NCBI GenBank assembly: GCA_964270895.1
Contig: OZ185442.1
Reading direction: 5' to 3' (one strand)
DNA length: 64,000 bases
From: Podarcis filfolensis
Lineage: Eukaryota
Part shown: positions 1-64,000 of the stretch, in pieces
Numbering within the stretch: the stretch's first letter is position 1
Layout of the letters: every line of letters begins with the position of its first letter
Notes under the pieces: model-generated
Told to the model about the DNA's origin: nothing
Database searches by the model: none
Seen by the model: the letters and a program-made list of their open reading frames with translations, nothing else
Position numbers and translations under genes: made by a program

Positions 1-2089
1 AGGCAGACAGTGTTTTGAAAGGCTCTTTCAAAGACTGGTCGCTGCTTGTGGTATATATACTCATTTCAGCTCAACAGATCTGACAGGTTCTTGTATGTTT
101 TCCCTTTTATCTCTTCTAAGCACAATTGTCTTGGTTTCTACTCTGAACTCCATGGTGCTCTGGAGCAGTGTTGAGTAAGCAGGTGTGCTTCCAAAGATGT
201 GCTTCTTGAGTCACAAAGAATAAACCCCCAAATTGTCTCTTTCCCACAAGCAGCCAGATTGTTTCCTTCATCTCTTACTTCAAGGGGCCCTGGAATCGCT
301 GGCTTCTATCTTTCATTAAACTGTTGAGCTTGATGCTTTTGATAAATTACCTGGTAGCTTTGCCCTGGTGCCAGGTTAACCTGAATGATGCTGTTTTGTC
401 AAAGAGCTTTGGACTCCTTTCATAAAGCAGGCGCAGGAGTTATTCTCTTGTGGGAGGGAGGGAGGGAGGAAGACTGCAGCATGCGAAGGAGAAGACTGCA
501 CACACCCTCCAGGAACTTGTATGGGGAGTGATGCTCCCAAGGCAAAAAGGAGTGGGAGACAGAGACAAACAAATATTGGTCTCCAAGCACCTGGATTCAG
601 AGTTGCTGCTCTACGTTCTAAGTCTGAAAAAGGCTCCTCTTTCAGATCCAGATTATTTGGAGAAATTGGGTGTACTGTGCCCATCTGGAAAATGGGTGGG
701 TTTCCCTCCAATTATCTCACAGGCACTGGGACCAGGAGTTGTCACCTAAAGTTGCCAGGTCATCAGTGGTGACCAGCAACCTTATATTGGCAACTACATG
801 GAGCAACTGTAATGTCGTTTTCTGTGCCACATGAGTCACATATTTTTGAAAAGCTGATAACACAGGGAGCCAGGGAGTGTCTCTTTTGAAATGTGGGTTG
901 TTTGGGGGTGCAGCTTTAGTTTGTGCATTGGAGGGATTGCTCTCTTTCTCTCTCTCTTTCTCTCTCTCCCCTCACCCCCCAGCAATCTGGCCACTGAATC
1001 CAGGCAAAATTTGTAGACCCGACTGGGGCTTCATACTCTCCAGCATTTCTCTGATGCAGTTGCTATGGGGCAGCAATAGGGCAGGGCTGTTGCCTCCCTG
1101 CTCTGCTTGTGAGCTTCTTGGAGGCATCCAGTTGGGTGCTGTGGGGAGCAGAATGCCAGATTAGGTGGACCCACTTGTTCGGCTGGGGGTTGGTTGTGGT
1201 TGAAATGATGGTTCAGTACATCGTAAGGGTTGGTTTCTTTCCTGGCGTACGCAACTCCATGAGTTGGCTGACTAATTTCTAAAAGACTTGCATCTCCCTG
1301 TTAGGCACTTCTGGAAATCAGGCTGACCAATCCTGTGATTTCTCATTGATGAGTGGGGAATCACTCTGCACATGCTCAGGGGCATTGTCTCACTGCCATG
1401 TGCTGCAGGGCTGAGCCCTGGCATCATCAATTGGTTCCTGGGCTGTGCTCTGCTGAGCCTTGGCTCAGACTAAGCTCTGGGTTTCCTCCTCGCTTCCTTG
1501 CAACTTTTCTTCACTTGGATGGGACCGTTCCAGGCTGCTGAGCTGTGACTCTTTTGGGACGGTGCTTTATTTACTTTTTCTGCAAATGAAAATCTGGTTG
1601 CTCTTCCAGTTTCTGCTTCCTGTTTTCCGACAGCGCAAACCCAGCATCCTGTATAGAAACCTCTGGAGTCTTAACACTGTACTTAAAAAAAACGAAAAGA
1701 AATTGGCATGGACCATGGTAGGGTGGGAGGGAGAGCTGTACTTATTTAATATTGCACTGGAATCCTCGCTCTGCACCACTCCCCACTCTCTCCCCCTGCC
1801 TCTGGGGCAATATCGGCACTCTTAAACCAAAGCAATCCAAGTTTCCAGGGCCCCCAGCCAAATTGCTGGGATAGGGATGCAAGACGTTTGTGTTTAAACA
1901 GTGCTTAAACGCTAAGAGGCTAAAGCTATGAGGATGGAATGGGTGGAGAACCTGCATCCCAGAGTTTGTTTCTCTGGGGCTGCTGGAGAGGGAGATAGAC
2001 TAGACCAGAGGGAGCAGTGGAAGGCTCCCAAGGAAAGCCTCCTCTTGGAGGAGAAGGCTGATTTGTGTGTTGTACTGTACTGTATAGGG

Positions 2090-2225
2090 CAGGCACCCCC
2101 AAACTCAGCCCTCCAGATGTTTTGAGACTACAATTCCCATCATCCCTGACCACTGGTCCTGTTAGCTAGGGATGATGGGAGTTGTAGTCCCAAAACATCT
2201 GGAGGGCCGAGTTTGGGGGTGCCTG
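2090..2225. mobile_element. Palindromic hAT-type MITE
   Basis: TIRs CAGGCACCCCCAAACTC / GAGTTTGGGGGTGCCTG, internal ACTACAATTCCCATCATC / GATGATGGGAGTTGTAGT. Perfect 8-bp TSD GTATAGGG at 2082-2089 and 2226-2233. Confidence 0.92.
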
Positions 2226-2276
2226 GTATAGGGCTTTACTTTTTTTGCATCCTCCCAATAGTGTGTAGCAAGGATA

Positions 2277-2597
2277 AAGGTAAAGGTACCCCTGACCGTT
2301 AGGTCCAGTCGTGACCAACTGGGGTTGCGGCGCTCATCTCGCTTTATTGGCCTAGGGAGCCAGTGTGGCCAGCATGACTAAGCCGCTTCTGGCGAACCAG
2401 AGCAGCGCACGGAAATGCTGTTTACCTTCCCACTGGAGTGGTACCTATTTATCTACTTGCACTTTGACGTGCTTTTGAACTGCTAGGTTAGCAGGAGCAG
2501 GGACCGAGCAGCAGGAGCTCACCCTGTCGCGGGGATTCGAACCGCCGACCTTCTGATTCGGCAAGACCTAGGCTCTGTGGTTTAACCCGCGCCCCTA
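2277..2597 (-). mobile_element. Sauria SINE
   Basis: Reverse-strand tRNA-like head (B box GGTTCGAATCC) and ACCTTT tail. TSD TAGCAAGGATA at 2266-2276 and 2598-2608. Confidence 0.92.
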
Positions 2598-2734
2598 TAG
2601 CAAGGATAGGGGAGCCAAATTTAGCCTCTCTGTCAGGCCACACCCTCTCTCCTCTGGCTACGCCCCTCACCAACCCTGCTCCACACACCCTCCTTGATTT
2701 CTCTTCCTCCAAGGAAGTGGCATACACAGTTCTC

Positions 2735-2898
2735 CTTCTCATTCATTCCCCACAACAACCCTGTGAGGTAGGTTACGTTGAGAGGCAGGGACTGAATCAA
2801 GGTCATAGCCAGTGAACATCCTGGCTAAGTGGGGATTTGAACCCTGGTCTCCCAGGTCCCAGTCCAACACTCTTAACCACTGTAACACGCTGGCTCTA
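2735..2898 (-). mobile_element. MIR/CORE-like SINE
   Basis: CACAACAACCCTGTGAGGTAGG...AAGGTCA...GGGATTTGAACCCTGGTCTCCCAGG...CACTCTTAACCACT. A similar fragment lies at about 22770-22880. Confidence 0.7.
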
Positions 2899-3695
2899 GC
2901 TTGCTACGGCACAAGGCTACTGTACAAGGGTAGAATTATCTTTTGTTTTTCTGCCCACTTTTGCTCATTGTCCCACCCACTGCTGGCATGTTTAAGGTGT
3001 TGATACAAACATGTAAGTGCCGCCTCTGCAGTAACTCAAAACAGGGCTTTTAGCTGTCCCTGTCCAGATATGACAGGCTGCCACTATCTGCACTTTGCGG
3101 AAACAATTGAAGACAGCTTTTTATCCTGACAAACTTTTCCAGCTGGATGCAAATGTCTCTGCCGTGGGTGTCTGTTTTGTATTGTTTTGTGTTTTAAATT
3201 GTTTTGTTCTTTTTGTTTGAATTGCACGTGACGCTAAGACAATTGTGTAGAAGTTGATTTATGCATACATGATTAATAATGTGGCCACTGGAAGTGAATA
3301 TGGTCCTCAGGTTGTAAAAGTTTCTCACCCTTGCCATACAGCTTGGTTTACTTGCCTGGGTTCCCTCCACTTTCGATCAGGATTCCAATACCACAGCAAG
3401 GAGAAAGAACGGGTGCTGAAGGCAAGAAAGGGTTAAAGTGATAGAGCTGATTTCTAGAGTGGTGAGGCAGATCATAGAAAAAGACATGGCTAGAGCAAAC
3501 TGGGAAGTGGCAAGAATCTGACTGGCCTGAATAGCAGTGTGAGCAGCCTCCTTATGGGGTGGGGGGTTGCACGGGTATGGGGGGTGGGTGGGAAGACAGC
3601 TTAGCCGGAAAGCACAAGGTCGGGGATGAACAAAATGCCCAGTGTGGAAGCAGCCTTGGATGGTATCACACACTTGGTGTGTGTGTCCCTCCGTC

Positions 3696-3700
3696 TATTA

Positions 3701-3752
<52 letters not shown>

Positions 3753-3755
3753 CAT
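3696..3755. repeat. (TAT)n microsatellite
   Basis: About 19 units; accounts for the poly-I, poly-L and poly-Y ORFs. Confidence 0.95.
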
Positions 3756-6426
3756 TTCTATACCGCTTTAAGAAAAATCTCCACCCACTGCATGTTCCCC
3801 CAATCCCCCACTACTTTGCCCTTGACAGCACCAGACAAATTTACTCCTGCCTGCCTGCAAATATAAACACATCTCTTTTTAAAATATGGCTCCTCCCCAT
3901 GTTAATATTTTTATTCCTGTTTGGTGGATGAAACGATTGCAGCCTTTTGATGTATCTTTTTAATTAAACATTTTTTCAACGAGACTTAGGGAGGATCTTT
4001 TAAAGGATTTTACGCTGCAGAAGCTGTTAAGCTGAGCTGTCCTTTCTGTGCAGGGCGGCAGGGATATATGCGTGCTCACGAGGGAGCATTTGTACCTTTT
4101 GGTGCCTCCTCCCCACCCCGTAGCCTGAAGTGGTACAATCCAGGAAAAGCTTGATCGAGTCTGTTGATATATAAACGGGTTTAAGACATGGAACCCAGCC
4201 TGGAACTATGTAGATAAAAGGGGTGGGGCTATGCAGTTAGAGAATGAATGACTCCCTCCTGCCCTCCCACCTCAGACGGGGTTGGGGCAAAGTAAGCCTT
4301 TGCAGTTGGTGTCTGTGTCTTCCTCTGTTCCAGTAACAGATTATGCTGTCAGCATAAGATCATTAGTCTTGTTACTTGTTTCTGGAAATCCGCATAGGCT
4401 GTACATGGGTGTTAAGGATCAGGCATTCTGATTTATTTATTTTTTACAAAAGGAGAAGCTGGGGAAAAGAATCCCCACCCTCTCCTGATAAGATGTATGA
4501 CACATGCTGTCATATGCAAGGTGCTAAATCATCTTGAACCCGCCTTATCCTGAGTCAACCTTCTAGTCCAGCATTTCTTCCTCCCAGTAGCACTGGCATC
4601 CCTCCAAGGCCTCAGAAAAAGGCATTTGCTAACATTGCCAGCTGATAAAACTGAAGGCATTGAGGTCCATCTGAAGGCATTAAGGACCATCCTCTCTCAC
4701 TGAGCTACAAGCGTTTCCCTGTGTATACATGAAGTTCCCTTACTCTGTATTGAGCAATCGGTTCATCTGACCCAGCGTCATCCACTCTGGCTGGCAGCTG
4801 GACGGGGACGGGACACACACTTTCTCATCACCTGTTACTAGGGCTTCTTGTAAGCAAAATTTCAAACTGCTCAGGGGTGTGTGCTTATAATTTGAATGCA
4901 AAGTGTGCACCACTACAACACGCTAGTGCATTTTACTTGTGTGTGTGCACATGCTTTTCTGCTAAAGTCTCCTTCAGTGATGTTTAGAAGCCTACACAGA
5001 GTGGGAGAAAATCCTCAGCTGGCAATTTGGCATCTAGAATGAAGAGGGATCTTGAAGAGAGAGTTGAGAACTCAGACTTCCTAAGTGCCTCTTAGAGGTC
5101 AATATGCTGGGGACTCTTGTTACCGTGATAAATCTAGATGGGAGATTTACCTCTTTTCAAAGCTCAGATTGGATAATTTTGTGCTGTGATTATGCTTTCA
5201 GGCAGAAATCTTTCATGTTGCTTTGCCCCAGTAAGGTCTCTGTTAAGAATGCCACACTGGATATTTCTGGCATTACCATTGCCATTATCATAATACTTGC
5301 AACCTCATATGACTTGCCAGGAAAGGGGTCTCCCTGCAATTATTTCCTTCCTGGGTACAGACATTGATGAATACTCTGCAGAGACAGAGCAGCCATGGTG
5401 CCTGTGGGGAGGGTGTTTTCTGGGGGTGGGGAAAGAAGAAATGGGCTTCAGGGCAGCCCAGGCCACTTAATTTACCTTTTGCATTGTTGTCACTTTTTGC
5501 ATCACCTGACATAGTACATACATGACTTGAATTTTTGAACTGCCCCCCCATTAAACAAAAAATAAAAACCCACCTGCCTGTTACTTGATCCATTTAAGTG
5601 GGGATTCTGGAGCTTGAATTTGGGTCTGCGTGCATGCAAAGTTCCTGCACTCATCTCTGGCCCCTCTTGAAACTCTGCCCGGAGTAGTTTCGGCTAACAC
5701 TCTCCCCTTTCCCTTCTGTGTGTTTCCTTTATGTGCATCTGGAATTCAGCGAGAGTAAATTTATATTCTATTATTAGAAAAAGAAATCACCAAGGAGATG
5801 TGTGAGTCTGTTCAGCCAGTCAGGCCAGAGAGGTATCAAATCACTCTCTAATTAATATTTTAGAAAACCTTTTCCTCTTCTGGGTGCATCACTGTTACTG
5901 GGATGGAAGGGTGATCAGGGAGGTACAGAATCTCAAAATACTTGCTTTGATTCTGTCTTGAGTGAGATATATATTTAGAGAGAAAGAGAAAGAGAGAGTG
6001 ACCCACCTTTGCTGTAGGATCCTGAGTGGTGTGTCACAATGACTGGCCTGGGAGTTCCCATAGTGGGGGTGTCTATTGCTGACTCGAAGCCTGGTGGGGC
6101 TCACCGGAACCCAGGCTGAGCCAGAGTGGTGTATGCCTAGGCACATGGGATTTTCCCCAAAACTGATAGCATAGAGTGGCCGTCCTGTGGCCGTCCAGGT
6201 ATTAATGAACTCCCATCAGCCCTAGACAGCATTGCTAGTAGTCAGAGATGAAGGCAGCTGAGCCACATCCAGAGAAAGCAGCATAATTGTATGCCAGGTT
6301 CATTGCCATAATCTGAGCTCTTGCCCAGGGTTTCACAAGTATCCAGAGGGTGCCTTGGCACATGGGAAGCTGCCTTATTAGGCCACCTGGCAGGCAGCAG
6401 CTCTCCATGGTTTTGGGGAGAGGGGA

Positions 6427-6859
6427 TGTCCTGGCTCTTCTCACCAGACTCAAACCTTGAACTATCACCACAAATGGAAGTTCTAAAGGTTTTATTTATG
6501 GAATCTGTGTAGCATCCCAACATGGGTCAGCAGATCACAAATTGCTTAGGCATGGCAGAGATCTCCAATTTAGAGACCCTTCCACTGCATCTGGACTACC
6601 ACGATCCAGGCTACTGGGACTCTTCCCTGCTCAGCTTCTCATCCCCCAGCCTGATAGGACCTCCCCAGCATCCTCCTCCTCTGACTCTTCAGTTTCCTCC
6701 CATTCCTCCCTCTCCAGGATGTCTCCATGGGAAGCCTTTCTTGTCACCCTGCTCCCTGAGCTATGACTGGTGATATTTGGGACTGAACCTGAGCCTGAAC
6801 CTTCTGCATGCCGTGTTTGGGGTCTGCGGCCTCCAATTGGCAGAACTGGCATGGTTACA
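6427..6859 (-). mobile_element. Putative solo LTR of a related family
   Basis: The minus strand starts TGTAACC and ends CAGGACA, with AATAAA near the end and an E-rich interior (EREEWEETEESEEED). No TSD recognised. Confidence 0.45.
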
Positions 6860-6889
6860 TCTGCAACATAATACCCTTTCTTCATGTAT

Positions 6890-7180
6890 AAGCACTCGAT
6901 TTTATAGTGCAGCATCGCTTACACTTTGGAACTCCCTGCCAATTGACATCAGGCAGGCACCTTTGCTATATAATTTTGGTGACTGCTAAAATATTCTTGT
7001 TTAGACAAGCCTACCCAGATCTTTAGAAAGTTGGTGCAGGTTTTAGCTTTCTGAACATTTTAAATTATTGTCAATTTTCTCACTGATATTTTTATAAATT
7101 GTTTTATCTTTTTTTGGAAGCCGCTTTGAGGTTTGTTTGCTTTTACAATCAAGCAGTGTATAATTTTTTAATGAAATAAA
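6890..7180 (+). mobile_element. L2-clade LINE 3' end
   Basis: Translates as ...LTLWNSLPIDIRQAPLLYNF..., the typical L2 RT C-terminus, followed by an AT-rich tail. Confidence 0.7.
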
Positions 7181-7953
7181 TTCCCACTGTTCACAAGTTT
7201 CTCCACCTTCCCAACTTTTAAAAGCCCCCCTCCTCTCTGCAGACAGTCTTCCCTCCAGGCTCTACTTGGTTGAAAGCCAGCTGCAGCGGAGCAGGTTTAG
7301 CGGCTCAGGATTGCGGTAGACAGAGGAAGCCCTCCAGATAAATGGGTGCAGGGTTTCTGACAACTGTACTTTCTGCCAGGCAAGCGGTCTGAGCAGGCTA
7401 TTGGCTGTGGGGTGTCCCCCTTTTGCTGAGATTTTTGCTTGTGGCTCCTGCTGGAGCCGAGGAGGCTGAAGGAATGGACATCTCATCCTCTTCAGCTGTT
7501 TTGGATGCTGTTGGGTCTCGCTGAGCACAGTCTGATGGGAGATCCTTGGGATTCCAAAAGCCAAGAGGCGGCTGAGCGCCCCGGGGGCACCCCAAGAAGC
7601 AGAGAGCTCCCCTCCCCTCCCCCCCTCCTCTTGCTTTTGGGATGCTGAGGCAATTTCCTGTGCATGGCAAGCAGTCCTGGGTTTCTAAAGCCAGCTGGAG
7701 CAGTCCCTTTCTCTTTCTCCCTTTCCCAGTCCCGGAATTCCAGACATGCTTCTTCAGAAGGAGGGAGAGAGAAGCTTTGTCAGCATCAATGAGTTTAGCA
7801 CTGGAGCAGGCAGGGAGTTAACCACTTCACAGCTGTGCAGGAGTGGACACCCCAGGCATGGAAGTATGGTGGTAGATGGGGAAGTGTAACCATATCCCAA
7901 TGCTTTTATGGCTGAAAATGCATGTGCTATAGCAGCAAAAGCAAAGGTATTTT

Positions 7954-7955
<2 letters not shown>

Positions 7956-7992
<37 letters not shown>
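7956..7992. repeat. (GT)n microsatellite
   Basis: Direct reading. Confidence 0.95.
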
Positions 7993-7993
<1 letters not shown>

Positions 7994-8967
7994 TCACTTC
8001 TGGATTTTTTTCTGGAGATGCTGCTGCTGGAATCCTTGGCTTCTTAAAAGGTGCCTACAAAGTTTCACTCCTTGTTCTGAGGCTTCTCCAGGGCATTCTT
8101 CCAATCTAAGGGGCAAACCCCAGAATCCCTTGCCGTGTTGCAGACGGCCAATCCTGACTCCCAATGTTTTGGTTATGGGGCTGGCATTCAGAGCCAGAGA
8201 AAGAGTGACTTAATAGTACATGGCTTCTCTGAGCCTATGTAGATTACCTTCCGGCCTTTGAGATCAAATGGGGCATCCTTAAACACCGTTGAATCCAAGC
8301 ATTTATCTTTGGTGTTGGGAGTGAATGTTGCTCAGGTTCAAGAGCCCTGCTTATTTGTCTTTCAACCCATGTTTTCAAGGTATTGACTTCAAATGTGTTC
8401 CAAGCATGTGGTATATGTCTGGCTGCACAGAAGTAAAGCTGGCCCAAATCTGTTGAAGACTAGTTGTGCCTGCTCACTTCTGAAGCTCAGCCACTGTGCA
8501 TGTCCCCAGAGACACTGTCTTTGTTCTTACCACCCTTCACATTTTCTTGGACTGAGCCCTGACACTGAAATCTGGTTCAGGGTCTAAGTTTTGTCATATG
8601 TTAAGCTGACCCAACTCGTTAAATGGATAACACAGTGGAAGAATATTAGTTAGATTGTTCACAAGGCCTTATTTTCTTTCTTTGTTCCCCTTCCCATTGC
8701 ACTTCTTGTCTTGGGGCTGAGTGTTTGTGCAGGGATGTGGAGAGGCCTCAGGCCCTTTCTGGCCTCTCTTTGTGGGCCCCCTCCAATTGTCTCTCTGGGC
8801 CACCACCCCTCCCCAGCCATACATCTCAGCACCCTTAATTTGCACCCCACATTGAGTATTTACCTTGCTGGGATGTGTCTTTGAACTCTGCTAATGCCTC
8901 ATGCTGGCCTGGATGCAGAGGAGTGTGCAGAAACAATCTTGCTGTGGAAAGGCAAAATTTACATTTA

Positions 8968-9209
8968 CAGTGGTACCTCTGGTTACGTACTTAATTTGTT
9001 CCGGAGGTCCGTTCTTAACCTGAAACTGTTCTTAACCTGAAGCACCACTTTAGCTAATGGGGCCTCCTGCTGCTGCCTCGCTGCCGGAGCACGATTTCTG
9101 TTTTTATCCTGAAGCAAATTTCTTAACCCGAGGTACCATTTCTGGGTTAGCGGAGTCTGTAACCTGAAGTGTATGTAACCTGAAGCGTATGTAACCCGAA
9201 GTACCACTG
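8968..9209. mobile_element. Tc1/mariner-pogo (Tigger-like) MITE
   Basis: TA|CAGTGGTACCTC ... GAAGTACCACTG|TA. Confidence 0.92.
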
Positions 9210-12200
9210 TATTGCTTTGCTCACTTTTACCTCTGGCCTTACCCACCCCTGGTGTGTGAGCCCAGGAAGACTGCCCAGAAGGGAATGTGCCCCCCCTGTC
9301 CAGTTGAGTACACTGAGCCTGTCTTGCCACCTTTGGTGTGCTCACCACAGCCTGCCAGTTTTCTTGTGATCTGCTGCAGACTTCAGTTCCACGCAGCTCT
9401 GCCTGATCTTTTCCTGGCCACTGTTCCTCCAGCCCCTGACCTACTTTTCCTCCTCACAATTGAGTGTTTGTGAGCAGGGGGAGGGAGACAAAGAAATGCT
9501 AAAAAAGTTTCAAGTTACTTTTTATCATCTTGGAGGGGGGGAATGCAGGCTTTGAGCGGTCAATAGTCTGGGACAAAAGTGAGCTGAGGGCACTGTCCGA
9601 TGGCTACGGTGGTCTGGGTCATCGATAGAAGCTTCAGCTGTGCCCAAACCACGTTCTTCCCAGGCCAGTAAATGTAATTTTGCTTAAACAGCCATCTGCC
9701 CCCTTTACTTGCCAAGGAGCATGTGCAACCCCCTCCAATCTCTTTCAATGAGGGTCCAGGAAAAGCAGGGGAACAGGGAAGAGGGAGGGAGGAACCCTTC
9801 CCGCTTCTGTACAATAAAATTGGACGCTGACCAACCTGTTCCTCTCATGGGAGGCCAGCTCTGCTCTTGCTGTGGCTTCCAAACAGTGCCAGGATGTGGC
9901 TTTGCAGTGGTGGGTGGGCTTCCAGACCCTCTTCAGAACTGCTGAGGAGAGGATAAGGATGCCATGCTGTTCTGGTGGAGAGTGCTAAGCGCAACTGCTC
10001 CCCACCCCCTTCAGCATGTCTTTGGCACTTCCTAATTAGCAAAGAAGCGTTTTTTTCCAAGTCCTAATGGTCGTTTGTCTCCAATAGGCAGATGACACCC
10101 AGCTCTGCTTTTCTGTTTGTTCCATAAGCAGCAGAGGCAGTGCAGGTTCTGAATCGGTGCATAGAAGCAATAATGAGCTGGAAGTGAAGCAAAATATTGA
10201 AATTAAATCCAGACAAGACAGAGTTTCTGTTGCTAGGCATTTCCCAGGTCCAGGATTTGGTGATACAGGCTGTTTTGGACAGATTTGCAACCCCCTGCTC
10301 CCTTGAAGAAGCAAATGGGGATTCTTGGTTCTGCTAGAACTGTTATTGTCACTTGAGGCCCAGGAGACCTCAGTCACTAGGAGTGCCTGTGCCTGCCTTT
10401 GATTGATGTATCAACTACAGGCTTTTCTGGACAGGGACAGTGGTGTCAGTTATCCATGCTCCTGTAATCTCCAGGATAGACAGCTGTAACTAATTTTATG
10501 TGGGGCTGCCCTTGAAAGTGATCAACTTGTGCAGAATGTCATGGCCAGGGTTTGGTGGCAGCAGGGAGTCAGTCACGTGTAACTTTCAAACAGCCAAATT
10601 CATTGCCAGTTATCTTCCAGACCCACTTCAAGGTGCAATTAAAACCCTGAATTGGCCTGGGCCCCAAATATTGGAGAGAGCACCTTCTCCCATATCAACC
10701 TGCCCATACGTTAAGATCAGTGGAAGAGGCTCTTCTGCTGGTTTCTGCATGACATGCATTCCACCAGTGGGAAGGTGAGATTCAGTGCATTCATGATGGA
10801 GGTGGGGACTTGAATCCATGTTTCCCAGACCAAAGTCAGGCTTGGTTGATTCTTGGAGGTGGAAGATCCTCCCCCTGTTGACTCATGTGGTGTTTGTCCT
10901 TATTGGCTGCTGGCTTTCCATGCAGTTTGGAATTTTTTTCACCTTTTTATGTTCTTGCACTACAGCATGGCCAAATGCTTAAAGCGATGCAATTTGCTAG
11001 GAAAATCTACCTAAGGGAAACGAGTAGGAGGTCCAGTAGCAGCTGCTGCAGGTATTGTTGCATTGGGTATTCAGCTGCGCCCTCTTGCAAAGATTTGTTT
11101 GGCCCAGGTGTGAAACAGTCCCTTGAGCATCCTTCCAATAGCATGGCGTTCCAGTTGTATCACTCCCATGTTGCATGTGGGAAGTTGTAGTTTTTGCTTA
11201 CACACCTAGGATCCTCCTGTTGAAGTGAGTTTTGGACCCACATCTTCCAACTGTAAGATAGTGAATCAGTTTGGAGTGGTGAAGGAAGCACATCATCAAC
11301 CCCGGTTCTCAACAGCTGCCCTGCCAGGCTTCCTTTGGTCTTACATGCCCATTGTTGTGGGGTACATTGTCTTAATCTCCTTGCCCCCAGCCTTCTCCGC
11401 AACCACCAGCCCCAGGTAACCCAAGTACTACCTTGACTCCACAGCTTGTTTAGATCATGGTAAATAAGCAGATAGCTTTACTGAATTTATTTGCTTTGTA
11501 TTTGTGGAGGGACCAGTCGCTTGGCTCTAAGCTTTGGCCCAGCCTGCCTGTTTCTTTTCAGGGAAAGGCCACAGCTTAGTGGCCAGGCACCTACTTGAGA
11601 CTGCAGAGAGCCACTGCTTATTGGAGGAGACAATCCTGAGCCAAGAGAGAGCATGCTCTGTGTTAGACAGCTTCCTTTTGGGTTCACTTGGTTACATTTA
11701 TAAGGGTGAGCAGGTTTTGTTTGGGCCGAGCTATTGCTATCTGGGCACGGAGACTTTTGTTGTCTAGTTGTTTCGTTTCCAGTTGATTGGAACCTTTCGG
11801 GCTGGATCAACTTAAAGATTGATTAAGTCCAGCCTTCTGGCATTCATGCAGATTCCTCACCCACCCAACAAGGACTCTGTCTGCCCTTTGGAGCGAGGCA
11901 GATCCTCTTCCCAGGAGGTTCCGCCAGGCTTAGAGCGAGTGCTGTGCTCTCCCTTCCGCTTGGTCTATCGTGAGCGATCAGGTCTGCTCTGGCTCAGGGA
12001 AAATGAATGTGTCCCTCCCTCTCTCTGTGGTTGCTGCAGATCAATAAATCAATCCCTGAGTAAGGGCAGTGTCCCCCATTGATGTGAAGGCAGATGATGG
12101 TGCCATTCCAGTGGAAGTATCAGGGTGGGTGGAGGGAAGGTGCTAATTCGCCAGTCTCTGCTTTGTGTCTGATTTTCCAGCTTTGCCATTCTCTAAAGAG

Positions 12201-15200
12201 GCTTGGAATGGAAATTCCTAGGGCACTTGGCAAATCTGCAGGCATGGAGCTGTGCCATTTTGGGTTCCTGTCACCACTGTTGCTGGGTGGGGGTGGTTGT
12301 GTGGGTGGGCTTTAAATCCCACCCTTTTGTAGGCCAGGGCCATCCGTTTAGGAGCTGGCCCTCCCAAAATATCTCATCCAGTCCCAAGCCTGGTTCCAGG
12401 CTGCAACATGCCACAAGTGCAGGGCTGGTATGTTGCAGGTGGATGTGCACAGAGACAACTTAGGCAAGTGAGCCCAGCCACAACCTGCTGGGAACAGGCT
12501 CTCCCCTCATCCCAGGCCACTGGGCACATGATCTCTATTACTGTTGAGGGGCAACTCCTTCCTTACACCAAGCAGATTTCCAGACTCCTCTGTACAATCT
12601 GTTAATTCAGCATTAAGCCCATTTTGCTTGCACAAAGTTTGCACAGAGATTAGATAATATTTGGGCTTAATTGGGCATTCTTTCCAAATTCTTTATGAGA
12701 CGGTTATATGGCAATGAGATGTCATCCTTCATTCACCCCGATTTGCTTGTGGGGTGCTTACACACCTTCCCGTTAGTAATTCTTTCATCCCATACTTTTC
12801 TTCCCATCACTTCCCAAACTGAAAGAAATCAAAAAAGCAAAAGCAAAAGTGGATTTGTTTTGTTAGGATGGAGAGGTGTTTTAATTCATGGAAGGTTCAT
12901 GGTACAGCTGAATCTTTCTTGCAAAATAATGAGTCTGGAGGCACACTCAGTCATCTGTGTGTGCTCCAAAGTCCTTCCACCAAGCTTTTCCTAAAGGGAA
13001 AGAATTGAACTTAGCTGTGTAACACCCAGTGCTCCACCCCCGGTTGTGGTGTTGGGATGGGTGTGCACTAGGTGTTTGCAGTAACAGAAAATGGCTTCTC
13101 TTGACCCAGCACCTGCTTTTTTAGCAAAGAGATCTTTGGGCCCCAGAGGAGCAATTGTGCCTCTTGGATTCCTGGGCAAACAGCTGCTGCTCAGACAAGA
13201 AGCAGCAACTGGTGTCCAATGCTACTTTTGCAGCAAAGGAAACTGATACGGTGGCCATTGTGTGCTGGTTTCTGCTGTGCCCTCCTGCTCTTGGGGGCCT
13301 CCTTAGAAAGATGAGAGCCTGGAAAGTTGGCTTGTTGATCAGGGTCTGGTTGCCATTTGTGGCTCTTCTAAGAAATACACTTTAAAAACACACACACATG
13401 TATTATTTTCCATGTAAGTGCTTACCTGAACTGGTCCCCACATTCTTTGTTACCTTGGTATACACGGGATATAAGGGCCATTGCCTATTTTAAAAAGAGA
13501 ATGTCTCTGGCCATGTGCTGAGTGACTTTCCAGCATGGCTGAGGCATCACAGCCTCTGTCCCTTTTGCATCCAGAGCGTTGCAGAGGGTAGAACTAATGG
13601 TGTCTGAGTGTGAAGCTTCTAGGCTGGGTGAGCCCAACACCATTATTTGGGCTAGTAGTGCTTTGCATTTGTCCTGGTGCGATTTTTCTCTAGAAGCCTG
13701 AGTTCTAGTCTTTGGCTTTCTGCTCTCCAGCCCCAAAAGAAATGCTAGACTCTCTCCCTGTTTGGACAGGGCACAGGGTCCTCAGTTTTAATCACTGGTC
13801 GAATTTGCTAAGTTGCATGTTTCAGCACTCAGTCCTCTGTGTGTGCAGGCAAAACGTCTGGTTCTGTTGGTTGCTCCTGTTACCTTCCCAATTTGGCCCA
13901 CTTTGCGCTGGGCTTTAATGGAGTAGAAGGGAGGAAATTCCATTGGGACGGAAGGAAGTGCGATAACATTGAGTGCCTTTGCAACAAGGCTGGTTCTGGT
14001 GTATAAAAATAGTGTTTGGGTAAGCAAGCACTTTGCGTTATTTGTAGTCTGAGTGAGGAGGCCTGGCAGCACCCACAAATGCTTTTCAGAGCAGCCCCAG
14101 CAACCCTCTTCCCACTGGGACCTTGCAGCTCTGCAGGCGGCTTCTGTGTGGGAGAGGTGGAGAGAAGACATTTGGCATTTTCACTCACAGTGAGGTGGGT
14201 CAAGCCTGCTCCCTGCAGGGTTCAGCTGCACTCCCTCAGATAGCATTCAGCAGTCCCTGGTGCGGAGACCGTGGTGGCTGCCATTGCTAAGGCGACTGAT
14301 GTGGGAGGCTCTGTGGAGCGAGCTGGTGATTGGAAGAGTGGGAGGCTGGCCACGCGAGTGCTCAAGTTGCAGGAAAGCAGCAACAGAGAAGCAGGGGGAG
14401 AAGGGAGGCCTGTGGGTGGGATGTGGGACTCTGTGGACAGGCTTAGGCAGCAGCACTATGCCAAGCTCACACCTAAACCCCTCAGCTGAATTCTGCAGCT
14501 TGCATTTTGCATCTTTCAATAAATGGGGGAGGAATATTTGTGTTTTCTCCGCTGTGGTTAGATATTATGCAATCAAACTTCCTTTGAAAAACCCATTTGC
14601 TGCATTGAGAAGGCCAAAGTTACGCAATGAGGGAAAATGTTCCGTGGATTCCAGTCACATTCCACTTGGATCACCTTTTAGGCTATTTGTTGCGAACCAA
14701 AAAGCCTTCTGAAAAACAAGTAGTCTCTTTAATGACTTTGCCATTTGGGTGCAAACAAGAATCGCCGGGGGGGGGGGGAGAGGGAAGAAACCGAGGTGGG
14801 CTTCCTCTGTAGCAGGTCTGCATCTCTACCATGTAGGTTTGAGCTTATCTTCCTGTCTAGGATCTAGTTTTGTGCCAGCACATGGCAGAGTGTTGGGGGA
14901 TAGTTGTATGCAAGAGGGAGAGGCCCTTCTGCGTTTTGCTTGCTGCATCCCCACAAATCCATGTGTCTTCATGCAGATTGCAAAAATTTGTGGCTTCTCA
15001 ACACCATGTGTTGTATGGGAAACCACAGCAGCTCCTGTGAAATTTGGGTTTTTAGCCATGCATATCTGAAGAATGAATATGATGTGGGAATCCTTCAGAG
15101 GCGACACAGAAGATGTCTGGGGAGGTATAGCTGTTGATATCCAAACAGACCTTTGACTACTGCTTACTTCTGCATACCCCATTTTCCTCCAGCATCTCTC

Positions 15201-15504
15201 TCCCCACCCCCCATTGCCAAAGGCCTTTCTGACTCTCTGGGATGTATCAAATGACCATAAATTGTATTGATTCATCTCATCAGAGACACAAAGTAATAGT
15301 TAGCAAAATTAAGAGTGTATGTGTGCAGCCTAGGAAAAATCTGGTTCAGATATGACCATAGCCACACATTCCAGTAGGTAGCCTTTAGGCAAGGTGCTTC
15401 TCTTAGCTTGACCTCAGCGCCCCCCCCCCCAACTGCAGTGTGAGGACAATAGTACTGATCTACCTTACAGTGGCTCACAGTGTAATGCAAAGCCATTGTT
15501 TGTT

Positions 15505-15848
15505 TGACAAACTATGAGCTATCTCACATGATCTAGCAAACCATGGCTCGTTTCTCCAAGGTTTGTTTTGTTTTCCATTTTGTACCTTTGTGGCTGGAGC
15601 GGAGCAGCCAAATTATAATTAAGGAACCACTAATAAATCTTAAACCATTATTAAGTAAGGGTTTGGGGTTTGCATAGAACACTGAGCCATAGTTTAAAAA
15701 CCCCAAATTTCTAAGCCAATGATGGATCATGGCTTCAAATGTTGGTTTGTTGGTAGATGCTGGAGAGACTTTGGATGATGAAACAAACCATGGTTTAATA
15801 AGCAATAGTTTAATAAACAGTTGCTTAGCATTGTGTGCACACCAGGCC
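15505..15848. mobile_element. Degenerate palindromic MITE with AAACCATGG(T/C)T motifs, possibly PIF/Harbinger-type
   Basis: Repeated AAACCATGG motifs near both ends and loosely inverted termini. Family uncertain. Confidence 0.35.
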
Positions 15849-16179
15849 AGTGTTGGCATTCAAATTGCTATGCACTGAAATAAATTATATTAATACTAAG
15901 CATTGTGGTGACTCTCCTCTTTTGCATAGAGAATATCCAGTTGCATTAGTTCCATATGCCTTGCTGCTTGGTGCTTCTCAATAACTTATTTGAAATCCCA
16001 CTTACTGCGTGGATAAGGCCTTTCTCTCTTGCATATTTTCTCCAGCTGTGCCATTTCTCTCTCCCTCTTTCTGTGTGGTTTGGTTTTGGGGCGGGGTGGT
16101 GGTGGAACCCTACACCTCTCCTTCGCTCACAGATGGGGCCTTTCTACAGTGTCACTGCTGGTTTGCATAAAGAAGAGGG

Positions 16180-16300
16180 AGGCGTGTGGCTACGTATGGG
16201 GTTGGCTGACACCCAATGAGGTTTTTAATGCACACTTCACCTCAAATAAGGAAACACAAAGAGGGCCGTAACACAGGGAGGCTGGCCGGGTGACATCACT
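16180..16300 (+). promoter_or_regulatory. Putative promoter of the 16475 exon
   Basis: GC-box-like GGAGGCGTGTGG, a CCAAT near 16214 and a CRE/AP-1-like TGACATCA at 16291-16298, in a locally CpG-enriched stretch just upstream of the candidate first exon. Confidence 0.3.
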
Positions 16301-16474
16301 GCTCAAAGAGTGACCAAAGTGCAGTTCTTGTCTGGTGGCTGGTTAACTTGGAGCAGGACGGGAGGCTGGCTCGGACCGCCAGAGTGACTCTGTGGATCTG
16401 TGCATTAATTCTGCACCCCTTTGGGACATGGTCACGGCGTCTTCCAGCTGAAAGGAGGGCAATCCAGCGGGCAG

Positions 16475-16526
16475 ATGAACACTGAGAAATACAGGAAGTT
16501 CCTGGATGGACTCAACAACCTGAAAG
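16475..16526 (+). CDS. MACF1: Probable MACF1 alternative first coding exon, plectin-1e-like: MNTEKYRKFLDGLNNLK|(D)
   Basis: 17 codons +1 nt with an upstream in-frame TAA at 16406-16408 and an AAG|GTACAG donor. The phase-1 join gives [11 protein letters not shown], as in plectin 1e (MDPSRAIQNEISSLK-D, recalled). Confidence 0.7.
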
Positions 16527-19500
16527 GTACAGATGCAAGCTCCTTTATTTCTCTCCCGTTGGAGTGTGTGTAGAAAGGAGCAAGGTAGCTGAGCCAGCTC
16601 TGTCGCCAGGCTCAGGAGGGAGCAGAGCCCGTTCTCAGGTGGGCACAGGTGCCTGGGATAGGAAGGAATAAGCTCCCAAAGGCTGGCGACGGACAACAGT
16701 TTTGCAGCCAGTTGACGGTGGTTTGTCAGGCACTTCACTTGACTGGAGAGGGGGGCAGCTGTGCACAAGCGTTCCTTTTGTTCCACGGCTGCCTCTGGTC
16801 AAACAGGCTTTGCATGTTTTTAGGACTCAGTGAAAACTGCAAATCCTTTTGGCCAGTGGTGCAAATGGGATGTGTGTCTGTATCATGAGCAGCAGCAGCA
16901 CCAGTGATTTCCTCTTCAACCTGCCTTCAGCTCTCTGAAGAGCCATTGTCTCCAGCTGGAGACTGGCTTTGTGGGCAGTCAGGCTGGAAGGGAAGCGACT
17001 GTTCTCCTTCCCATTAATCTCTGTCCGCCTCAGGTCGGCTGTTCTGTTGGTGGGGCGGGGGATCGACCCCTGTCCTGCTTTGTTCTTCAAGAGGTAGCTG
17101 GTCCAGCCTTTGTCCTGGCGGTCCCACCTTGTTTCCGGTACCCATTTCTCCCAAGGTGTCTCAGTGATGCATGAGTCAGAGTTTAAACATGAACCTCTTT
17201 CCTGCAATAGCTGAAGGCAATGGCTTTATAGGGACAGGAAAGGATCTAGAAAGCATTTGCTCTTTTACATAAGAAAAACAACTCTCTTTTTTCTTAAAAA
17301 AATGTTGCATTATTGCCATTCCTTGGAGTCCAGAGAGGGCTTTGCTAAATAACAACCTGAGAACTTTGCTTTGCTTCTTCCTGCCCTCTGAATCTACCAT
17401 CCTTGCTAGGTTCTGATTTGCAGAGAAGTTTCCAAGCATTTTCGCTCTGTGTGGTTTTTTTTTGGGGGGGGGATATGGATGGACAGACACGTAAAGCTCT
17501 TGTATGAACCAGGATTGTAGACCGGAGGGAGCAGATGGTGCTATGTGATCCTTTTGTAGCAGGATCATGATGGATGGAGACACTCCTTGATGCTCCAGCC
17601 AAGCTCTCACTTCCCAGCTCCATTTTTTTCCACCTCTTTCCCCCCACCCCACCCCCAGAGGTTGGGAGAGGGGATAAATGTGTCGATGGACATTTGATCA
17701 AGCTCTCTGTGGCCTCTTGAAGCAGGTGCTGGATGGTGGAGAGGGGGGCGCTTGCACAAATGTTCAGTCTGCGCATGCGGTGTGTGGCTAGTGAGATACT
17801 TGGGCATATGCTGAATGGCGGCTTGGCTCAATATGCCTTACAGATATTTTTGCAGCAGGGCAGTCTGTGCCATGCTGGAGATGTTCAGAGCCTTCTCTGT
17901 CAGTTTGAAAAGGCAGAATGATGCAGGAGAATTTGCTGTGCCCAAATGCTAAATGGTCATACTTGAAATACTGCTCCGACATACTTGAAATGGTCATACT
18001 TGAAATACTGCTTATGGCAGGGGGTTCGACTGGCTTATTTGTAGCAGGAAAGGATTTTGGTGGATTCCTAAGACTGATGCTTGTTTTCACCAGGTTATGT
18101 CCAGCCACCCTTTTGGGAAGGTTGCCTTCCCCTTGGACCCACAGCCACATATTTCCCGTGCCCAGTTGTCTGCAAGCCCCTCTGAGCAGCAAAGAGAGAG
18201 GGACAGGAGTAGCTGCAGTGGGAAAGGGTAGAAGCTGATTCTAGGAAAGAGCCATAGCTTGGTGGCATCCCACCAATGTTGCATGCAGATGGTCCTGGGT
18301 TCAGTCCCCACAATTTCCTCCTAAGTCTGAGAAATAGTCCTCTCTTGAGCCCCTAAGCAGCCGCTGAGAGTTGATGTTGTGTCCGACCATCACTTTGAAA
18401 CTCCCTGCCCATTGACACTAGGCAGCCAGTCTTTGTGGTTAAAACATTTTTGGTTAGGCGAGCCTATCCAGACATGTCAATGTCAATATGCTTTAATCTT
18501 TTTTTAAAAAAAACTGTTGTTACTAATGTTTTAAATTGTTTTAAACTGTTTTATTGGTAGTTTTAATATTTGGCATAAAACGCTCAGAGATTTTGCTGCA
18601 ATCAGTTGGTGTCTGAGCTTCCCCAAATGAATAAATAAATCCACCCTGAGCTTTTGGTGGACTTAGAGTCAGATTCCTGGGTGTTGCAGCTTCCTGTGTC
18701 CCTATGGGCAAGGACTTAGAGGGGAATGGGCAGGCAGCTGGGCTCAATGGCTCAAACTTCCTCTGTGTTGGCAAGCAAAGAAGTCTGCTCATCGACTCTT
18801 TCACTGGCTTGAACTGCAGGAGAATATTGTGTCTTGTTGGGGCGTCTCATTAGTCAATGTGTTTTGGCCTAGTTTTCTCTCTCTTTCCTGTTTATTTTCC
18901 TGGCCCCCAGCAGGGCTCCAGAGCTTTCCTGGGGTAGTCCAGTGACCCATTTTGACTTGTCGTGGCCTCTGTTCCTTCTGTTTCCTGTTGGAATAAGGCT
19001 GGTTGGTAATGGCAACTCCAGCGGGGAAGTCTCCCCGAACAAGCCTGTGTTTCAAACACAATCTAAATTTGAAATGGTCGTCCTGGAGCCAGGCTTGTAG
19101 ACAGCTGCTCACCTCATTGCCTCTGTTGATTTAGAAATTGCCTCTAGGTGACCAGGAAGGAGATGTGGAAGACAGTTCTTGTTTACCCTTTTAGGTGACT
19201 GCTGTGCCACAAATGGTTGATATATAGTGTGGGGTGTGGTTTTTTGTGTGGTTTTTTGTGTGGTTTTTTGTTTAAATGGGGCAGTCTTTGACTTGTTTGA
19301 GGCTATAATGGAACCAAAATATGACAGTTTCCTCAAATAAAACAAGTTATTGGAGCTGAGGAAATCAGGAATTGCCTTAAATGGGGACACAGGGGCTAGA
19401 AACAGCTTGGAATCTGCTATTTATTATGATGACTAGTAATAGTAAGTAGTGGCACCAGCAGCAGGAGCTGACGTTTTCTCAGGCTTAAAAGCATTGTTTG

Positions 19501-20023
19501 GGAGAAAGGCACTCCTTTCTCCTTTTGACTATTATACTTACGGTAAGCAATGATCTGCCATGACTCAAATGGGATCCCAGAGAGCTTAAATTCAGCCCTG
19601 GCTGTCCATAATTTTTCTCTGGAAGTTCTCTCAGCTGATCATGATGTTTTGTGTTGCAAAGGTGAGCTGTGTGTTTAGTTTAGCTCAATGCCAAAGGGGC
19701 TGCCCTCTGCCTGTTTTCACATTCCCACCTGGCTCGCTGTCACTTTCATGTTGCCAGACTTAGAAGAGAGGCCTGTGACCTCCTATTCCTGCATTTGCCA
19801 TACAAGAAGAGTTAATCCAGTTCACTTAAATTGGAAGGACTTTGTGTGCGCAGAAAGAGTGTGTCAGAGAAGAGAAAGTTGGGGCTGTGTCCTTCATAGA
19901 TTTTTTTTCCTGTCTCCAACATTTGCAGCTGGTGTTGGGGAATCAAGTGTAAACCAAACTCCTGCATGGCTCAAGTAGTGAAGCAACTGTTTGGAATCAA
20001 GGGCAAGCCTGGAAACATTCTTT

Positions 20024-20026
<3 letters not shown>

Positions 20027-20071
<45 letters not shown>
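20027..20071. repeat. (AC)n microsatellite
   Basis: Direct reading. Confidence 0.95.
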
Positions 20072-20073
<2 letters not shown>

Positions 20074-23000
20074 TTCATATAACCCTCCCCATTTGGCCAG
20101 CACATCAGCAGCTGTGATAAAGAAGTGAGTTTGGCAACTCATTGCCAACCAGCTGGCCTTTTTGTTTAAAAGTATCTTTTAAAAAATGAAAGGTATTGCA
20201 TACCTGTCTTCTGCCCGGTGCTGGACCTTCTGTTTTTCTCCACTTGGCCCAGCTGACCTTGTGTTCCACTTTTGCTCCTCCTGCATTCAATTCTGCATCT
20301 ATGCTGGTTTAGGGCTAGGCAATTAGCAGGTCGCTGCTGGATTTGTGGAAGAGTCGGCATTTGTTCTCCTGATGCAGTCCCTGCTGTGTTCCTCTCCCCT
20401 GGGCTTGTAGACCCTCTCAGGGAAGCAGAGGAACTCTGGCCCTTGGACTCAAGGAATGCTCAAGGTGCTTTGGCAAAGATTGTGCCCAGTGGGGAGTGAA
20501 AAAGACCTGGATTGCTGTGTGGCTTTTTGACATATTCCTTTGGGACCCTGCTGTCTTGCTAGCCTTCTTCACTTCTTGATTGTTTTGAACCCACTGTGCT
20601 GAAATTATAATTTCATTGTTTTATATTTTATGTAAGATGGTTTGAGGGATTTTTTTTTAAAAAAAACAACAACCAATCAAGCAGTGTACAAATTTCATGA
20701 AATAAACAAATGTTCACATGCCTGCAGTGCTGTTGCTGTCAATGTCACAGCTTCCCCACATTTCTGCAAAAGGCCTTCAAAGAGATTGCAGCCCAGAACT
20801 GTGGTATTTGGTAGCAAAGTTGATTCTGTTGAATTTGGACTCTGGTCACTGGAGCATCAAAGTAACTGACTTCCTTTTAGATGTTTGGTTGTAACTGTTT
20901 TTGCTGTGCTATTGCCAGAGGTGGCTGTCCTTCAAGGACTTCATTAGTTTTCATTTTGTATCTCTTTGGCCTCTGCATGCAGATGGGACAGACCTTGGTG
21001 TTTCATGGCTACCTCACTGCCCTGTTTATCATGTACCCTGACAGGTAACCCTTGGCAGGTAACCCTTCAGTGCGTGTGTCAGAGAGGGGGCTAAGACACA
21101 AATGCTAGTGCCTCAACTAGCCTGTTAGTCTTCTAGACTTGTGTTCAAATCCAACCAACAATTTATTGGGTTGCTCCAGCTACTCTGTGCAACTTCTTCA
21201 CAATGAAATGAAATAAAACCTGGTGCATGAATTCTGAATTCCTGATTTACTTGCAGCTTTCAGGGTGTTGGGCAGCAATCCTACAGGCTGAGTTGGGCAA
21301 TTGGGGATGGATTCTACTTGACACTGGTGCCAAGAATGAAGCAACTGCTGTGCTTAATCAATATGACGCATGGAGCTTAAATCAAGCTCTGCTACAGCCC
21401 CAGAGTTACCTTAGAACTTCAGCTTTTATGTCTGAAACTTAGAACTTAGCTGCAGAACCTCTGAGTGTGTGCAGAATACTTTCTCATCACTTGAGAAACT
21501 ACAGGCAGCCCTGGGTAGACTGGGGCTCATGGCTTCCGGCTTGAATGATGTGCTGGGGCAACCCAGCCAGATGGGCAAGGTAAAATAAAATGGTAAATTT
21601 TGCACTTTTGATGTGGCCTCTTTCTAGCCCCACATGACATACCGAATGCATGGGATGGAGACTGGATCACAACGTTCCACAGATTTGGTACCCCCTGGTG
21701 GGTCACATGAACGGGTCGTGTGTGGGAGGGGGGAGAATGATCCACAGGTGCTGTTTTGATTACTTCTACCGTGATGCCATGATCCCATAAAAGTATTTTG
21801 CTGATATGATTCTTTTTGTACATGAGGCCCTTGCGAAATGTGATACACTTCTTAACTGGGTTGAAGGAAGATATGTCTTAGAATCTAATGTTAGAACTTG
21901 GATACTTAGAATAACCTGTCCTGGGCTTCTTATGAAGGGTGGGATATAAATAAAACTTAACAAAATAAAACACCATCCATCTATCCTGCAGATGCATGGA
22001 ATGGAGAAAACACCTTTGAGCCTGTGTGGAGTGCCCTTTTTGTCACCATGAGGTCTGTTCGGAAAAATCTGCCTATACGTTTCCAAGCCCAGTTCAATGT
22101 TGAGTCAGCTGCAAATCTCTGAAGGAACCCCTTCCCCTCCTCCACTTGCCCAGGCTTTAAGTTTGGTACTAGAGGTTCTTATAGTTGTCCTGCTATCAGG
22201 TGAACAATGCTGTGTGAAAATGTGGGGAAAGACCTTTTTGGTGGTGGCACCCCATCCCTGGAAGGCCCTTCCCTCTTGCGGTGTGTCTAGTTCCCATATT
22301 CCTTGGTTTTTTGGCACTGGCTAAAGATGTCCAGGGTTCTGGGTGGAGTTGTAATAAGGTTTGTTACTGTATTAAAAACCTGCTATAATACATAGCAGCT
22401 ATATCATTATGATAGTGCTTTAGTAATTTTTATCTGATGTGTTGGATTTGTTTCTTTTTGCAACAGTCATTGTTATTTGTTTTATGTTATAACAATCCTA
22501 GGATTGTTAAAACAACGAAGAACGGGTTTATAAATGGAAGGAAATGAAATAAATAATTATCTCAACGTTCATTTCTTTTTTCAGTATAGAGGGTTTTTTT
22601 ATTCTGCCTTTCCGGTGGCTCTGCGTCTTTTAAACTGCCAAAACTGTACTTTAATAATACATTAGGACAAATACGTTGTAATTGGTATACTTCATTTTAG
22701 TTTATGGCGTGGGACTTTCTGTCCTTCTTTCAAAGAGCTGAGGGCAGTGTACATAATTCTGTCTCTGATTCGTACAACGACCCTTTGAGGTAGGTTGGGT
22801 GGAGAGGCAGGAACCTGGCCAATGGTCACCCAGGGAGCTTCATGGCTGCGTGGGGATTTCTGAACCCATGTGTCTCCAGTATTGATTTTTGTCATGTAAG
22901 CCATTATGGGGGCTTTTGGCCAGTTATGTGGGAGCTTGCATTTGAATGAATAACAATAGGAATATTCCCATTTTGATCCATGCTGAGTCAGCAGTGTTCC

Positions 23001-23796
23001 CTCCCCTTCATTCCCCAGAGGGTCCTCACAGAAGCAAAGCCCTCCTGTTAATTGTCTTATTTGTTCCCTTAGGCTGGAAGTCACATTGCTAATGTAGGTC
23101 ACTGAGCTTTCCAGGAGAAATTTCCTGCCTCAAGTTTTGATGGGCAGCAGCCATGACGGTCACTGCTCTTGAACAGACACACACATGCACACACCCTGTG
23201 CAAAGTGCCCAGTGGCTTCCTGCTTAGCTCACGTGGAGGGAGAAGCTCTTTTGACCAAGATTTTATTATGGCATTGTCTCCCCAGATGTGGGTTTCACCT
23301 TCTCCCCAGCTGGCTTGTTGTTTTCCAGCAGGCAAAGTTCCAGTAGCCAAGGTTTCTAGACCACCTTTCTTCCCCATGTGCCTGGGCCATTGTCCAGGAA
23401 ACCTTTGGACCCTTAAAATGCTTCTGGCTAAACCTTCCTACAAAAGATGGCTTCCTTCAGTCTATCCACCCTAAGGAAGTCTCAGAAAACAACTGCCCTC
23501 TACTATTGAAGGTTCATTCATGAACCCCATTCAGGTGGCAAAGGTGTGTCTCTGGGGGATGAAGAGAGGGAGAAGCCCTGCTTCATAGCTCTGAAGCTTT
23601 GTTCTCCATTAAGGAGCAGCAGCCCCTTGGCATTTTCTTACCTGACCTTCTGTGTGTGAGTTTCAGGGGTGGGGATTGGCCAGTGTTAATGACACCAGCC
23701 TTTGCCAACCAGGTGCCCTCTGGATGCTACTGGACTACAACTCCCATCATCCCCTGTTGGCAGGGGCAGATGGCAGTGGAAGTCCCACAACATCTG

Positions 23797-24151
23797 GCCC
23801 AATTGCCTTCTAAATCCGGCCCGTGGACGGTCCGTGAACCAGCGTGTTTTTATATGAGTAGAATGTGTCCTTTTATTTAAAATGCCTCTCTGGGTTATTC
23901 GTGGGGCCTGCCTGGTGTTTTTACATGAGTAAAACGTGTCCTTTTATTTAAAATGCATCTCTGGGTTTTTGTGGGGCCTGCCTGGTATTTTTACATGAGT
24001 AGAATGTGTGCTTTTCTTTAAAATGCATCTCTGGGTTATTTGTGGAGCATAGGAATTCGTTCATTATTTTTTTCCAAAATATAGTCTGGCCCCCCACAAG
24101 GTTTGAGGGATAGTGGACTAGCCCCCTGCTGAAAAAGTTTGCTGATCCCTG
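23797..24151. mobile_element. hAT non-autonomous element with one intact TIR and an internal 70-71 bp tandem repeat
   Basis: Right end AAAAGTTTGCTGATCCCTG; about 2.9 repeat units at 23844-24045; left TIR not visible. Confidence 0.75.
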
Positions 24152-24954
24152 GTCTTGAGTGTTTTATACCATGGGTTATATTGTTTTACGGTGTGTTTTC
24201 TCCTTTAGTTAACTTCTAGGTGCGTTCTCTGTCCTCAAAAGCGCTTTTTAGAAATGGCCTTTGCTTCCTTGAGTTTCTATGGGGTGCCTGCTTCTGCCTT
24301 GAGGCTGCAGCTGTGTGTCATAATTGGACATGTAACCAGTAGCTTTCCACTGGAGTCTCTCTGGAGTGTGAGCCAGATGTTCATGCAGTAAAGTGGGTTA
24401 AGTGCCAGAAATTGGGCTGAAGCAGAAGCAGCGTGCCCCCTCCCTGCCTTTTTGCTGTTTTGGGGTCACCATTCTGAATGCAGTATCATTGACTGGTGAT
24501 GAAAACACCATCTGCCCCATGCCATATGTCCCCGTGCCTGTTTCCCTAAAGATACACTCAAAACCCAGTCTCCTGACCCAAGACGATGCTAATGTCTGCC
24601 CAAGGTGGATAACTGTGTCTTCGGATGGGATTTATCTGGTCCTCCGACTCTTTAGTGGCTGTGTATTTACTGAATGTGGGCGTTCCCTGAAATCATACCT
24701 GCTAGGGAGTGTCCATGTTGCTTGGACTGATTTGGCTAGCAAAACAGGGCTGGGTTCTTTCAGGCTCTGAATGTAAGAACATTGTTTGAGATCTTGTCCT
24801 TGCCGCTTGCCCAAGACCTTCACCACCCTTCAGCTTCCCTGAAATAGGTGGTTAAAGTGTTTTCCCAGGGTATCTGTTTCAAGTTACTTATTTATTGCAA
24901 TTTATATTCTACCTTTTTCTCTGAAGAACTCAAGGTGTGGTGTATGTGGTTCTC

Positions 24955-25086
24955 CTCAATACAACAACTCTACGAGGTAGGTTAGCCTGAGAGATAGTGA
25001 CTGGCCCCCAAGGTCACCCAGGGAGCTTCATGGCCGAGTGGGGATTTGAACCCTGGTCTCCCAGGTCCTAGTCCGAGACTCTAACC
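24955..25086 (-). mobile_element. MIR/CORE-like SINE interrupted by the hAT element at 25087
   Basis: CAACAACTCTACGAGGTAGG...AAGGTCACCCAGGGAGCTTCATGGCCGAGTGGGGATTTGAACCC...CTCTAACC. Confidence 0.75.
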
Positions 25087-25483
25087 CAGGGGTCGGCAAC
25101 GTTTTTTTGAGGCCGGTCTGATCCACTCCCCGGCAGACCTCTTGGTGGGCCGGAGTGTGCGCGCCTATGCACTCAAGCTATTTCCGGCGCTCTTCCAGGT
25201 TGGAACAGCGCCGAAAATAATGTGTGCGTATGCGCATGGGCGCTCCTCCGTTCCGGAAGTGTGCTGGAAATTGTGTGTGCGCATGCGTATGTACGCTCAG
25301 GTGTGCACACACTATTTCCGGCGCTCTTCTGACCCGGAAGTCGGTCCCCGCAGCAAGAAAAAACATGGCGCCGCAGGGGGAAAAGCACGGAATCCCCATG
25401 TCGATCCACGGAACGGCTGTGGCCTGGTTCCAGGAAGCTCATGGGCCAGAACTGGCCCATGGGCCTTAGGTTGCCAACCTTTG
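25087..25483. mobile_element. hAT (Charlie-like) non-autonomous element, CpG-rich
   Basis: TIRs CAGGGGTCGGCAAC / GTTGCCAACCTTTG. Perfect 8-bp TSD CTCTAACC at 25079-25086 and 25484-25491. Confidence 0.92.
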
Positions 25484-25754
25484 CTCTAACCATTGGGTGC
25501 AACCAAACTCAAACCTCTTGTGCTACAGGGAAGGGGAGAAAGGGGTGAGAAAGTCTGTTCTGAGAATGTCCGCCATAGACAGCCTTAGACGGCTGACTTT
25601 TCTGCCAAGGCTTGAGAGCGATCACCAGTTCTCAGGAGTTAGAGGTGCTCTAATGAAGGCATTGTTCCTTCTGGCCTTACTTCTTAACTCTCTCCCCACC
25701 CCCTTGGTGTCCTGCCTGGGTGAACAGGTCTTGCAGGTTTTTGGAGTACAACCG

Positions 25755-26163
25755 AAACCTGCAATGAGGAACGGCTAAGGGAGCTGGGCATGTTTAGCCT
25801 TTAGAAGAGGAGGTTAAGGGGTGTTATGATAGCCATGTTCAAATATATAAAAGGATGTCACATAGAGGAGGGAGAAAGGTTGTTTTCTGCTGCTCCAGAG
25901 AAGCGGACACAGAGCAATGGATCCAAACTACAAGAAAGAAGATTCCACCTAAACATTAGGAAGAACTTCCTGACAGTAAGAGCTGTTCGACAGTGGAATT
26001 TGCTGCCAAGGAGTGTGGTGGAGTCTCCTTCTTTGAAGGTCTTTAAGCAGAGGCTTGACAACCATATGTCAGGAGTGCTCTGATGGTGTTTCCTGCTTGG
26101 CAGGGGGTTGGACTCGATGGCCCTTGTGGTCTCTTCCAACTCTATGATTCTATGATTCTATGA
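25755..26163 (+). mobile_element. CR1 LINE, 5'-truncated 3' end
   Basis: Encodes MFKYIKGCHIEEGERLFSAAPEKRTQSNGSKLQERRFHLNIRKNFLTVRAVRQWN; ends in an (ATTCTATG)n tail. Confidence 0.95.
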
Positions 26164-26682
26164 CCAGAGACTACAGAGGTGTGCCAGGAAAGAGGAAGAA
26201 TTCATGTTCCATGAGCTGCAGAAACAGTCTTGTCTAAGCAAAGCTGCATGTTGTGCTAACCTTGTGCCTAAAAAGTCTGCTTAAAACCAGCCACTCTCTG
26301 TCAGCAAAAGCTCTGTGTGCCCCACAAATTCCAGATCATGACCAGGAGGAGAGCATGACTCTCTTCCCTGCCCCCCATTCTCAGTGCCATTTTCCTGCTG
26401 GAAATCACCTCTGAAGGTGTTATTTGCAGCAAACTGCTTTCAAATGACGTGGTTAAAGACAGGAGCTAGGAGGAATTGGCTGCTTGAATCCTGGCCCCGG
26501 GGGCGCCATCAGGCGGCATCTGGGGGTAGGCAGGGCTCAAGATGCCACCTCCAGTCCCCCACTTCCAGTGTTTATTTTCCGTATTTTTGCTTTTTTGCCC
26601 AGTCATGTGTTAATTTCCTTGAATTGGAAGCAGTTGGGGCCGCTCAAGGTGTCTGTATATGATAAGACAGCCTGAGCTATGA

Positions 26683-26738
<56 letters not shown>
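26683..26738. repeat. Compound (CT)n(GT)n microsatellite
   Basis: Direct reading. Confidence 0.95.
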
Positions 26739-26740
<2 letters not shown>

Positions 26741-27239
26741 GTGCCTTGAGGCTTTTCTACCCCCACCCCTGGGGCAAGGGGCACGATCCTTTGCAGATCC
26801 CAGTGCTGCCTTGCGGAGATGGGTGGGAAACTGCAAGGGTCAGGGTGGGTGGGTGTAGTCCTAAGTATTTCTTGATGGCCTGTGGTTGAAGTTTCGTCTT
26901 TCCTTCCTCACTCCAAAATGAAAGTTGGAGGCTTTTTAAAGGCTCCTGGGGGCACAAAGGCCACCTGAGAGCAGATGGAGCCTGGGGACTTCCTGCCAGA
27001 GCAAGCTGGTAAAATTCCTATTTTGAGCTTGCTTGGTGGTTTTAGCCAAGCCCCTTTCCCTCTCAGGCTCGGCTCCCCACACACTTTTGCTGCAGCCTGG
27101 GGTTACCAGCACTGGCCTACCTTGTAGGGCTGTTTTATAAGGATGGTTGGGAGAGCATGGGTGTAAGGCGCGCGCGCGTGTGTGTGTGTGTATAACTTTA
27201 TTTTAAAATTGCCTACAGAAACAATGCAAAGAATTGTAC

Positions 27240-27450
27240 TCATTAGCAGGTTTTGAGTAAACATTTACATGGAAAGGAAATAATCAGGATTTGATACTGT
27301 GTTAAAATAAACTAGAAAAGGAGGTTAAGGGAAGTCTGAGGGGAGGGAGGGGAGGGACTATTTGGGATTAGTGAATTATGATATATGTTATAATGTAATT
27401 TTGAGGCGGAAATGAAAAATGTAATAAAAATTATTACAAAAAAAAACCAC
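27240..27450 (+). mobile_element. Probable L1-like 3' end with polyA
   Basis: G-rich GGGGAGGGAGGGG stretch, then AATAAA and an A-rich tail. An opposite-strand L2-like tail follows at about 27460-27520. Confidence 0.4.
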
Positions 27451-28730
27451 ACAAAAAAGTTTATTTTAAAATTCTATCCCACTTTTCCTCTAAAAGGGAG
27501 CCACGGTGGACAAACAACCAAGAGTCAAATCAATGCAATAAATAAAAAAAATTTGAAATGTTTGAAAATGTTAAGAACATCTCAAAATATTGTTAAACAG
27601 CCACGTATCCTCGCAGGTAATAATTTCAAGGTTGCACGGAACAGGTATCATTCAGCCATCAAATGTGTGGATGAACACGAATAAAGTGGCAGACACTCAC
27701 CTCACCAGGGAGAGATTTCCACAAGCGGGGAGACACCACCAAGAATGCCCTGCTGTGTGTCAGTAGCAGCACCAACAAGACGTTTATAAAACTGTCCCCA
27801 TACCTACTTTTTGAACCAGGGTGGCTAGGGGGTCACACTCTGGCTCCTGGGCTCCTGTTCCACCAGAGCTTTATTGCTACTTTGGGCTGGGCAGACTGTG
27901 CTCCAGGCTTCCTGATCATCCTACTCAGCAGACCTGAAGGGCCATTTGCCTCCCACCAAGTCCTAGAAAGCTCCAGCCTCAAGGTTTGCTTTTGGCTAGT
28001 ATGAGCAATTTACCCATGCTTGGCAGGAATTCACTAGGTGCACAGCCTTCTTGGCTGTGGTGTCAGTTTTTGAAATCCCCTCGCCTGGCTTCACATGGCC
28101 AGAACTGCATTTGCTGGGCTGCATGAACAAGCTCCTTGTAATGTTTGGTGGCCTCTTTGTGCTTAAATCAGCCTTCTTCCCCAACCTGGTGCTCTCCAAC
28201 TGCCTTGAATTATATGGCCATACGATGCTGGGGCTAAAGGGAGCAGGTCCATGTAATCTGGGGCTAAGGAGAGCTGTAGTCCAAAGCTGCTGGAGGGCAC
28301 CAGCTTGGGGAAGCTAGCCTGGACCCAAACTAAGCAAAGACATGCTAGCATTTGCATGATCTAATTTGGTTTCTAATGGGCAAATAGGTTTTAAGACAGG
28401 AGAGCAACCCCCCAGAGAACAGAATACTGATCCTTCTTTGCGTTTTGATGATCGCAAATTCCTGATTGCTGACTTGTGACTTTCAAGGTTGCATTGAGGG
28501 GAATAGGGAATAGAGTGGGGAGACTCTAGTGTAACAAGTGGGGGGCAAAATGCCCCTTTAAAAGTTTCCATGAAATGAGCTGAGTTTCTGCTTCCGGTGA
28601 ATGTGCTTGATTAGGAGGGATGCAAGGTGAGGGGGATTTCCACATGAGCCGGGAGATGAATGGTGGAGGTTTCTGTTTGCATAAACACGCTTTCTGTTTG
28701 CATCCAAAAATCTCTCCCTCCCTCCCCCCT

Positions 28731-28775
28731 ACATACACACACGCACGCACGCACGCACGCGCACACACACACACA
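28731..28775. repeat. Compound (AC)n/(GCAC)n repeat
   Basis: Direct reading. Confidence 0.9.
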
Positions 28776-31700
28776 CGGAATCCATGCAGCGACACAGGCG
28801 GAAGCAATGGTGCTGCTGCAGCTGGATCTGTCTAGCAAAACCAAATGAGAATTCGTTCAGCTGTTCAAATTAGAACTTGGCCAGACACGCGCAGGGTTTT
28901 CATGCTCCACATCTTCCGCGCCAGTCGCTAAAACAGCAAGGAGAATCTCTCTGACAAACCGATTTATTTTATCGCAGCAGGAGGCCTTCAAGGACTACTG
29001 CCCAGGTTCTCAAATGTGAGCTTTTTGTCATGCCAAGTTGCCTTCCTTCTTATTTCAAGGGTCCTCCCATTGTCTCACCATGGCAAGGCCTCTTTTGAGA
29101 GAGGATTGCAGCCTAACAACCCTCAATTTCAGTGCCTCGCCCTCCGCTGGGGAAGTGTGGAGCCTGGCGCTTTAAGCCTGCCGGCCCACCCGTGAGGCCT
29201 GAATGATTGGGGCAGTTAACCTGCAAAGTTGTCACAATGCAGACTGTAGCCATTGTGCGCATGGTGTGTGCATTATTATCTACCATTGACTCAATTGCGC
29301 TGACTAACTCGGCAGTGTAATGCAAATCCAAATAATTGTAAGCCGCCCAGGGTGGCTGGGGAAACCCAGCCAGATGGGTGGGGTATAAATAATAAAATTA
29401 TTATTTATTTCTTATCTGCAGTTGGCCTAGCTACTTGCTCTTCCCTCACATTCCCACAGTGGATTCATTAACAGGATTTGCAAGACTCGAGCCTGTTTGG
29501 GATCCTTCTCCATACAATGTTTGCTTTGGAAGCAAGATCTGTACACTGAGAAGGCCGCCTCCTGCTTCTCTTCCTTACATGATTGCAATCTCTGAGGTCT
29601 ACCAAGAATGACCTCTTGAGTTTACCTTTTCTCAGCATGGCATGTAGAAAGATGATTGCAGGGGAAAAAACCCTGGTGGGGTTTTTTATTTCCTCGGATT
29701 TCTGCAAATTCCTGGAGGGTCAGGGTATCCATGGGTACTAGCCAGGGTGGCTACATTCTGCCGCTGCTGCCAGAGGTACTATGCCCTTGTATACCAGTAG
29801 CTGGGAATTGCGGGGGGGGGGGAGGGGGGCAGAGTGCTGTTCCCTTGGGTCCTCCTTATGGGAGTTGTAGTCCAAAACACCTGGAGGGGCACGTGTCGGC
29901 TGGAAAGGCTGGAGTGCATCAGAGCTGCTCTAGCCACTGTCTCAGAGCAGCTGCTGGACCAGAACAGCATGCATCCACAGGCCCCTCGGAGTGATTTTTG
30001 ACTCACTTGTGTGGTGTTTGTGTTTGTGTTGGAAGTGGGTGGCCTGCCTGCGTGGAAGATGTTACAAAAATACACTCGGAAAAGGCCCAGCATACCAGAA
30101 AAAGACGCAGTGTGGATGGTTCCCACAAGCCTAACATTTTCATATTTCCCATCTCTGCCAAGTAGCCTCTGGGTTTGGTGTTAGAATAACAGGCTTGTTT
30201 GTGAAGACACCGCAGCTTTTGTTCAACTGGCAAAAAGGGCCTTTTTCACTCCCTCATTCAAGGCTGCTTTCTCTCTCTCCCCCCACTCCTCTATTTTTCT
30301 TCTTCTTTCCTGTTTCCTAAGCTGCTGTGGGAAGGTTGGAGAGCGTTTGAAGGGGATTCCTTGAAAGCACCCGGACGCTTGAGAAGAGGGGAATTGAGGG
30401 GGCTCAGTGAAGCAGAAGGATTTATGGGTTCATAAGGTCCCATGCACACCCGAGGCTGCCCCCATACTTCCAATAAAAATCCAGTCCACATGCAGGGGCC
30501 ACATGCAGGGGCTATCCCACCTGTATCAGGGGAAAACAGCAAACGGCCTCCAGAGTCACTGTCCAGTTTGTCCAGGTCTTCAGATGGACACTGAGCCTGC
30601 AGTGAGACACTTCTGTGTTTCACAGAAGTGTACCGGCATATTCGCATAAACATGGGTTGTTGTAGAGCATGGCTGGGCTGCTGACCTTGTGGAGAGGGCT
30701 ACATTTCTTATGGGGTTTCAGCTGCAGGTGGGGCCGGATGCAAAGATGGGTGGCTTTTTCTTGCTTTCTGCCACCTGCATGAGATTAGGCTGGGGGATGG
30801 AGGCTACCAACCCCACCCTCCAGGAGGGTGTGCAGCTGGTGGCCATCTCATGTTTGCCCTCAGCATCTGGGTATTCACAGCTATACTGCCCCTGTCTGTG
30901 GAGGTTCCATTTTATCTGACATCACTAATAGGCAGGGCTTTTTTTCAACTGGAACTCAGTTCTTGCACCTCTTAGGTGGGCACCATTGCCATTATAAGAG
31001 AGCAAGGGAGGTGTTCATAGTGAGTTCCAGAACCTCTTTTTCTAGAAAAACAGCACTGCTAATAGGCAGTTATATCTCTCTCCCTCTCCGTATATCAATC
31101 ACAACCCCTTTTTGATGAAGCTACAGCTGGTCCCTTGGCCTAGTTGTTGTCAGTGAGGATGGTGACCTGGGGCGCTTTCTTGCAGGCGTGTGGCTGTATA
31201 TTAGGGTGGCTTTGCATTGCCTTAAAAGTCCATGGTTGCTTTTTAAGCAAGTTCAAGGGTGGGGAGAAGCTGCTGTATGCAAGCAGCACTGCAGCTGCTC
31301 AATTTGTCCTGCTTTTGGCAATGCTGTGTGCCCACACGGAGCCAAGGGACCCATTCTCCTGGGTCAGGCCCCCCTTTTCCAGCTTATCCTCCTTTTGCCC
31401 TGGTCTCCCAGGTGAGGCAGCATCTCTCCCCCCCCCCCCCCCCCGGTCCTCAGTTGGTTGTGCCTTCATGGGAGGCGCTCCTTCCTTTTCACATAAATCT
31501 AGAAGGGCCTCTGGCCTGCCATCATGTCTGGTGCCCTCCCCCTGGGGAACCCCCACATGCTGGCAGCTTCCAGGGCTCTGCTATAAACAGCGATTAGTTG
31601 CTTGGGGTTCGAGGCCTCTGAGAACTTCACAAAAGGTCTGGCCTCGCTGCCTTTTTTCTCAGGACTTAATTAATTCTCTGTCAGTCTGCACGTCTCTTTT

Positions 31701-32269
31701 CTTTTTGAATTCTCACCCCCCCCCCAATTTTCTTGTTTGCTTTTTCTGCTTCCAAAGTTCCTTTTCTGTGGCGGTGCTGCGGATGGGTGGGGGCGTCTTT
31801 CTGCATCCAAAACATCTCCACCCCCCCTCCTTGCATGCACACCTTTTGCGAGCCGCCCACGTCTGCTCCTTGCCGCCTGCTTCCGAAGTTTCCTCTTTCT
31901 CTGTTGGCCAACACAGAGGTCTTCATTCCTGTCTGCCTCCATGACTCCCTTGTTTCTCTGCTCTGTTACCAAAACTGCCCTCCTCTTCTCCATTCATTGT
32001 GTCTTAGTTTCCACTATCAACCTCCCCACCCCACTTTTTAAATGTTCAGGGTGATTTTCAAAAACTGTTTGTACAGTGCCGTCAATGTACTTTTTAGAGT
32101 AGCATGAGTTAAGAAAGGGGGGAAAGGGTATCTGCCTGCAAGGAGCTTGCAGTGCTGGGGGGGAAAGAGGGGACAGGAGAGCCTCTGGGGAGCAGGATTT
32201 TCTCTTGTCAGTCTTGAACCACCAATATCATTTGAGTGACTCACACATGAAAGATCGAGCAAAATGACA

Positions 32270-32476
32270 GGAAAGGAGAATCCTACTGAACATTAGGCAG
32301 ACGGTAAGAGCTGTTCAACAGTGGATGGACTTCCTCAGAAGGTGGTGGACTTTCCTCCACTGAAGGTTTTTAAACTGGTTGGATGCCCATCTTTCAGTGA
32401 TTCCTGCATTGCAGCGGGTTGGACTAGATGACCATTTGGGGGTCCCTTCCAATTCTGCAATTCTGTGATTCTATGA
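32270..32476 (+). mobile_element. Degenerate CR1 LINE 3' fragment
   Basis: GTAAGAGCTGTTCAACAGTGG...GGTTGGACTAGATGACC...ATTCTGTGATTCTATG. Confidence 0.85.
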
Positions 32477-33432
32477 ACCGGAGTTTTGGTCCATGTGAAT
32501 CAATCCTAGAGGCCCCATCTTCAGTGCAGAGGGGAGCTGGCTGCCAGCTGTGTTGCTGATGTGCAGGGCAGTTGCACAAAAGCAGTGAGTGCGCACGTGG
32601 GCACTTGTCAGGCATCTGCTGGAGCTTCACGGCTGGCACATTTTTGGAATGCCATTTCAGCAGCAGCTCCCCTCGGGCACTCTGGAAGCCGTGGAGGCAG
32701 AGGAGCTGTAGGGTGTGGGGATCTGCCTGGGCTGGCAGGAGCAGAGTAGTGATACATTCATGTTTACATCAGTGCTCCTTCTCTCTGCCCTTGTCTTACC
32801 ATGCTTCTGTAGAGAGAGGAGCTGCCAATGGAGGCTTCGTGCTGGAACTGAAGAGAAGCCTTCTTCCTTGAGGGCCTTGAAGAAAAACCCTTCATAAACA
32901 CAAAAGCAGAAATGTGCTCTGTTTGCAATGAAGCACAAGCGCCAAGCTTCTTCCTGGCATTTTTTTAAGGGGTGGGGATGTTGGCATTGCCACTGTGCAA
33001 ACTGCAGGATGCTGTGAAATTGGGGCAGGACAATGGATTTTTGTTGTTGGGGTCAGGACCGATGTGATTGGTCAGTTAAGTATTTCTATTGTTTTACCTG
33101 ATCTAGGAGGGGCAGATGCCACTCGCAGCCCACCCACCCCCGGCTAGGCCCATGAGCAGGACTCTCTACCCAACGTGGCTTTAGTAAAAGTTGCCTCAAT
33201 GTTGGTCCCAAAAAGAGAGAGAGAGCTACCTTCAGACTTCCTGTAGTAGGTAGGGCTCTCTGTTGGCAATTCTGAGGAAGAAAACCTGAAATGAAGAAGA
33301 ATGCATTTCCAAATGCTATTCCTGAAGTGTCTGGCTTGAACTGTGGACTTCATACATGCATGGGCTACCAGGCAAGCCTCCGTGGGGAAGAGAGCGATTT
33401 GTAATTAGTATGTTACTATTAAGTAAAGACAA

Positions 33433-33497
33433 ATTTAGAATTGTGGAGTTGGGACCACAAGGTTCATCTAGTCCAACCCCTTGCAATGCAGGAATCT
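33433..33497 (-). mobile_element. CR1 3' tail fragment
   Basis: Reverse complement of the CR1 end (TAGAATTGTGGAGTTGG...CATCTAGTCCAACCCC). Confidence 0.7.
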
Positions 33498-34200
33498 TTC
33501 ACTCAGCATGGGGTTTGGGGTTTGAACCCATGTCCCTAAAGTTAAGAGTCTCATGCTCTACTGATGTCTCACAGGCTTAGTCAGTTTGGCAGATACAATC
33601 ACAGGATAGCTCTGCCAGGCGGGATCCCAAGAGCCACTTCATCGCTAGACAGGTTTATAATCGCTAGACAAGTTTATAGTAAGGAAACCATGTGTGTCTC
33701 CCCCAAAGCGTGATATGCTGACAAAGTGGAAATTCAGTGGAAATACATTATTATTTATTTAGAGCATTTGTACCCTGCTCTTCATCCAAAAAGGCTCCCA
33801 AGGTGAATTACATACAATTTAAAAAAGACATTTCCCTATCAGAGGCTTGCCATAAAAATAAAAAAAATGACATGCAAAGAAAAAGGGACAGAGAGGGAAG
33901 AGGAAAATAAAAAAACTTGGGCACCACTTTCTACACAGCTGTTCCTATATTGACCAGTTGGCACAGTTCAGGGGCAAGAGGTGCCTGATGGAACTGGCCC
34001 TCCAGCAAAGCTGATGAAATGAGCCTTTTTGCTTCTTGTCTCCCCATTCTGCCCCCCCCCCCCACCAGTCTTATGGAATGACTGCCCCCAGGATGACAGT
34101 GAAGAGGAAGGAGGAAGAGGCTGGTGGGGCTGGCCTGTCACAGCAGAACTGGTGGAGTGAGCCCTGCTCCTGAGCTCTCTCTCACATACTACAGTGTATA

Positions 34201-34415
34201 CAATGGTACCTCGGGTTACAGACACTTCAGGTTACAGACTCTGCTAACCCAGAAATAGTACCTCAGGTTAAGAACTTTGCTTCAGGATGAGAACAGAAAT
34301 CGTGTGGCAGCAGCGGGAGGCCCCATTAGCTAAAGTGGTGCTTCAGGTTAAGAACAGTTTCAGGTTAAGAACGGACCTCCAGAACGAATTAAGTTCTTAA
34401 CCAGAGGTACCACTG
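34201..34415. mobile_element. Tigger-like MITE, same subfamily as 8968-9209, opposite orientation
   Basis: TA|CAATGGTACCTC ... GAGGTACCACTG|TA; the interior is the reverse complement of the 8968 copy. Confidence 0.92.
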
Positions 34416-35749
34416 TACTGTCTTACTGTGTGAAGAAACCCTCATAATAAATTGTCTTGTATGACGTGGCCCTAAAATGCTATCCCCCACACACACCCCC
34501 ACCAAGTTTACTAGTTACTTCATTCTTCAAGGGACAGGCCTCGGTTTCTTTCTCCCGCCTTTGCCCTGGCAAAGGTCCATTTCTCATTAATCCTTATGTA
34601 TAGTGTGGATGTGGAATTTCCTCTTGGAAGAAAGCAGCTCTGTTTCTGAGATCTTCGGCAAATCCTTCGAGCTCTTTGTGTTCTCTCCACCATCAGCTCC
34701 CCCCCCTCGACGCTTCAGTGATGTTGTCTTTGTGGTGTGGGAGTGGGGGGTGGACGTGTTGGTGCCACACAGCATTATTGGGATGTAGCAAAAGGTGTGT
34801 TGCTTCAGATTCCGCAAACTGGAACCGTATTGTCCTGTCAGATACCTGGCTTCAGATTGTGTATAATAGAGAGGGAAAGCTCTGATCCCTAATTGTGGTT
34901 CTCCCTTGCAGGCCTGATTCCTACTAGCTGATGAGTTTTCCTGCACTGTCAGGGTTGGAACCTCCAGTGAAAAAAGATGGGCGTAAACAAAGGCTGCATA
35001 ATGAAGTCGGTCAGGCCTTGGGGAGATTAAGAGGCTGCCGGCGCAAGCGGTGCCTCCAGCTTTGCCAATTTTTCCACTCTGAGCTTTTCAGTTTGGCCAG
35101 GCTGTGGTGAGCGTGAGAAAAAGGCTTCTGTGAGCATTGCCAAAAATCATGAGAGGAGCACAATCCACCATACTGCGCCTGGAAGTCCCTGCGGGCCTTT
35201 GACAGCCAGCCGTTGTCCTGGAGATCCAAGGACTATCTTTGACTGGCTTCCTTTGTATGCCTGGGGATCTGCAGCCAAGGGTTTAACCTGGAGCCTCTTT
35301 CTTTCCCCTCTCAGGAGAATGCTAAAAACTTCCTCAAGGTGCTGGTGTTGCCACAACTGCATTGGGCTGTTTACTTTTGGGGGGTGGGTTGGGAAGCAAA
35401 GAGGCCTCCTGTTTGTGCCTCAATCACAGCTGAGCCCTCTTATCTCTTCCTGCACCAGCAGAACCTGCCTTTCCTTTTCTTTTCAGCTGGACAAGGTGAA
35501 CCAGGGCACCTTCTCTGCCCGTCGACACCTGTTCATTCCCTACTCTCTCTTTTTTCATCATTCCAGTGCTCAGGCAAAGGGAGCTTAGATTTTTGGTGCT
35601 TCTGTGGCACACGCTTCACACAGATGTCTCTGAAAGGCATGTGGTATGAGAGATGTCCCAAGAGGCAGCAACCTAGATGGGGGCCCAAGGCCAGGGACTA
35701 CAACAAGGCCACAAGATCTCTTTCTTTTGCAGCCAAGTATGAGCTGCTG

Positions 35750-36101
35750 GGATGCGGGTGGCACCGTGGGTTAAACCACAGAGCCTAGGACTTGCCGATC
35801 GGAAGGTCGGCGGTTCGAATCCCCACCACGGGGTGAGCTCCCATTGCTCGGTCCCTGCTCCTGCCAACCTAGCAGTTCGAAAGCACGTCAAAGTGCAAGT
35901 AGATAAATAGGTACTGCTCCAGCAGGAAGGGAAACGGCGTTTCCGTGCGCTGCTCTGGTTCGCCAGAAGTGGCTTAGTGATGCTGGCCACATGACCTGGA
36001 AGCTGGACACCGGCTCCCTCGGCCAGTAAAGCGAGATGAGCACCGCAACCCCAGAGTCGGTCACGACTGGACCTAATGGTCAGGAGTCTTTTTACCTTTA
36101 C
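35750..36101 (+). mobile_element. Sauria SINE, full length
   Basis: A box TGGCACCGTGG, B box GGTTCGAATCC, TTTACCTTTAC tail. TSD TATGAGCT(G/T)CTG at 35738-35749 and 36102-36113. Confidence 0.93.
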
Positions 36102-39100
36102 TATGAGCTTCTGTGGATATATCTCTGCAACCTTTGCCCATTGATGGGGGCTGCTGGGAGTTGTGGTTCAAAACATCTGGAAGGCAAAGAGTTGCTGTAT
36201 CAGGCACTGTGCTGGTAATAGACAGGCAGCACACACTGCTAGGTCTTTGGCTCCTCAGCCTTGGCCTGCCTTAGACTTTGATCTCCATCTACATAATGGG
36301 AATAATAGTTACCAACTTTTACACAGTGGAGGGGAAGCACAATGAAGCTTGCACATGGGACGCCCCGTGTAAACAGAAGTGAGTAGTAAGCCAGGGCTGG
36401 GGGCCAGAAGGAAAGCTGGATGTGTGGTAGGTGTGTTGCAAGAGTTGTATGATCTCAAAAACAATGTCTTGAGGAATACGGAGCACTAAGCCTTGGGGGC
36501 AGGAAGGTGGAGATCCCAAAAGAAGTCTGCTTACCCTCATATCCCCCCCCCACTTTAGAGTAACACAGGGAAACCAGTTGAGAGCACGGCGGTGTCTGAT
36601 ACCCGCACCTAGTTATCTGCAGAGTAGAGAGTGCCCGAGGATTGAAGCAAGTAAGCCAGGCTGCACTATTATTGGTCTTTAACCCTCCAAGTTCACTGGC
36701 TAGATCACCTTGTGGAAAAATCCACCTCATTAACAGGCAGAGATAGTCACTCCTCTTTGAGCCAACTGTGCTTGTTTTGAAAAGGTCCCGAAGGTTTTAA
36801 GTTGTCATCTTACTTTGTGTTCCTCTGATCCCTGGAGGATTATGATGCAGATAAGGTTAATCTCCCCTATTGGATCAAAAGGATACAAAGAGGTACACAC
36901 ACGACTTCAGCCATAACATGCTAAAAAGGTAATTGCTGCTCAGCTGTAGGTCTGCCTCCTTTCTCCTCTGCCTTGATGATACTCAAGAGACTTTGTTCTT
37001 TTAGATCTACTTATTTTGAATTTGGGCAGGATGGTTACAGAAGTGCAATGGTGAAACATGCAGCACCTACTTTCATTGTATAGGCAAAGAACATTAAGAC
37101 TTTCTTAGAATTACTTGCTCTTTTGTAACTTTGCATTCTCAAGAATCACCATTCTAGGAATCTTTTAAAAATGCAAAATCAGATTTGTGTTGCGTTCCGT
37201 TTTCAGGAGAAGTCCCTCCCCACACTATCACACAACCAATGCCCACTGAACTTGGGGAACATCTTGGCTAGTTTTTTGGGAAGGGACTCCCAAATGCATA
37301 TCCCATAGGGGAGTCACAATGTCACTGTCTCCCCTCAAAAGACCTCCTATCCATCCAGCATATGGCTAATTGCGTTCCTAAGCACCATTGTAGATCCATG
37401 ATGAAAAGGAAGCCTCTCCTTTCAGTGTGCAATCAGAATTAATCTTTTGGTGTGAAGTGGCTGCTGAAAAGAGGAATTGACTTGAGCTTTTGAATCCTTG
37501 ATTCCAGTAAGTTCCCCACCAGGGTTCCTCAGAGTTCATATTTGTATGTGAAAAGCCTGTTGGACAGCTGACAGGGTACCGGCCTGTTCCAAGGATTGAT
37601 GTGTGTGTGTGTGTCTCAGGGAGAGAGAGAAAGAAGGAAGGAGAGAGTGTCCTTGTGTGGTGTCTTGAAAAATATTTTTTCTGCTTCTGTATGAGGGTTG
37701 GAAAGGCCTGCTGCCTCTCTGGCTGTTGGAATTGAGAGCCTGTTCGAAACCGATTCTCAGAAAATTCTTTGGGAGTTAAACATTTACCCCTGATGCCCTT
37801 AAGGAGGCTTAAAGTCTGGTGGTTACTCAGAGCTCTCCTGCTCTGCTAGCAAGGGACCCTCATCTCTCTTCTCACTTGTGGTATTCTAATATAAATTCCT
37901 TCTATATTTTGAACTGCTGCAAGCTGTATGGTGTCCTGCCATTGTGTACACCAGCCCTCTGTTTGGGACTACAACTCCCATCAGCCTCAGCCAGCACTGC
38001 CGCATGTTGCTAGGGCTGGTGGGAATTGGAGTAAAAAACACTTGGGGGGCACTTTGCAGAGCTTCCACGCTTTTGCCTGCCATGATGAGTATACTGTTGC
38101 CCTCCTGTTAGTATGACATGCCTGAGCCCCTCCCACTTGTGGTCAGGTACCCTCCTGACACCTGTGTGGTAATCCTTGCCTCCTGTCCCATTTCTGAGTC
38201 TGAGAGGAAAACTGGGGGATTGGCTGCTGCCTTGTCTACGGTTCTAGAGCCTCCAGCCTCACTTTCTAACTTTACCCTGGAGTTGGGGGTATCCCTGGCC
38301 TCAGGGACAAGTGGAAGGTTAGGATCCTGCTGATCACAGCCTGTTGCTTGGTTACCAAGGGCAGTTCCAAATTGTGGACTGCTTAGATATGGGAGCGGAT
38401 CCTTCCCCTGACCACAGCTGTTTGTTTAGATGGGACCCTTTTGGCCAGAAAGAGTAGAAGCCATGAGGGGAGACTTGCTGAAACTGGCATATACTGCTTA
38501 GAGCTGCCTTTCCCAGGCTTGGGGGCCCGGATGTTGGTGGACTACATTTCCCATCAACCCTGATCCTTGGCCATGACAGCTGGTTGCAGATGGGAGTTGT
38601 GGTTCAGCAACATCCAGGGAGCCGAGGTTGGGAATGGTTGGCTCAGGAAGCCTTTTGGCCAGTATCTGTAAACACCTGTGATTCACCTGCAGTGAAAGGC
38701 ATTTCAAAGGGGAGCCGCGAGATGTGACAGCCATGGAAGGAGGGGCGCCTGGGAAGCTGGGTGGAGTCCCCGACTGTCTCTAGAAATGTCATCTTTTCTT
38801 CATGACTTTTCTCAAGGCTGCCGCCTGGGAGCAGGGAGGGCATGCGTGGCTTGATCCATCTCCTGCTGCTTGCCTGTGCTTGCAGGAGGGTGTAGCCCAT
38901 GTGTGTTTGTGCTAAATGCCTTACTGCTGACTGCATAGGCGGGTATATACCCAGAGGCATGGCCAAAAGGTAGAAATCCAGGCGGGTCCTGAGGTTGGCA
39001 TCTGGGTCAGTTCAAGAGGATGATGATAATCCCCACGGCTCAGTGTAATTATTTTAATTAAATAATAATAATTTCGGGAAAGTAAATGACAACTGGAAAA

Positions 39101-39888
39101 CTGGAAATAACACAAATTCAGCCACAAGCATTGGCCAGAAAGGTAGGCCATTTGTACAAATTTCATGGAAGGAACTGCAGAGCGTGAAGGCAGGGAAGGA
39201 ATGGGGAGCAGTGATCACAGCCTTAACAGAAAGCAAAACCAACGGTATCCTGTGGCATCTTATTGTGGCCTACACTGAGATGGACTGAAGTCCATGTGAT
39301 TTTGCTGCAAGGGACTAGCACGGTGACCCCATGGAAATTGCCAGAAAGTGTCATTCTTGATCTTAACCAACTGCTAGAGCAGAGGATGATGCTGAGAGCC
39401 ACTCCATTCAGTATCCAGAGTGAGCCACAGACTTTTCTGTTGAAGCTGAACATGATGGAGGCTCTAAAATAGCCTGTGCCATGCTCTTTCTAATGCCTGT
39501 GGTGAGTGCCCTGAAGTGGAAAGCATTTAGAAAAGTCATCTGTGGTGTAAAGCTGGGGGTGGGCAACTTTAGGCCCAGGGACCAAATACAGCCGTCTGGG
39601 CCTCTCTATGGACTCAGCTACACATTATAAATGTGACACCAGGTCATGCTGTAGAGTGGATTCCAAAGTCAATGGCACATTGCCTTGGAAGCTCCCCCCC
39701 CCCCAATAGCATTTATTTTTCGATAGCGTTTTTTATATCTGTAAAGATCCCGCCTAAATCAACCTCAAAACTCTCCTCAGGCCACACTTCCCACTGGCCT
39801 TGCGTAGAGTGTTTTGGTCTGCCTTGAGTGTGTCCTTGAACTACAATAAATGTGTCATGCTTGCTTTGATGAGGATAGAGGTGTGTGG

Positions 39889-39930
<42 letters not shown>
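39889..39930. repeat. (GT)n microsatellite
   Basis: Direct reading. Confidence 0.95.
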
Positions 39931-39932
<2 letters not shown>

Positions 39933-40929
39933 GTGTAGAAATTAGCATACTGTACACAGGTTGAAAACTGCATTGGTTGCTCCACCCACTTTTCCCTCTG
40001 GCCATGCCGGCCACTGTCATGTGGCCATCATAAGGTTGCTCAGAAGGGAATGTGAGACCTCGGGTTGGAAAATGTTCCTCACCCCTGGTGTGGGAACTGT
40101 TGAAGGAGTACCAGTGTTGGGTCAGGTTGAGCAGAGAGCGGTGAAGAAGTCCTCCTGAGCAGCTGGCAGCAGCAGCAGCAGGTCACCTGGGCCGGTGCTT
40201 GCCTCTTCTCCTTCCCCAGTTCCCACACAGCTCAGTAGAGATCCCGGAGGGCTGAGGGCAGGCGGGTGGCTGGCCTGTGTGGGAATGACGTCTACAGGAG
40301 CAGAGAGGTGCAGCCAAGCGAGGTTGGATTCCAGGGCTGTGCACTCATGGCTGAACATTGTGCAGATTTGCTAGGGGAGGAGGGGGAGGGTGTCGGGGGG
40401 GTGACAGCGAGTGAGAGAAGGGAGGCCAAATTCCAAACTGGCTAACCAAAATACCTTTAGTCAGTAACTTGGTAAGCTGAAACACTCTTGGGTAATGATG
40501 TGAATTTTCAAACTGAAATATTGCTCGTGCTTTGCAGGCAAAAGGTCCCAGCCTCCACCCCTAGCATCCTCTCTAGGCAGGGCTGGGAATGTCCCCTATG
40601 CCGGAAACAGCTGCTGTCAGTCAGTGTAGACAATATTGAGCTTCATGGACCAGCTGTATGACTTGGTAAAAAGGCAGCAGGTTCCTATGAACTGCATTCC
40701 ACAAAGATGAAATTTTGGTCTCTATGTTCTGCTGATGTCTTGATTCATTTATCAAGTTTTTTTGTTAGGTTGTTTAGACAACAGCTTTGGTGGTCTAAAG
40801 TGCACTCTATCTTATTCATGAAGTGTTATTATTCTCTACTGGCTGGTTGAAGGTAGATGAGTTTGTTGTTGTTGAGCAGTGAGGTAAGAGGGCACCAAAA
40901 TGCAAAAAGTCCACAGGGTATCCTAACAC

Positions 40930-41340
40930 AGGCAAAACACACATAGAGAAAAACAAACATTAACAACAAAATAATGTAAGTTCAACTCAAGGAGCCTCTG
41001 ATAATAAAGTCAAAAGAAAAATAAAAGATGTGTGAATGAAATTGATACAGAGATACACAGGGTATAAAAACACAACTTATATTGTACAATGAAGGAAACA
41101 GAGAAAAAGGTCTTGCTTGTTTACAAATATTTCAAAGGGATTTGCTACCTGTGTGAATTCAATGTCATATATTTATTAAACAACCCCCTCCAAAAGAGAG
41201 GATCTGCATCACCCCTAACTGCTCAAATATTAAAGCTCAGCTTCTCTGAGATAGCAGTGTCAAATTAATAAATGTCTGTAGCAAAGCTAGAAGCCATTAT
41301 TTCAATTCAAGCCCTTTACAAGCTGCTTGGTGGCTTCAAG
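40930..41340 (-). mobile_element. Probable L1/Tx1-like LINE 3' remnant
   Basis: The minus strand gives a degenerate ...FDTAISEKLSFN... followed by a T-rich 3'UTR-like stretch. Family assignment is tentative. Confidence 0.35.
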
Positions 41341-41439
41341 TTCTGTTGAATCATGCTAGAACCAAAAACCCCTGTGGGAGAATGGCTCCTTTCAGTTCGT
41401 GAGGGTTCTGAGAGGTAGGTAAGGTTTATTTGCTTCCTT

Positions 41440-41745
41440 TGTTTCATAAAATGTATACATTGCTTGATTGTAAAGGGGGGGGGGAAACCTATAAAAAGTG
41501 GTTTACAGAAACAACAAATTAAAAAAATAAATCACAACCATACTTTAAAATATACAAAAGTTAAAATACTAAAACAGATTAAAATGACCTCAGCTTTCTA
41601 AGCATCTGGTTAGGCTTGTTTAAACAGGAATGTTTTAGCAGTAATCTAAAAAAGTACAGTGAAGGTGCCGGCGTGATCTCAGTAGACAGGAAGTTCCAAA
41701 GAGCAGGTGTTGAAATGTTCTCTCCCTGGCTTCGGAGTCCCATTG
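41440..41745 (-). mobile_element. L2-clade LINE 3' end
   Basis: The minus-strand ORF reads ...STPALWNFLSTEITPAPSLYFFRLLLK..., homologous to the copy at about 6900. Confidence 0.7.
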
Positions 41746-43674
41746 TTTCAGATTTGGGTCCATTTATTCTTTTGGGTAGAAGCTGACCTGTTTGTCTTTC
41801 ATAGAAAGCAGAAGAGCACTGCGTAGCATGTGAATGAGCCCCAGTGCTCTGGCTGATCTTGCTGCCAGGGTGGGGCGAAGGGGACTGAGTTGGCACCTGG
41901 GCTTTTTGTGGGGTCTTGTCCCTCTGTTGTGGTGTTTTCTGTGATGTAGCCTGTTGCTAGTGAGGAGCTGTTTTTCGGTTAAGCAGTGGCAGGCCTAGCA
42001 TCTAAGGCTGCCTTCCCTAAGGTGATGCCAGCCAACTGTTTCAGACTACAGCTCCCATCAGCCCCATCTTCTGCAGGCTGGGGCTGATGGGAGTTGTAGT
42101 CCGATACAGCCAGAGCTCACCACGTTGGTGAGAAGGCCGTCCTAAGGCCTGTGAAAGGGAAGTATCGTTGTCCCTGGATGGAGGGTAGCTCTCTGGTTAA
42201 AATATGACAAGCTACATAGTTGTGTCTGCTGCTAGAGGGCAACATGGCGGCCTTTCTGGAAACTGTTTTATTCAGCTATTCTGAAACTTGCAGCAGAGGG
42301 AGGGGACCATTGCCCCTTTAGATGTTCTTAGAATCCAACTCCCATCAGCCCCGAGAGTCGATGTGGCCAGTAGTCAGGGGTGACATGGGAGCTGTAGTCC
42401 AGCAACCTCTGGAAGGCTGCAGATTGCCCACAGCCCTTTCATATGCGCATTCCTTGTCTCTACAACATGCTCTGTTTTCGTCATTTCAGCAGTATATTTT
42501 CGGGGAGGGGTAATTTTGTTGGATAATGGGGGATTGGAAATGCTTGCTGATCCACCGCTGGGTGCCCACCTGCCTTCTGCCAACCCTGGCCTGGAGAACT
42601 CAGAAAATGAGGTTGGGAGCAACCATTGTAATAGCAGAGTTGCCCGCGGGTGACTTTGATGGGTGAAGGTTGATGCCTGGCCCATGGCTCATTCTGCAAT
42701 GTAGTTGCTGATCGGGGCAATGAATCTGCTGGTTCTGGGAGCTGAGACACAGGTCTCTCTCTCTTTCTCTCTTTTTCTCTTTCTCTTTCTGGTTGTGTTG
42801 GGTTCTTGTTCTGGCACCAGGGAGTCTACTTTTTAGGTTTATCTTCCCCTTTCTTAGGAAGGGACTGGGTTCCCCATCCTGCAGGCTGTCGTCATGATCT
42901 GGGTGTCAGGGGCAGGACTTAGACTCCATTATGCCCAGTCAGTTGGCGGTGCCTTGTCTGACATCTAAAGACTGAAATAGCCCACGAGGAGGTGACTCGG
43001 TTCATGTGGGCTTTGCGTCTGCTCTTGAATTTACGTGGCATCTGTTGGCCACATCCTCTTCCCACGGCGCATAGAGTGGCACTAGCAAGCGCAGAGGATT
43101 CCAGAGGTTGCATACTGAATTTAGTTGCTCAGAGGTGCTCAGGCTCCTAGTGATGTTCTCCTCAAGGGAGGAAGTAAGTGGGGTTTGACATCCTGGGGGT
43201 TTATGAGGGTAACCTGTGGCTCTTAAATGTGTGTGTTTTGAAATGGCTGAGCTACGGAGGGAGACACCCCTTCTAGCCTGCATGATAAATGGTGTCCTCT
43301 CTGAGCAAGAAGTACTATGGATGACTCAGGGTCTCATGTGTGAGATATTTATACAGATTTCCTTGTTCTACATGATGAAAGCACTGTTGGAACCTCACAG
43401 ACAGGTTTCCTGTAACTGAAGGATTAAAATCCCCTTCCTATTCTTACCCACTGCCTAGTCAATTTCTGTTTGCATTTATGAATACAGTGATTCTGTGGGA
43501 GACCTGGATTTGAGAGCTTAGGGTCCTTCTTTACATTTTCTGGGTTTCATTTTGACTGGGATGCAAAAAAATTTGGGGTGGGTGGGAACTCCCCTGCCCT
43601 GCAAAGTTTTGGACTACAAATCCCATCAGCCCAGGCAGCATGGCCGTGTTGTAATGGGTCAAAACATTTTATGG

Positions 43675-43742
43675 AAATCATAGAATTGTAGAGTTGGAAG
43701 GGATCCCAAGGATCATCTAGTCCAGCCCACTGCAATGCAGCA
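43675..43742 (-). mobile_element. CR1 3' tail fragment
   Basis: ATCATAGAATTGTAGAGTTGGAAGGGATCCCAAGGATCATCTAGTCCAGCCC. Confidence 0.75.
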
Positions 43743-45004
43743 ATATGCAGTTACCCCATACATTATCAGCACCATACTCCTAACCAACTGAGCTAGAGTA
43801 GACACACAAATGGCTGGATTTGGAGGACACCTGATTGGGGAAAGCTGCATTAGGCAGATTCAGAGTGCAGAGGCCTCTCAGTAACAGCCAGCTATGGTGG
43901 TTAAGTGGAACCTCCAGGTTCAGAGGCAACCTACCTCAGCATTCTAGATGCTCGCTCAAACTGGAGGAGGCTGCTTCTTCCATGCCCTGCTTGTGGGTGC
44001 GTCTGAAAATGGCTGGATTCTGGCCACAGCTAGAGATGGCATGACATTCTTTGGTGGACTATTGGTCTGGTCCTAAAAGATCTTTCTCATGTACTTCCTT
44101 TGCAAGCAAGTTTCAGCCCTGGCTCTTTTCATTTTGGAAATGAAGAAAAAATCATGAAAGGCTATATATACATGGCAATTCAGGTGAGCAGTTTTGCTAA
44201 CCCACAGATACAGTCTTGTAGCCCAACACTTCCTCCGGGACCCTTGGGTAAAAGAACGTAATCATGAGGAGGGGGGCTGGATGAAAGTCTGTGGTAAATC
44301 CACTTCTGGTTATGGGTTCCAGAAACAGGCTTACTACTTTTCCCTTGTGATTTTTTTTAAGGAGTGTTCTTTTACTTTAAAGCAGCCTTTGCCAATCTAG
44401 TGCCTTCCAGATGTGTCAGACTAAAAACCACATCAGCCCCAGCATCATATGGGATCTGGAGGGCACCAGTGGCAAAGGCTGCTTTGAAAGTGCATGCTAT
44501 TTCCTCCCAAAAGAGTGCACTTTTCTCCCCACCCTTAGAACACCCCATTTCATGGCTCTTGCAGCCCCACTGCATCTGTCTGTTTTCAAGCAAAGTCATG
44601 GAACCGTATATTTTGTCCATCAACCTCTCTCTCTGCATTAGTCTCCCTCCCTCAAACAAACTATCCGCTATGCAGCTCTGCATACTGGTCCTGAATACAA
44701 GTGGGTCAACCATGCCTGCACTGCTGGCTTGCGGCTTCTCTGTCTCTTCCCTGCTTGTAGTGATAGGTGATGCTTTTGAGGGTTCTCTCAAGCCCCCACC
44801 CTTCCCATCCTATAAATTGCATGGGTTGTCGTTTGGTGCTTCTGCAGTGCCATCTGGCGGACACTGCAAAGAATGGGACAAAAACAGATCACATGCTTTA
44901 CTTAAAAAGAACCGCCAACAGCAAAACTTGCACCAGATCGTATAGTTGATTATATAAGTTGTGTAGATTTGCATGACTACTTTTGTGCATATCATTGGCC
45001 TCTA

Positions 45005-45040
45005 CTAAACAAACAAACAAACAAACAAACAAAACAAACC
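45005..45040. repeat. (AAAC)n microsatellite
   Basis: Direct reading. Confidence 0.9.
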
Positions 45041-47646
45041 TATTCCGTTAAATTTAGGGGAGTGGAGGGGAAGGAACCTTCCAGGGCATTGTATACCCTT
45101 GGAAATAAAACAAAACAGTGAGAGCATCGCCCACAGACTGTTTTCAAGCATGCCTTCATTACCATAAGGGTTAGGAAGTTGCTTGAAAAAGAGGAAAGCA
45201 AGCTAGGATTCTCAGAAAGCTGGAGTTATTATCCAGTGCTGCAATTAGTAGATTTTCTACAATCTTGTAGAATTGTGGTACCCCTTTCCCGAGCATTACA
45301 CCAGAGAAATGAGAAAAGGTAGGCAGTGCCTTCTTTTGTGTCCAGTTACTATGGACTGATATGTACACAAGCCTTTGAATTTCACATAATTGCACCACCA
45401 GTTTACCAATCCAGTAGGACATTCGTCTGTTCATGACTTCTCACATGTTCCTCCTACTGTGTTAGTCATTTGAGGCATGATGATGATCTGAAAATAATAT
45501 GGAATCAGTGCTCTCACAGTTTACCTAAACTTCCCATACTGCCCTCCTGGAGATGTTTCTTATTTTCCACAGTTAAGTAACTGTCTATCTGCACTACTTC
45601 TTTCTGTGTGGAAGCAGTAGTCTCCGCGGAACATCTGTCCTTGATGAGGCCAAAGGCTGCTGCTGCTGCTCTTCCCGCCATCCCTATTAGATTGCACCAT
45701 TGTCCAGTTTCAGGCTCTCCTTCCTTGGGGACGAGTTTCTGATCTTTTTCTGCTCACATGCGGACCTTAAGACCCTCTGTGTTACTGAAGGTGGGTGTCC
45801 CCTGTGAACAGGTTCAATTTCATGAAAGTTTCTGATAGGGCAATCTGTGTCTCCTGGGATACACAAGCAGCCCATGAAAAGCCTTCTCAACAGCAGCATC
45901 CTTTTGACACAAAGGGACTCCCCCGCCCCCCGCCTTGCTGTTCTGGTTGTACGTTTGGATTTGAACTGACTCTGCAGTGGTAATCTTTGCTAAGCAAGCA
46001 GGTACTTCAGGAACTACTTTGGATTCAGCTTCAGGAGTTTGTGGCTTTGTGCAGTTTTTGGATAACTTGAATGACTGGGTCCGATCCCTGGGGATTATGC
46101 TAGGTGCACTTCTGCACTGATAAAACAAAATGCAAATTTTGCTTCAAGGTGACCTGTATTCTCCCATTGGTACAGATGAAGCTAATTAAGCAGACTGGTG
46201 CTCACTTGCTGGTTTTACATAATCTGATACACTTTTGAGTTCCAGGTGTTCAAAAGGCTAGGGATTCCTTTAGCAAGGACTTGAAAAGATACAGATTTTG
46301 CAGCAAACCAATAGACGAAGAAGCTATTTGGAGTAGCAAAGGCCTTTGTAACTATTCTTCCATTCCTTCTTCTCCCCACTCCCTCTCTAACATTTCACTA
46401 CAAGAGCAATGCCTGTCATTGTAATCAGTGTGAATTACAATGGGGCTGGATCTCAAGCATGTACCTCTAGGATTGGGTCTCCTTCCTCTCCTGCCCCCTC
46501 CGATTGGAATTCCCCATCAGTTAGGCAAAGCTGTGATGGGGCAAGGCAGATCACACTATAATCCAGCATATTCAGGACAATCTTGACTGTTGAACCATAA
46601 TGATAGTGGCAGTGGTGGTGATATAATATCTGACATATATTAGCAGTCCCCCTCTCCCCAAAAAGTAACCCAAAGTGCCTTCCAGCATCAGATGAACATT
46701 AGAACCGAATATTAAAACCTGAACTGTTGCAGGCGCTGCCAGCGCCATAGCTGAGGCTGAACGCATGTGAGCAGTTTGGGCAAAGCCGCCTTATGAGTTT
46801 GCGGCCAAGATTTGCACAGGGGATTCCCCACCTCGCACCCACAACCAATCTGCGATGCCCACTTGCAGAGAGCAGCTTCTCTCAGTGGGAGGGTATTTTC
46901 AGTTCTACAGTTTGGGAAGAATATAAAAAAGCAGGATTCGGGCTGGGAGGAGTGGGAAAAGCTGGTTCTTTGCTTGGTGGACCTGTGCTCAACTGCTGGT
47001 AGCTTCTCACTTCTGTTATAAGGCCCCTGATGCTTTGCAAAGTCACCGAGTGGGGAAAGTGTTACTCACCAGGGAAATGTCGAGTAAGTGTGCAGTCTGG
47101 CCTGACACACACACACACACAGACACACACACACTGGTCTGAGCTGAGCCAGAGGGTGACTCAGCTCTGAGAACGGAAGAGACATCTCTTTAAGAATTGG
47201 CATAAAGAGCTGAGAGTTTTGCAGATGAGAGTTCCACAGTAACGGTCTCTTTTGGGAAATGAATAAACTGTGCATTTGTGCATCTTTTAAAAACTCTGAC
47301 TGGAGCATGTGGCAGTTGTGGCTCATTTGTCTTCCATGCACAGGCTGCCTCTTGAAGCATCTGGCACAGAATTTGAATCCCTTAGAAATGTTTATTTTTG
47401 TTTTCTTGTAAGGTAATGTTCCCTAGCTCTCCTTCTTAGGGGAGGATGGGGCAGGACCATGGACTTACGTGCATGTGGGGGTGAATTGGAACGGGGAGGG
47501 CCTGATTCTCACATAATGCTGTGCCAGAGTTTCTTTAAGCTATGGTTTGTTGAACAAACCACAAGCTGCCCCACAGTTGATCCAACAAACCTTGGCTTGT
47601 GTCTTCAAAGTTTGGTGTGTTTTCCGGCTGCTTTTGTAGCTTGGTA

Positions 47647-47874
47647 CAGTGGTACCTCTGGTTGCGAGCGGGATCTGTTCTGGAGGCCCGTTCACAACCT
47701 GAAAAGTGTGCAACCTGAAGCACCGTATCTGCGCAGGTGCGTGGTGTGTCTTGGCACATGCGTGAAGCGCGATTGGCGAGCCCCAGAAGTAACCTTTTCT
47801 GGTACTTCCGGGTCACCGCAGGACGCAACCTGAAAAAAGGTAACATGAAGCAAATGTAACATGAGGTATGACTG
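47647..47874. mobile_element. Tigger-like MITE, second subfamily
   Basis: TA|CAGTGGTACCTC ... GAGGTATGACTG|TA. Confidence 0.9.
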
Positions 47875-48448
47875 TAATTGTCTGGGGTGGGTGAGGTGGC
47901 CAACCAACCTTCCTCAGCTGCGAGAATTGCTATCTCCTGTCACTTTCCCGCAGGGGCTAAGTAATTCCTCAGGACACTTAGACCAAATGCACTGTCTCTT
48001 TTTCTCAAGGGAGCAAAGAAGTTCAATTGCCTGGAAGTGAAAATGTATTTCCCTTTATTCTGGCCTATACACTGTGTTGCTTTCAGAAGGAGTTTAGCCT
48101 TTTTAAGCTCAGTAGACAAGAGTCACCACCCTCCACAATTTCATCATCCGTAGCCAAGCACAGCCCACCTTTGGGGCATGAGACTGGAAATCTCTCTCTC
48201 TGACAGCACAAACCTATTTTTTTTAACCAGTTGATTTCTTTTGTCCCTTCCTTGCCTATTACAGAATATGCTGTACACAGGGACTATAAATAGGCCGGCC
48301 TTCCCCAACATGGCGTCTTCCCAGACATTTTGGACTATAGCTTTCATCAGCCCCAGCCAGCACAGCCAACGATCAGGGTTGATGGGAGTTGTAGTCCAAA
48401 ATATATGGAAGGGACCAGGTTGCAGGGTAGCAGGAGGGGATGGAGGCT

Positions 48449-48957
48449 ACACTAGGATGTTTCACAGGGAACTGGCTAAAATGATGCTTTCCTTGCTTGG
48501 TGGTGTTGGAAGCTGAAGAGGTAACAGGGTTTAGTGAGCAGGAAGAGGCTGTGGCAGAGAGCAGTCCAGAATCAAAGGCAGGAGAGGAGGGGGGGACAGG
48601 AGACAGAGATGAGTAAGGCTGCTGAAGATGCCATGGAGTCTCTCCGTCCTGCTGCAACCAGCTCCCCTCCATCCTTGTCTCCCAGGACCAGAAGAGGTAT
48701 GAAGAGGGAGGAGCAAGGAGAGACAAGACAATGGAGCTGTAGGCTGCTGGGAAAAGAAACCAGGGGAGGCACCTTGGAGAGCTGTGGGAAGGTGGGAACC
48801 TTCATTCCTCGCAACTGCTTCATTGGGGCAAGTTCTACTAGGAAGAGTTGCTGTGATCACTAGACCTGCACTGTTTTGTGTTCTTTTGAATGAAGAGTTA
48901 ACGTCACTGACACAGGATGTTTTATTGCTGGCCTGCCCCTGACTCAAACTTCTGGCA
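48449..48957 (+). mobile_element. Putative solo LTR, same family as 58323-58859
   Basis: Shares GAAGCTGAAGAGGTAACAGGGTT...GAGCAGTCCAGAATCAAAGGCAG...CCAGAAGAGGTATGAAG. Ends are approximate. Confidence 0.55.
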
Positions 48958-49313
48958 GTGCTGTGGGCATGTAGTGGGAGGGAGAGCTTTTGCTCCTCTA
49001 GACAATTTTGAACTGAATTTTTCCTCTGAGGATCATTTGGCTGAGCTTGCACCCTGTCCTTGATGGAACCCATCCCCTTTTAACCTCCTGCCTCCCTTCT
49101 CTCTCTCCTTGCCCAGCAGTAGCCTGTGGTTGTTTGCGTACAATATTCTCTCAAACAGGACGTGTGCAGAGAGCGCCTTGTCCTTCTGCTCCTGGGTGGC
49201 TTCTGGTGGCTCTTCCCTCTCTGTGTGTGTTTCATTTGGACTGTTGTGATGGTTGAGGCTGTTTCAATTGCTCCATTCACAAGAGAGGCTTACTGTATTT
49301 TTAACAATTTCAT

Positions 49314-49395
49314 ATGAAAAAGCAGCAGAACGGGCACAGTGGCCGAGGAAGAAAACTGCACAATCAAGTTTATTTCTGGTTTTTCTTCACAAAGG
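49314..49395 (+). CDS. Candidate phase-1 exon: MKKQQNGHSGRGRKLHNQVYFWFFFTK|(D)
   Basis: 27 codons +1 nt ending at AGG|GTAGGT. A strong pyrimidine tract with CAG lies upstream near 49085-49117. No recognised homologue. Confidence 0.25.
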
Positions 49396-50377
49396 GTAGG
49401 TGGAGAAAAATCCCTCCAGCATGGAGTCCTGGCGCTTTGGAGTGGGGGTTCCCCCAAACTTTTCCACACATGCTTTGAAATATGTGCTATTTTCTTCATC
49501 CTCCCACTGGTCTCTTGAAGCCACAACTCCCATCTGTTAATTCTCTGGGCGAATATTTACACTGCAGAGGATAGAGTAGAGTGACATTATTATTTTAATA
49601 AGTCCACAAACTAACGTGGAAGTTTGGAGAACTGAATTAAGTAATGGAAATATAAAGAACCAAAACGGATAAATTTTCCCATCTGTAGGTGACCCTTTGG
49701 ATATCTTATGTCCCAGGCTCTGAAATGTCTTAAACCACAGACAGTGGAGATGACTGGATTTCCTCTTATCTTATTTTGACCTGAGACCCAGATTGGAATC
49801 AGCCTAAATTAAAAGCAAAGAATCCAGGAAGCCTATGAAAGTAGACTTTTTGGGGTGTACTTGTGGAAGAAATAGCAGCCTGGACAGCAACTCCCCTCAG
49901 CCCCAGTGGGGATGGCAGTGGAGGGCACTCAATTGGGGAAGGCTTTCTTACAGTATCCTGGTATGGGGTGTGGGTGTGAAAATATTGTGCTTGTTTAAAT
50001 ACTACAGTTGGCTTTTATGTAGCGTTTTCAGGATTTTTGCTTTTTTACATATCAGTGAAAACCCCCTTTTGGGAAAAAACAAGAAATGGGATGCACAGTG
50101 TCAGGTTGTCTCTAAACGGAGCCAGTTGGGAACAATCGCCCACTGTCTTCTCCCTTCCCTGGCATGGTGAGCCTGCCCAGTGACCCCAAATGTAGCCACT
50201 GCGAACAAAAGTGCCAATGTTTCCCCTCCGTCCTTGGAAGACATTGACGGCTCTATGGCTTTGCATTTCTGAATAGGAAAGATCAGGATTTCTTAACCTG
50301 TGGGTGCTATATTGGGCCTAAGCATTGAAACTAGGATAATATTATTATTAATATCATTTGTATAGTGCCACCAGTGA

Positions 50378-50421
<44 letters not shown>
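50378..50421. repeat. (AAT)n microsatellite
   Basis: Direct reading. Confidence 0.95.
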
Positions 50422-50423
<2 letters not shown>

Positions 50424-51689
50424 CTCTGCACATAATTAAAATACCCCGAAGGTCATACAACCTACAATTATTTATTAATTTGTTTAGCAAAATGCCTGTG
50501 GGCAAATGGGCATGTGTGGAGTCGTGTGAGTGAAGGAATGGCTTATATCTTGCAAGGGCACCTGTGTGTGCAGCACATCACTATCTCTGCACATAGATGC
50601 TCATGGCATGTACACACACACTGCCTTGGGAACCTTGGGGCTGTCTACTCACACATGGGACAGCCCAACCCCCTGGATGTCTTTGAAGGGACTTTTCTGA
50701 TCCACCTGATGTGAGGTGGGTGGAGGATGGTGACGGCAGAAACGACCCTTTTTGAAAGTGGGACCTCAGCTTTGGTACACTCTCCCCATAGACACCAAGA
50801 GCATAAGAAGTTTCCTGTTTCTGGATCAGGCCAAAAGCCCAGCTTGTCCATTATTGTGTTTTTACAGAGGCCAACCTGATGCCCACATAGAGCTCGCAAG
50901 CAGGACGTGATGAAATAGCACTTTCGGCAGCATGTCTCAAATGCTGCTGCTGGTACACAAACATGATGGCTAGTAGCCATTGATAACGACCCCCATGGAT
51001 TTGTCTGGCACCAGCTCTTCTGTTTCGTAGTGCCAGGCAAAGTCCTTTCTCTTCCCCAGTTCTTTTTAATGCGTTGGTTTAAATCTGATCTTAACAACCC
51101 AGGTCAAGTCACCCAGCGCCAGCAAACTCCCAAAGCCTTAGGGCTTCACTTTCCCCCCTAGGAGTAAATGGTACTCATTTAGTTATGGGAGAAAGTGAAA
51201 AGGACATCATTGTGATGGGGTCTGTCCTTGTTCTCAGCTCCAGGGGCCATTGAGAACCAAGGCTTTGCCCATTTGCATAGCCACACCCCTCATCTGCATA
51301 GCCCAGCCCTCTTGCCCTCCAGCTGTTTTGGACTCAACTCCCATCAGCCCCAGCCAGCACCTACTGAGGTTTGCAATGCAGTGAACTAAAAAAGCACTGA
51401 GCCAACTGGTCTCTCTTTTCCCCCTCCTATCATCCGGAAGGGCTGTATGGGAGGCTGCTCTTTAGGCAGCCTGTCCTGAGCTAGCAGAATCCCTGCTCTG
51501 CCTTGTCTGTCCTGGCTCCTCAAGCAGTGCCTTCCCTGTTCTCTTCCAAACAAGTCTGCTTGGAGAGTGGGCATTCCAATGGGCTTAGGAATGGAAATTT
51601 AAGAGCATGACGCTCTCTCTCTTGAAGGGGGGGGGGGAGAGGCTGAAGTTGGTTCATTTCATCACGTTGGTGGATGCCAAGGAAAGATG

Positions 51690-52018
51690 TTTGAGTCACC
51701 CGGACGCTCATTTGCTCACTTTCTCTGTCCGGAGTCCACTTGCTCCGTCGGGCATTTTTGTTTTGGAAGCAACAGAGGGCAGGCTGTTTCTCCCCCACCC
51801 CATGGGCTGATGAGAGAGGAAGAGAACCCCCCCCCTCCTTCCAGAGACAGCTCTCTCTCTCCTTTCTCGCTCTCGCTCTCTTTCTCTCCTCTGAACTCTG
51901 TGCCTTTGCTGTTCTCGCCCGCCCTGTTCTGTGTGATGCTGTGTCTGGGTGCTTGCGGCCTCAAGTGAGGAATTTAAAACTCGGGATCTGTGATAACGGC
52001 GCGGAAACCAGGAGGCAA
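51690..52018 (+). promoter_or_regulatory. Putative promoter / 5'UTR of the 1b-like exon
   Basis: Locally CpG-enriched, with a CT-rich tract at about 51850-51890, immediately upstream of the ATG at 52019. Confidence 0.45.
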
Positions 52019-52124
52019 ATGCCCCTTTTGAATGGGACTTTCCTGCCACCCACTGTGTTCATCTTGAGTCATGTTCTTGGAGTTGCTGGGATCTTGTATT
52101 GGACGAAGAGCAGGAGGCAGGAAG
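52019..52124 (+). CDS. MACF1: MACF1 alternative first coding exon, plectin-1b-like signal-anchor N-terminus: MPLLNGTFLPPTVFILSHVLGVAGILYWTKSRRQE|(D)
   Basis: 35 codons +1 nt, A at -3 of the ATG, AAG|GTACTG donor, in frame with the 61736 exon. Closely matches my recollection of the human MACF1 N-terminus MPLLDSSYLPPTIFILTHVLGVAGVLYWKR. Confidence 0.92.
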
Positions 52125-52897
52125 GTACTGTTATTTGAGGACCAAAATGTACTCTCTCTCTCTTTCTGTGTATATGTGTTTGTTCTTCCACCTGACCTTG
52201 TTCTAAGCAGCAGTCCTCTTTTTCTGCTTGATGGCAAGAGGTCAGGAATAGCCCAGAAGCACTGCTGGGTTGGTGATGTCATGGAATATGCAGAAGACTC
52301 TGCTGGACACACATAAGAGAAGCTTCCAGAGGGTTAGACTTGCGGGACTCTTTGTTGCACATAAGAAAGTTTCAGTACTTACTTTAACTGTCAAAGAGCT
52401 CTGGGAATTGTAGTTCTTTGAGGAAACTAAATGAGTTGTCAGTGGACTCAGGTGATGCCCATGACTCAGCCCCTCTGCATGTCACCGGTGTTCATTGGTA
52501 GAAGAGCATTCTGATTTATGCCACGATGACAGTTTCCTAAGTGACAGCACTAGGTGGCTATGTCTCTGGGGCCTTGTGTACATTTCTGCCTCATTCCTGT
52601 GAATGGGGATTTTCAGTCTTACACTTCCTTAACATTCTGGTTTCCACACAATATCCCAGAGCACCATGCAAACCTAAAACTCAGCACTTGAAAAACTCTT
52701 TTTAGCACAAAGGATTAGAGAGCAAAGAAGAACAGGTGCCGCTGGGGAAGAATCAGCATGGCTTCTGCAAAGGAAGATATTGTAGAGCTGGAAATTCAAC
52801 TTCATGTGCAGAGGCAGTGAAAAAGGAAAATTCCATGCTAGGGATAATTCAGAAAGGGGCTGAAATTGAGACAGTTATATAGGAAGGAATGCTTATA

Positions 52898-53110
52898 CAG
52901 TCATACCTCGAGTTGTGTTTGCTTCACGTTGCGTTTTTTCTGGTTATGAACGTGGCAAACCCGGAAGTGTTTACTTCCGGGTTCACTGCTTCGCGCATGC
53001 ACAGGAGCGATCTACCGCGTCATGCGCAGAAGCGGCACTCTACTTACAGACTTTTCGGGGTGCGGACAGCACCCTGGAATGGATCGCTTCTGTAAGTAGA
53101 GGTACCACTG
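52898..53110. mobile_element. Tigger-like MITE, second subfamily, opposite orientation
   Basis: TA|CAGTCATACCTC ... GAGGTACCACTG|TA. Confidence 0.9.
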
Positions 53111-53986
53111 TATACCCATTAAAGTCTATTCTGTTCCAGCTTTGAACTGGGACGGGACTAAATCCACCCTGCTCTGCTTCAGTGCATATTCTTGATGGTC
53201 TGATCCATTTGCTTTCTTTGTGCCCTGGCTTCACCTGCTGTTTGGGGAAGCAGCCTTGAGCCTCTTTGTGGGAAGTCCCTTGATGAGTGCGGGACTCGGA
53301 AGTCAGCAGATGCCCCAAGGAAGAGGACTGAAAGCACAGGAGTCCAGTGAAGCTGGGGGATCCTGACTGGGGAGCGTCTCCAGGGAGGTAGAAATGGGAA
53401 GCAAGTTGAGAAGCAGCCCCCAGCACAAGGAACTTCATGCACATGTCTGGGTAGACCATAGGTAGCCAGCATAGTGCCCTCCGGATGCTGGACTTCAGCT
53501 CCCATAAAGCCTAGCCAAGGACAGTGGGAGTTCTGAGTCCAACAACATTTTGATGGCAACATGTTGGCTACCTTTGAAGCAGACTGTAGTTCAGACAAAA
53601 GGGTTGCACTTTAAATGTTCCCAAAAGAGTAATCAGTGACCAGGTTAGAGGATCATGGGCTGGGCCAGACAGACAGACAGGCAGGCAGGTTGCAAGAGAG
53701 GAAGCCTGCTCATGAGAAAGTGATTGTTTGCTGAGTGTCTTTGCTTGAGAGATCACAGCTATAATCTCTGGTGGAAACAGTTTTTCCAGAGAGACATGGT
53801 GACTTGTGAATGGCCCAAGATCATCAGCAAAGTGGGGGTGGCCTTTGCAACACTGTGGAAATCCTTGTTAATATTTGGTGTGTGTGTGTGTGTTGAATCA
53901 TGGTTGGGTAAAGAAACCCTCTTCTAGAAGACAACTGAAGTTGAAGGTGATCCTAATCTACAATAGTGGTTGGTAATTACAGAACC

Positions 53987-54412
53987 TAGTGATGTATGGA
54001 AGTGAGAGCTGGACCATAAAGAAGGCTGATCGCCAAAGAATTGATGCTTTTGAATTATGGTGCTGGAAGAGACTCTTGAGAGTCCCATGGACTGCAAGAA
54101 GATCAACCCTATCCATTCTTAAGGAAATCCGCCCTGAGTGCTCACTGGAAGGACAGATTGTGAAGCTGAGGCTCCAATACTTTGGCCACCTCATGAGAAG
54201 ACTCCCTGGAAAAGACCCTGATGTTGGGAAAGATGGAGGGCACAAGGAGAAGGGGACGACAGAGGACGAGATGGTTGGACAGTGTTCTCGAAGCTACCAG
54301 CATGAGTCTGACCAAACTGCGGGAGGCAGTGGAAGACAGGAGTGCCTGGCGTGCTCTGGTCCATGGGGTCACGAAGAGTCAGACACGACTAAACAAATAA
54401 ACAACAACAACA
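53987..54412 (+). mobile_element. RTE-BovB LINE, 5'-truncated 3' end
   Basis: Encodes MYGSESWTIKKADRQRIDAFELWCWKRLLRVPWTARRS (BovB RT C-terminus) with a frameshifting deletion and a (CAA)n tail. Perfect 12-bp TSD AATTACAGAACC at 53975-53986 and 54413-54424. Confidence 0.95.
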
Positions 54413-56850
54413 AATTACAGAACCAGCTGATGAGCATTGCTCTGGTTTAACTAAGCCCCGAATAGCAGGATGTGATTTTGTGTCTGTGTTAGGGATGGAC
54501 AGACAGACACAGCTCAGCAGGAGGGCATCTGCTTTGCATACAAAAGGCTTCAGGTTCAATTCTTCTTAGCATTGCCAGTTATAGGGCTGGGAAAGATTCC
54601 TGCCTGAAACCCCGGAGAGCTGCTGGAAGTCAGGTGAATTGGCACAAGGCAGCTTTCTGCATCCCTATGTGTTGTCAGTCTTTTTCTTTCATCAAGTGCA
54701 TGTTTCTGGTTAGTCCATTGCTATAGAACCCATTGAGTACCTGGAGCCCAGTTACCTATCCTGTGTATCGGATCGGAACCTGACTTTCATAAGGTAGCCT
54801 TTGCGGTGTCCAGCTGCAGATCTTGTAATTGCTGGAGGCTTTGCAGCAGCCAGCAGCCTTTCTCAACCTGGTGTCCTCCAGACATTTCAGACTACAATTC
54901 CCATCAGCCCACCACATCACCATGTAGCCATGATGGCTGGGGCAGGTGGAGTTGCAATCCAAAACACCCAGTGGGCACAAGGTTGTAGAAAGCTGCTGTA
55001 AAGAATCTTCCAAAGGGCACAGCTGGGTCCGTGCTTTGCTCTGTTTGAGAAGTGCCTTTGGTTTGTTATTTTTTCCCATTGCCGTCTTTTTGTGCTGAGC
55101 TCCTCCGCTGCCCTGAGCCTCCCTCTCTGCTCCCCCTTCCGTCTGTTAGGCCAGCCCAGGTCACTGACAATAGCAGCTTTGCTGTGGCCTCTGTTCTTGG
55201 CCTTGGTCAGGAATGCCAGACGGTTGGTTGGTTATCTTCTGGATGGGCAAGGGGGGAATGTGGGCAAGGGTGGGACAGCGGGTAGCCAGCCAGTGAGGCA
55301 GCAGCGGGGGCTGCTGAGAGTTGAGCAGTCGGGTGGTAACAGGTTGCTTATCGGAAGCACTCTCTGGGAAAAGATTAAGCCGTTGAAGATAAGCTGGCAA
55401 GACCTTGATGTTGTTGGTGAGAAGGAGCAAGGGACTTATTCTTAGCTCAGTGGATAGGATAGTGTCTCTCTCTCTTTGTGTGTGTGTGTATGTTGGGGGT
55501 GGGAGGGCTAATCTCATTAGACACCAAGATCTACCCAGGAGGAATAAGGCTGGGTGACAGGCTCTTAAGGGAGGAGAAAAAGCATCGGACAGAGTACTCA
55601 TGGAGTTATTTCCTGGGTGGCAGTGAAGGAAGCCAGAAGCTGATGTTTTCTGCTGGGCCTGGTCGCTGCCAGGGTGCTTAAGTGATGCTGGAGCTTTGTG
55701 CTTAACTTGCTGGAAGTGGGGAGCACTCAGCTTGGGTCAAAGAGACTGAAGTGGAGTTATATTTAGAAGAAGAGGAAAAGGAAGATGACTGATAAGCTAG
55801 CCCCCGTTATCTCTGCCGTGGACGCTCCAAACCATTGCCCTCTTCAAATGGCGTAGTCTTCTGCTGAGCTAGTGCTTTTGCAGAGCTGAGCTCTGGAAGT
55901 TTTGGGGACTGTCTTCAGCTTGAGGATGTTTTATTTGTGAAGATGCTGCAGGCCCCCAATGAATGCAGAGAAAGAAGAACAGCCTATTGTTCTGCCTTAG
56001 TGTTTCAGTCCGTCTGGTGACTCTGGGAGTTCACATTAGAACCAGGAGGCAAACAGCCTGGAGCTGCATTGCTGAGTTCTCTTGAGAGAGGTGCTGGCTG
56101 GACCTTCTGACTCCCACATGCTGCTTGCTGCATGGAGGTGGCAACTTGGGTGTGATGGAGTTTTGGCTGGAAGTTGGGATTTTTAGAGAGAAAAAGCTGA
56201 AGAACTGGAAAATTCCTCTTCTGTTCCAAGTCCCTGAGTAGTCGTGAGTTGTCCTTTCCCAATGTGTCTTGGATTTGTACCTCTTGCTCAACCTGAAGAA
56301 GAGAATCTTTTTCTCAGTCTCTTTTCTCTCTTGAGGAGTGGTGGACCTGCTGAATGCTTTTTACATCTATCTTGACCTGATCGCCTCCTTTCTTGAGTGC
56401 AAAGGTGATGGTGGGAATAGGAAGTTTCCACCAAGGACATTGTAGTGACTGAATGAAGTGTAACCCATTCTGGGGTGCGGCAGGATATTGACCAACCTCC
56501 TTGCCGCTGCTGAATCTTCATGCACAGCTGAGGCCTATGCCTGCCTGCCCCTTTGAGGTCTGCTGATGATGTGGCTATTTTGAAATATTTGTGCTGGACC
56601 ACCGGATTATTTTTGTTTTGCTTGTGTCTCAGAGGGTTTTTGCTGTCTCTCCCCAACTATGGAAGACGTTGGCACCTTCTTGCAAAGTGAACCCCTTTCT
56701 CTTTGAAGCCTCTGAGGCTCCCTTCTTTGTGGGACTGTTTGCAGAGATGTTCTGAAGGGAGGCTCATGCGCGTGCGCGCTTTCTTTTGCTCCTGATCACG
56801 AAGGAGGAAGCTGTGGGAGGAGCTGTGGTGAGGAAGCCGGCAGCCAGGGC

Positions 56851-57031
56851 ATGGGGCTAGGAGACCACGCTGAGGATAACAGACTCCAGGGGAAACCCGG
56901 AGTTGGAAGAGCTCTCTTGCAAACCAAGGACTTGATGCCAATGGCGCTGGGCTCTGAGGGGTCCATGTGGCACATCTTCAGAGGGGAGAGGGAGCTGAAC
57001 GCCCACCTCGTGTGCAAGATGTGCTGCTTTG
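56851..57031 (+). CDS. MACF1: Probable MACF1 alternative first coding exon, plectin-1g-like: MGLGDHAEDN...SMWHIFRGERELNAHLVCKMCCF|(D)
   Basis: 60 codons +1 nt, strong Kozak context GGCATGG (alternative ATGs at 56935 and 56941), TTG|GTTAGT donor, phase 1. The last 21 aa align without gaps to the plectin 1g end WLDGGCEPARRGYLYQQLCCV (recalled). Confidence 0.65.
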
Positions 57032-58322
57032 GTTAGTACGGCCTCCTCGTTGGTTACATCTTCCTTGATGGGGGGTGGGGGGGTGGAGTGCGTGGCAGCC
57101 TCATCCTAAGCATGGCTACTCACTCATGGTTACTTCACTTGCTTCCTATAAAGTGTCCTGAGGAGTAAAGCCTGATCGTTCTGACTCATTCATGGGACAT
57201 GCCATCACCTAATATCTTTCTGTTTTCCCTTTCTTTTTTTTAATTCCAACCTTGTAGGAAGAGAATTTGGGGCATCAAAGGAAGGTTTCTGGGGGAAAGG
57301 AAAGGGGGAGCAGAAAGGGCTGTGCTAAGAGCGGAGGCAGCTGCCTTGAGCAAGAGATTTTGGCCACTGATAGAGGAGGGGTGTGGGGGGGGTACAGAAC
57401 TGATTCATAGCTGAGGCACAATTCACCAGAAAGGGGCATCCTGTGCAATGGGTGGAATTGGTGTGACTCTAGTTCACTTAAGCTCAGTGTGACTTGCACA
57501 GGAAAACTTAAAACAGAGGGTTGGGCCTTGACTTCTAATGGGCTTTGCTTTGTAACAAGGGACTATCTTTCCCACACATTTTTGTAACCATTATTTTGTT
57601 GGAGAAACGCATTGCAAAATTCAGAGAAGTGCTAATTTTAAAGGTTAGCCATGTTTCAATTCACTTGTTGTTTTGGGAAGTACAAGTTTGGGAGCTTTGC
57701 ATTAAAATGTGAACTGAACTAAATTCCTCCCCAAGTCATGTAGTAGACACAGTTGTTGTCCTCCCTCCCTCCTTCCCTCCTCAGTCTTTTCTGCTGACTG
57801 GTGAGAATATACTTTCTCCCTCTTCTGAAGCCATAACTAGACGTTGGTTAGTTGATAGAAATGCAACACTAAGTTATGGTGTGATAAGGGAAATTTAATG
57901 TAGCATGGAGATGGTTTTCTTCTGTAAAGGTACGTATTTTCTGTTCTTGGGTGGTTTTTTTGGAATGTTCTTTTTGGGAACCGCGTCCTGCAAGGATGGG
58001 GAGCCTGTGGCCCTCTAGAGACAGGCTGGACTCCAACTCCCATTAGCATGGTTAATGGTCCAGGGATGATGGGAATTGTAGTTCAGCAAAATCTGGAGGG
58101 CTGCAATGTTCACCATCCCTGACTTACATATAGTTTATATTATGTGATAATAAAGTAAACATATATTGGGGATACATATACAAAATCATTATTTATTTTT
58201 TTTAAAAAAATCGATTATATGAGTACTTAAGTGAAATAGTGAAGAGCATATGTTCCTTTATTTCCCCAACCAGTTGCCCCCCAGATGATTCAGAGCACAG
58301 TTCTCAGCAGCCTCTGCCAACA

Positions 58323-58859
58323 TGTATCATGGACTGGCTGGATGCAGAGGGAATGGTGGGAAGCACCAGCTGGGAAGAAAGCTCTGAACCTGGGGATTGG
58401 TGGTGGGATGATGAGTGGTCAGAGGAAGAAGACTGGGCAGAGGAGGTGTCAGAAGCTGAAGAGGTAACAGGGTTTTGTGAGCAGGAAGAGGCTGTGGCAC
58501 AGAGCAGTCCAGAATCAAAGGCAGAAGTGGAGGCTGGAGAGGAAGGGGGCCAAAAGGCAGAGAGGAGTCAGGCTAGTGAAGAAGCCAGGGGGTCTCCCTT
58601 TCCTGCTGCAAGCAGCTCCCCTCTTCCCAGTCTCCCAGAACCAGAAGAGGTATGAAGATGGAGGAGCAAAGATAGGCATGGTGACGGAGTCTCAGATTGC
58701 TTGGGAAGGAACTGGGGGGTGGGAAGGAGACTTAGGCAAGATCTACTGGGATGAATCGCTGTGCTCACTAGGCCTGGCCTCCTGAGTTGACCTTGTTTCC
58801 TTGAATAAAGGATTAACTTCACTGATGCTGAATGATTTATTGCGAACCTGCCACTGACA
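58323..58859 (+). mobile_element. Putative solo LTR (Gypsy-like) with a purine/Glu-codon-rich interior
   Basis: TG...CTGACA termini, AATAAA at 58804-58809, and a long internal match to 48505-48720. No TSD recognised. Confidence 0.6.
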
Positions 58860-59324
58860 CCTGCTCCCAACAGCACAGCTATCCTAGCTGGTGCTGATGG
58901 GAGTTGTAGTCCACACCATCTGGCGAGCACTTGCTTGCAGGCGAGCTGCTTTCAAAGGCCGTCACTGACCAGAGTGCAGAAGGCATTAATAAGCCAAGAC
59001 GGAAGCATTGTGAGGCAGGATTCTGGGTGTTGTTCTGCAGGTAACCTTAAGAAAATAGAAATGTTTCTGAATTCCCATGAAAATGTCAGTGCAGGTAACT
59101 CCTTCACAGCTGATTATTCAGGTATGCTGATTTTTGCCCAAATGAGAATATAGTATCAATGGGTAGAGATTTCAGGGTATTCTCCAACTAACCTGCTGGA
59201 AGTGCGTCTTCTGGGCTGGTGTCCTATCTGCAGCCACCCAATAGCAGTGCAGCTGAGTGGACAGAGAGGCATTTGGGAGCCACCAGGTCCCGATAAGATT
59301 TGGGGAGGTCTTTAACCTTACCAG

Positions 59325-59711
59325 GGACGCGGGTGGCACTGTGGTCTAAACCACTGAGCCTTGGGCTTGCCGATCAAAAGGTTGGTGGTTCGAATCCCCA
59401 CTACGGGGTGAGCTCCCATTGCTCAGTCCCAGCTCCTGCCAACCTAGCAGTTTGAAAGCACACCAAAAAGTGCAAGTAGATAAATAGGTGCCACTCCAGT
59501 GGGAAGGTAAATGGCGTTTCCTTTCGCTGCTCTGGTGTTGGTGTTCCATTGTGCCAGAAGCGGCTTAGTCATACTGGCCACATGACCCAGAAAAACTGTC
59601 TGCAGAACGGACAAAGGCCGTCTTCCTTGGCCTGTAAAGCGAGATGAGCGCCGCAACCCCAGAGTCGTTCATGACTCGACTTAACTATCAGGGGTCCCCT
59701 TTACCTTTACC
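59325..59711 (+). mobile_element. Sauria SINE, full length
   Basis: A and B boxes and an (ACCTTT)n tail. TSD TTTAA(C/T)CTTACCAG at 59311-59324 and 59712-59725. Confidence 0.92.
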
Positions 59712-60539
59712 TTTAATCTTACCAGTGCAGCCCCCTGAAAATGAAATGAGTCTTGCAGTTATGATGGGAGGAACTGGAGGCACCTTGGCTCTGTGTTTCC
59801 ACAACGTTTCATGGTGATTTTCTTGAAATAGCAAATATATTTTGAGAAGCGTTTTGTAGAACATGGGTGGCTCACCTTTGTTTGACCTGAGAGCAGCTCT
59901 CAAGGTTGGCTGACCCTCATGGTGCTCTTTGTTGAAGTGGCTGTGGCTACTCAACATGCGAATGTCAGTAATAAATAGCCCATCCCTGGAGAGTGATTAG
60001 AATGGGTTGCCCCGGGGGTAGGGGCTCCTTGCTTGCTTTTTAAATCTGCAGATGTTTAAAAATCTATACAAGGCCATTTGAGGAAAAGCCCCATTGATGT
60101 TTTGGCTAGGCCTCCGCAGAAGGAGAGTCCTTGACATGACAGCCTGTGCGCATGAATCACAATAAGTTGTGCTTGCTCCTGGATCTTGATTGCAGAGAGG
60201 CCAAAGGTCAGGGCTGGGTGAATTTGTGCTGGAGATGATAGGACTCAAAAAATAAAAAATAGAGGGGTGGGTGGGGGAGTGTGTGATGGGTTTGTTCCCC
60301 AGAATATGCAGAGTTGTGATGATTCGCACAGGGCACCAATGCCCATGGATCTTTATAGATCAGCTTAAGCAGAGAAAAATAGTAGGTCCCTTCTCAAAGT
60401 ATAAATTAGGCTTCTCCAACCTGGTACCCTCCAGATGTTTTGGATTACAACTCCCATCAGCCCCAATATAATTTAGCTGTGCTGGCTGGAACTGATGGGA
60501 GTTGTAGTCCAAAACATCTGGAATGCACCTGGTTTCATA

Positions 60540-60637
60540 AGGCTGATGGAGTCTCCTTCCTTGGAGGTTTTTAAGCAGAAGTTGGATGGCCATCTGTCAT
60601 GGATGCTTTCCTACTCTACAATTCTATCATTCTGTGA
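60540..60637 (+). mobile_element. CR1 3' fragment, internally deleted
   Basis: GGAGTCTCCTTCCTTGGAGGTTTTTAAGCAGAAGTTGGATGGCCATCTGTC followed by an ATTCTATCATTCTGTG tail. Confidence 0.8.
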
Positions 60638-61479
60638 ACTTGGGCAATGCAAGAGAGAAGAAGGGGAGGCAGGAAAGGGAATTGTTAGAGAGTAACAAGG
60701 AGTGTGTCACTTCCAGTAACCAGGCCAAGATGTGTGGTGTTTTGGCTTTTTCGGGTTTTCGTTTTAATTTTAAATTAGTCTGGAGTCTCATAATCAATGT
60801 TTGTGAGTAGCCTCACAAAAAAAGCACTGCTCATTATTGAGATTAATATGTAGCCTTTGTCCCCTTTCAGGGTCTGTTTGGGGTGTTTATGAGGGAAATA
60901 CTTATATAGCATGAATTTGCTAGTGACGATGGAGTTGGTAAACCTTGGATTTGGTGTGCGGCTTGGCTTCCTTGCTGAAGTTGCCTGGAGCTGTTTGCTC
61001 TGCAAGGGTCCTCTGGTGGTGTCCCCCACCCTACTGCACAATGTGCTCTGGGTTGATCTGGGCTGTGGGGATGGCCCTATGTTTCACACTGAAGTTGGAT
61101 TGAAAACTTGGACTCAAACGGCTTTGATTACCTCCCAAACATTGGGAGGGAGGGAGTTGGCTGGGGGAGGGAGTTGTTTGTAGCACAGAACTGGTGGGCA
61201 TCTGCTCCAAGGTGGGAAGGGTGCTGAGAGCAGAGCCATCACCCCCCACACACTGTGTGTTTTCATTTGAGATGTATGTATAGTCCAGGGTGCTTGGATT
61301 TTTTTCTTTTTTTAAAAAAGCTTCAGGTGTCCTTGGGTTGAGCTTGAGGGCCTAAAATAAATGTTAAATCCCTAAAATCCAATGAACCAAAATACAGTGA
61401 AAGAATAAGCCGCTAATTGCCTGCATTGTTTTAGGCTCTAGAAGGGTAGCTTCTTACAACCGATAAATGCGCTTGGTTT

Positions 61480-61522
61480 ATGTCGTTTATAAAACCTCTG
61501 CGCTCGGGAAAGGCAGCAAAGG
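61480..61522 (+). CDS. Candidate short alternative first exon: MSFIKPLRSGKAAK|(D)
   Basis: 14 codons +1 nt, upstream in-frame TAG at 61447-61449, AGG|GTACAG donor, 213-nt intron to the common exon. Weak Kozak context and only faint resemblance to the plectin 1a end (LAVLRASEGKK). Confidence 0.3.
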
Positions 61523-61735
61523 GTACAGGCTGAGACCCTCGTTCGAGAAAGCAACCTGTGTCTGTGTGTGCATGGTTTGGCCTCTCCCTAAGTGCCCTTA
61601 TATGCATGCATCAGCTCCGAGAAAAGGTTGTGATGCTCCTGCTTGTCACCTGCAACACGAAATGCTCTTTGTTTTTCCAGGTGACTGATTTGCTAACTTA
61701 GGCCTCTCTCTCTCTCTTTCTGCTCTTTTTAACAG

Positions 61736-61797
61736 ATGAACGGGATCGGGTCCAGAAAAAGACTTTCACCAAATGGGTGAATAAGCACCTGATGAAG
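61736..61797 (+). CDS. MACF1: MACF1 common exon, start of calponin-homology domain 1: (D)[20 protein letters not shown]
   Basis: 62-nt exon with branch-like TGCTAAC, a long pyrimidine tract, AACAG acceptor and AAG|GTAAGC donor. It is entered in phase 1. WVNKHLMK matches MACF1 rather than DST (WINQHLMK) or PLEC (WVNKHLIK). Confidence 0.97.
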
Positions 61798-61984
61798 GTA
61801 AGCACGGTGCTGTTTCTGATCTTATCACTACCAGCAGCCAGCATGGTGGGGCAGAACCACCCTTCCAACCACCCTGTTGCTGCAGTTTACCTGGGACCGG
61901 GCAAGGCACCATGGCAGTGAGGTTGGCGCTGCACAGGTACACTGGCAGAGCCAGCCACATGCTCCTGCTCTTGTGTCTGCACAG

Positions 61985-62026
61985 CCCCAAATTCCCCACT
62001 ACCCTCTCTTGCCCTGGTGCCTCCAG
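61985..62026 (+). CDS. Candidate 42-nt in-frame cassette exon (PQIPHYPLLPWCLQ) between the two CH1 exons
   Basis: Acceptor CTCTTGTGTCTGCACAG, donor CAG|GTAAGC, phase 0/0, no stop codon. Confidence 0.3.
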
Positions 62027-62545
62027 GTAAGCTGCAGTGATGCTGATGTCAGGAGGCACCCCACTCTGCTGGCTGCTACTGCTTAGCACCCAGCAAGAGC
62101 TTGTTAGATTATCCTCTCCTCCTTTATTTATTGTTTGCCCCATGGCATATGCTCAGTTTTGAAAGGCTCTGGGCTTTAGTTATGCATATATCCCTATTCT
62201 CAGTACTGAGAATAGTAGTGCACATTATTTTCTTTTTTTTTGGAAAATGTAGCATGTTCTTGGTTCTTATGGCAGCAGAAACAGGCTTTGAAGTTTGAAA
62301 TGCCCAGCACAGAGCTTGGTGGTGGTGGGTGATCTTTTAACTTTTCTGTATTTAGCTTTAGTCTTTGCATGGAATATTACCATGAATCCCTCTTTTCCCT
62401 CCTCCTGCTCTTGAGTTTTTCTTACCACTACCCAACCAACCCAATGGGCAGCAGGAGGAGCCCACTGCTTTGTCTTGCTGTGTTGCCTGGACATTCCTCA
62501 GGCAGAGCATCTGAACAGGTGTCTTCTTCCATTTTGGTCCTACAG

Positions 62546-62635
62546 GTGCGCAAGCACATCAATGACCTCTACGAGGACCTGCGAGATGGCCACAACCTCA
62601 TCTCTCTGCTGGAGGTCCTCTCTGGTGTCAAACTG
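62546..62635 (+). CDS. MACF1: MACF1 CH1 exon: [30 protein letters not shown]
   Basis: 90 nt, phase 0/0, CCTACAG acceptor, CTG|GTGAGT donor. VRKHIND...SG[IV]KL is diagnostic of MACF1 (PLEC has AQRHISD...SGDSL, DST has VRKHVND...SGDTL). Confidence 0.97.
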
Positions 62636-63057
62636 GTGAGTTTCCAGGACCCCCTTGACCCCTTTAGCCACCGTTCCTTTAGCAATCGAAGCAAAATTAT
62701 CCTGCTCCTCAAACTCCTAAACAGGGGGATAGAGGCTTCCTGTTTCACAAGACATGGACACACAGGTGTATTTTATTACACTGGTGCTACCTTCTGCCAC
62801 CCTGTAATGCTGGTCTAGGCTGGAGACCACCAGGAACTGAATCTGGTACCTTCTGCAGACCAGGCATGTTCTCCCCCACTGAGCTGTGGTCTAAATGTTT
62901 GGTCCCGAAGCTGTTTCTGCATCACAGGCTCTTCTGTTTTCAAAAGCAGGGACCTTTCTTACCTCTAGGTCTCACTTAAGGTTTAGCAGAGTTGGGTTGG
63001 TTCCCTTCCCAGCCAGCACCCTCACTCTGCTTCAGTTGAGTGTTTGCAGTGGAAATA

Positions 63058-63095
63058 TCTATTGTTATTATTATTGTTGTTGTTGTTGTTGTTAT
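63058..63095. repeat. Compound (TTA)n(TTG)n microsatellite
   Basis: Direct reading; lies about 155 nt upstream of the 63252 acceptor. Confidence 0.9.
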
Positions 63096-63251
63096 TTGAG
63101 GAGGAAGGAAAAAGGACCCTGTTGTTGGTGTTTCCCCTCCTCCTCCCTGTGCATTTTGTGTGTGCTGCATTTTCCTTTTCTTTTGGGGGGGGTGTGTGTG
63201 TGTGCCATTTTCTTCTACTCGGTGTCATTGTCTGTCCGCAATGGTTGTTAG

Positions 63252-63362
63252 CAAAAGGAATCCTCAGGGCAGAAGACCCTTCGGCTGGTGAAAGTGCCGT
63301 CCTGGTGTCGCACGAGCAGCGAAGAGTGCGAAGAGGAGGAGGATGAGGAGGATGGTGACGCA
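63252..63362 (+). CDS. MACF1: MACF1 acidic insert exon within CH1: QKESSGQKTLRLVKVPSWCRTSSEECEEEEDEEDGDA
   Basis: 111 nt, open in phase 0, TTAG acceptor, GCA|GTAGGT donor. It sits right after the ...SGVKL exon, where plakins carry the optional 3-alpha type exon ending in xRL. An internal donor CTG|GTGAAA at 63287 would give a 36-nt form. Confidence 0.8.
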
Positions 63363-63605
63363 GTAGGTCAAAGTCCTCCTTGGAGCAGCGTTAACAACAA
63401 CTGGCACCGGGGCACGCTCAGATAATCCAGGTGTACCTGAGGTTTTGGGCAGGGATCACCTGGGCTGTCTTTTGAGAAACAGAGAATGATTCTTAACACT
63501 GATGGACTCTAAAGGCACGTGAGACCTTGCTCAAGCTTTGAGCAGGCATGGGCCTGGTCATTGCCTGGGTGGGTGACCATCTGGGACCTAGGTGTATGCT
63601 CCCTT

Positions 63606-63788
63606 GGGAAGGGCCATAGCTCAGTGGCAGGAGATCCCAGGATCAATGTCTGGTGGTATCTCCAGCAAGGGCTGGGACAGAGCCCTGCCTGAAACCCTGG
63701 AGAACTGCTGCCAGTCAGTGTAGACAATACGGAGCTTGATGGACCGATGGGTCTGACTCAGTATAAGGCAGCTTCCTATGTTCCTGTG
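63606..63788 (+). mobile_element. tRNA-derived squamate SINE with a CR1-like tail (Squam3-like)
   Basis: GGGAAGGGCCATAGCTCAGTGG head, CTGCCAGTCAGTGTAGACAATAC body, TTCCTATGTTCCT tail. Degenerate relatives at about 18243-18380, 40535-40690 and 54508-54670, and on the minus strand at about 4730-4800 and 50800-50850. Confidence 0.75.
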
Positions 63789-64000
63789 AGTGAAGAAAGG
63801 CAGGAAATAAATTCAATTTTTATAAAGTATTTAATATCAGAAATTACTATGCCATTGCCCTTTTTGCTCAATTTTTTTTTAAAAAAACCCTAAAGGTTTG
63901 ATTGACTTTAAAACACTCTAAAGAATTCATTGGGGTAACACTGGATGTCCAAAAAACACCATATGCATTCTCTCAGTTGGTGTTACTTGGACATAATTGA

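Follow-up and report, generated by a model that had tools for sequence, protein, structure and literature searches.

The window analysed here, a stretch of 64,000 nucleotides from Podarcis filfolensis (contig OZ185442.1), represents the proximal part of the lizard MACF1 5′ region. Upstream of the common exon 2 lie four short units on the same strand, each opened by an ATG and closed by a GT donor in phase 1. The features are the following:

16102-16474, plus strand: conserved block 5′ of unit 1, candidate promoter and 5′UTR (python alignment).
16475-16526, plus strand: unit 1, a 17-codon first exon in the ‘1e-position’ with a phase-1 donor (conservation, models in other species).
51515-52018, plus strand: conserved block 5′ of unit 2, candidate promoter and 5′UTR (alignments).
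52019-52124, plus strand: unit 2, a 35-codon first exon of the signal-anchor type, paralogue of PLEC 1b (frame conservation, models, profile match).
56740-56964, plus strand: conserved 5′ region of unit 3, including an in-frame extension from the ATG at 56851 that is not conserved as coding (alignments).
56965-57031, plus strand: unit 3 in its short form, a first exon of 22 codons that closes with a Cys cluster (C.MCC.) and is paralogous to PLEC 1g and to an exon of DST (models, cDNA, profile match).
61321-61479, plus strand: A/T-rich element with a CCAAT motif, conserved in lizards, just 5′ of unit 4; putative promoter (alignments).
61480-61522, plus strand: unit 4, a 14-codon candidate first exon restricted to lizards and not 1a-like (lizard conservation, one gecko model).
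61736-61797, plus strand: MACF1 common exon 2, with a phase-1 acceptor and a 21-residue peptide exactly matching annotated tetrapod MACF1 fragments.
62546-62635, plus strand: MACF1 exon 3, start of CH1 (block conserved with python, and translation).

The identity of the gene is given by a 12-residue signature in exon 3, where PLEC has KAQRH and DST has WINQHL; exons 2 and 3 together carry the MACF1 signature. Exon 2 has strong splice sites on both sides, a polypyrimidine/AG acceptor and a donor that scores 11.0 (PWM). Joined to position 61736, each of the four units rebuilds the 21-residue peptide. The coordinates, ATG starts, GT donors, phase and exon 2 acceptor listed in a preliminary description of this DNA were all found as given there.

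By itself, the ATG-to-GT pattern is no evidence for a first exon because 1135 such units of at least 10 codons, ending at a phase-1 GT, lie upstream of exon 2. The donors of units 1 to 4 are mediocre (PWM 4.6, 4.6, 4.8 and 2.4) and 92 upstream units score 5 or more. The start-codon contexts, as read from the sequence of the units, look weak. A search for CpG islands returned none, with a CpG o/e that is slightly raised (0.35-0.37 versus a median of 0.21). The abundance of comparable units and the weak donors would suit a reading in which all four are chance intronic ORFs and their likeness to plectin results from picking among many. Conservation argues strongly against it. Only about 10 blocks of the 64 kb are alignable with python, and units 1-3 lie within three of these rare blocks as well as within blocks common to the window, skink and gecko. 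These three units are under purifying selection, and in fish through to mammals MACF1 models and cDNAs begin with them; the models join them to exon 2 in reptiles, birds, mammals, a frog, sturgeon and teleosts. Moreover, when 188 annotated N-termini were searched against the window, the sense-strand matches in conserved blocks fell on exactly these four units, other weak matches being scattered. For the four units as a set, chance is thus a very remote explanation; for units 1-3 the cross-species data rule it out. The proposal that units 1-3 are real MACF1 first exons is borne out by their conservation across vertebrates, the purifying selection and the annotated models which they start, many of the supporting models being automatic predictions. 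To call the array ‘hidden’ was an overstatement, as Ensembl/NCBI models of many species, and a protein from a RIKEN mouse cDNA, already begin with its exons.

The reading frame of unit 2 is preserved in python, across a 2-codon indel, as well as in skink and gecko, with pN/pS between 0.00 and 0.16. The conservation extends upstream of the exon, the skink and gecko alignments beginning at 51515 and 51539 and that of python at 51877. Exons of this type start the MACF1 models of pig, crocodile, two birds, sturgeon and teleosts, all of these being gene models only. Its description as 1b-like is well supported. In hhalign, unit 2 matches PLEC 1b at 96.5% with an E-value of 1e-9, and its score of 41.0 is reached by none of 150 shuffles (maximum 16.2); in reciprocal best-hit searches, the 1b counterpart comes out on top in 8 of 10 scans. 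The peptide contains a hydrophobic segment with a Kyte-Doolittle mean of 1.51 over 23 residues, followed by a C-flank of net charge +2, and its central His and its W/Y plus basic flank align with those of PLEC 1b position by position. Plectin 1b is a mitochondrial outer-membrane signal anchor characterized by moderate hydrophobicity (KD 1.49 in mouse P1b) and a positive C-flank (PMC2426950, PMC8468861). The hydrophobic segment of about 20 residues, the conserved central His and the basic C-flank of unit 2 are likewise predicted to form a signal anchor. By analogy with plectin 1b and its attachment to the mitochondrial outer membrane, a lead of this type should tether a MACF1 isoform to the membrane of an organelle.

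Unit 3 lies within a block (56740-57043) that aligns with skink, python and gecko. The preliminary description had placed this exon at 56851-57031. Its donor and last 22 codons (56965-57031) are conserved, but the proposed start is not kept: neither python nor skink has the ATG at 56851, and in the stretch before 56965 it is the nucleotide sequence, not a reading frame, that is conserved. In skink, the ORF upstream of unit 3 matches another frame of the window, which contains stops. The conserved coding part opens at a Met-Trp at 56965 and shows pN/pS of 0.21-0.43. MACF1 fragments from tuatara, sea snake, gecko, turtle, turkey, primates, rodents, carnivores, a frog and teleosts begin with this type. 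It also leads the mouse RIKEN cDNA protein BAC40890.1/Q8C221 (P0203), where it is joined to exon 2. The assignment as 1g-like is supported by hhalign, in which unit 3 matches PLEC 1g at 94.2% (0 of 150 shuffles reach the score); DST possesses a 1g-like exon too, matched at 98.1%. The homology extends to the (L/M)CC-x that closes the exon at the splice junction. The 1g slot lies between 1b and exon 2, or between 1b and 1a in PLEC; this holds in the window (52019 < 56965 < 61736) and in loci L005, L007 and L002. The conserved C.MCC directly before the actin-binding domain (ABD) suggests S-acylation.

Unit 1 resides in a python alignment block (16102-16612, 66% identity). Its peptide is identical in the window and python, the coding sequences differing by 5 synonymous and 0 nonsynonymous changes. 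Peptides of this type start a python model (P0042), the X2 model of grey seal (P0053) and fish sequences (P0062/P0092), and spliced Logan contigs join such an exon to exon 2 (P0060, mammalian, and P0062). The fish MACF1 array (L005) has a counterpart in the same slot, at 59693. As regards its relation to PLEC, unit 1 had been called 1e-like, which proves to hold for position and size only. Against the PLEC 1e profile, which consists of one sequence from plaice, hhalign returns 0.25%, a score matched by 31 of 150 column shuffles. The label ‘1e’ of the plaice exon is itself an assumption based on human 1e. Reciprocal scans leave the two exons unpaired. Unit 1 may therefore be unrelated to PLEC 1e, or correspond to another PLEC exon between 1f and 1b (e.g. 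1d), and may already have been described within ACF7 isoform 1 (MACF1a1), of which it would form the lead. In that isoform the ABD has been placed at residues 17-245 (PMC2175090), which fits a 17-residue lead. On the other side, the slot between 1f and 1b is held in both MACF1 (L005) and PLEC (L006), the sizes are similar (15 versus 17-18 codons) and the ungapped, C-anchored score exceeds shuffles (p 0.001-0.017), although the similarity is weak. We give even odds to unit 1 not being the 1e counterpart. Unit 1 probably supplies the N-terminus of the ACF7 isoform 1 that has been published.

Unit 4 is of a different nature. Lerista and Gekko kuhli retain its ATG, frame, length and G/GTAYA donor, free of indels, features found in three lizard lineages; ATG, frame and donor are shared by the skink and two geckos, and exons of this type start one Sphaerodactylus model (P0148). 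Gekko differs from the window by about 6.6 synonymous and 5.4 nonsynonymous changes, on 9.5 and 32.5 sites, respectively, and pN/pS is 0.24-0.45, on few sites. From its sequence, unit 4 is a lizard-restricted candidate first exon. Alternatively, the region could be an intronic regulatory element next to exon 2 whose open frame and GT carry no meaning, the model from gecko being an artefact of the predictor. The whole of 61321-61735 is conserved in lizards and the part 5′ of the ATG more so than the ORF; an element at about 61340-61420 is nearly identical in the window, skink and Gekko and has no python alignment. Unit 4 itself was looked for and found absent in python, marmot and fish, P0148 was the only N-terminus of this type among 246 fragments, and the donor is the weakest of the four. 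Run X14 contains the entire 61300-61522 stretch to the extent that the DNA runs of that species do, and the shares of run X4 fit one unspliced contig around exon 2, both run-index readings being ambiguous. Set against the intact frame and donor and the mostly synonymous changes, these observations tip the balance slightly towards the regulatory element. The earlier likening of unit 4 to PLEC 1a can be discarded: with 14 residues versus 32-45, it lacks the ...(E/D)(D/E)NLY.AVLRASEGKK-type C-terminal motif, and in hhalign (0.09%) 124 of 150 shuffles do as well.

The arrangement of these exons can be compared with arrays from other loci. Fish MACF1 (L005) presents 1c (10001), 1f (23871), 1e-like (59693), 1b-like (81795), 1g-like (87186) and exon 2 (89962), all first exons with G/GT donors. 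Plaice PLEC presents 1c (10001), 1f (23562), a 1e candidate (44535), exon 1 (74698; S10_plectin, E 5.9e-37), 1b (85247), a 1g-like exon that contains a stop (89807), 1a (97971) and exon 2 (100547). In rattlesnake PLEC the order is 1b, 1g, 1a and exon 2, and in quail 1g, 1a and exon 2; this tetrapod evidence covers the order from 1b onward, the alligator PLEC locus being full of gaps further upstream. The PLEC order rebuilt from these three species is 1c, 1f, 1e, 1, 1b, 1g, 1a, exon 2. The MACF1 order matches this PLEC order, as the preliminary description had proposed. MACF1 also has 1c- and 1f-like exons, the 1f exons of MACF1 and PLEC matching at 97% in hhalign, and DST fragments carry 1c-, 1f- and 1g-like leads.

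The order 1c-1f-1e-1b-1g-exon 2 is common to PLEC and, in part, to DST; it therefore very probably goes back to a single gene that preceded the separation of these paralogues. The suggestion that the cassette predates the PLEC/MACF1 duplication is, judging from the 1b/1g paralogy and the shared order, very probably right. Convergence is the competing explanation: units 1-3 would be real first exons whose resemblance to PLEC 1b and 1g reflects independent selection for a hydrophobic anchor and for acylation Cys. In its favor, signal anchors reportedly lack general sequence similarity (PMC2426950), the peptides compared are short and the 1e pair shows no significant similarity. However, column shuffles that keep composition never reach the 1b or 1g scores, the residues of the 1b exons correspond individually, and the same order is found in both genes along with clearly homologous 1c and 1f exons. 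DST also has a 1g-type exon. We consider convergence improbable.

We thus favor common descent and propose that several promoters drive MACF1, as they do PLEC, and that behind each lies a short coding first exon whose phase-1 end would be spliced to the common exon 2. Each first exon would place a different short peptide ahead of the actin-binding domain. The window would hold the 1e-position, 1b-type and 1g-type exons of an array inherited from the pre-paralogue gene, together with the lizard candidate unit 4; the 1c- and 1f-type exons would lie upstream of the window. We assign this reading a probability of roughly 85%. It draws on the sequence, its conservation, coding constraint, annotation in other species, the 1b/1g paralogy and the exon order. 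From these we infer the separate promoters and the use of the units as first exons in Podarcis filfolensis, as well as the predicted membrane targeting and acylation. In a broader form, to which we incline only slightly, the ancestor of PLEC, MACF1 and DST had at least four or five ‘address’ exons (1c, 1f, 1e-position, 1b, 1g) arranged as an ordered array. If so, the MACF1 of all jawed vertebrates would make 1b-type membrane-anchored (mitochondria or ER) and C.MCC S-acylated isoforms, and in lizards another first exon would have been added, 214 nt before exon 2.

Discussions of MACF1 usually count three N-terminal forms. For plectin and dystonin, short leads set the site of the giant linker (mitochondria, hemidesmosomes, ER/nuclear envelope) and determine which disease follows the loss of one lead. 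A vertebrate-wide plectin-1b-type MACF1 lead predicts a direct tether of organelles to the microtubule/actin system, and the Cys-cluster lead conserved in PLEC, MACF1 and DST predicts a lipid-anchored form. If true, the 1b- and 1g-type MACF1 isoforms are unstudied as far as our literature search went. It retrieved no paper describing these exons, which are known from automatic gene models and one mouse cDNA. MACF1 reviews speak of ‘at least three start sites’ only and mention no transmembrane, Cys-cluster or 1f-type N-terminus (PMC4914211, PMC3352950). The array bears on how variants in these small exons are read, on isoform-specific knockouts and on knockout designs built around one start. 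Furthermore, the shared order dates the promoter/first-exon array to before the separation of the paralogues, a clean case of an alternative-promoter array outlasting gene duplication.

Several known systems are comparable. The N-termini A-D of Drosophila Shot also arise from alternative promoters which put different leads before or within the ABD. A 1f-like motif closes the lepidopteran shot fragments, and 1b- or 1g-type leads were not seen in the few insect shot fragments retrieved. The 1c-type exon outside the window is, we assume, probably the lead of the other full-ABD ACF7 isoform. The published MACF1/ACF7 isoforms a1, a2 and a3 (Bernier 1996) stem from the same gene and follow the same principle of alternative 5′ ends. 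DST/BPAG1, a spectraplakin paralogue with alternative leads, has N-terminal isoforms 1, 2 and 3, whose leads include a short actin-modulating one, a transmembrane one and one with myristoylation/palmitoylation sites (PMC3352950; bioRxiv 10.1101/122010); its 1c-, 1f- and 1g-type leads add to the likeness.

The closest parallel is plectin, whose alternative first exons 1 and 1a-1j are spliced onto exon 2. There, the first exon dictates localization (PMC8468861). Unit 2 resembles plectin 1b in length (35 versus 37 residues), in its one moderately hydrophobic segment with a central His, in its aromatic and basic C-flank, in its position directly before the ABD and in the profile match. The target may differ: that of plectin is the mitochondrial outer membrane, whereas some MACF1 orthologues are more hydrophobic (KD up to 1.97), which could favor the ER. 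The arrays also differ in that the MACF1 loci read show neither an exon 1 (S10_plectin) type nor a 1a type and that the 1e match is positional. In both genes, nevertheless, short coding first exons, presumably with their own promoters, end in phase 1 before a homologous DERDRVQKK exon, and the 1c, 1f, 1b and 1g types follow one another in the same order.

All four short units proposed as alternative first exons of MACF1, together with the common exon onto which they would be spliced, lie exactly where the preliminary description had placed them:

16475-16526, unit 1, candidate first exon
52019-52124, unit 2, candidate first exon
56965-57031, unit 3, candidate first exon (56851-57031 with a further in-frame ATG)
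61480-61522, unit 4, candidate first exon
61736-61797, exon 2, the common MACF1 exon encoding DERDRVQKK, with a phase-1 acceptor

Each unit begins with an ATG and stops one base before a GT, and after splicing in silico to 61736 each restores the same 21-residue peptide. The gene carries a MACF1 signature (…HLMK plus 12 residues) across exon 2 and the next exon (~62546-62635); the corresponding signature is …KAQRH… in fragments of plectin (PLEC) and …WINQHL… in those of DST. By itself, the ATG-to-GT pattern means little because the window holds 1135 such units of at least 10 codons, ending in phase 1, upstream of exon 2, and because the donors score low in a simple donor matrix (4.6, 4.6, 4.8 and 2.4 for units 1-4; 11.0 for exon 2). 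The finding therefore rests on data from outside the window. A CpG-island search, made as a promoter check, found no island. Motifs of the 1c and 1f types (named, like the others, after the PLEC first exons) were not found in the window, so that both exons must sit upstream of it.

Between the window and the orthologous python locus, only about ten blocks can be aligned; three of these are units 1, 2 and 3, and two are exons 2 and 3. The unit 1 peptide is identical in python (five synonymous changes, no nonsynonymous ones), unit 2 preserves its frame over a 2-codon indel, unit 3 is preserved in its last 22 codons only, from the Met-Trp at 56965 on, and unit 4 is without counterpart. Units 2 and 3 were confirmed in skink and gecko loci; pN/pS lies between 0.00 and 0.16 in unit 2 and between 0.21 and 0.43 in unit 3. 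The check on frame and donor in other sauropsids that the preliminary description had suggested thus favours unit 1, through its identical python peptide, and the short form of unit 3, which is kept in python, skink and gecko. The longer unit 3 first proposed stands for the 22 codons from 56965 and not for an extension from the ATG at 56851, an ATG lost in python and skink. The open frame upstream of Met-Trp in skink matches another window frame, one with stops; the stretch upstream of Met-Trp is therefore 5′UTR, conserved as DNA and non-coding. In the window (56851-56964), the in-frame ATG 38 codons 5′ of Met-Trp would extend the 1g-type lead in Podarcis filfolensis if a transcript starts further 5′.

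Five further python-conserved blocks (13107-13340, 26564-26655, 30022-30342, 37402-37594 and 55148-55457) contain stops in all frames, so that within the MACF1 5′ region they are probably non-coding exons or enhancers. In skink and gecko, too, the last of them is conserved (76-79% identity).

Three protein searches, seeded mainly with exon 2, gave about 200 short fragments from the N-termini of PLEC, MACF1 and DST; later searches were limited to the N-terminal 40-60 residues of database proteins. The unit 1 type opens a python model (P0042), a grey seal isoform (P0053), fish MACF1 (P0062, P0092) and a spliced mammalian Logan contig (P0060). The unit 2 type opens MACF1 of pig (P0081), crocodile (P0083), two birds (P0089, P0095), sturgeon (P0077) and many teleosts. 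The unit 3 type is found at the start of MACF1 in tuatara, sea snake, gecko, softshell turtle, turkey, primates, rodents, carnivores, a frog and teleosts, and of the mouse cDNA-derived protein BAC40890.1/Q8C221. Many of the supporting gene models are automatic predictions. Since these exons open public gene models and one cDNA, the array is not hidden from annotation, contrary to the preliminary description. Reviews of MACF1 name only a1, a2, a3, 4, b, c and ‘at least three start sites’ (PMC4914211, PMC3352950), and our literature search found no paper describing a transmembrane or Cys-cluster lead of MACF1. The actin-binding domain (ABD) of ACF7 isoform 1 spans residues 17-245 (PMC2175090), which fits a 17-residue lead; judged from this ABD position, the N-terminus published for that isoform is probably unit 1.

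Public names are often wrong (P0042, P0092/P0136/P0139, P0059, P0109, P0052): python MACF1 (P0042) is called ‘calmin-like’, Haplochromis and caecilian MACF1 ‘plectin-like’, chicken PLEC 1a ‘MACF1-like X24’ and a croaker PLEC-type 1f fragment ‘Dystonin’. Odd leads without counterpart in the window occur in marmot MACF1 (MNVRAP, locus L003 10001-10018), Crotalus adamanteus (P0085, 20 residues) and Pongo (orang-utan) PLEC (P0143, the short MDRYSMEELIQLGQ). These could be first exons peculiar to their lineages or artefacts of gene prediction; the marmot start, with the upstream first exons more than 10 kb distant, looks like a predictor's guess.

Order of first exons and exon 2 in MACF1 and PLEC loci, with locus positions
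Cottoperca MACF1 (L005): 1c 10001; 1f 23871; 1e-position 59693; 1b 81795; 1g 87186; exon 2 89962; no unit 4 found
Podarcis filfolensis MACF1: 1c and 1f upstream of the window; 1e-position 16475; 1b 52019; 1g 56965; unit 4 61480; exon 2 61736
Python MACF1 (L001): 1e-position ~10001; 1b 46680; 1g 52328; no unit 4; exon 2 57701
Plaice PLEC (L006): 1c 10001; 1f 23562; 15-codon unit ending 44535; exon 1 74698; 1b ending 85247; 1g-like remnant with in-frame stop 89807; 1a 97971; exon 2 100547
Rattlesnake PLEC (L007): 1b, 1g, 1a, exon 2
Quail PLEC (L002): 1g, 1a, exon 2

All Cottoperca exons end in G/GT. In plaice PLEC, exon 1 matches S10_plectin (E 5.9e-37), and the 15-codon unit at 44535 is a candidate exon 1e by its likeness to the human peptide. 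The PLEC order given in the preliminary description agrees with the plaice, rattlesnake and quail loci, read in tetrapods from 1b downstream only (the alligator locus L004 is too gap-rich for its order to be read) and with the plaice 1e as a candidate. The plaice 1g-type exon (~89700-89807) has its stop within the terminal Cys motif (…LVYSQM-stop-CA) and a good donor after it; either the exon is decaying or the assembly is in error.

First-exon peptides were aligned by type and gene and their profiles compared all against all with hhalign. Column-shuffled profiles of preserved composition (n=150) served as controls for the 1b, 1g, 1e and 1a comparisons.

Profile comparisons of first-exon peptides (hhalign probability; E; score; number of shuffled controls scoring as high)
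MACF1 1b vs PLEC 1b: 96.5%; E 1e-9; 41.0 (shuffle maximum 16.2); 0/150
MACF1 1g vs PLEC 1g: 94.2%; E 1.2e-7; 26.0 (shuffle maximum 19.8); 0/150
MACF1 1g vs DST 1g-like: 98.1%; E 8.7e-14; 45.3 (shuffle maximum 16.3); 0/150
1f trio of MACF1, PLEC and DST: ~97%
Unit 1 family vs plaice 1e: 0.25%; score 5.7; 31/150
Unit 4 family vs PLEC 1a: 0.09%; score 4.8; 124/150

Reciprocal scans covered every Met-to-phase-1-GT unit in each locus. In 8 of the 10 scans the 1b exons were each other's best hit, and 1g exons paired in some, while 1e and 1a never paired; local-alignment scans gave no support for 1e, nor for unit 4 against 1a. By these comparisons, the labels ‘1b-like’ and ‘1g-like’ are sound. The ‘1e-like’ label of unit 1 is positional: its slot between 1f and 1b and its size agree, and its similarity to PLEC 1e is weak and C-anchored (p 0.001-0.017); the label holds for place and not for homology. 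The likeness of unit 4 to 1a is unsupported. The interpretation as a whole thus survives for the array, 1b and 1g, and fails for 1e and 1a as homology claims. Its core idea is borne out by the shared order and the homology of 1b and 1g: MACF1 has a first-exon array of the plectin type, which shares the PLEC order and very probably predates the duplication.

Unit 4 was at first expected to be noise, a view rejected as frame, ATG and donor are kept in lizards. In skink and Gekko kuhli the ATG and the G/GTAYA donor are preserved, as are all 14 codons, free of indels, and a Sphaerodactylus model (P0148) opens with the unit. Gekko differs from the window mostly by synonymous changes, and an A/T-rich, CCAAT-containing element 60-140 nt upstream (61340-61420) is near-identical in the window, skink and Gekko and not alignable in python. 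Use of unit 4 as an exon is nevertheless a tentative reading, and we lean slightly against it: the unit was not found in the python, marmot and fish loci, no other of the 246 retrieved fragments has its lead, its donor scores lowest among the four units and the entire stretch around it is conserved in lizards. Two sequencing runs, both only guessed to be RNA, hold 0.62 (X14, equal to DNA runs of the same species) and 0.38 (X4) of the words. Such shares are those to be had from an unspliced contig around exon 2, in keeping with the absence of an exon, and the runs were therefore not counted as evidence.

DST seems to have the array in common with MACF1 and PLEC. In teleosts and a caecilian, DST fragments (P0164-P0166, P0170, P0171, P0174, P0176) open with the 1g-type lead …AHLVTLMCCM, and others with 1f-type (P0168) and 1c-type leads (P0175, P0178). 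Among P0161, P0197 and P0198, a hagfish fragment has a 1c-type lead, and in lepidopteran shot fragments a 1f-like motif (…QVYEENLTKFK) closes the lead in front of the DERD exon, a hint that 1c arose no later than the vertebrates and 1f before them. The array is wider than had been proposed, with 1c and 1f in MACF1 and 1c, 1f and 1g in DST fragments; use of the units in Podarcis filfolensis is predicted from cross-species sequence.

Each first exon has a conserved block upstream. By analogy with plectin, separate promoters, one per first exon, may select a lead peptide that directs the protein to its place. In MACF1, PLEC and DST alike, 1g-type leads close with an invariant C.MCC-x directly before the ABD, which makes S-acylation of this lead the obvious guess; dystonin leads have been reported with myristoylation or palmitoylation sites (bioRxiv 10.1101/122010). 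Unit 2 would yield a membrane-anchored MACF1 isoform. The plectin 1b lead of 37 residues is a mitochondrial outer membrane signal anchor of moderate hydrophobicity (KD 1.49) with a positive C-flank (PMC2426950, PMC8468861). Unit 2, with a KD of 1.51 (23 residues) and a C-flank charge of +2, resembles plectin 1b in its central His and its aromatic-basic border.

What the first reader, a model, noticed from the sequence alone, without database searches (positions are those of the whole stretch)
16475..16526. Plectin-1e-like 17-codon first exon 45 kb upstream of the common exon
MNTEKYRKFLDGLNNLK is below the ORF-track cutoff. It has an in-frame upstream stop, promoter-like motifs just upstream, and an AAG|GTACAG donor. 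It aligns at its C-terminal end to plectin 1e (recalled MDPSRAIQNEISSLK) as R-x-[FI]-x-[DN]-x-[LI]-[NS]-[NS]-L-K|D. It reads as an amphipathic helix. The implied intron is 16527-61735 (45,209 nt).
Basis: partly seen in the sequence, partly recalled or inferred. Interest (0 to 1): 0.7.

Follow-up and report, generated by a model that had tools for sequence, protein, structure and literature searches.

The report
Conserved short alternative MACF1 first exon
The 17-codon stretch is a real, very old alternative start exon of the lizard's cytoskeletal linker gene MACF1, already in automatic gene models of a python, a seal and a cichlid fish; no paper I could search describes it, and its likeness to plectin is not specific to exon 1e.

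Summary
ATG at 16475, 17 codons (MNTEKYRKFLDGLNNLK), in-frame TAA at 16406, and donor AAAG|GTACAG after 16526. The donor is in phase with the acceptor at 61736, giving K|DERDRVQKK, the first CH1 exon of MACF1.

ORF plus donor alone is not above chance: 190 combinations in the window are as good or better. Homology decides it. A python RefSeq model (XP_025028503.1) starts with the same 17 residues, spliced to the same exon. A grey seal MACF1-like model (MNAYKYQKFLEGLNNLR|DERD) and a cichlid model (MSATAAYRQFLQDLEEKR|DERD) carry the same head. In an unspliced ORF from another assembly, identity stops exactly at the donor.

So it is a conserved alternative first coding exon, at least as old as bony vertebrates.

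Use in this lizard was not shown. Two raw RNA runs gave no reads, which is no test, and two small runs gave only unspliced contigs.

The "plectin 1e" label is not specifically supported. The head scores higher against plectin 1a tails than against the recalled 1e peptide, and no genuine 1e sequence could be retrieved.

Function is inferred only: a helix-prone head in front of the actin-binding domain, with a conserved 1-5-8 hydrophobic spacing.

The scan noted this stretch before, and sibling heads at 52.0 and 57.0 kb of this window.

The parts
16475..16526 (+). Coding part of the alternative first exon: ATG, 17 codons (MNTEKYRKFLDGLNNLK) and the first base (G) of the Asp codon completed in exon 2.
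   Evidence: It is 17/17 identical to the start of python XP_025028503.1 (P0001) and 12/17 identical to the grey seal and Logan mammal head.
16527..16532 (+). Splice donor GTACAG (AAAG|GTACAG), phase 1.
   Evidence: The simple consensus score is 6 of 9. In the unspliced ORF P0087, identity with the lizard ends right after K17-G, that is at this donor.
16406..16408 (+). In-frame upstream stop (TAA), which makes 16475 the first in-frame ATG.
16142..16474 (+). Presumed 5' untranslated part or proximal promoter; extent unknown. It holds ATAAA-like (16166), CCAAT (16213) and CRE-like (16291) motifs, and a 7-codon upstream ORF at 16428-16451.
   Evidence: Contigs of runs X1 and X2 are colinear with the genome over 16142-16568 and absent from 15800-16141. 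The library type is unknown, so this is only a hint.
16527..61735 (+). Implied intron of 45,209 nt. It contains two further conserved MACF1 first exons (52019-52117 and 56965-57027).
61736..61798 (+). Common exon 2, the start of the CH1 domain: (G)AT GAA ... = [21 protein letters not shown], with acceptor ttaacag| and donor |GTAAGC.
   Evidence: It is 21/21 identical to the first residues of the MACF1 actin-binding domain 4z6g. CH domain PF00307 is found in P0001.

Best explanation
The stretch 16475-16526 is the coding part of a genuine, deeply conserved alternative first exon of MACF1. Transcription that starts upstream of it, at a site not yet mapped, gives an mRNA in which 16526 is joined to 61736. 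The resulting MACF1 isoform has its actin-binding domain preceded by a 17-residue head, MNTEKYRKFLDGLNNLK.

Shown: the exon's frame, donor and phase. Shown: its conservation from teleost to squamate to mammal, with identity ending at the donor. Shown: the same junction in gene models and spliced contigs of other species.

Inferred: as in plectin and dystonin, the head does not change the domain set. It would tune where the isoform goes or what binds next to the CH1 domain. The invariant residues Y6, F9, L10 and L13 lie on a helix-prone segment that would continue helix A of CH1. Y6-L10-L13 have the 1-5-8 spacing that lets the plectin 1a tail dock the N-lobe of Ca2+-calmodulin. A calcium- or EF-hand-dependent switch on the actin-binding domain is therefore the most concrete mechanism to test.

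The head belongs to the class of short plakin heads ending in a basic residue before DERD (plectin 1a, 1e and 1f types). Which plectin exon is its true paralogue is unresolved.
For: -: the unspliced ORF of the window finds P0001, the only candidate in 5.8 billion clusters.
- P0001 is XP_025028503.1 of Python bivittatus. It reads MNTEKYRKFLDGLNNLK|[21 protein letters not shown]|VRKHVNDLY..., identical to the window over both exons.
- grey seal XP_035974893.1 (MACF1-like isoform X2) and an unlabelled spliced Logan contig (P0002) carry MNAYKYQKFLEGLNNLR|DERD. P0087 has the identical 17 residues, followed by unrelated sequence after the donor.
- cichlid XP_042069130.1 and Logan P0004 carry MSATAAYRQFLQDLEEKR|DERD on a macf1-type exon 3.
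- tblastn of these heads hits the window only at 16475-16525 (E 6e-9 to 8e-5).
- fish against lizard scores 26 over 12 residues. The best family-average score among 890 chance peptides of the window is 9.
- the only two differences inside the ORF in diverged contigs of the same species label are synonymous (P about 0.04).
- the exon 2 and 3 part is closest to the MACF1 structure 4z6g.
- AlphaFold2 puts residues 3-40 in one helix with pLDDT 84-91.
- PMC4353693: the plectin 1a tail folds into a helix that extends CH1 helix A when Ca2+-calmodulin binds L25-V29-A32.
Against: - No RNA evidence from this lizard. Raw RNA runs X19 and X20 gave 0 reads on 15800-17299. That is no test, because the organism's presence in the part read was not shown.
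- The X1 and X2 contigs run unspliced through the donor.
- There is no CpG island, the Kozak context is weak, and upstream ATGs are present.
- The transcription start is unknown, so upstream non-coding exons cannot be excluded.
- The python, seal and cichlid proteins are automatic models.
- The structural support is weak. Model 1 is a truncated domain drawn as one long helix, and model 2 failed (pLDDT 44).
- The hydrophobic moment is not significant.
- The 1-5-8 register sits one residue closer to DERD than in plectin 1a, and position -13, which is Leu in plectin 1a, is Lys or Ala here.
Confidence: 0.88

Rival explanations
1. It is specifically the MACF1 counterpart (ohnologue) of plectin exon 1e. 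It would be part of a first-exon array colinear with PLEC.
For: The length is similar (17 against 15 codons) and the K|DERD junction is the same. The C-terminally anchored score of the recalled 1e peptide against the head family is 5.7, against a shuffled mean of -7.3 (p about 0.02). Only 5 of 890 chance peptides of the window score as high.
Against: The 1e peptide is recalled, not retrieved. No tool or paper returned a genuine 1e sequence. Verified plectin 1a tails score higher (7-16; the fish plectin P0007 is the best of 108 database heads), and 1f-type tails score alike. Nine of 108 database heads score at least as high as the recalled 1e. The order of exons in PLEC could not be checked.
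Confidence: 0.2
2. It is a conserved coding exon but not a true first exon. Transcription would start at a distant upstream promoter, and one or more non-coding exons would be spliced onto it, as for plectin 1c.
For: No start site was mapped. There is no CpG island and no strong core promoter. The seal model extends 46 codons upstream in frame.
Against: The sequence before the ATG (...tccagcgggcag|ATG) has no pyrimidine tract typical of an acceptor. The X1 and X2 contigs are colinear with the genome from 16142 to 16568, with no joint or loose end.
Confidence: 0.15
3. It is a chance ATG-ORF next to a chance GT, with no function.
For: 190 equally good or better ORF-donor combinations lie in the same 61.7 kb. 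No RNA reads were found.
Against: There is 17/17 residue identity with a snake, 12/17 with mammals, and a recognisable teleost orthologue, all annotated as spliced to the CH1 exon. Identity stops at the donor in P0087.
Confidence: 0.02
4. It is a relic: ancestral and still used in other lineages, but silent in this lizard.
For: There were zero reads in two raw RNA runs carrying the same species label.
Against: ATG, frame and donor are intact, and the protein is identical to python's. The two intraspecific differences are synonymous. The zero-read result is no test, because the organism and MACF1 coverage were not verified.
Confidence: 0.04

Closest known systems
Alternative first exons of plectin (1, 1a-1g), which give short isoform-specific heads before the common exon 2 (review PMC8468861)
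   Same: A short ATG-bearing exon with a phase-1 donor joins the same homologous exon ([19 protein letters not shown]...). Several such exons lie in one long 5' region. The head sits directly in front of the actin-binding domain.
   Different: The gene is MACF1, not PLEC. No function, antibody or knockout exists for this head. Reviews of MACF1 list only the a1, a2, a3, -4, b and c isoforms, and three mouse start sites (PMC4914211, PMC8012552).
Plectin 1a tail, the Ca2+-calmodulin N-lobe docking site (PDB 4Q57; PMC4353693)
   Same: It is the best-scoring verified plectin head against this family: Y-x-x-hydrophobic-L ... basic|DERD. Both are helix-prone segments abutting helix A of CH1, with a 1-5-8 hydrophobic spacing (Y6-L10-L13 here, L25-V29-A32 in plectin 1a).
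   Different: Plectin 1a is 37 residues with a 22-residue targeting part; this head has 17. The motif register is shifted by one residue. Calmodulin binding is untested. Paralogy is not proven with so few residues.
Plectin 1e head
   Same: The length is similar, it ends in L-K|DERD, and the hydrophobic spacing is similar.
   Different: Only three identities. The sequence could not be verified with any tool. It is no closer than the 1a or 1f types.
1f-type heads (plectin 1f, dystonin-a1, MACF1 ...AYEDVLERYK; arthropod ...YEENLTKFK)
   Same: A short acidic/basic helical head ending in K|DERD, with register-specific similarity (mean 3-6 against shuffled -5 to -6).
   Different: MACF1 has its own separate 1f-type exon (seal P0005, cod-like P0092), so this is a distinct head. 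No 1f-type match lies in the window.

Membership tests
Alternative first coding exon of MACF1 | An ATG with an in-frame upstream stop, an open frame to a GT donor, and a phase compatible with the common exon 2. | tested here: met
   ATG 16475, TAA 16406, G|GT at 16526/16527, and G+AT = Asp at 61736.
Alternative first coding exon of MACF1 | The downstream exon belongs to MACF1. | tested here: met
   Exon 61736-61798 is 21/21 identical to the start of MACF1 structure 4z6g. P0001 scores 98.6 bits against MACF1 and 91 against plectin.
Alternative first coding exon of MACF1 | The spliced product exists in transcripts or gene models. | tested here: met
   This holds in other species only: python XP_025028503.1, grey seal XP_035974893.1, cichlid XP_042069130.1, and the spliced Logan contigs P0002 and P0004. 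It was not shown in this lizard.
Alternative first coding exon of MACF1 | Conservation is confined to the exon. | tested here: met
   P0087 has identical 17 residues and then unrelated sequence from the donor on. Two of two intraspecific differences are synonymous.
Alternative first coding exon of MACF1 | Its own transcription start just upstream. | tested here: inconclusive
   No reads in the raw RNA runs. Contigs of unknown library type begin at 16142 and 16206. Motifs are at chance frequency.
Paralogue of plectin exon 1e | Sequence similarity to 1e greater than to other plakin heads. | tested here: not met
   The recalled 1e scores 5.7. Verified 1a tails score 7-16 and 1f types 3-10. The 1e peptide is unverified.
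Paralogue of plectin exon 1e | The same relative position in the first-exon array of PLEC. | not testable with these tools
Plectin-1a-type calmodulin-docking tail | A 1-5-8 hydrophobic motif in the ten residues before CH1 helix A. | tested here: inconclusive
   Y6-L10-L13 (fish Y7-L11-L14) are invariant and spaced 1-5-8. The register is one residue nearer to DERD than L25-V29-A32.
Plectin-1a-type calmodulin-docking tail | The tail forms a helix continuous with CH1 helix A. | tested here: inconclusive
   The AlphaFold2 model of P0001 has a helix over 3-64 with pLDDT 84-91 over the first 40 residues, but the domain is truncated. The second model is unusable.
Plectin-1a-type calmodulin-docking tail | Ca2+-dependent calmodulin binding. 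| not testable with these tools
   This needs a binding assay.

The most novel reading that the evidence does not exclude
This head gives one MACF1 isoform a calcium switch like that of plectin 1a. Ca2+-calmodulin, or an EF-hand partner such as MACF1's own C-terminal EF hands, would dock on the conserved Y-x3-L-x2-L helix directly before CH1. That would displace actin or another partner of the actin-binding domain. The 430-million-year conservation of 17 residues would then reflect this interface.
Probability: 0.12. Interest if true: 0.55.

Novelty: already known. Interest (0 to 1): 0.3.

Why it matters
In plectin and dystonin, short N-terminal heads decide where the protein goes and what binds beside the actin-binding domain. 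The MACF1 literature counts only three N-terminal variants. This head, together with the 1b-type and 1g-type heads in the same window, shows that MACF1 keeps a plectin-like set of ancient heads. Annotation pipelines list them, but no paper found here studies them.

For the lizard genome the result is an ordinary annotation point. For plakin biology it offers a small, well-defined and testable object: 17 residues, four of them invariant hydrophobic positions.

Tried and rejected
- **RNA evidence.** The one run search and the one read-laying run gave no RNA support. Raw RNA runs X19 and X20 had 0 reads. X1 and X2 gave only unspliced contigs of unknown library type.
- The python locus, the P0087 contig and any DNA-level alignment of orthologous loci could therefore not be obtained.
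- **Joined model.** The database protein P0001, which happens to equal it, was used instead.
- **Plectin 1e.** No genuine plectin 1e sequence came from the third protein search (only the best 120 of 804 were listed) or from papers.
- **Big representative search.** It was not run. The protein was not left open and the claim does not rest on absence of relatives.
- **Negative checks.** Rfam gave no hit in the window. Local repeats near the exon show nothing relevant. Pfam finds nothing on the overlapping minus-strand 147-aa ORF or the 79-aa plus-strand ORF. The amphipathicity test was not significant. The second AlphaFold2 run failed.
- **CpG patch.** The CpG-rich patch at 25.0-25.4 kb was considered as a promoter and rejected. 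It is a SINE-like repeat.
- **Human and unlabelled sequences.** P0089 (human plectin fragment) appeared in a hit list and was not used. The organism of the unlabelled Logan proteins P0002, P0004 and P0087 is unknown, and their contigs were not fetched.

Full report
**Observation.** The sequence is as described.
- An ATG at 16475 opens 17 codons, MNTEKYRKFLDGLNNLK.
- The next base, G at 16526, is followed by GTACAG.
- An in-frame TAA lies at 16406-16408.
- At 61735/61736 a good acceptor (ctctttttaacag|AT) opens the exon [21 protein letters not shown], which ends at 61798 before GTAAGC.
- G plus AT makes the Asp codon, so the two exons are in phase and the intron is 45,209 nt.

Exon 2 is 21/21 identical to the first residues of the solved MACF1 actin-binding domain 4z6g. 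Plectin has HLIK there, and dystonin has DERDK..WINQ. The gene is therefore MACF1. Earlier notes of this scan call the genome a wall lizard.

**Is it more than chance on its own?** No. Upstream of 61735 there are 1227 combinations of an ATG-started open frame of 5-60 codons with a phase-1 GT. Of these, 190 have a donor consensus score at least as high as this one, 6 of 9.
- There is no CpG island (o/e 0.32 at 16-17 kb).
- The "promoter-like motifs" are present (ATAAA-like 16166, CCAAT 16213, CRE-like TGACATCA 16291). The first two are common in the window, at 39 and 112 copies; the third occurs 5 times.
- The Kozak context is weak (C at -3, A at +4).
- Four upstream ATGs with short ORFs lie between 16196 and 16451.
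- The hydrophobic moment of the head is not significantly higher than in shuffles.

**Reads.** The single run search listed no run on record as RNA that holds the stretch.

I laid 15800-17299 on two raw RNA runs of the same species label and on two small runs guessed to be RNA. The raw runs were read to about 12 in 100, some 12.8 and 12.6 million reads, and gave no read at all. The tool itself calls this no test, because the organism's presence in the part read was not shown.

The small runs gave contigs at 16206-16568, 16142-16287, 16318-16540 and 16895-17230. These are colinear with the genome and run through the donor, so they show no splicing. Their library type is unknown.

They differ from the window by about 2.5%. 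The only two differences inside the ORF (16483 T>C and 16493 A>C) are both synonymous, with P about 0.04 for two of two. Nothing lies on 15800-16141. That would fit a start near 16.15-16.2 kb if the runs are RNA or open-chromatin data, but this is only a hint.

**Relatives.** I did not build or search the joined model. Instead I searched the unspliced ORF by reference (window:16421-16570). It found one candidate, P0001, 100% identical over the 17 residues.

P0001 is XP_025028503.1, "calmin-like", of Python bivittatus. It reads MNTEKYRKFLDGLNNLK|[21 protein letters not shown]|[30 protein letters not shown]. This is exactly the predicted product, followed by the next MACF1 exon.

Searching the first 40 residues of P0001 gave three more relatives:
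- Grey seal XP_035974893.1, "MACF1-like isoform X2", with ...MNAYKYQKFLEGLNNLR|DERD.
- The same head on an unlabelled, doubly spliced Logan contig (P0002).
- P0087, an unspliced ORF from another assembly. It has the identical 17 residues plus Gly, then sequence unrelated to the lizard intron, so identity stops at the donor.

A third search added cichlid XP_042069130.1 and Logan P0004, with MSATAAYRQFLQDLEEKR|DERD on a macf1-type exon 3. In that cichlid gene, sister isoforms carry the 1g-type and 1b-type heads (P0104, P0162).

The fish head scores 26 against the lizard over 12 residues. The best family-average score among 890 chance peptides of the window is 9. tblastn of all retrieved heads hits the window at 16475-16525, and nowhere else for this family.

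From general knowledge, lacertids and snakes split well over 150 million years ago, and teleosts and tetrapods over 400 million years ago. The exon is therefore ancient and under purifying selection. The chance reading is excluded.

**Which plectin head is it like?** No tool returned a genuine plectin 1e sequence. Text searches for the peptides found nothing, and a search for "plectin 1e" found only one passing mention.

Scores are C-terminally anchored BLOSUM62 sums over 13 residues against the three-member head family:

| Head type | Score | Shuffled mean |
|---|---|---|
| Plectin 1a tails (...NLYLAVLRASEGKK) | mean 8.0, best 16 | -7.6 |
| Vertebrate 1f-type | 3.1 | -5.9 |
| Arthropod 1f-type | 6.2 | -5.0 |
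| Recalled 1e | 5.7 (p about 0.02) | -7.3 |
| 1g, 1c and 1b types | negative | |

- The best 1a-type score belongs to the fish head ...HHYQGMLRAMDERK (P0007). Its sister model carries plectin's exon 2-alpha.
- Orthologues within a class are not independent, so the p-values are generous.
- In the companion 12-residue test, nine of 108 database heads score at least as high as the recalled 1e.

The head belongs to the group of short heads ending in a basic residue before DERD. A specific 1e relationship is not supported over 1a or 1f. Seventeen residues cannot settle it, and the PLEC exon order could not be examined.

**Mechanism.**

Shown: an intact start exon in phase with the CH1 exon. It is conserved across vertebrates and is annotated as spliced that way in three distant species.

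Inferred: an alternative promoter gives a MACF1 isoform that differs only in this head.

By analogy with plectin, heads direct localisation and partner choice (PMC8468861). For plectin 1a, the ten residues before D38 fold into a helix that extends CH1 helix A when the N-lobe of Ca2+-calmodulin binds L25-V29-A32. That binding displaces integrin beta4 and F-actin (PMC4353693).

In this head, Y6, F9, L10 and L13 are invariant from fish to mammal. Y6-L10-L13 have the same 1-5-8 spacing, one residue nearer to DERD.

AlphaFold2 on P0001 draws residues 3-40 as one helix with pLDDT 84-91. The domain is truncated there, however, and a second run on the full cichlid CH1 failed at pLDDT 44. The calmodulin or EF-hand switch is therefore a hypothesis, at about 0.12, and not a finding.

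**Known or new.** Reviews of MACF1 list six isoforms, with three N-terminal variants and three mouse start sites (PMC4914211, PMC8012552). None of the text I could search mentions this head. I could not check whether it equals the published ACF7-1 N-terminus.

It is nevertheless present in RefSeq automatic models of python, grey seal and cichlid. As a sequence feature it is already in public annotation, and as biology it is unstudied. I rate it already known, with modest interest.

**Limits.**
- The big representative search was deliberately not run.
- P0089, a human plectin fragment, appeared in a list and was not used.
- The organisms of the Logan proteins P0002, P0004 and P0087 are unknown, and their contigs were not fetched.

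Noticed in passing
window 52019-52117 (+): A transmembrane-like MACF1 head, MPLLNGTFLPPTVFILSHVLGVAGILYWTKSRR. It is 76% identical to a crocodile fragment (P0098) and 68% to a quail fragment (P0125), both spliced to DERDRVQKK. This is a plectin-1b/dystonin-a2-type first exon.
   Followed up: partly
window 56965-57027 (+): A Cys-Cys-ending head, MWHIFRGERELNAHLVCKMCC. It is 90% identical to tuatara and is recognisable in mammals, teleosts and in dystonin-type fragments. This agrees with the earlier follow-up on the 1g-like exon.
   Followed up: partly
window 24990-25450: This is the only CpG-dense patch of the window (o/e up to 1.1). It reads as a tRNA-like SINE followed by an internally repeated element (...ctatttccggcgctcttc... 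twice). It is not an obvious promoter.
   Followed up: partly
window 16142-16568 and 16895-17230: Very small runs (58-162 million letters, library type not on record) of two studies hold contigs here, at word depth 3-7. They hold none at 15800-16141. This is local enrichment of unknown cause: RNA, open chromatin or capture.
   Followed up: no
window 16343-16786 (-): A 147-aa open frame on the opposite strand overlaps the exon. It has no Pfam match and is probably chance.
   Followed up: partly
proteins P0133, P0139, P0142, P0143, P0145, P0146, P0149-P0155, P0161 (arthropods, a snail): Invertebrate plakin fragments carry heads ...YEENLTKFK|DERDAIQKK and ...LDPADRAVLKIA|DERD. These mirror the vertebrate 1f-type and 1c-type heads, so those two head types predate vertebrates.
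   Followed up: no
proteins P0105, P0106, P0110, P0114, P0125, P0127: Several MACF1 fragments from fish, geckos, a beaver and birds carry an acidic insert of about 35 residues inside CH1, between ...LSGVKL and PREKGRMRF. This points to an optional small exon there.
   Followed up: no
window, whole: The MACF1 1f-type head (...AYEDVLERYK; seal P0005) and 1c-type head (...AERAVVRVA; turtle P0026) have no match in these 64 kb. Those first exons must lie further upstream.
   Followed up: no

Follow-up and report, generated by a model that had tools for sequence, protein, structure and literature searches.

The segment 56965-57031 of the window, the 64,000-nucleotide stretch of Podarcis filfolensis DNA (contig OZ185442.1) analysed here, is very probably a genuine alternative first coding exon of MACF1, which is ancient, resembles plectin exon 1g and possibly extends 5' to position 56851 in this lizard. 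The exon would be transcribed from its own promoter, probably located just upstream, and would be spliced from a conserved weak donor (G/GTTAGT) to the common exon 2. The product would carry the isoform-specific head MWHIFRGERELNAHLVCKMCCF directly before the first helix of the calponin-homology (CH) actin-binding domain. By analogy with the first exons of plectin, this head may set the localisation of the protein or modulate its binding to actin. PLEC has about a dozen alternative first exons, and the heads encoded by them determine the localisation of the protein (PMC8468861). The features of the window are collected in Table 1.

Table 1. Positions of the exons and associated elements in the window
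Feature	Position	Strand	Remarks
1e-like first exon	16475-16526	+	17 codons, MNTEKYRKFLDGLNNLK; 100% identical to the head of a Python bivittatus protein (P0113)
1b-like hydrophobic first exon	52019-52124	+	MPLLNGTFLPPTVFILSHVLGVAGILYWTKSRRQE; matched by MPLLDGAFLPPAVFILSHVLGIAGILYWKRRTRA, the head of the CH-domain protein P0130 of Crocodylus porosus
Conserved stretch before the first ATG	56799-56850	+	in-frame ...GRSCGEEAG...; 5' leader or promoter-proximal; coding in relatives
ORF part upstream of the core	56851-56964	+	possible lineage-specific N-terminal extension, else 5' leader; ATGs 56851, 56935, 56941
Alternative first exon, conserved coding core	56965-57031	+	22 codons, MWHIFRGERELNAHLVCKMCCF, plus base 1 of the split Asp codon; based on orthologous heads and dN/dS
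5' splice site GTTAGT	57032-57037	+	T at +3; weak by position matrix; contains the in-frame TAG
G-runs, candidate intronic splicing enhancer	57070-57083	+	39-52 nt downstream of the donor
Common plakin exon 2	61736-61797	+	62 nt; good acceptor ...TTTTTAACAG/AT, then donor GTAAGC; acceptor for all alternative first exons
MACF1 exon 3	62546-62635	+	encodes 30 residues
Optional in-frame exon inside CH1	63252-63362	+	37 codons, QKESSGQKTLRLVKVPSWCRTSSEECEEEEDEEDGDA; acceptor TTGTTAG/, donor /GTAGGT; between exons 3 and 4

The open reading frame (ORF) containing the exon was analysed in the window sequence. A first-pass annotation of this DNA had described a 61-aa ORF at 56851-57036 on the plus strand, and the ORF was recovered exactly as described. 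Its C-terminal reading is ...HLVCKMCCFG followed by the stop, with TTT as the last full codon before the donor, and the stop TAG overlaps the donor G/GTTAGT at 57031/57032. The frame is open from 56716 and contains ATGs at 56851, 56935, 56941, 56965 and 57019; no out-of-frame ATG was found from 56767 to the end of the exon. The donor was scored using a rough position matrix, which gave 1.0 for this donor compared to 7.4 for the donor of exon 2. Each of the six sequences compared has runs of G downstream of the donor, between +35 and +60. Such runs are known intronic enhancers of weak donors, and those near the present donor are candidates for the same role. The number of ORFs of at least 60 aa ending at an equally good phase-1 G/GT donor was estimated by first-order Markov simulation; about 3 are expected and 7 are seen per 62 kb. 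The configuration of ORF and donor alone is within chance, and the case for an exon must therefore rest on transcripts or on conservation.

Transcript evidence was sought in four sequencing runs, two of contigs and two of raw RNA-seq reads, which were mapped to 56400-61900 and from which conserved reads may have been filtered. The two RNA-seq runs (X18 and X19, same or related species), about 12% of each being read, gave zero reads on the exon and equally zero on the constitutive exon 2. The contig runs (X1 and X5) resemble low-coverage DNA; one contig covers 56716-56949 at a depth of 2.5 and its ends do not coincide with the exon bounds. Most of the mapped reads fall in repeats at 58.0-60.6 kb. 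At the interspersed repeats of the intron (59344-59711 and 60448-60631), each of the four runs reached very high read and contig depth and showed many variant letters; these repeats are probably abundant transcribed transposon families. The expectation of about 3 ORFs with an equally weak phase-1 donor per 62 kb, together with the zero RNA reads on the exon, would be in accordance with a chance ORF abutting a GT that is neither an exon nor a functional element. The comparison with other genomes was decisive against this alternative.

The conservation of the exon was analysed using protein and DNA searches. An exhaustive phmmer search with the 60-aa translation against 1.84 billion representatives retrieved one specific relative, P0001 (79 aa, E 1.6e-12). 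This protein and the members of its cluster, P0009-P0011, are all encoded on genomic Logan contigs, L001-L004. A word search with the 60-aa ORF had given no match; P0001 and P0009 each have five or more 5-residue words in common with this ORF, which makes that result a false negative. When the window was compared by blastn with L001-L004 (1.6-5.7 kb), it aligned in no more than two places: 56799-57048, with 72-73% identity, and a short element at 55335-55449. Judged by these alignments, the exon is an island of conservation amid otherwise diverged and unalignable DNA. The alignment revealed an invariant donor ATTGGTTAGTA, conserved ATGs at 56935 and 56965 and two indels of 6 and 3 nt; the GRSCGEEAG stretch near the start of the aligned block is also kept in the protein alignment of the window with its relatives. 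The window, L001-L004, gecko (L005) and turkey (L006) all read G/GTTAGT at this site. In both gecko and turkey, exons 2 and 3 follow downstream of the exon and its donor, in the order seen in the window.

Among the last 22 codons, many differences are synonymous (AAC/AAT, CAC/CAT, CTC/CTG, TGC/TGT), and both of the Cys codons vary between TGC and TGT. Comparing the window at these codons with L001, L002, L004 and gecko contig L005 by the Nei-Gojobori method gave dN/dS values of 0.13-0.22 at dS of 0.65-0.92. The peptide of the 22-codon head is under purifying selection. The first-pass annotation had proposed a cross-species alignment for codon-type conservation, and had named frameshifts or the loss of the GT donor and the Cys pair as observations that would speak against the exon. 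The low dN/dS, the synonymous changes in the Cys codons and the indels in multiples of three are in accordance with codon-type conservation, and the donor is kept in L001-L004, gecko and turkey. As read from these alignments, the conservation is far beyond chance and decides in favour of a real exon. The chance-ORF explanation is contradicted by the conservation island, by the invariance of the donor from lizard to turkey, by the dN/dS values and by the annotation of the same head and junction in many vertebrates, so that its probability is negligible. An internal exon was also considered and was rejected, as no conserved AG or polypyrimidine tract was found upstream of 56965.

Two conserved non-coding blocks, 55120-55446 and 55707-55835, are located 1.1-1.8 kb upstream of the exon and are 75-78% identical to gecko. 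Parts of these blocks align to L002/L004 and to turkey, and several GATA-type motifs (TTATC, AGATAAG, TGATAAG) are present in them. They may represent an enhancer or promoter element for the alternative first exon. On the turkey chromosome (CM000986.2; L006 1-358) a 2595-aa gene model, whose domains include CH, spectrin repeats and plectin repeats, stops just 2.6 kb before the turkey copy of the exon, which may be due to a split gene model or an assembly artefact.

The head is also found in annotated proteins. A profile of the ORFs of the relatives retrieved UniProt entries of Laticauda (A0A8C5RWE5), Sphenodon (A0A8D0G5R0) and Chelonoidis (A0A8C0IL39), in which the head is spliced to the CH domain. 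The Sphenodon and Chelonoidis entries belong to the same 90% cluster and their heads are identical, reading MWHIYRGERELNAHLVCRMCCI followed by DERDRVQKK..., with 19 of 22 residues identical to the lizard head. Residues 1-40 of the Chelonoidis (tortoise) protein were used in a region search that admitted proteins of 70-224 aa, and this gave further carriers in Pelodiscus (XP_014426188.1), Gekko kuhli, five non-human mammals and about 14 teleosts. A match whose source names it Homo sapiens (P0109) was excluded from every comparison, and no mammalian DNA was compared. The mammalian heads, among them those of boreoeutherian MACF1 fragments, read MWPSYQDEHEFNAHLVCRMCCM, some of them being named MACF1 by the source, and the genera include Saimiri, Lynx, Castor and Lemmus. 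The teleost heads read MWPDYRNECxLNAHLYSLMCCA. More diverged heads were found in turkey and in a truncated frog model which retains only the VC-MCC end. Annotated MACF1 fragments of a snake, tuatara, turtles, gecko, turkey, mammals and teleosts start with MW..[YF]..E..LNAHL...MCCx joined directly to DERDR. No annotated lacertid model with this head was present among the retrieved proteins of 70-224 aa, and there is no Pfam family for the head.

The lizard head and these annotated heads share the length of 22 codons, the Met-Trp start, the NAHL core, the M-C-C-x end, the phase-1 junction to DERDR and the position before exon 2. The lizard head differs in F5, K18 and F22, and in the open in-frame upstream extension with extra ATGs. 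By residue pattern and junction the heads are orthologous. According to the first-pass annotation, no such MACF1 isoform is known to have been described. This stands for the papers searched, among which none dealt with the MW...MCC head or with its Cys-Cys pair; it does not stand for public annotation (UniProt/Ensembl and NCBI), where the head occurs in many vertebrates including mammals. The exon as an object is hence already known.

The splice junction and the identity of the gene were analysed further. The donor has phase 1 (TTG/GTTAGT), and the junction 57031 to 61736 is in frame, the split codon G/AT giving Asp. Exon 2 aligns to the gecko and turkey loci and encodes a (D)ERDRVQKK-type start. 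Exons 2 and 3 are of the MACF1 type, with the CH1 pattern KVRKHIN...SGVKL...FHRL...KQRQ. For the tortoise orthologue (head and CH1), the best solved structure was the MACF1 actin-binding domain (4z6g, E 5.9e-46), with plectin behind it, which identifies the gene as MACF1. An alternative first coding exon of MACF1 spliced from 57031 to 61736 had been claimed before, and the same junction is annotated in the orthologues. The stretch 61321-61735 of the intron, about 415 nt just before exon 2, is 72% conserved to gecko and is unusually long for an acceptor region; conservation to turkey covers a short part of it, 61365-61417. The optional 37-codon exon is present in several of the annotated models with the MW...MCC head. 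It splits CH1 where plectin-type models carry a short insert, which we take to be exon 3-alpha. Annotated models of gecko, softshell turtle, turkey, beaver and teleosts also contain the acidic insert that it encodes.

The annotated models leave some room for a different product. It is conceivable, though improbable, that the exon is real but is used mostly in short or truncated RNAs, be they promoter-associated, terminated early or left with a retained intron. These would yield only a mini-protein of about 100-190 aa, or nothing stable, and there would be no full-length membrane-targeted isoform. All the annotated models seen have at most 224 aa, many of them end in intron read-through after exon 4, and the named short MACF1 isoforms include Tachysurus X21 (191 aa) and Arapaima X3 (120 aa), while the Pelodiscus entry is an 'uncharacterized LOC'. 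However, the search range of 70-224 aa excludes full-length models by design, and the fact that purifying selection has acted on the peptide for more than 400 million years speaks for a translated product.

The length of the head was determined by comparing the start codons. All complete annotated models start at the Met-Trp that corresponds to the window ATG 56965, which gives a head of 22 residues. The ATG at 56851 is AAG in L001-L004, and the upstream ATG of these relatives, 63 nt further upstream, is GCT in the window. Upstream of the Met-Trp, the gecko sequence contains no ATG and is interrupted by a stop in the same frame. As ATG 56851 is not conserved and gecko has a stop and lacks an upstream ATG, the conserved head consists of 22 residues. 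The first-pass annotation had placed the exon at 56851-57031, with ATGs 56851, 56935 and 56941 as candidate starts; the annotated models and the gecko stop place the conserved start at 56965 instead. By this comparison the 60-residue version would at most be lineage-specific. Translation in this lizard from ATG 56851, giving a 60-residue head rather than a 22-residue one, nevertheless has certain points in its favour. This ATG lies in a good context (GGCATGG), the frame is open from well upstream of it, and all the ATGs from 56851 onwards are in frame. Substitutions between the window and L001 upstream of 56965 favour the third codon position (9/12/26, p = 0.0016), the indels are multiples of three, and L001-L004 also have a long open frame with an upstream ATG of their own. 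Against it stand the replacement of the ATG by AAG in the relatives and of their ATG by GCT here, the gecko sequence and the uniform start of the annotated models at Met-Trp; further, the transcription start may lie downstream of 56851. The longer head is therefore regarded as possible, with the odds against it.

The relation of the head to plectin exon 1g was analysed with retrieved proteins. Plectin-type proteins with a related head were found in Tachysurus (named 'plectin a isoform X13' by NCBI), Paramormyrops, Acipenser, Caranx, quail and elephant shark, and these show the plectin-type CH1 pattern HLMKAQRHI...SG[DE][ST]L...FHKL...KHRQ. Their heads end in ...[HY]L...[ML]CC[AV] before DERDR, with endings such as ...HLYSRMCCA, ...LLVGKMCCA, ...YLSNKLCCA and ...DLSGRMCCA, the elephant shark head being AWLTYSREEEVNAYLQGQMCCV. 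The heads were compared gap-free, anchored at the exon end, using BLOSUM62 with z values against shuffles. The lizard head scored +7 to +51 (z 2.7-6.8) against six plectin-type heads and -17 to -30 against ten that belong to other types of first exon (1a, 1b, 1c, 1e, 1f). For human plectin 1g the putative 21-mer given in the first-pass annotation was used; it scored 19 against the lizard head with 5 identities (shuffle p = 0.001). The same 21-mer scored 45 against the elephant shark plectin-type head with 9/21 residues identical, which renders it credible.

The relation to a plectin 1g-type head put forward in the first-pass annotation is thus borne out with retrieved plectin-type heads, whose scores lie above those of other first-exon types, and the presence of related heads on retrieved plectin-type proteins supports paralogy with plectin exon 1g. 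Both are short heads ending in [ML]-C-C-hydrophobic right before D-ERDR, with W, E, [HY]-L and M/L-C-C in register; plectin exon 1g belongs to another gene (PLEC) and can be aligned only over the last 10-21 residues or so. When 19 heads from the two paralogues are aligned, three positions never vary (L15, C20 and C21) and M19 hardly does. Given the paralogy with the plectin exon-1g-type head, the age of the head would be at least that of the common ancestor of jawed vertebrates.

The Cys residues of the head were compared among these sequences. The first-pass annotation had pointed to a CxxCC cluster. Most tetrapod MACF1 heads have the first Cys of this motif. The heads of gecko, Pelodiscus and most teleosts, like those of the plectin type, carry Ser or Gly in its place, and only M-C-C is invariant or nearly so. 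The conserved unit is hence M-C-C and not the cluster. In the protein with the 22-aa head, residues 18-27 read K-M-C-C-F-D-E-R-D-R, which in terms of sequence context places vicinal Cys residues among hydrophobic and charged ones. A pair of Cys residues near the N-terminus in such surroundings is a classical context for S-acylation, as in GAP-43. The di-cysteine palmitoylation of the GAP-43 type is like the MACF1 head in having vicinal Cys near the N-terminus with hydrophobic and charged flanks, and there is no sequence homology between the two. By this analogy, Met-Cys-Cys is tentatively regarded as the functional core, for which the most plausible role would be a dual S-acylation site that holds the actin-binding domain at the membrane. 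It is likewise possible, at a somewhat lower level of confidence, that the MACF1/plectin head acts as a reversible S-acylation switch which pins the first helix of CH1 to the membrane and, in doing so, sets the location of the giant linker as well as gating its binding to actin. On this switch reading, Met-Cys-Cys before the actin-binding domain would have been kept since before the split of cartilaginous and bony vertebrates.

The searched literature gave no report of palmitoylation for MACF1 or for the plectin 1g-type head, and no description of an isoform class with a conserved Met-Cys-Cys head. For MACF1, post-translational myristoylation during apoptosis has been described (PMC4200515), which does not concern the head. 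In the searched passages of a review (10.1101/122010), potential myristoylation or palmitoylation sites are mentioned for the lead sequences of dystonin alone; these constitute a precedent for lipid anchoring of a spectraplakin head, having no sequence homology to the MACF1 head. An AlphaFold2 model of the head with CH1 using 19 sequences had a mean pLDDT of 58.7, with about 50 over the head, which denotes low confidence.

The Cys pair could serve a purpose other than lipidation, namely as a metal-binding or redox-sensitive vicinal dithiol or as a contact with CH1 or a partner protein. Tetrapod MACF1 heads, apart from those of gecko, Pelodiscus, turkey and frog, retain both the His of NAHL and the additional Cys of VCxMCC, so a His/Cys3 site could form. 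However, neither of these two residues is kept in teleost MACF1 or in plectin-type heads while M-C-C is, two adjacent Cys alone make a poor metal site, and the position of the pair near the N-terminus is the one generally known for S-acylation. Such a role is considered unlikely, and S-acylation is retained as the tentative assignment.

The exon was also viewed along with the other first exons of the window. The order is 1e-like (16475), 1b-like (52019), the alternative first exon (56965) and exon 2 (61736). As the 1e-like head is identical to an annotated Python head, it is a real, annotated first exon. The Python bivittatus protein (P0113) is annotated as calmin-like and is mis-named; the 1e-like head is also close to that of a grey-seal MACF1-like isoform X2 (P0123). 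Heads similar to the 1b-like one, hydrophobic plus Arg-rich, occur in the teleost MACF1-type models P0084, P0088, P0098 and P0131. Reviews of MACF1 list six isoforms with three N-termini, which appear as a1, a2 and a3 in PMC4914211, and type 1, 2 and 3 lead sequences of spectraplakins are distinguished in a bioRxiv article (10.1101/122010). The searched passages of these two sources contain no mention of the Cys-Cys head. The present exon follows the same principle as the published N-termini a1-a3 and the spectraplakin lead types, in which alternative promoters and first exons place different leads before CH1 and CH2.

For the lizard genome the finding amounts to ordinary annotation, since an orthologue of the exon is already present in public gene sets. 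For the family, it indicates that MACF1 keeps at least one plectin-type head beyond the three N-termini of the reviews, which has been kept across jawed vertebrates by purifying selection and has an invariant Cys-Cys pair. The wider value is that it points to an unstudied and testable isoform class common to MACF1 and plectin.
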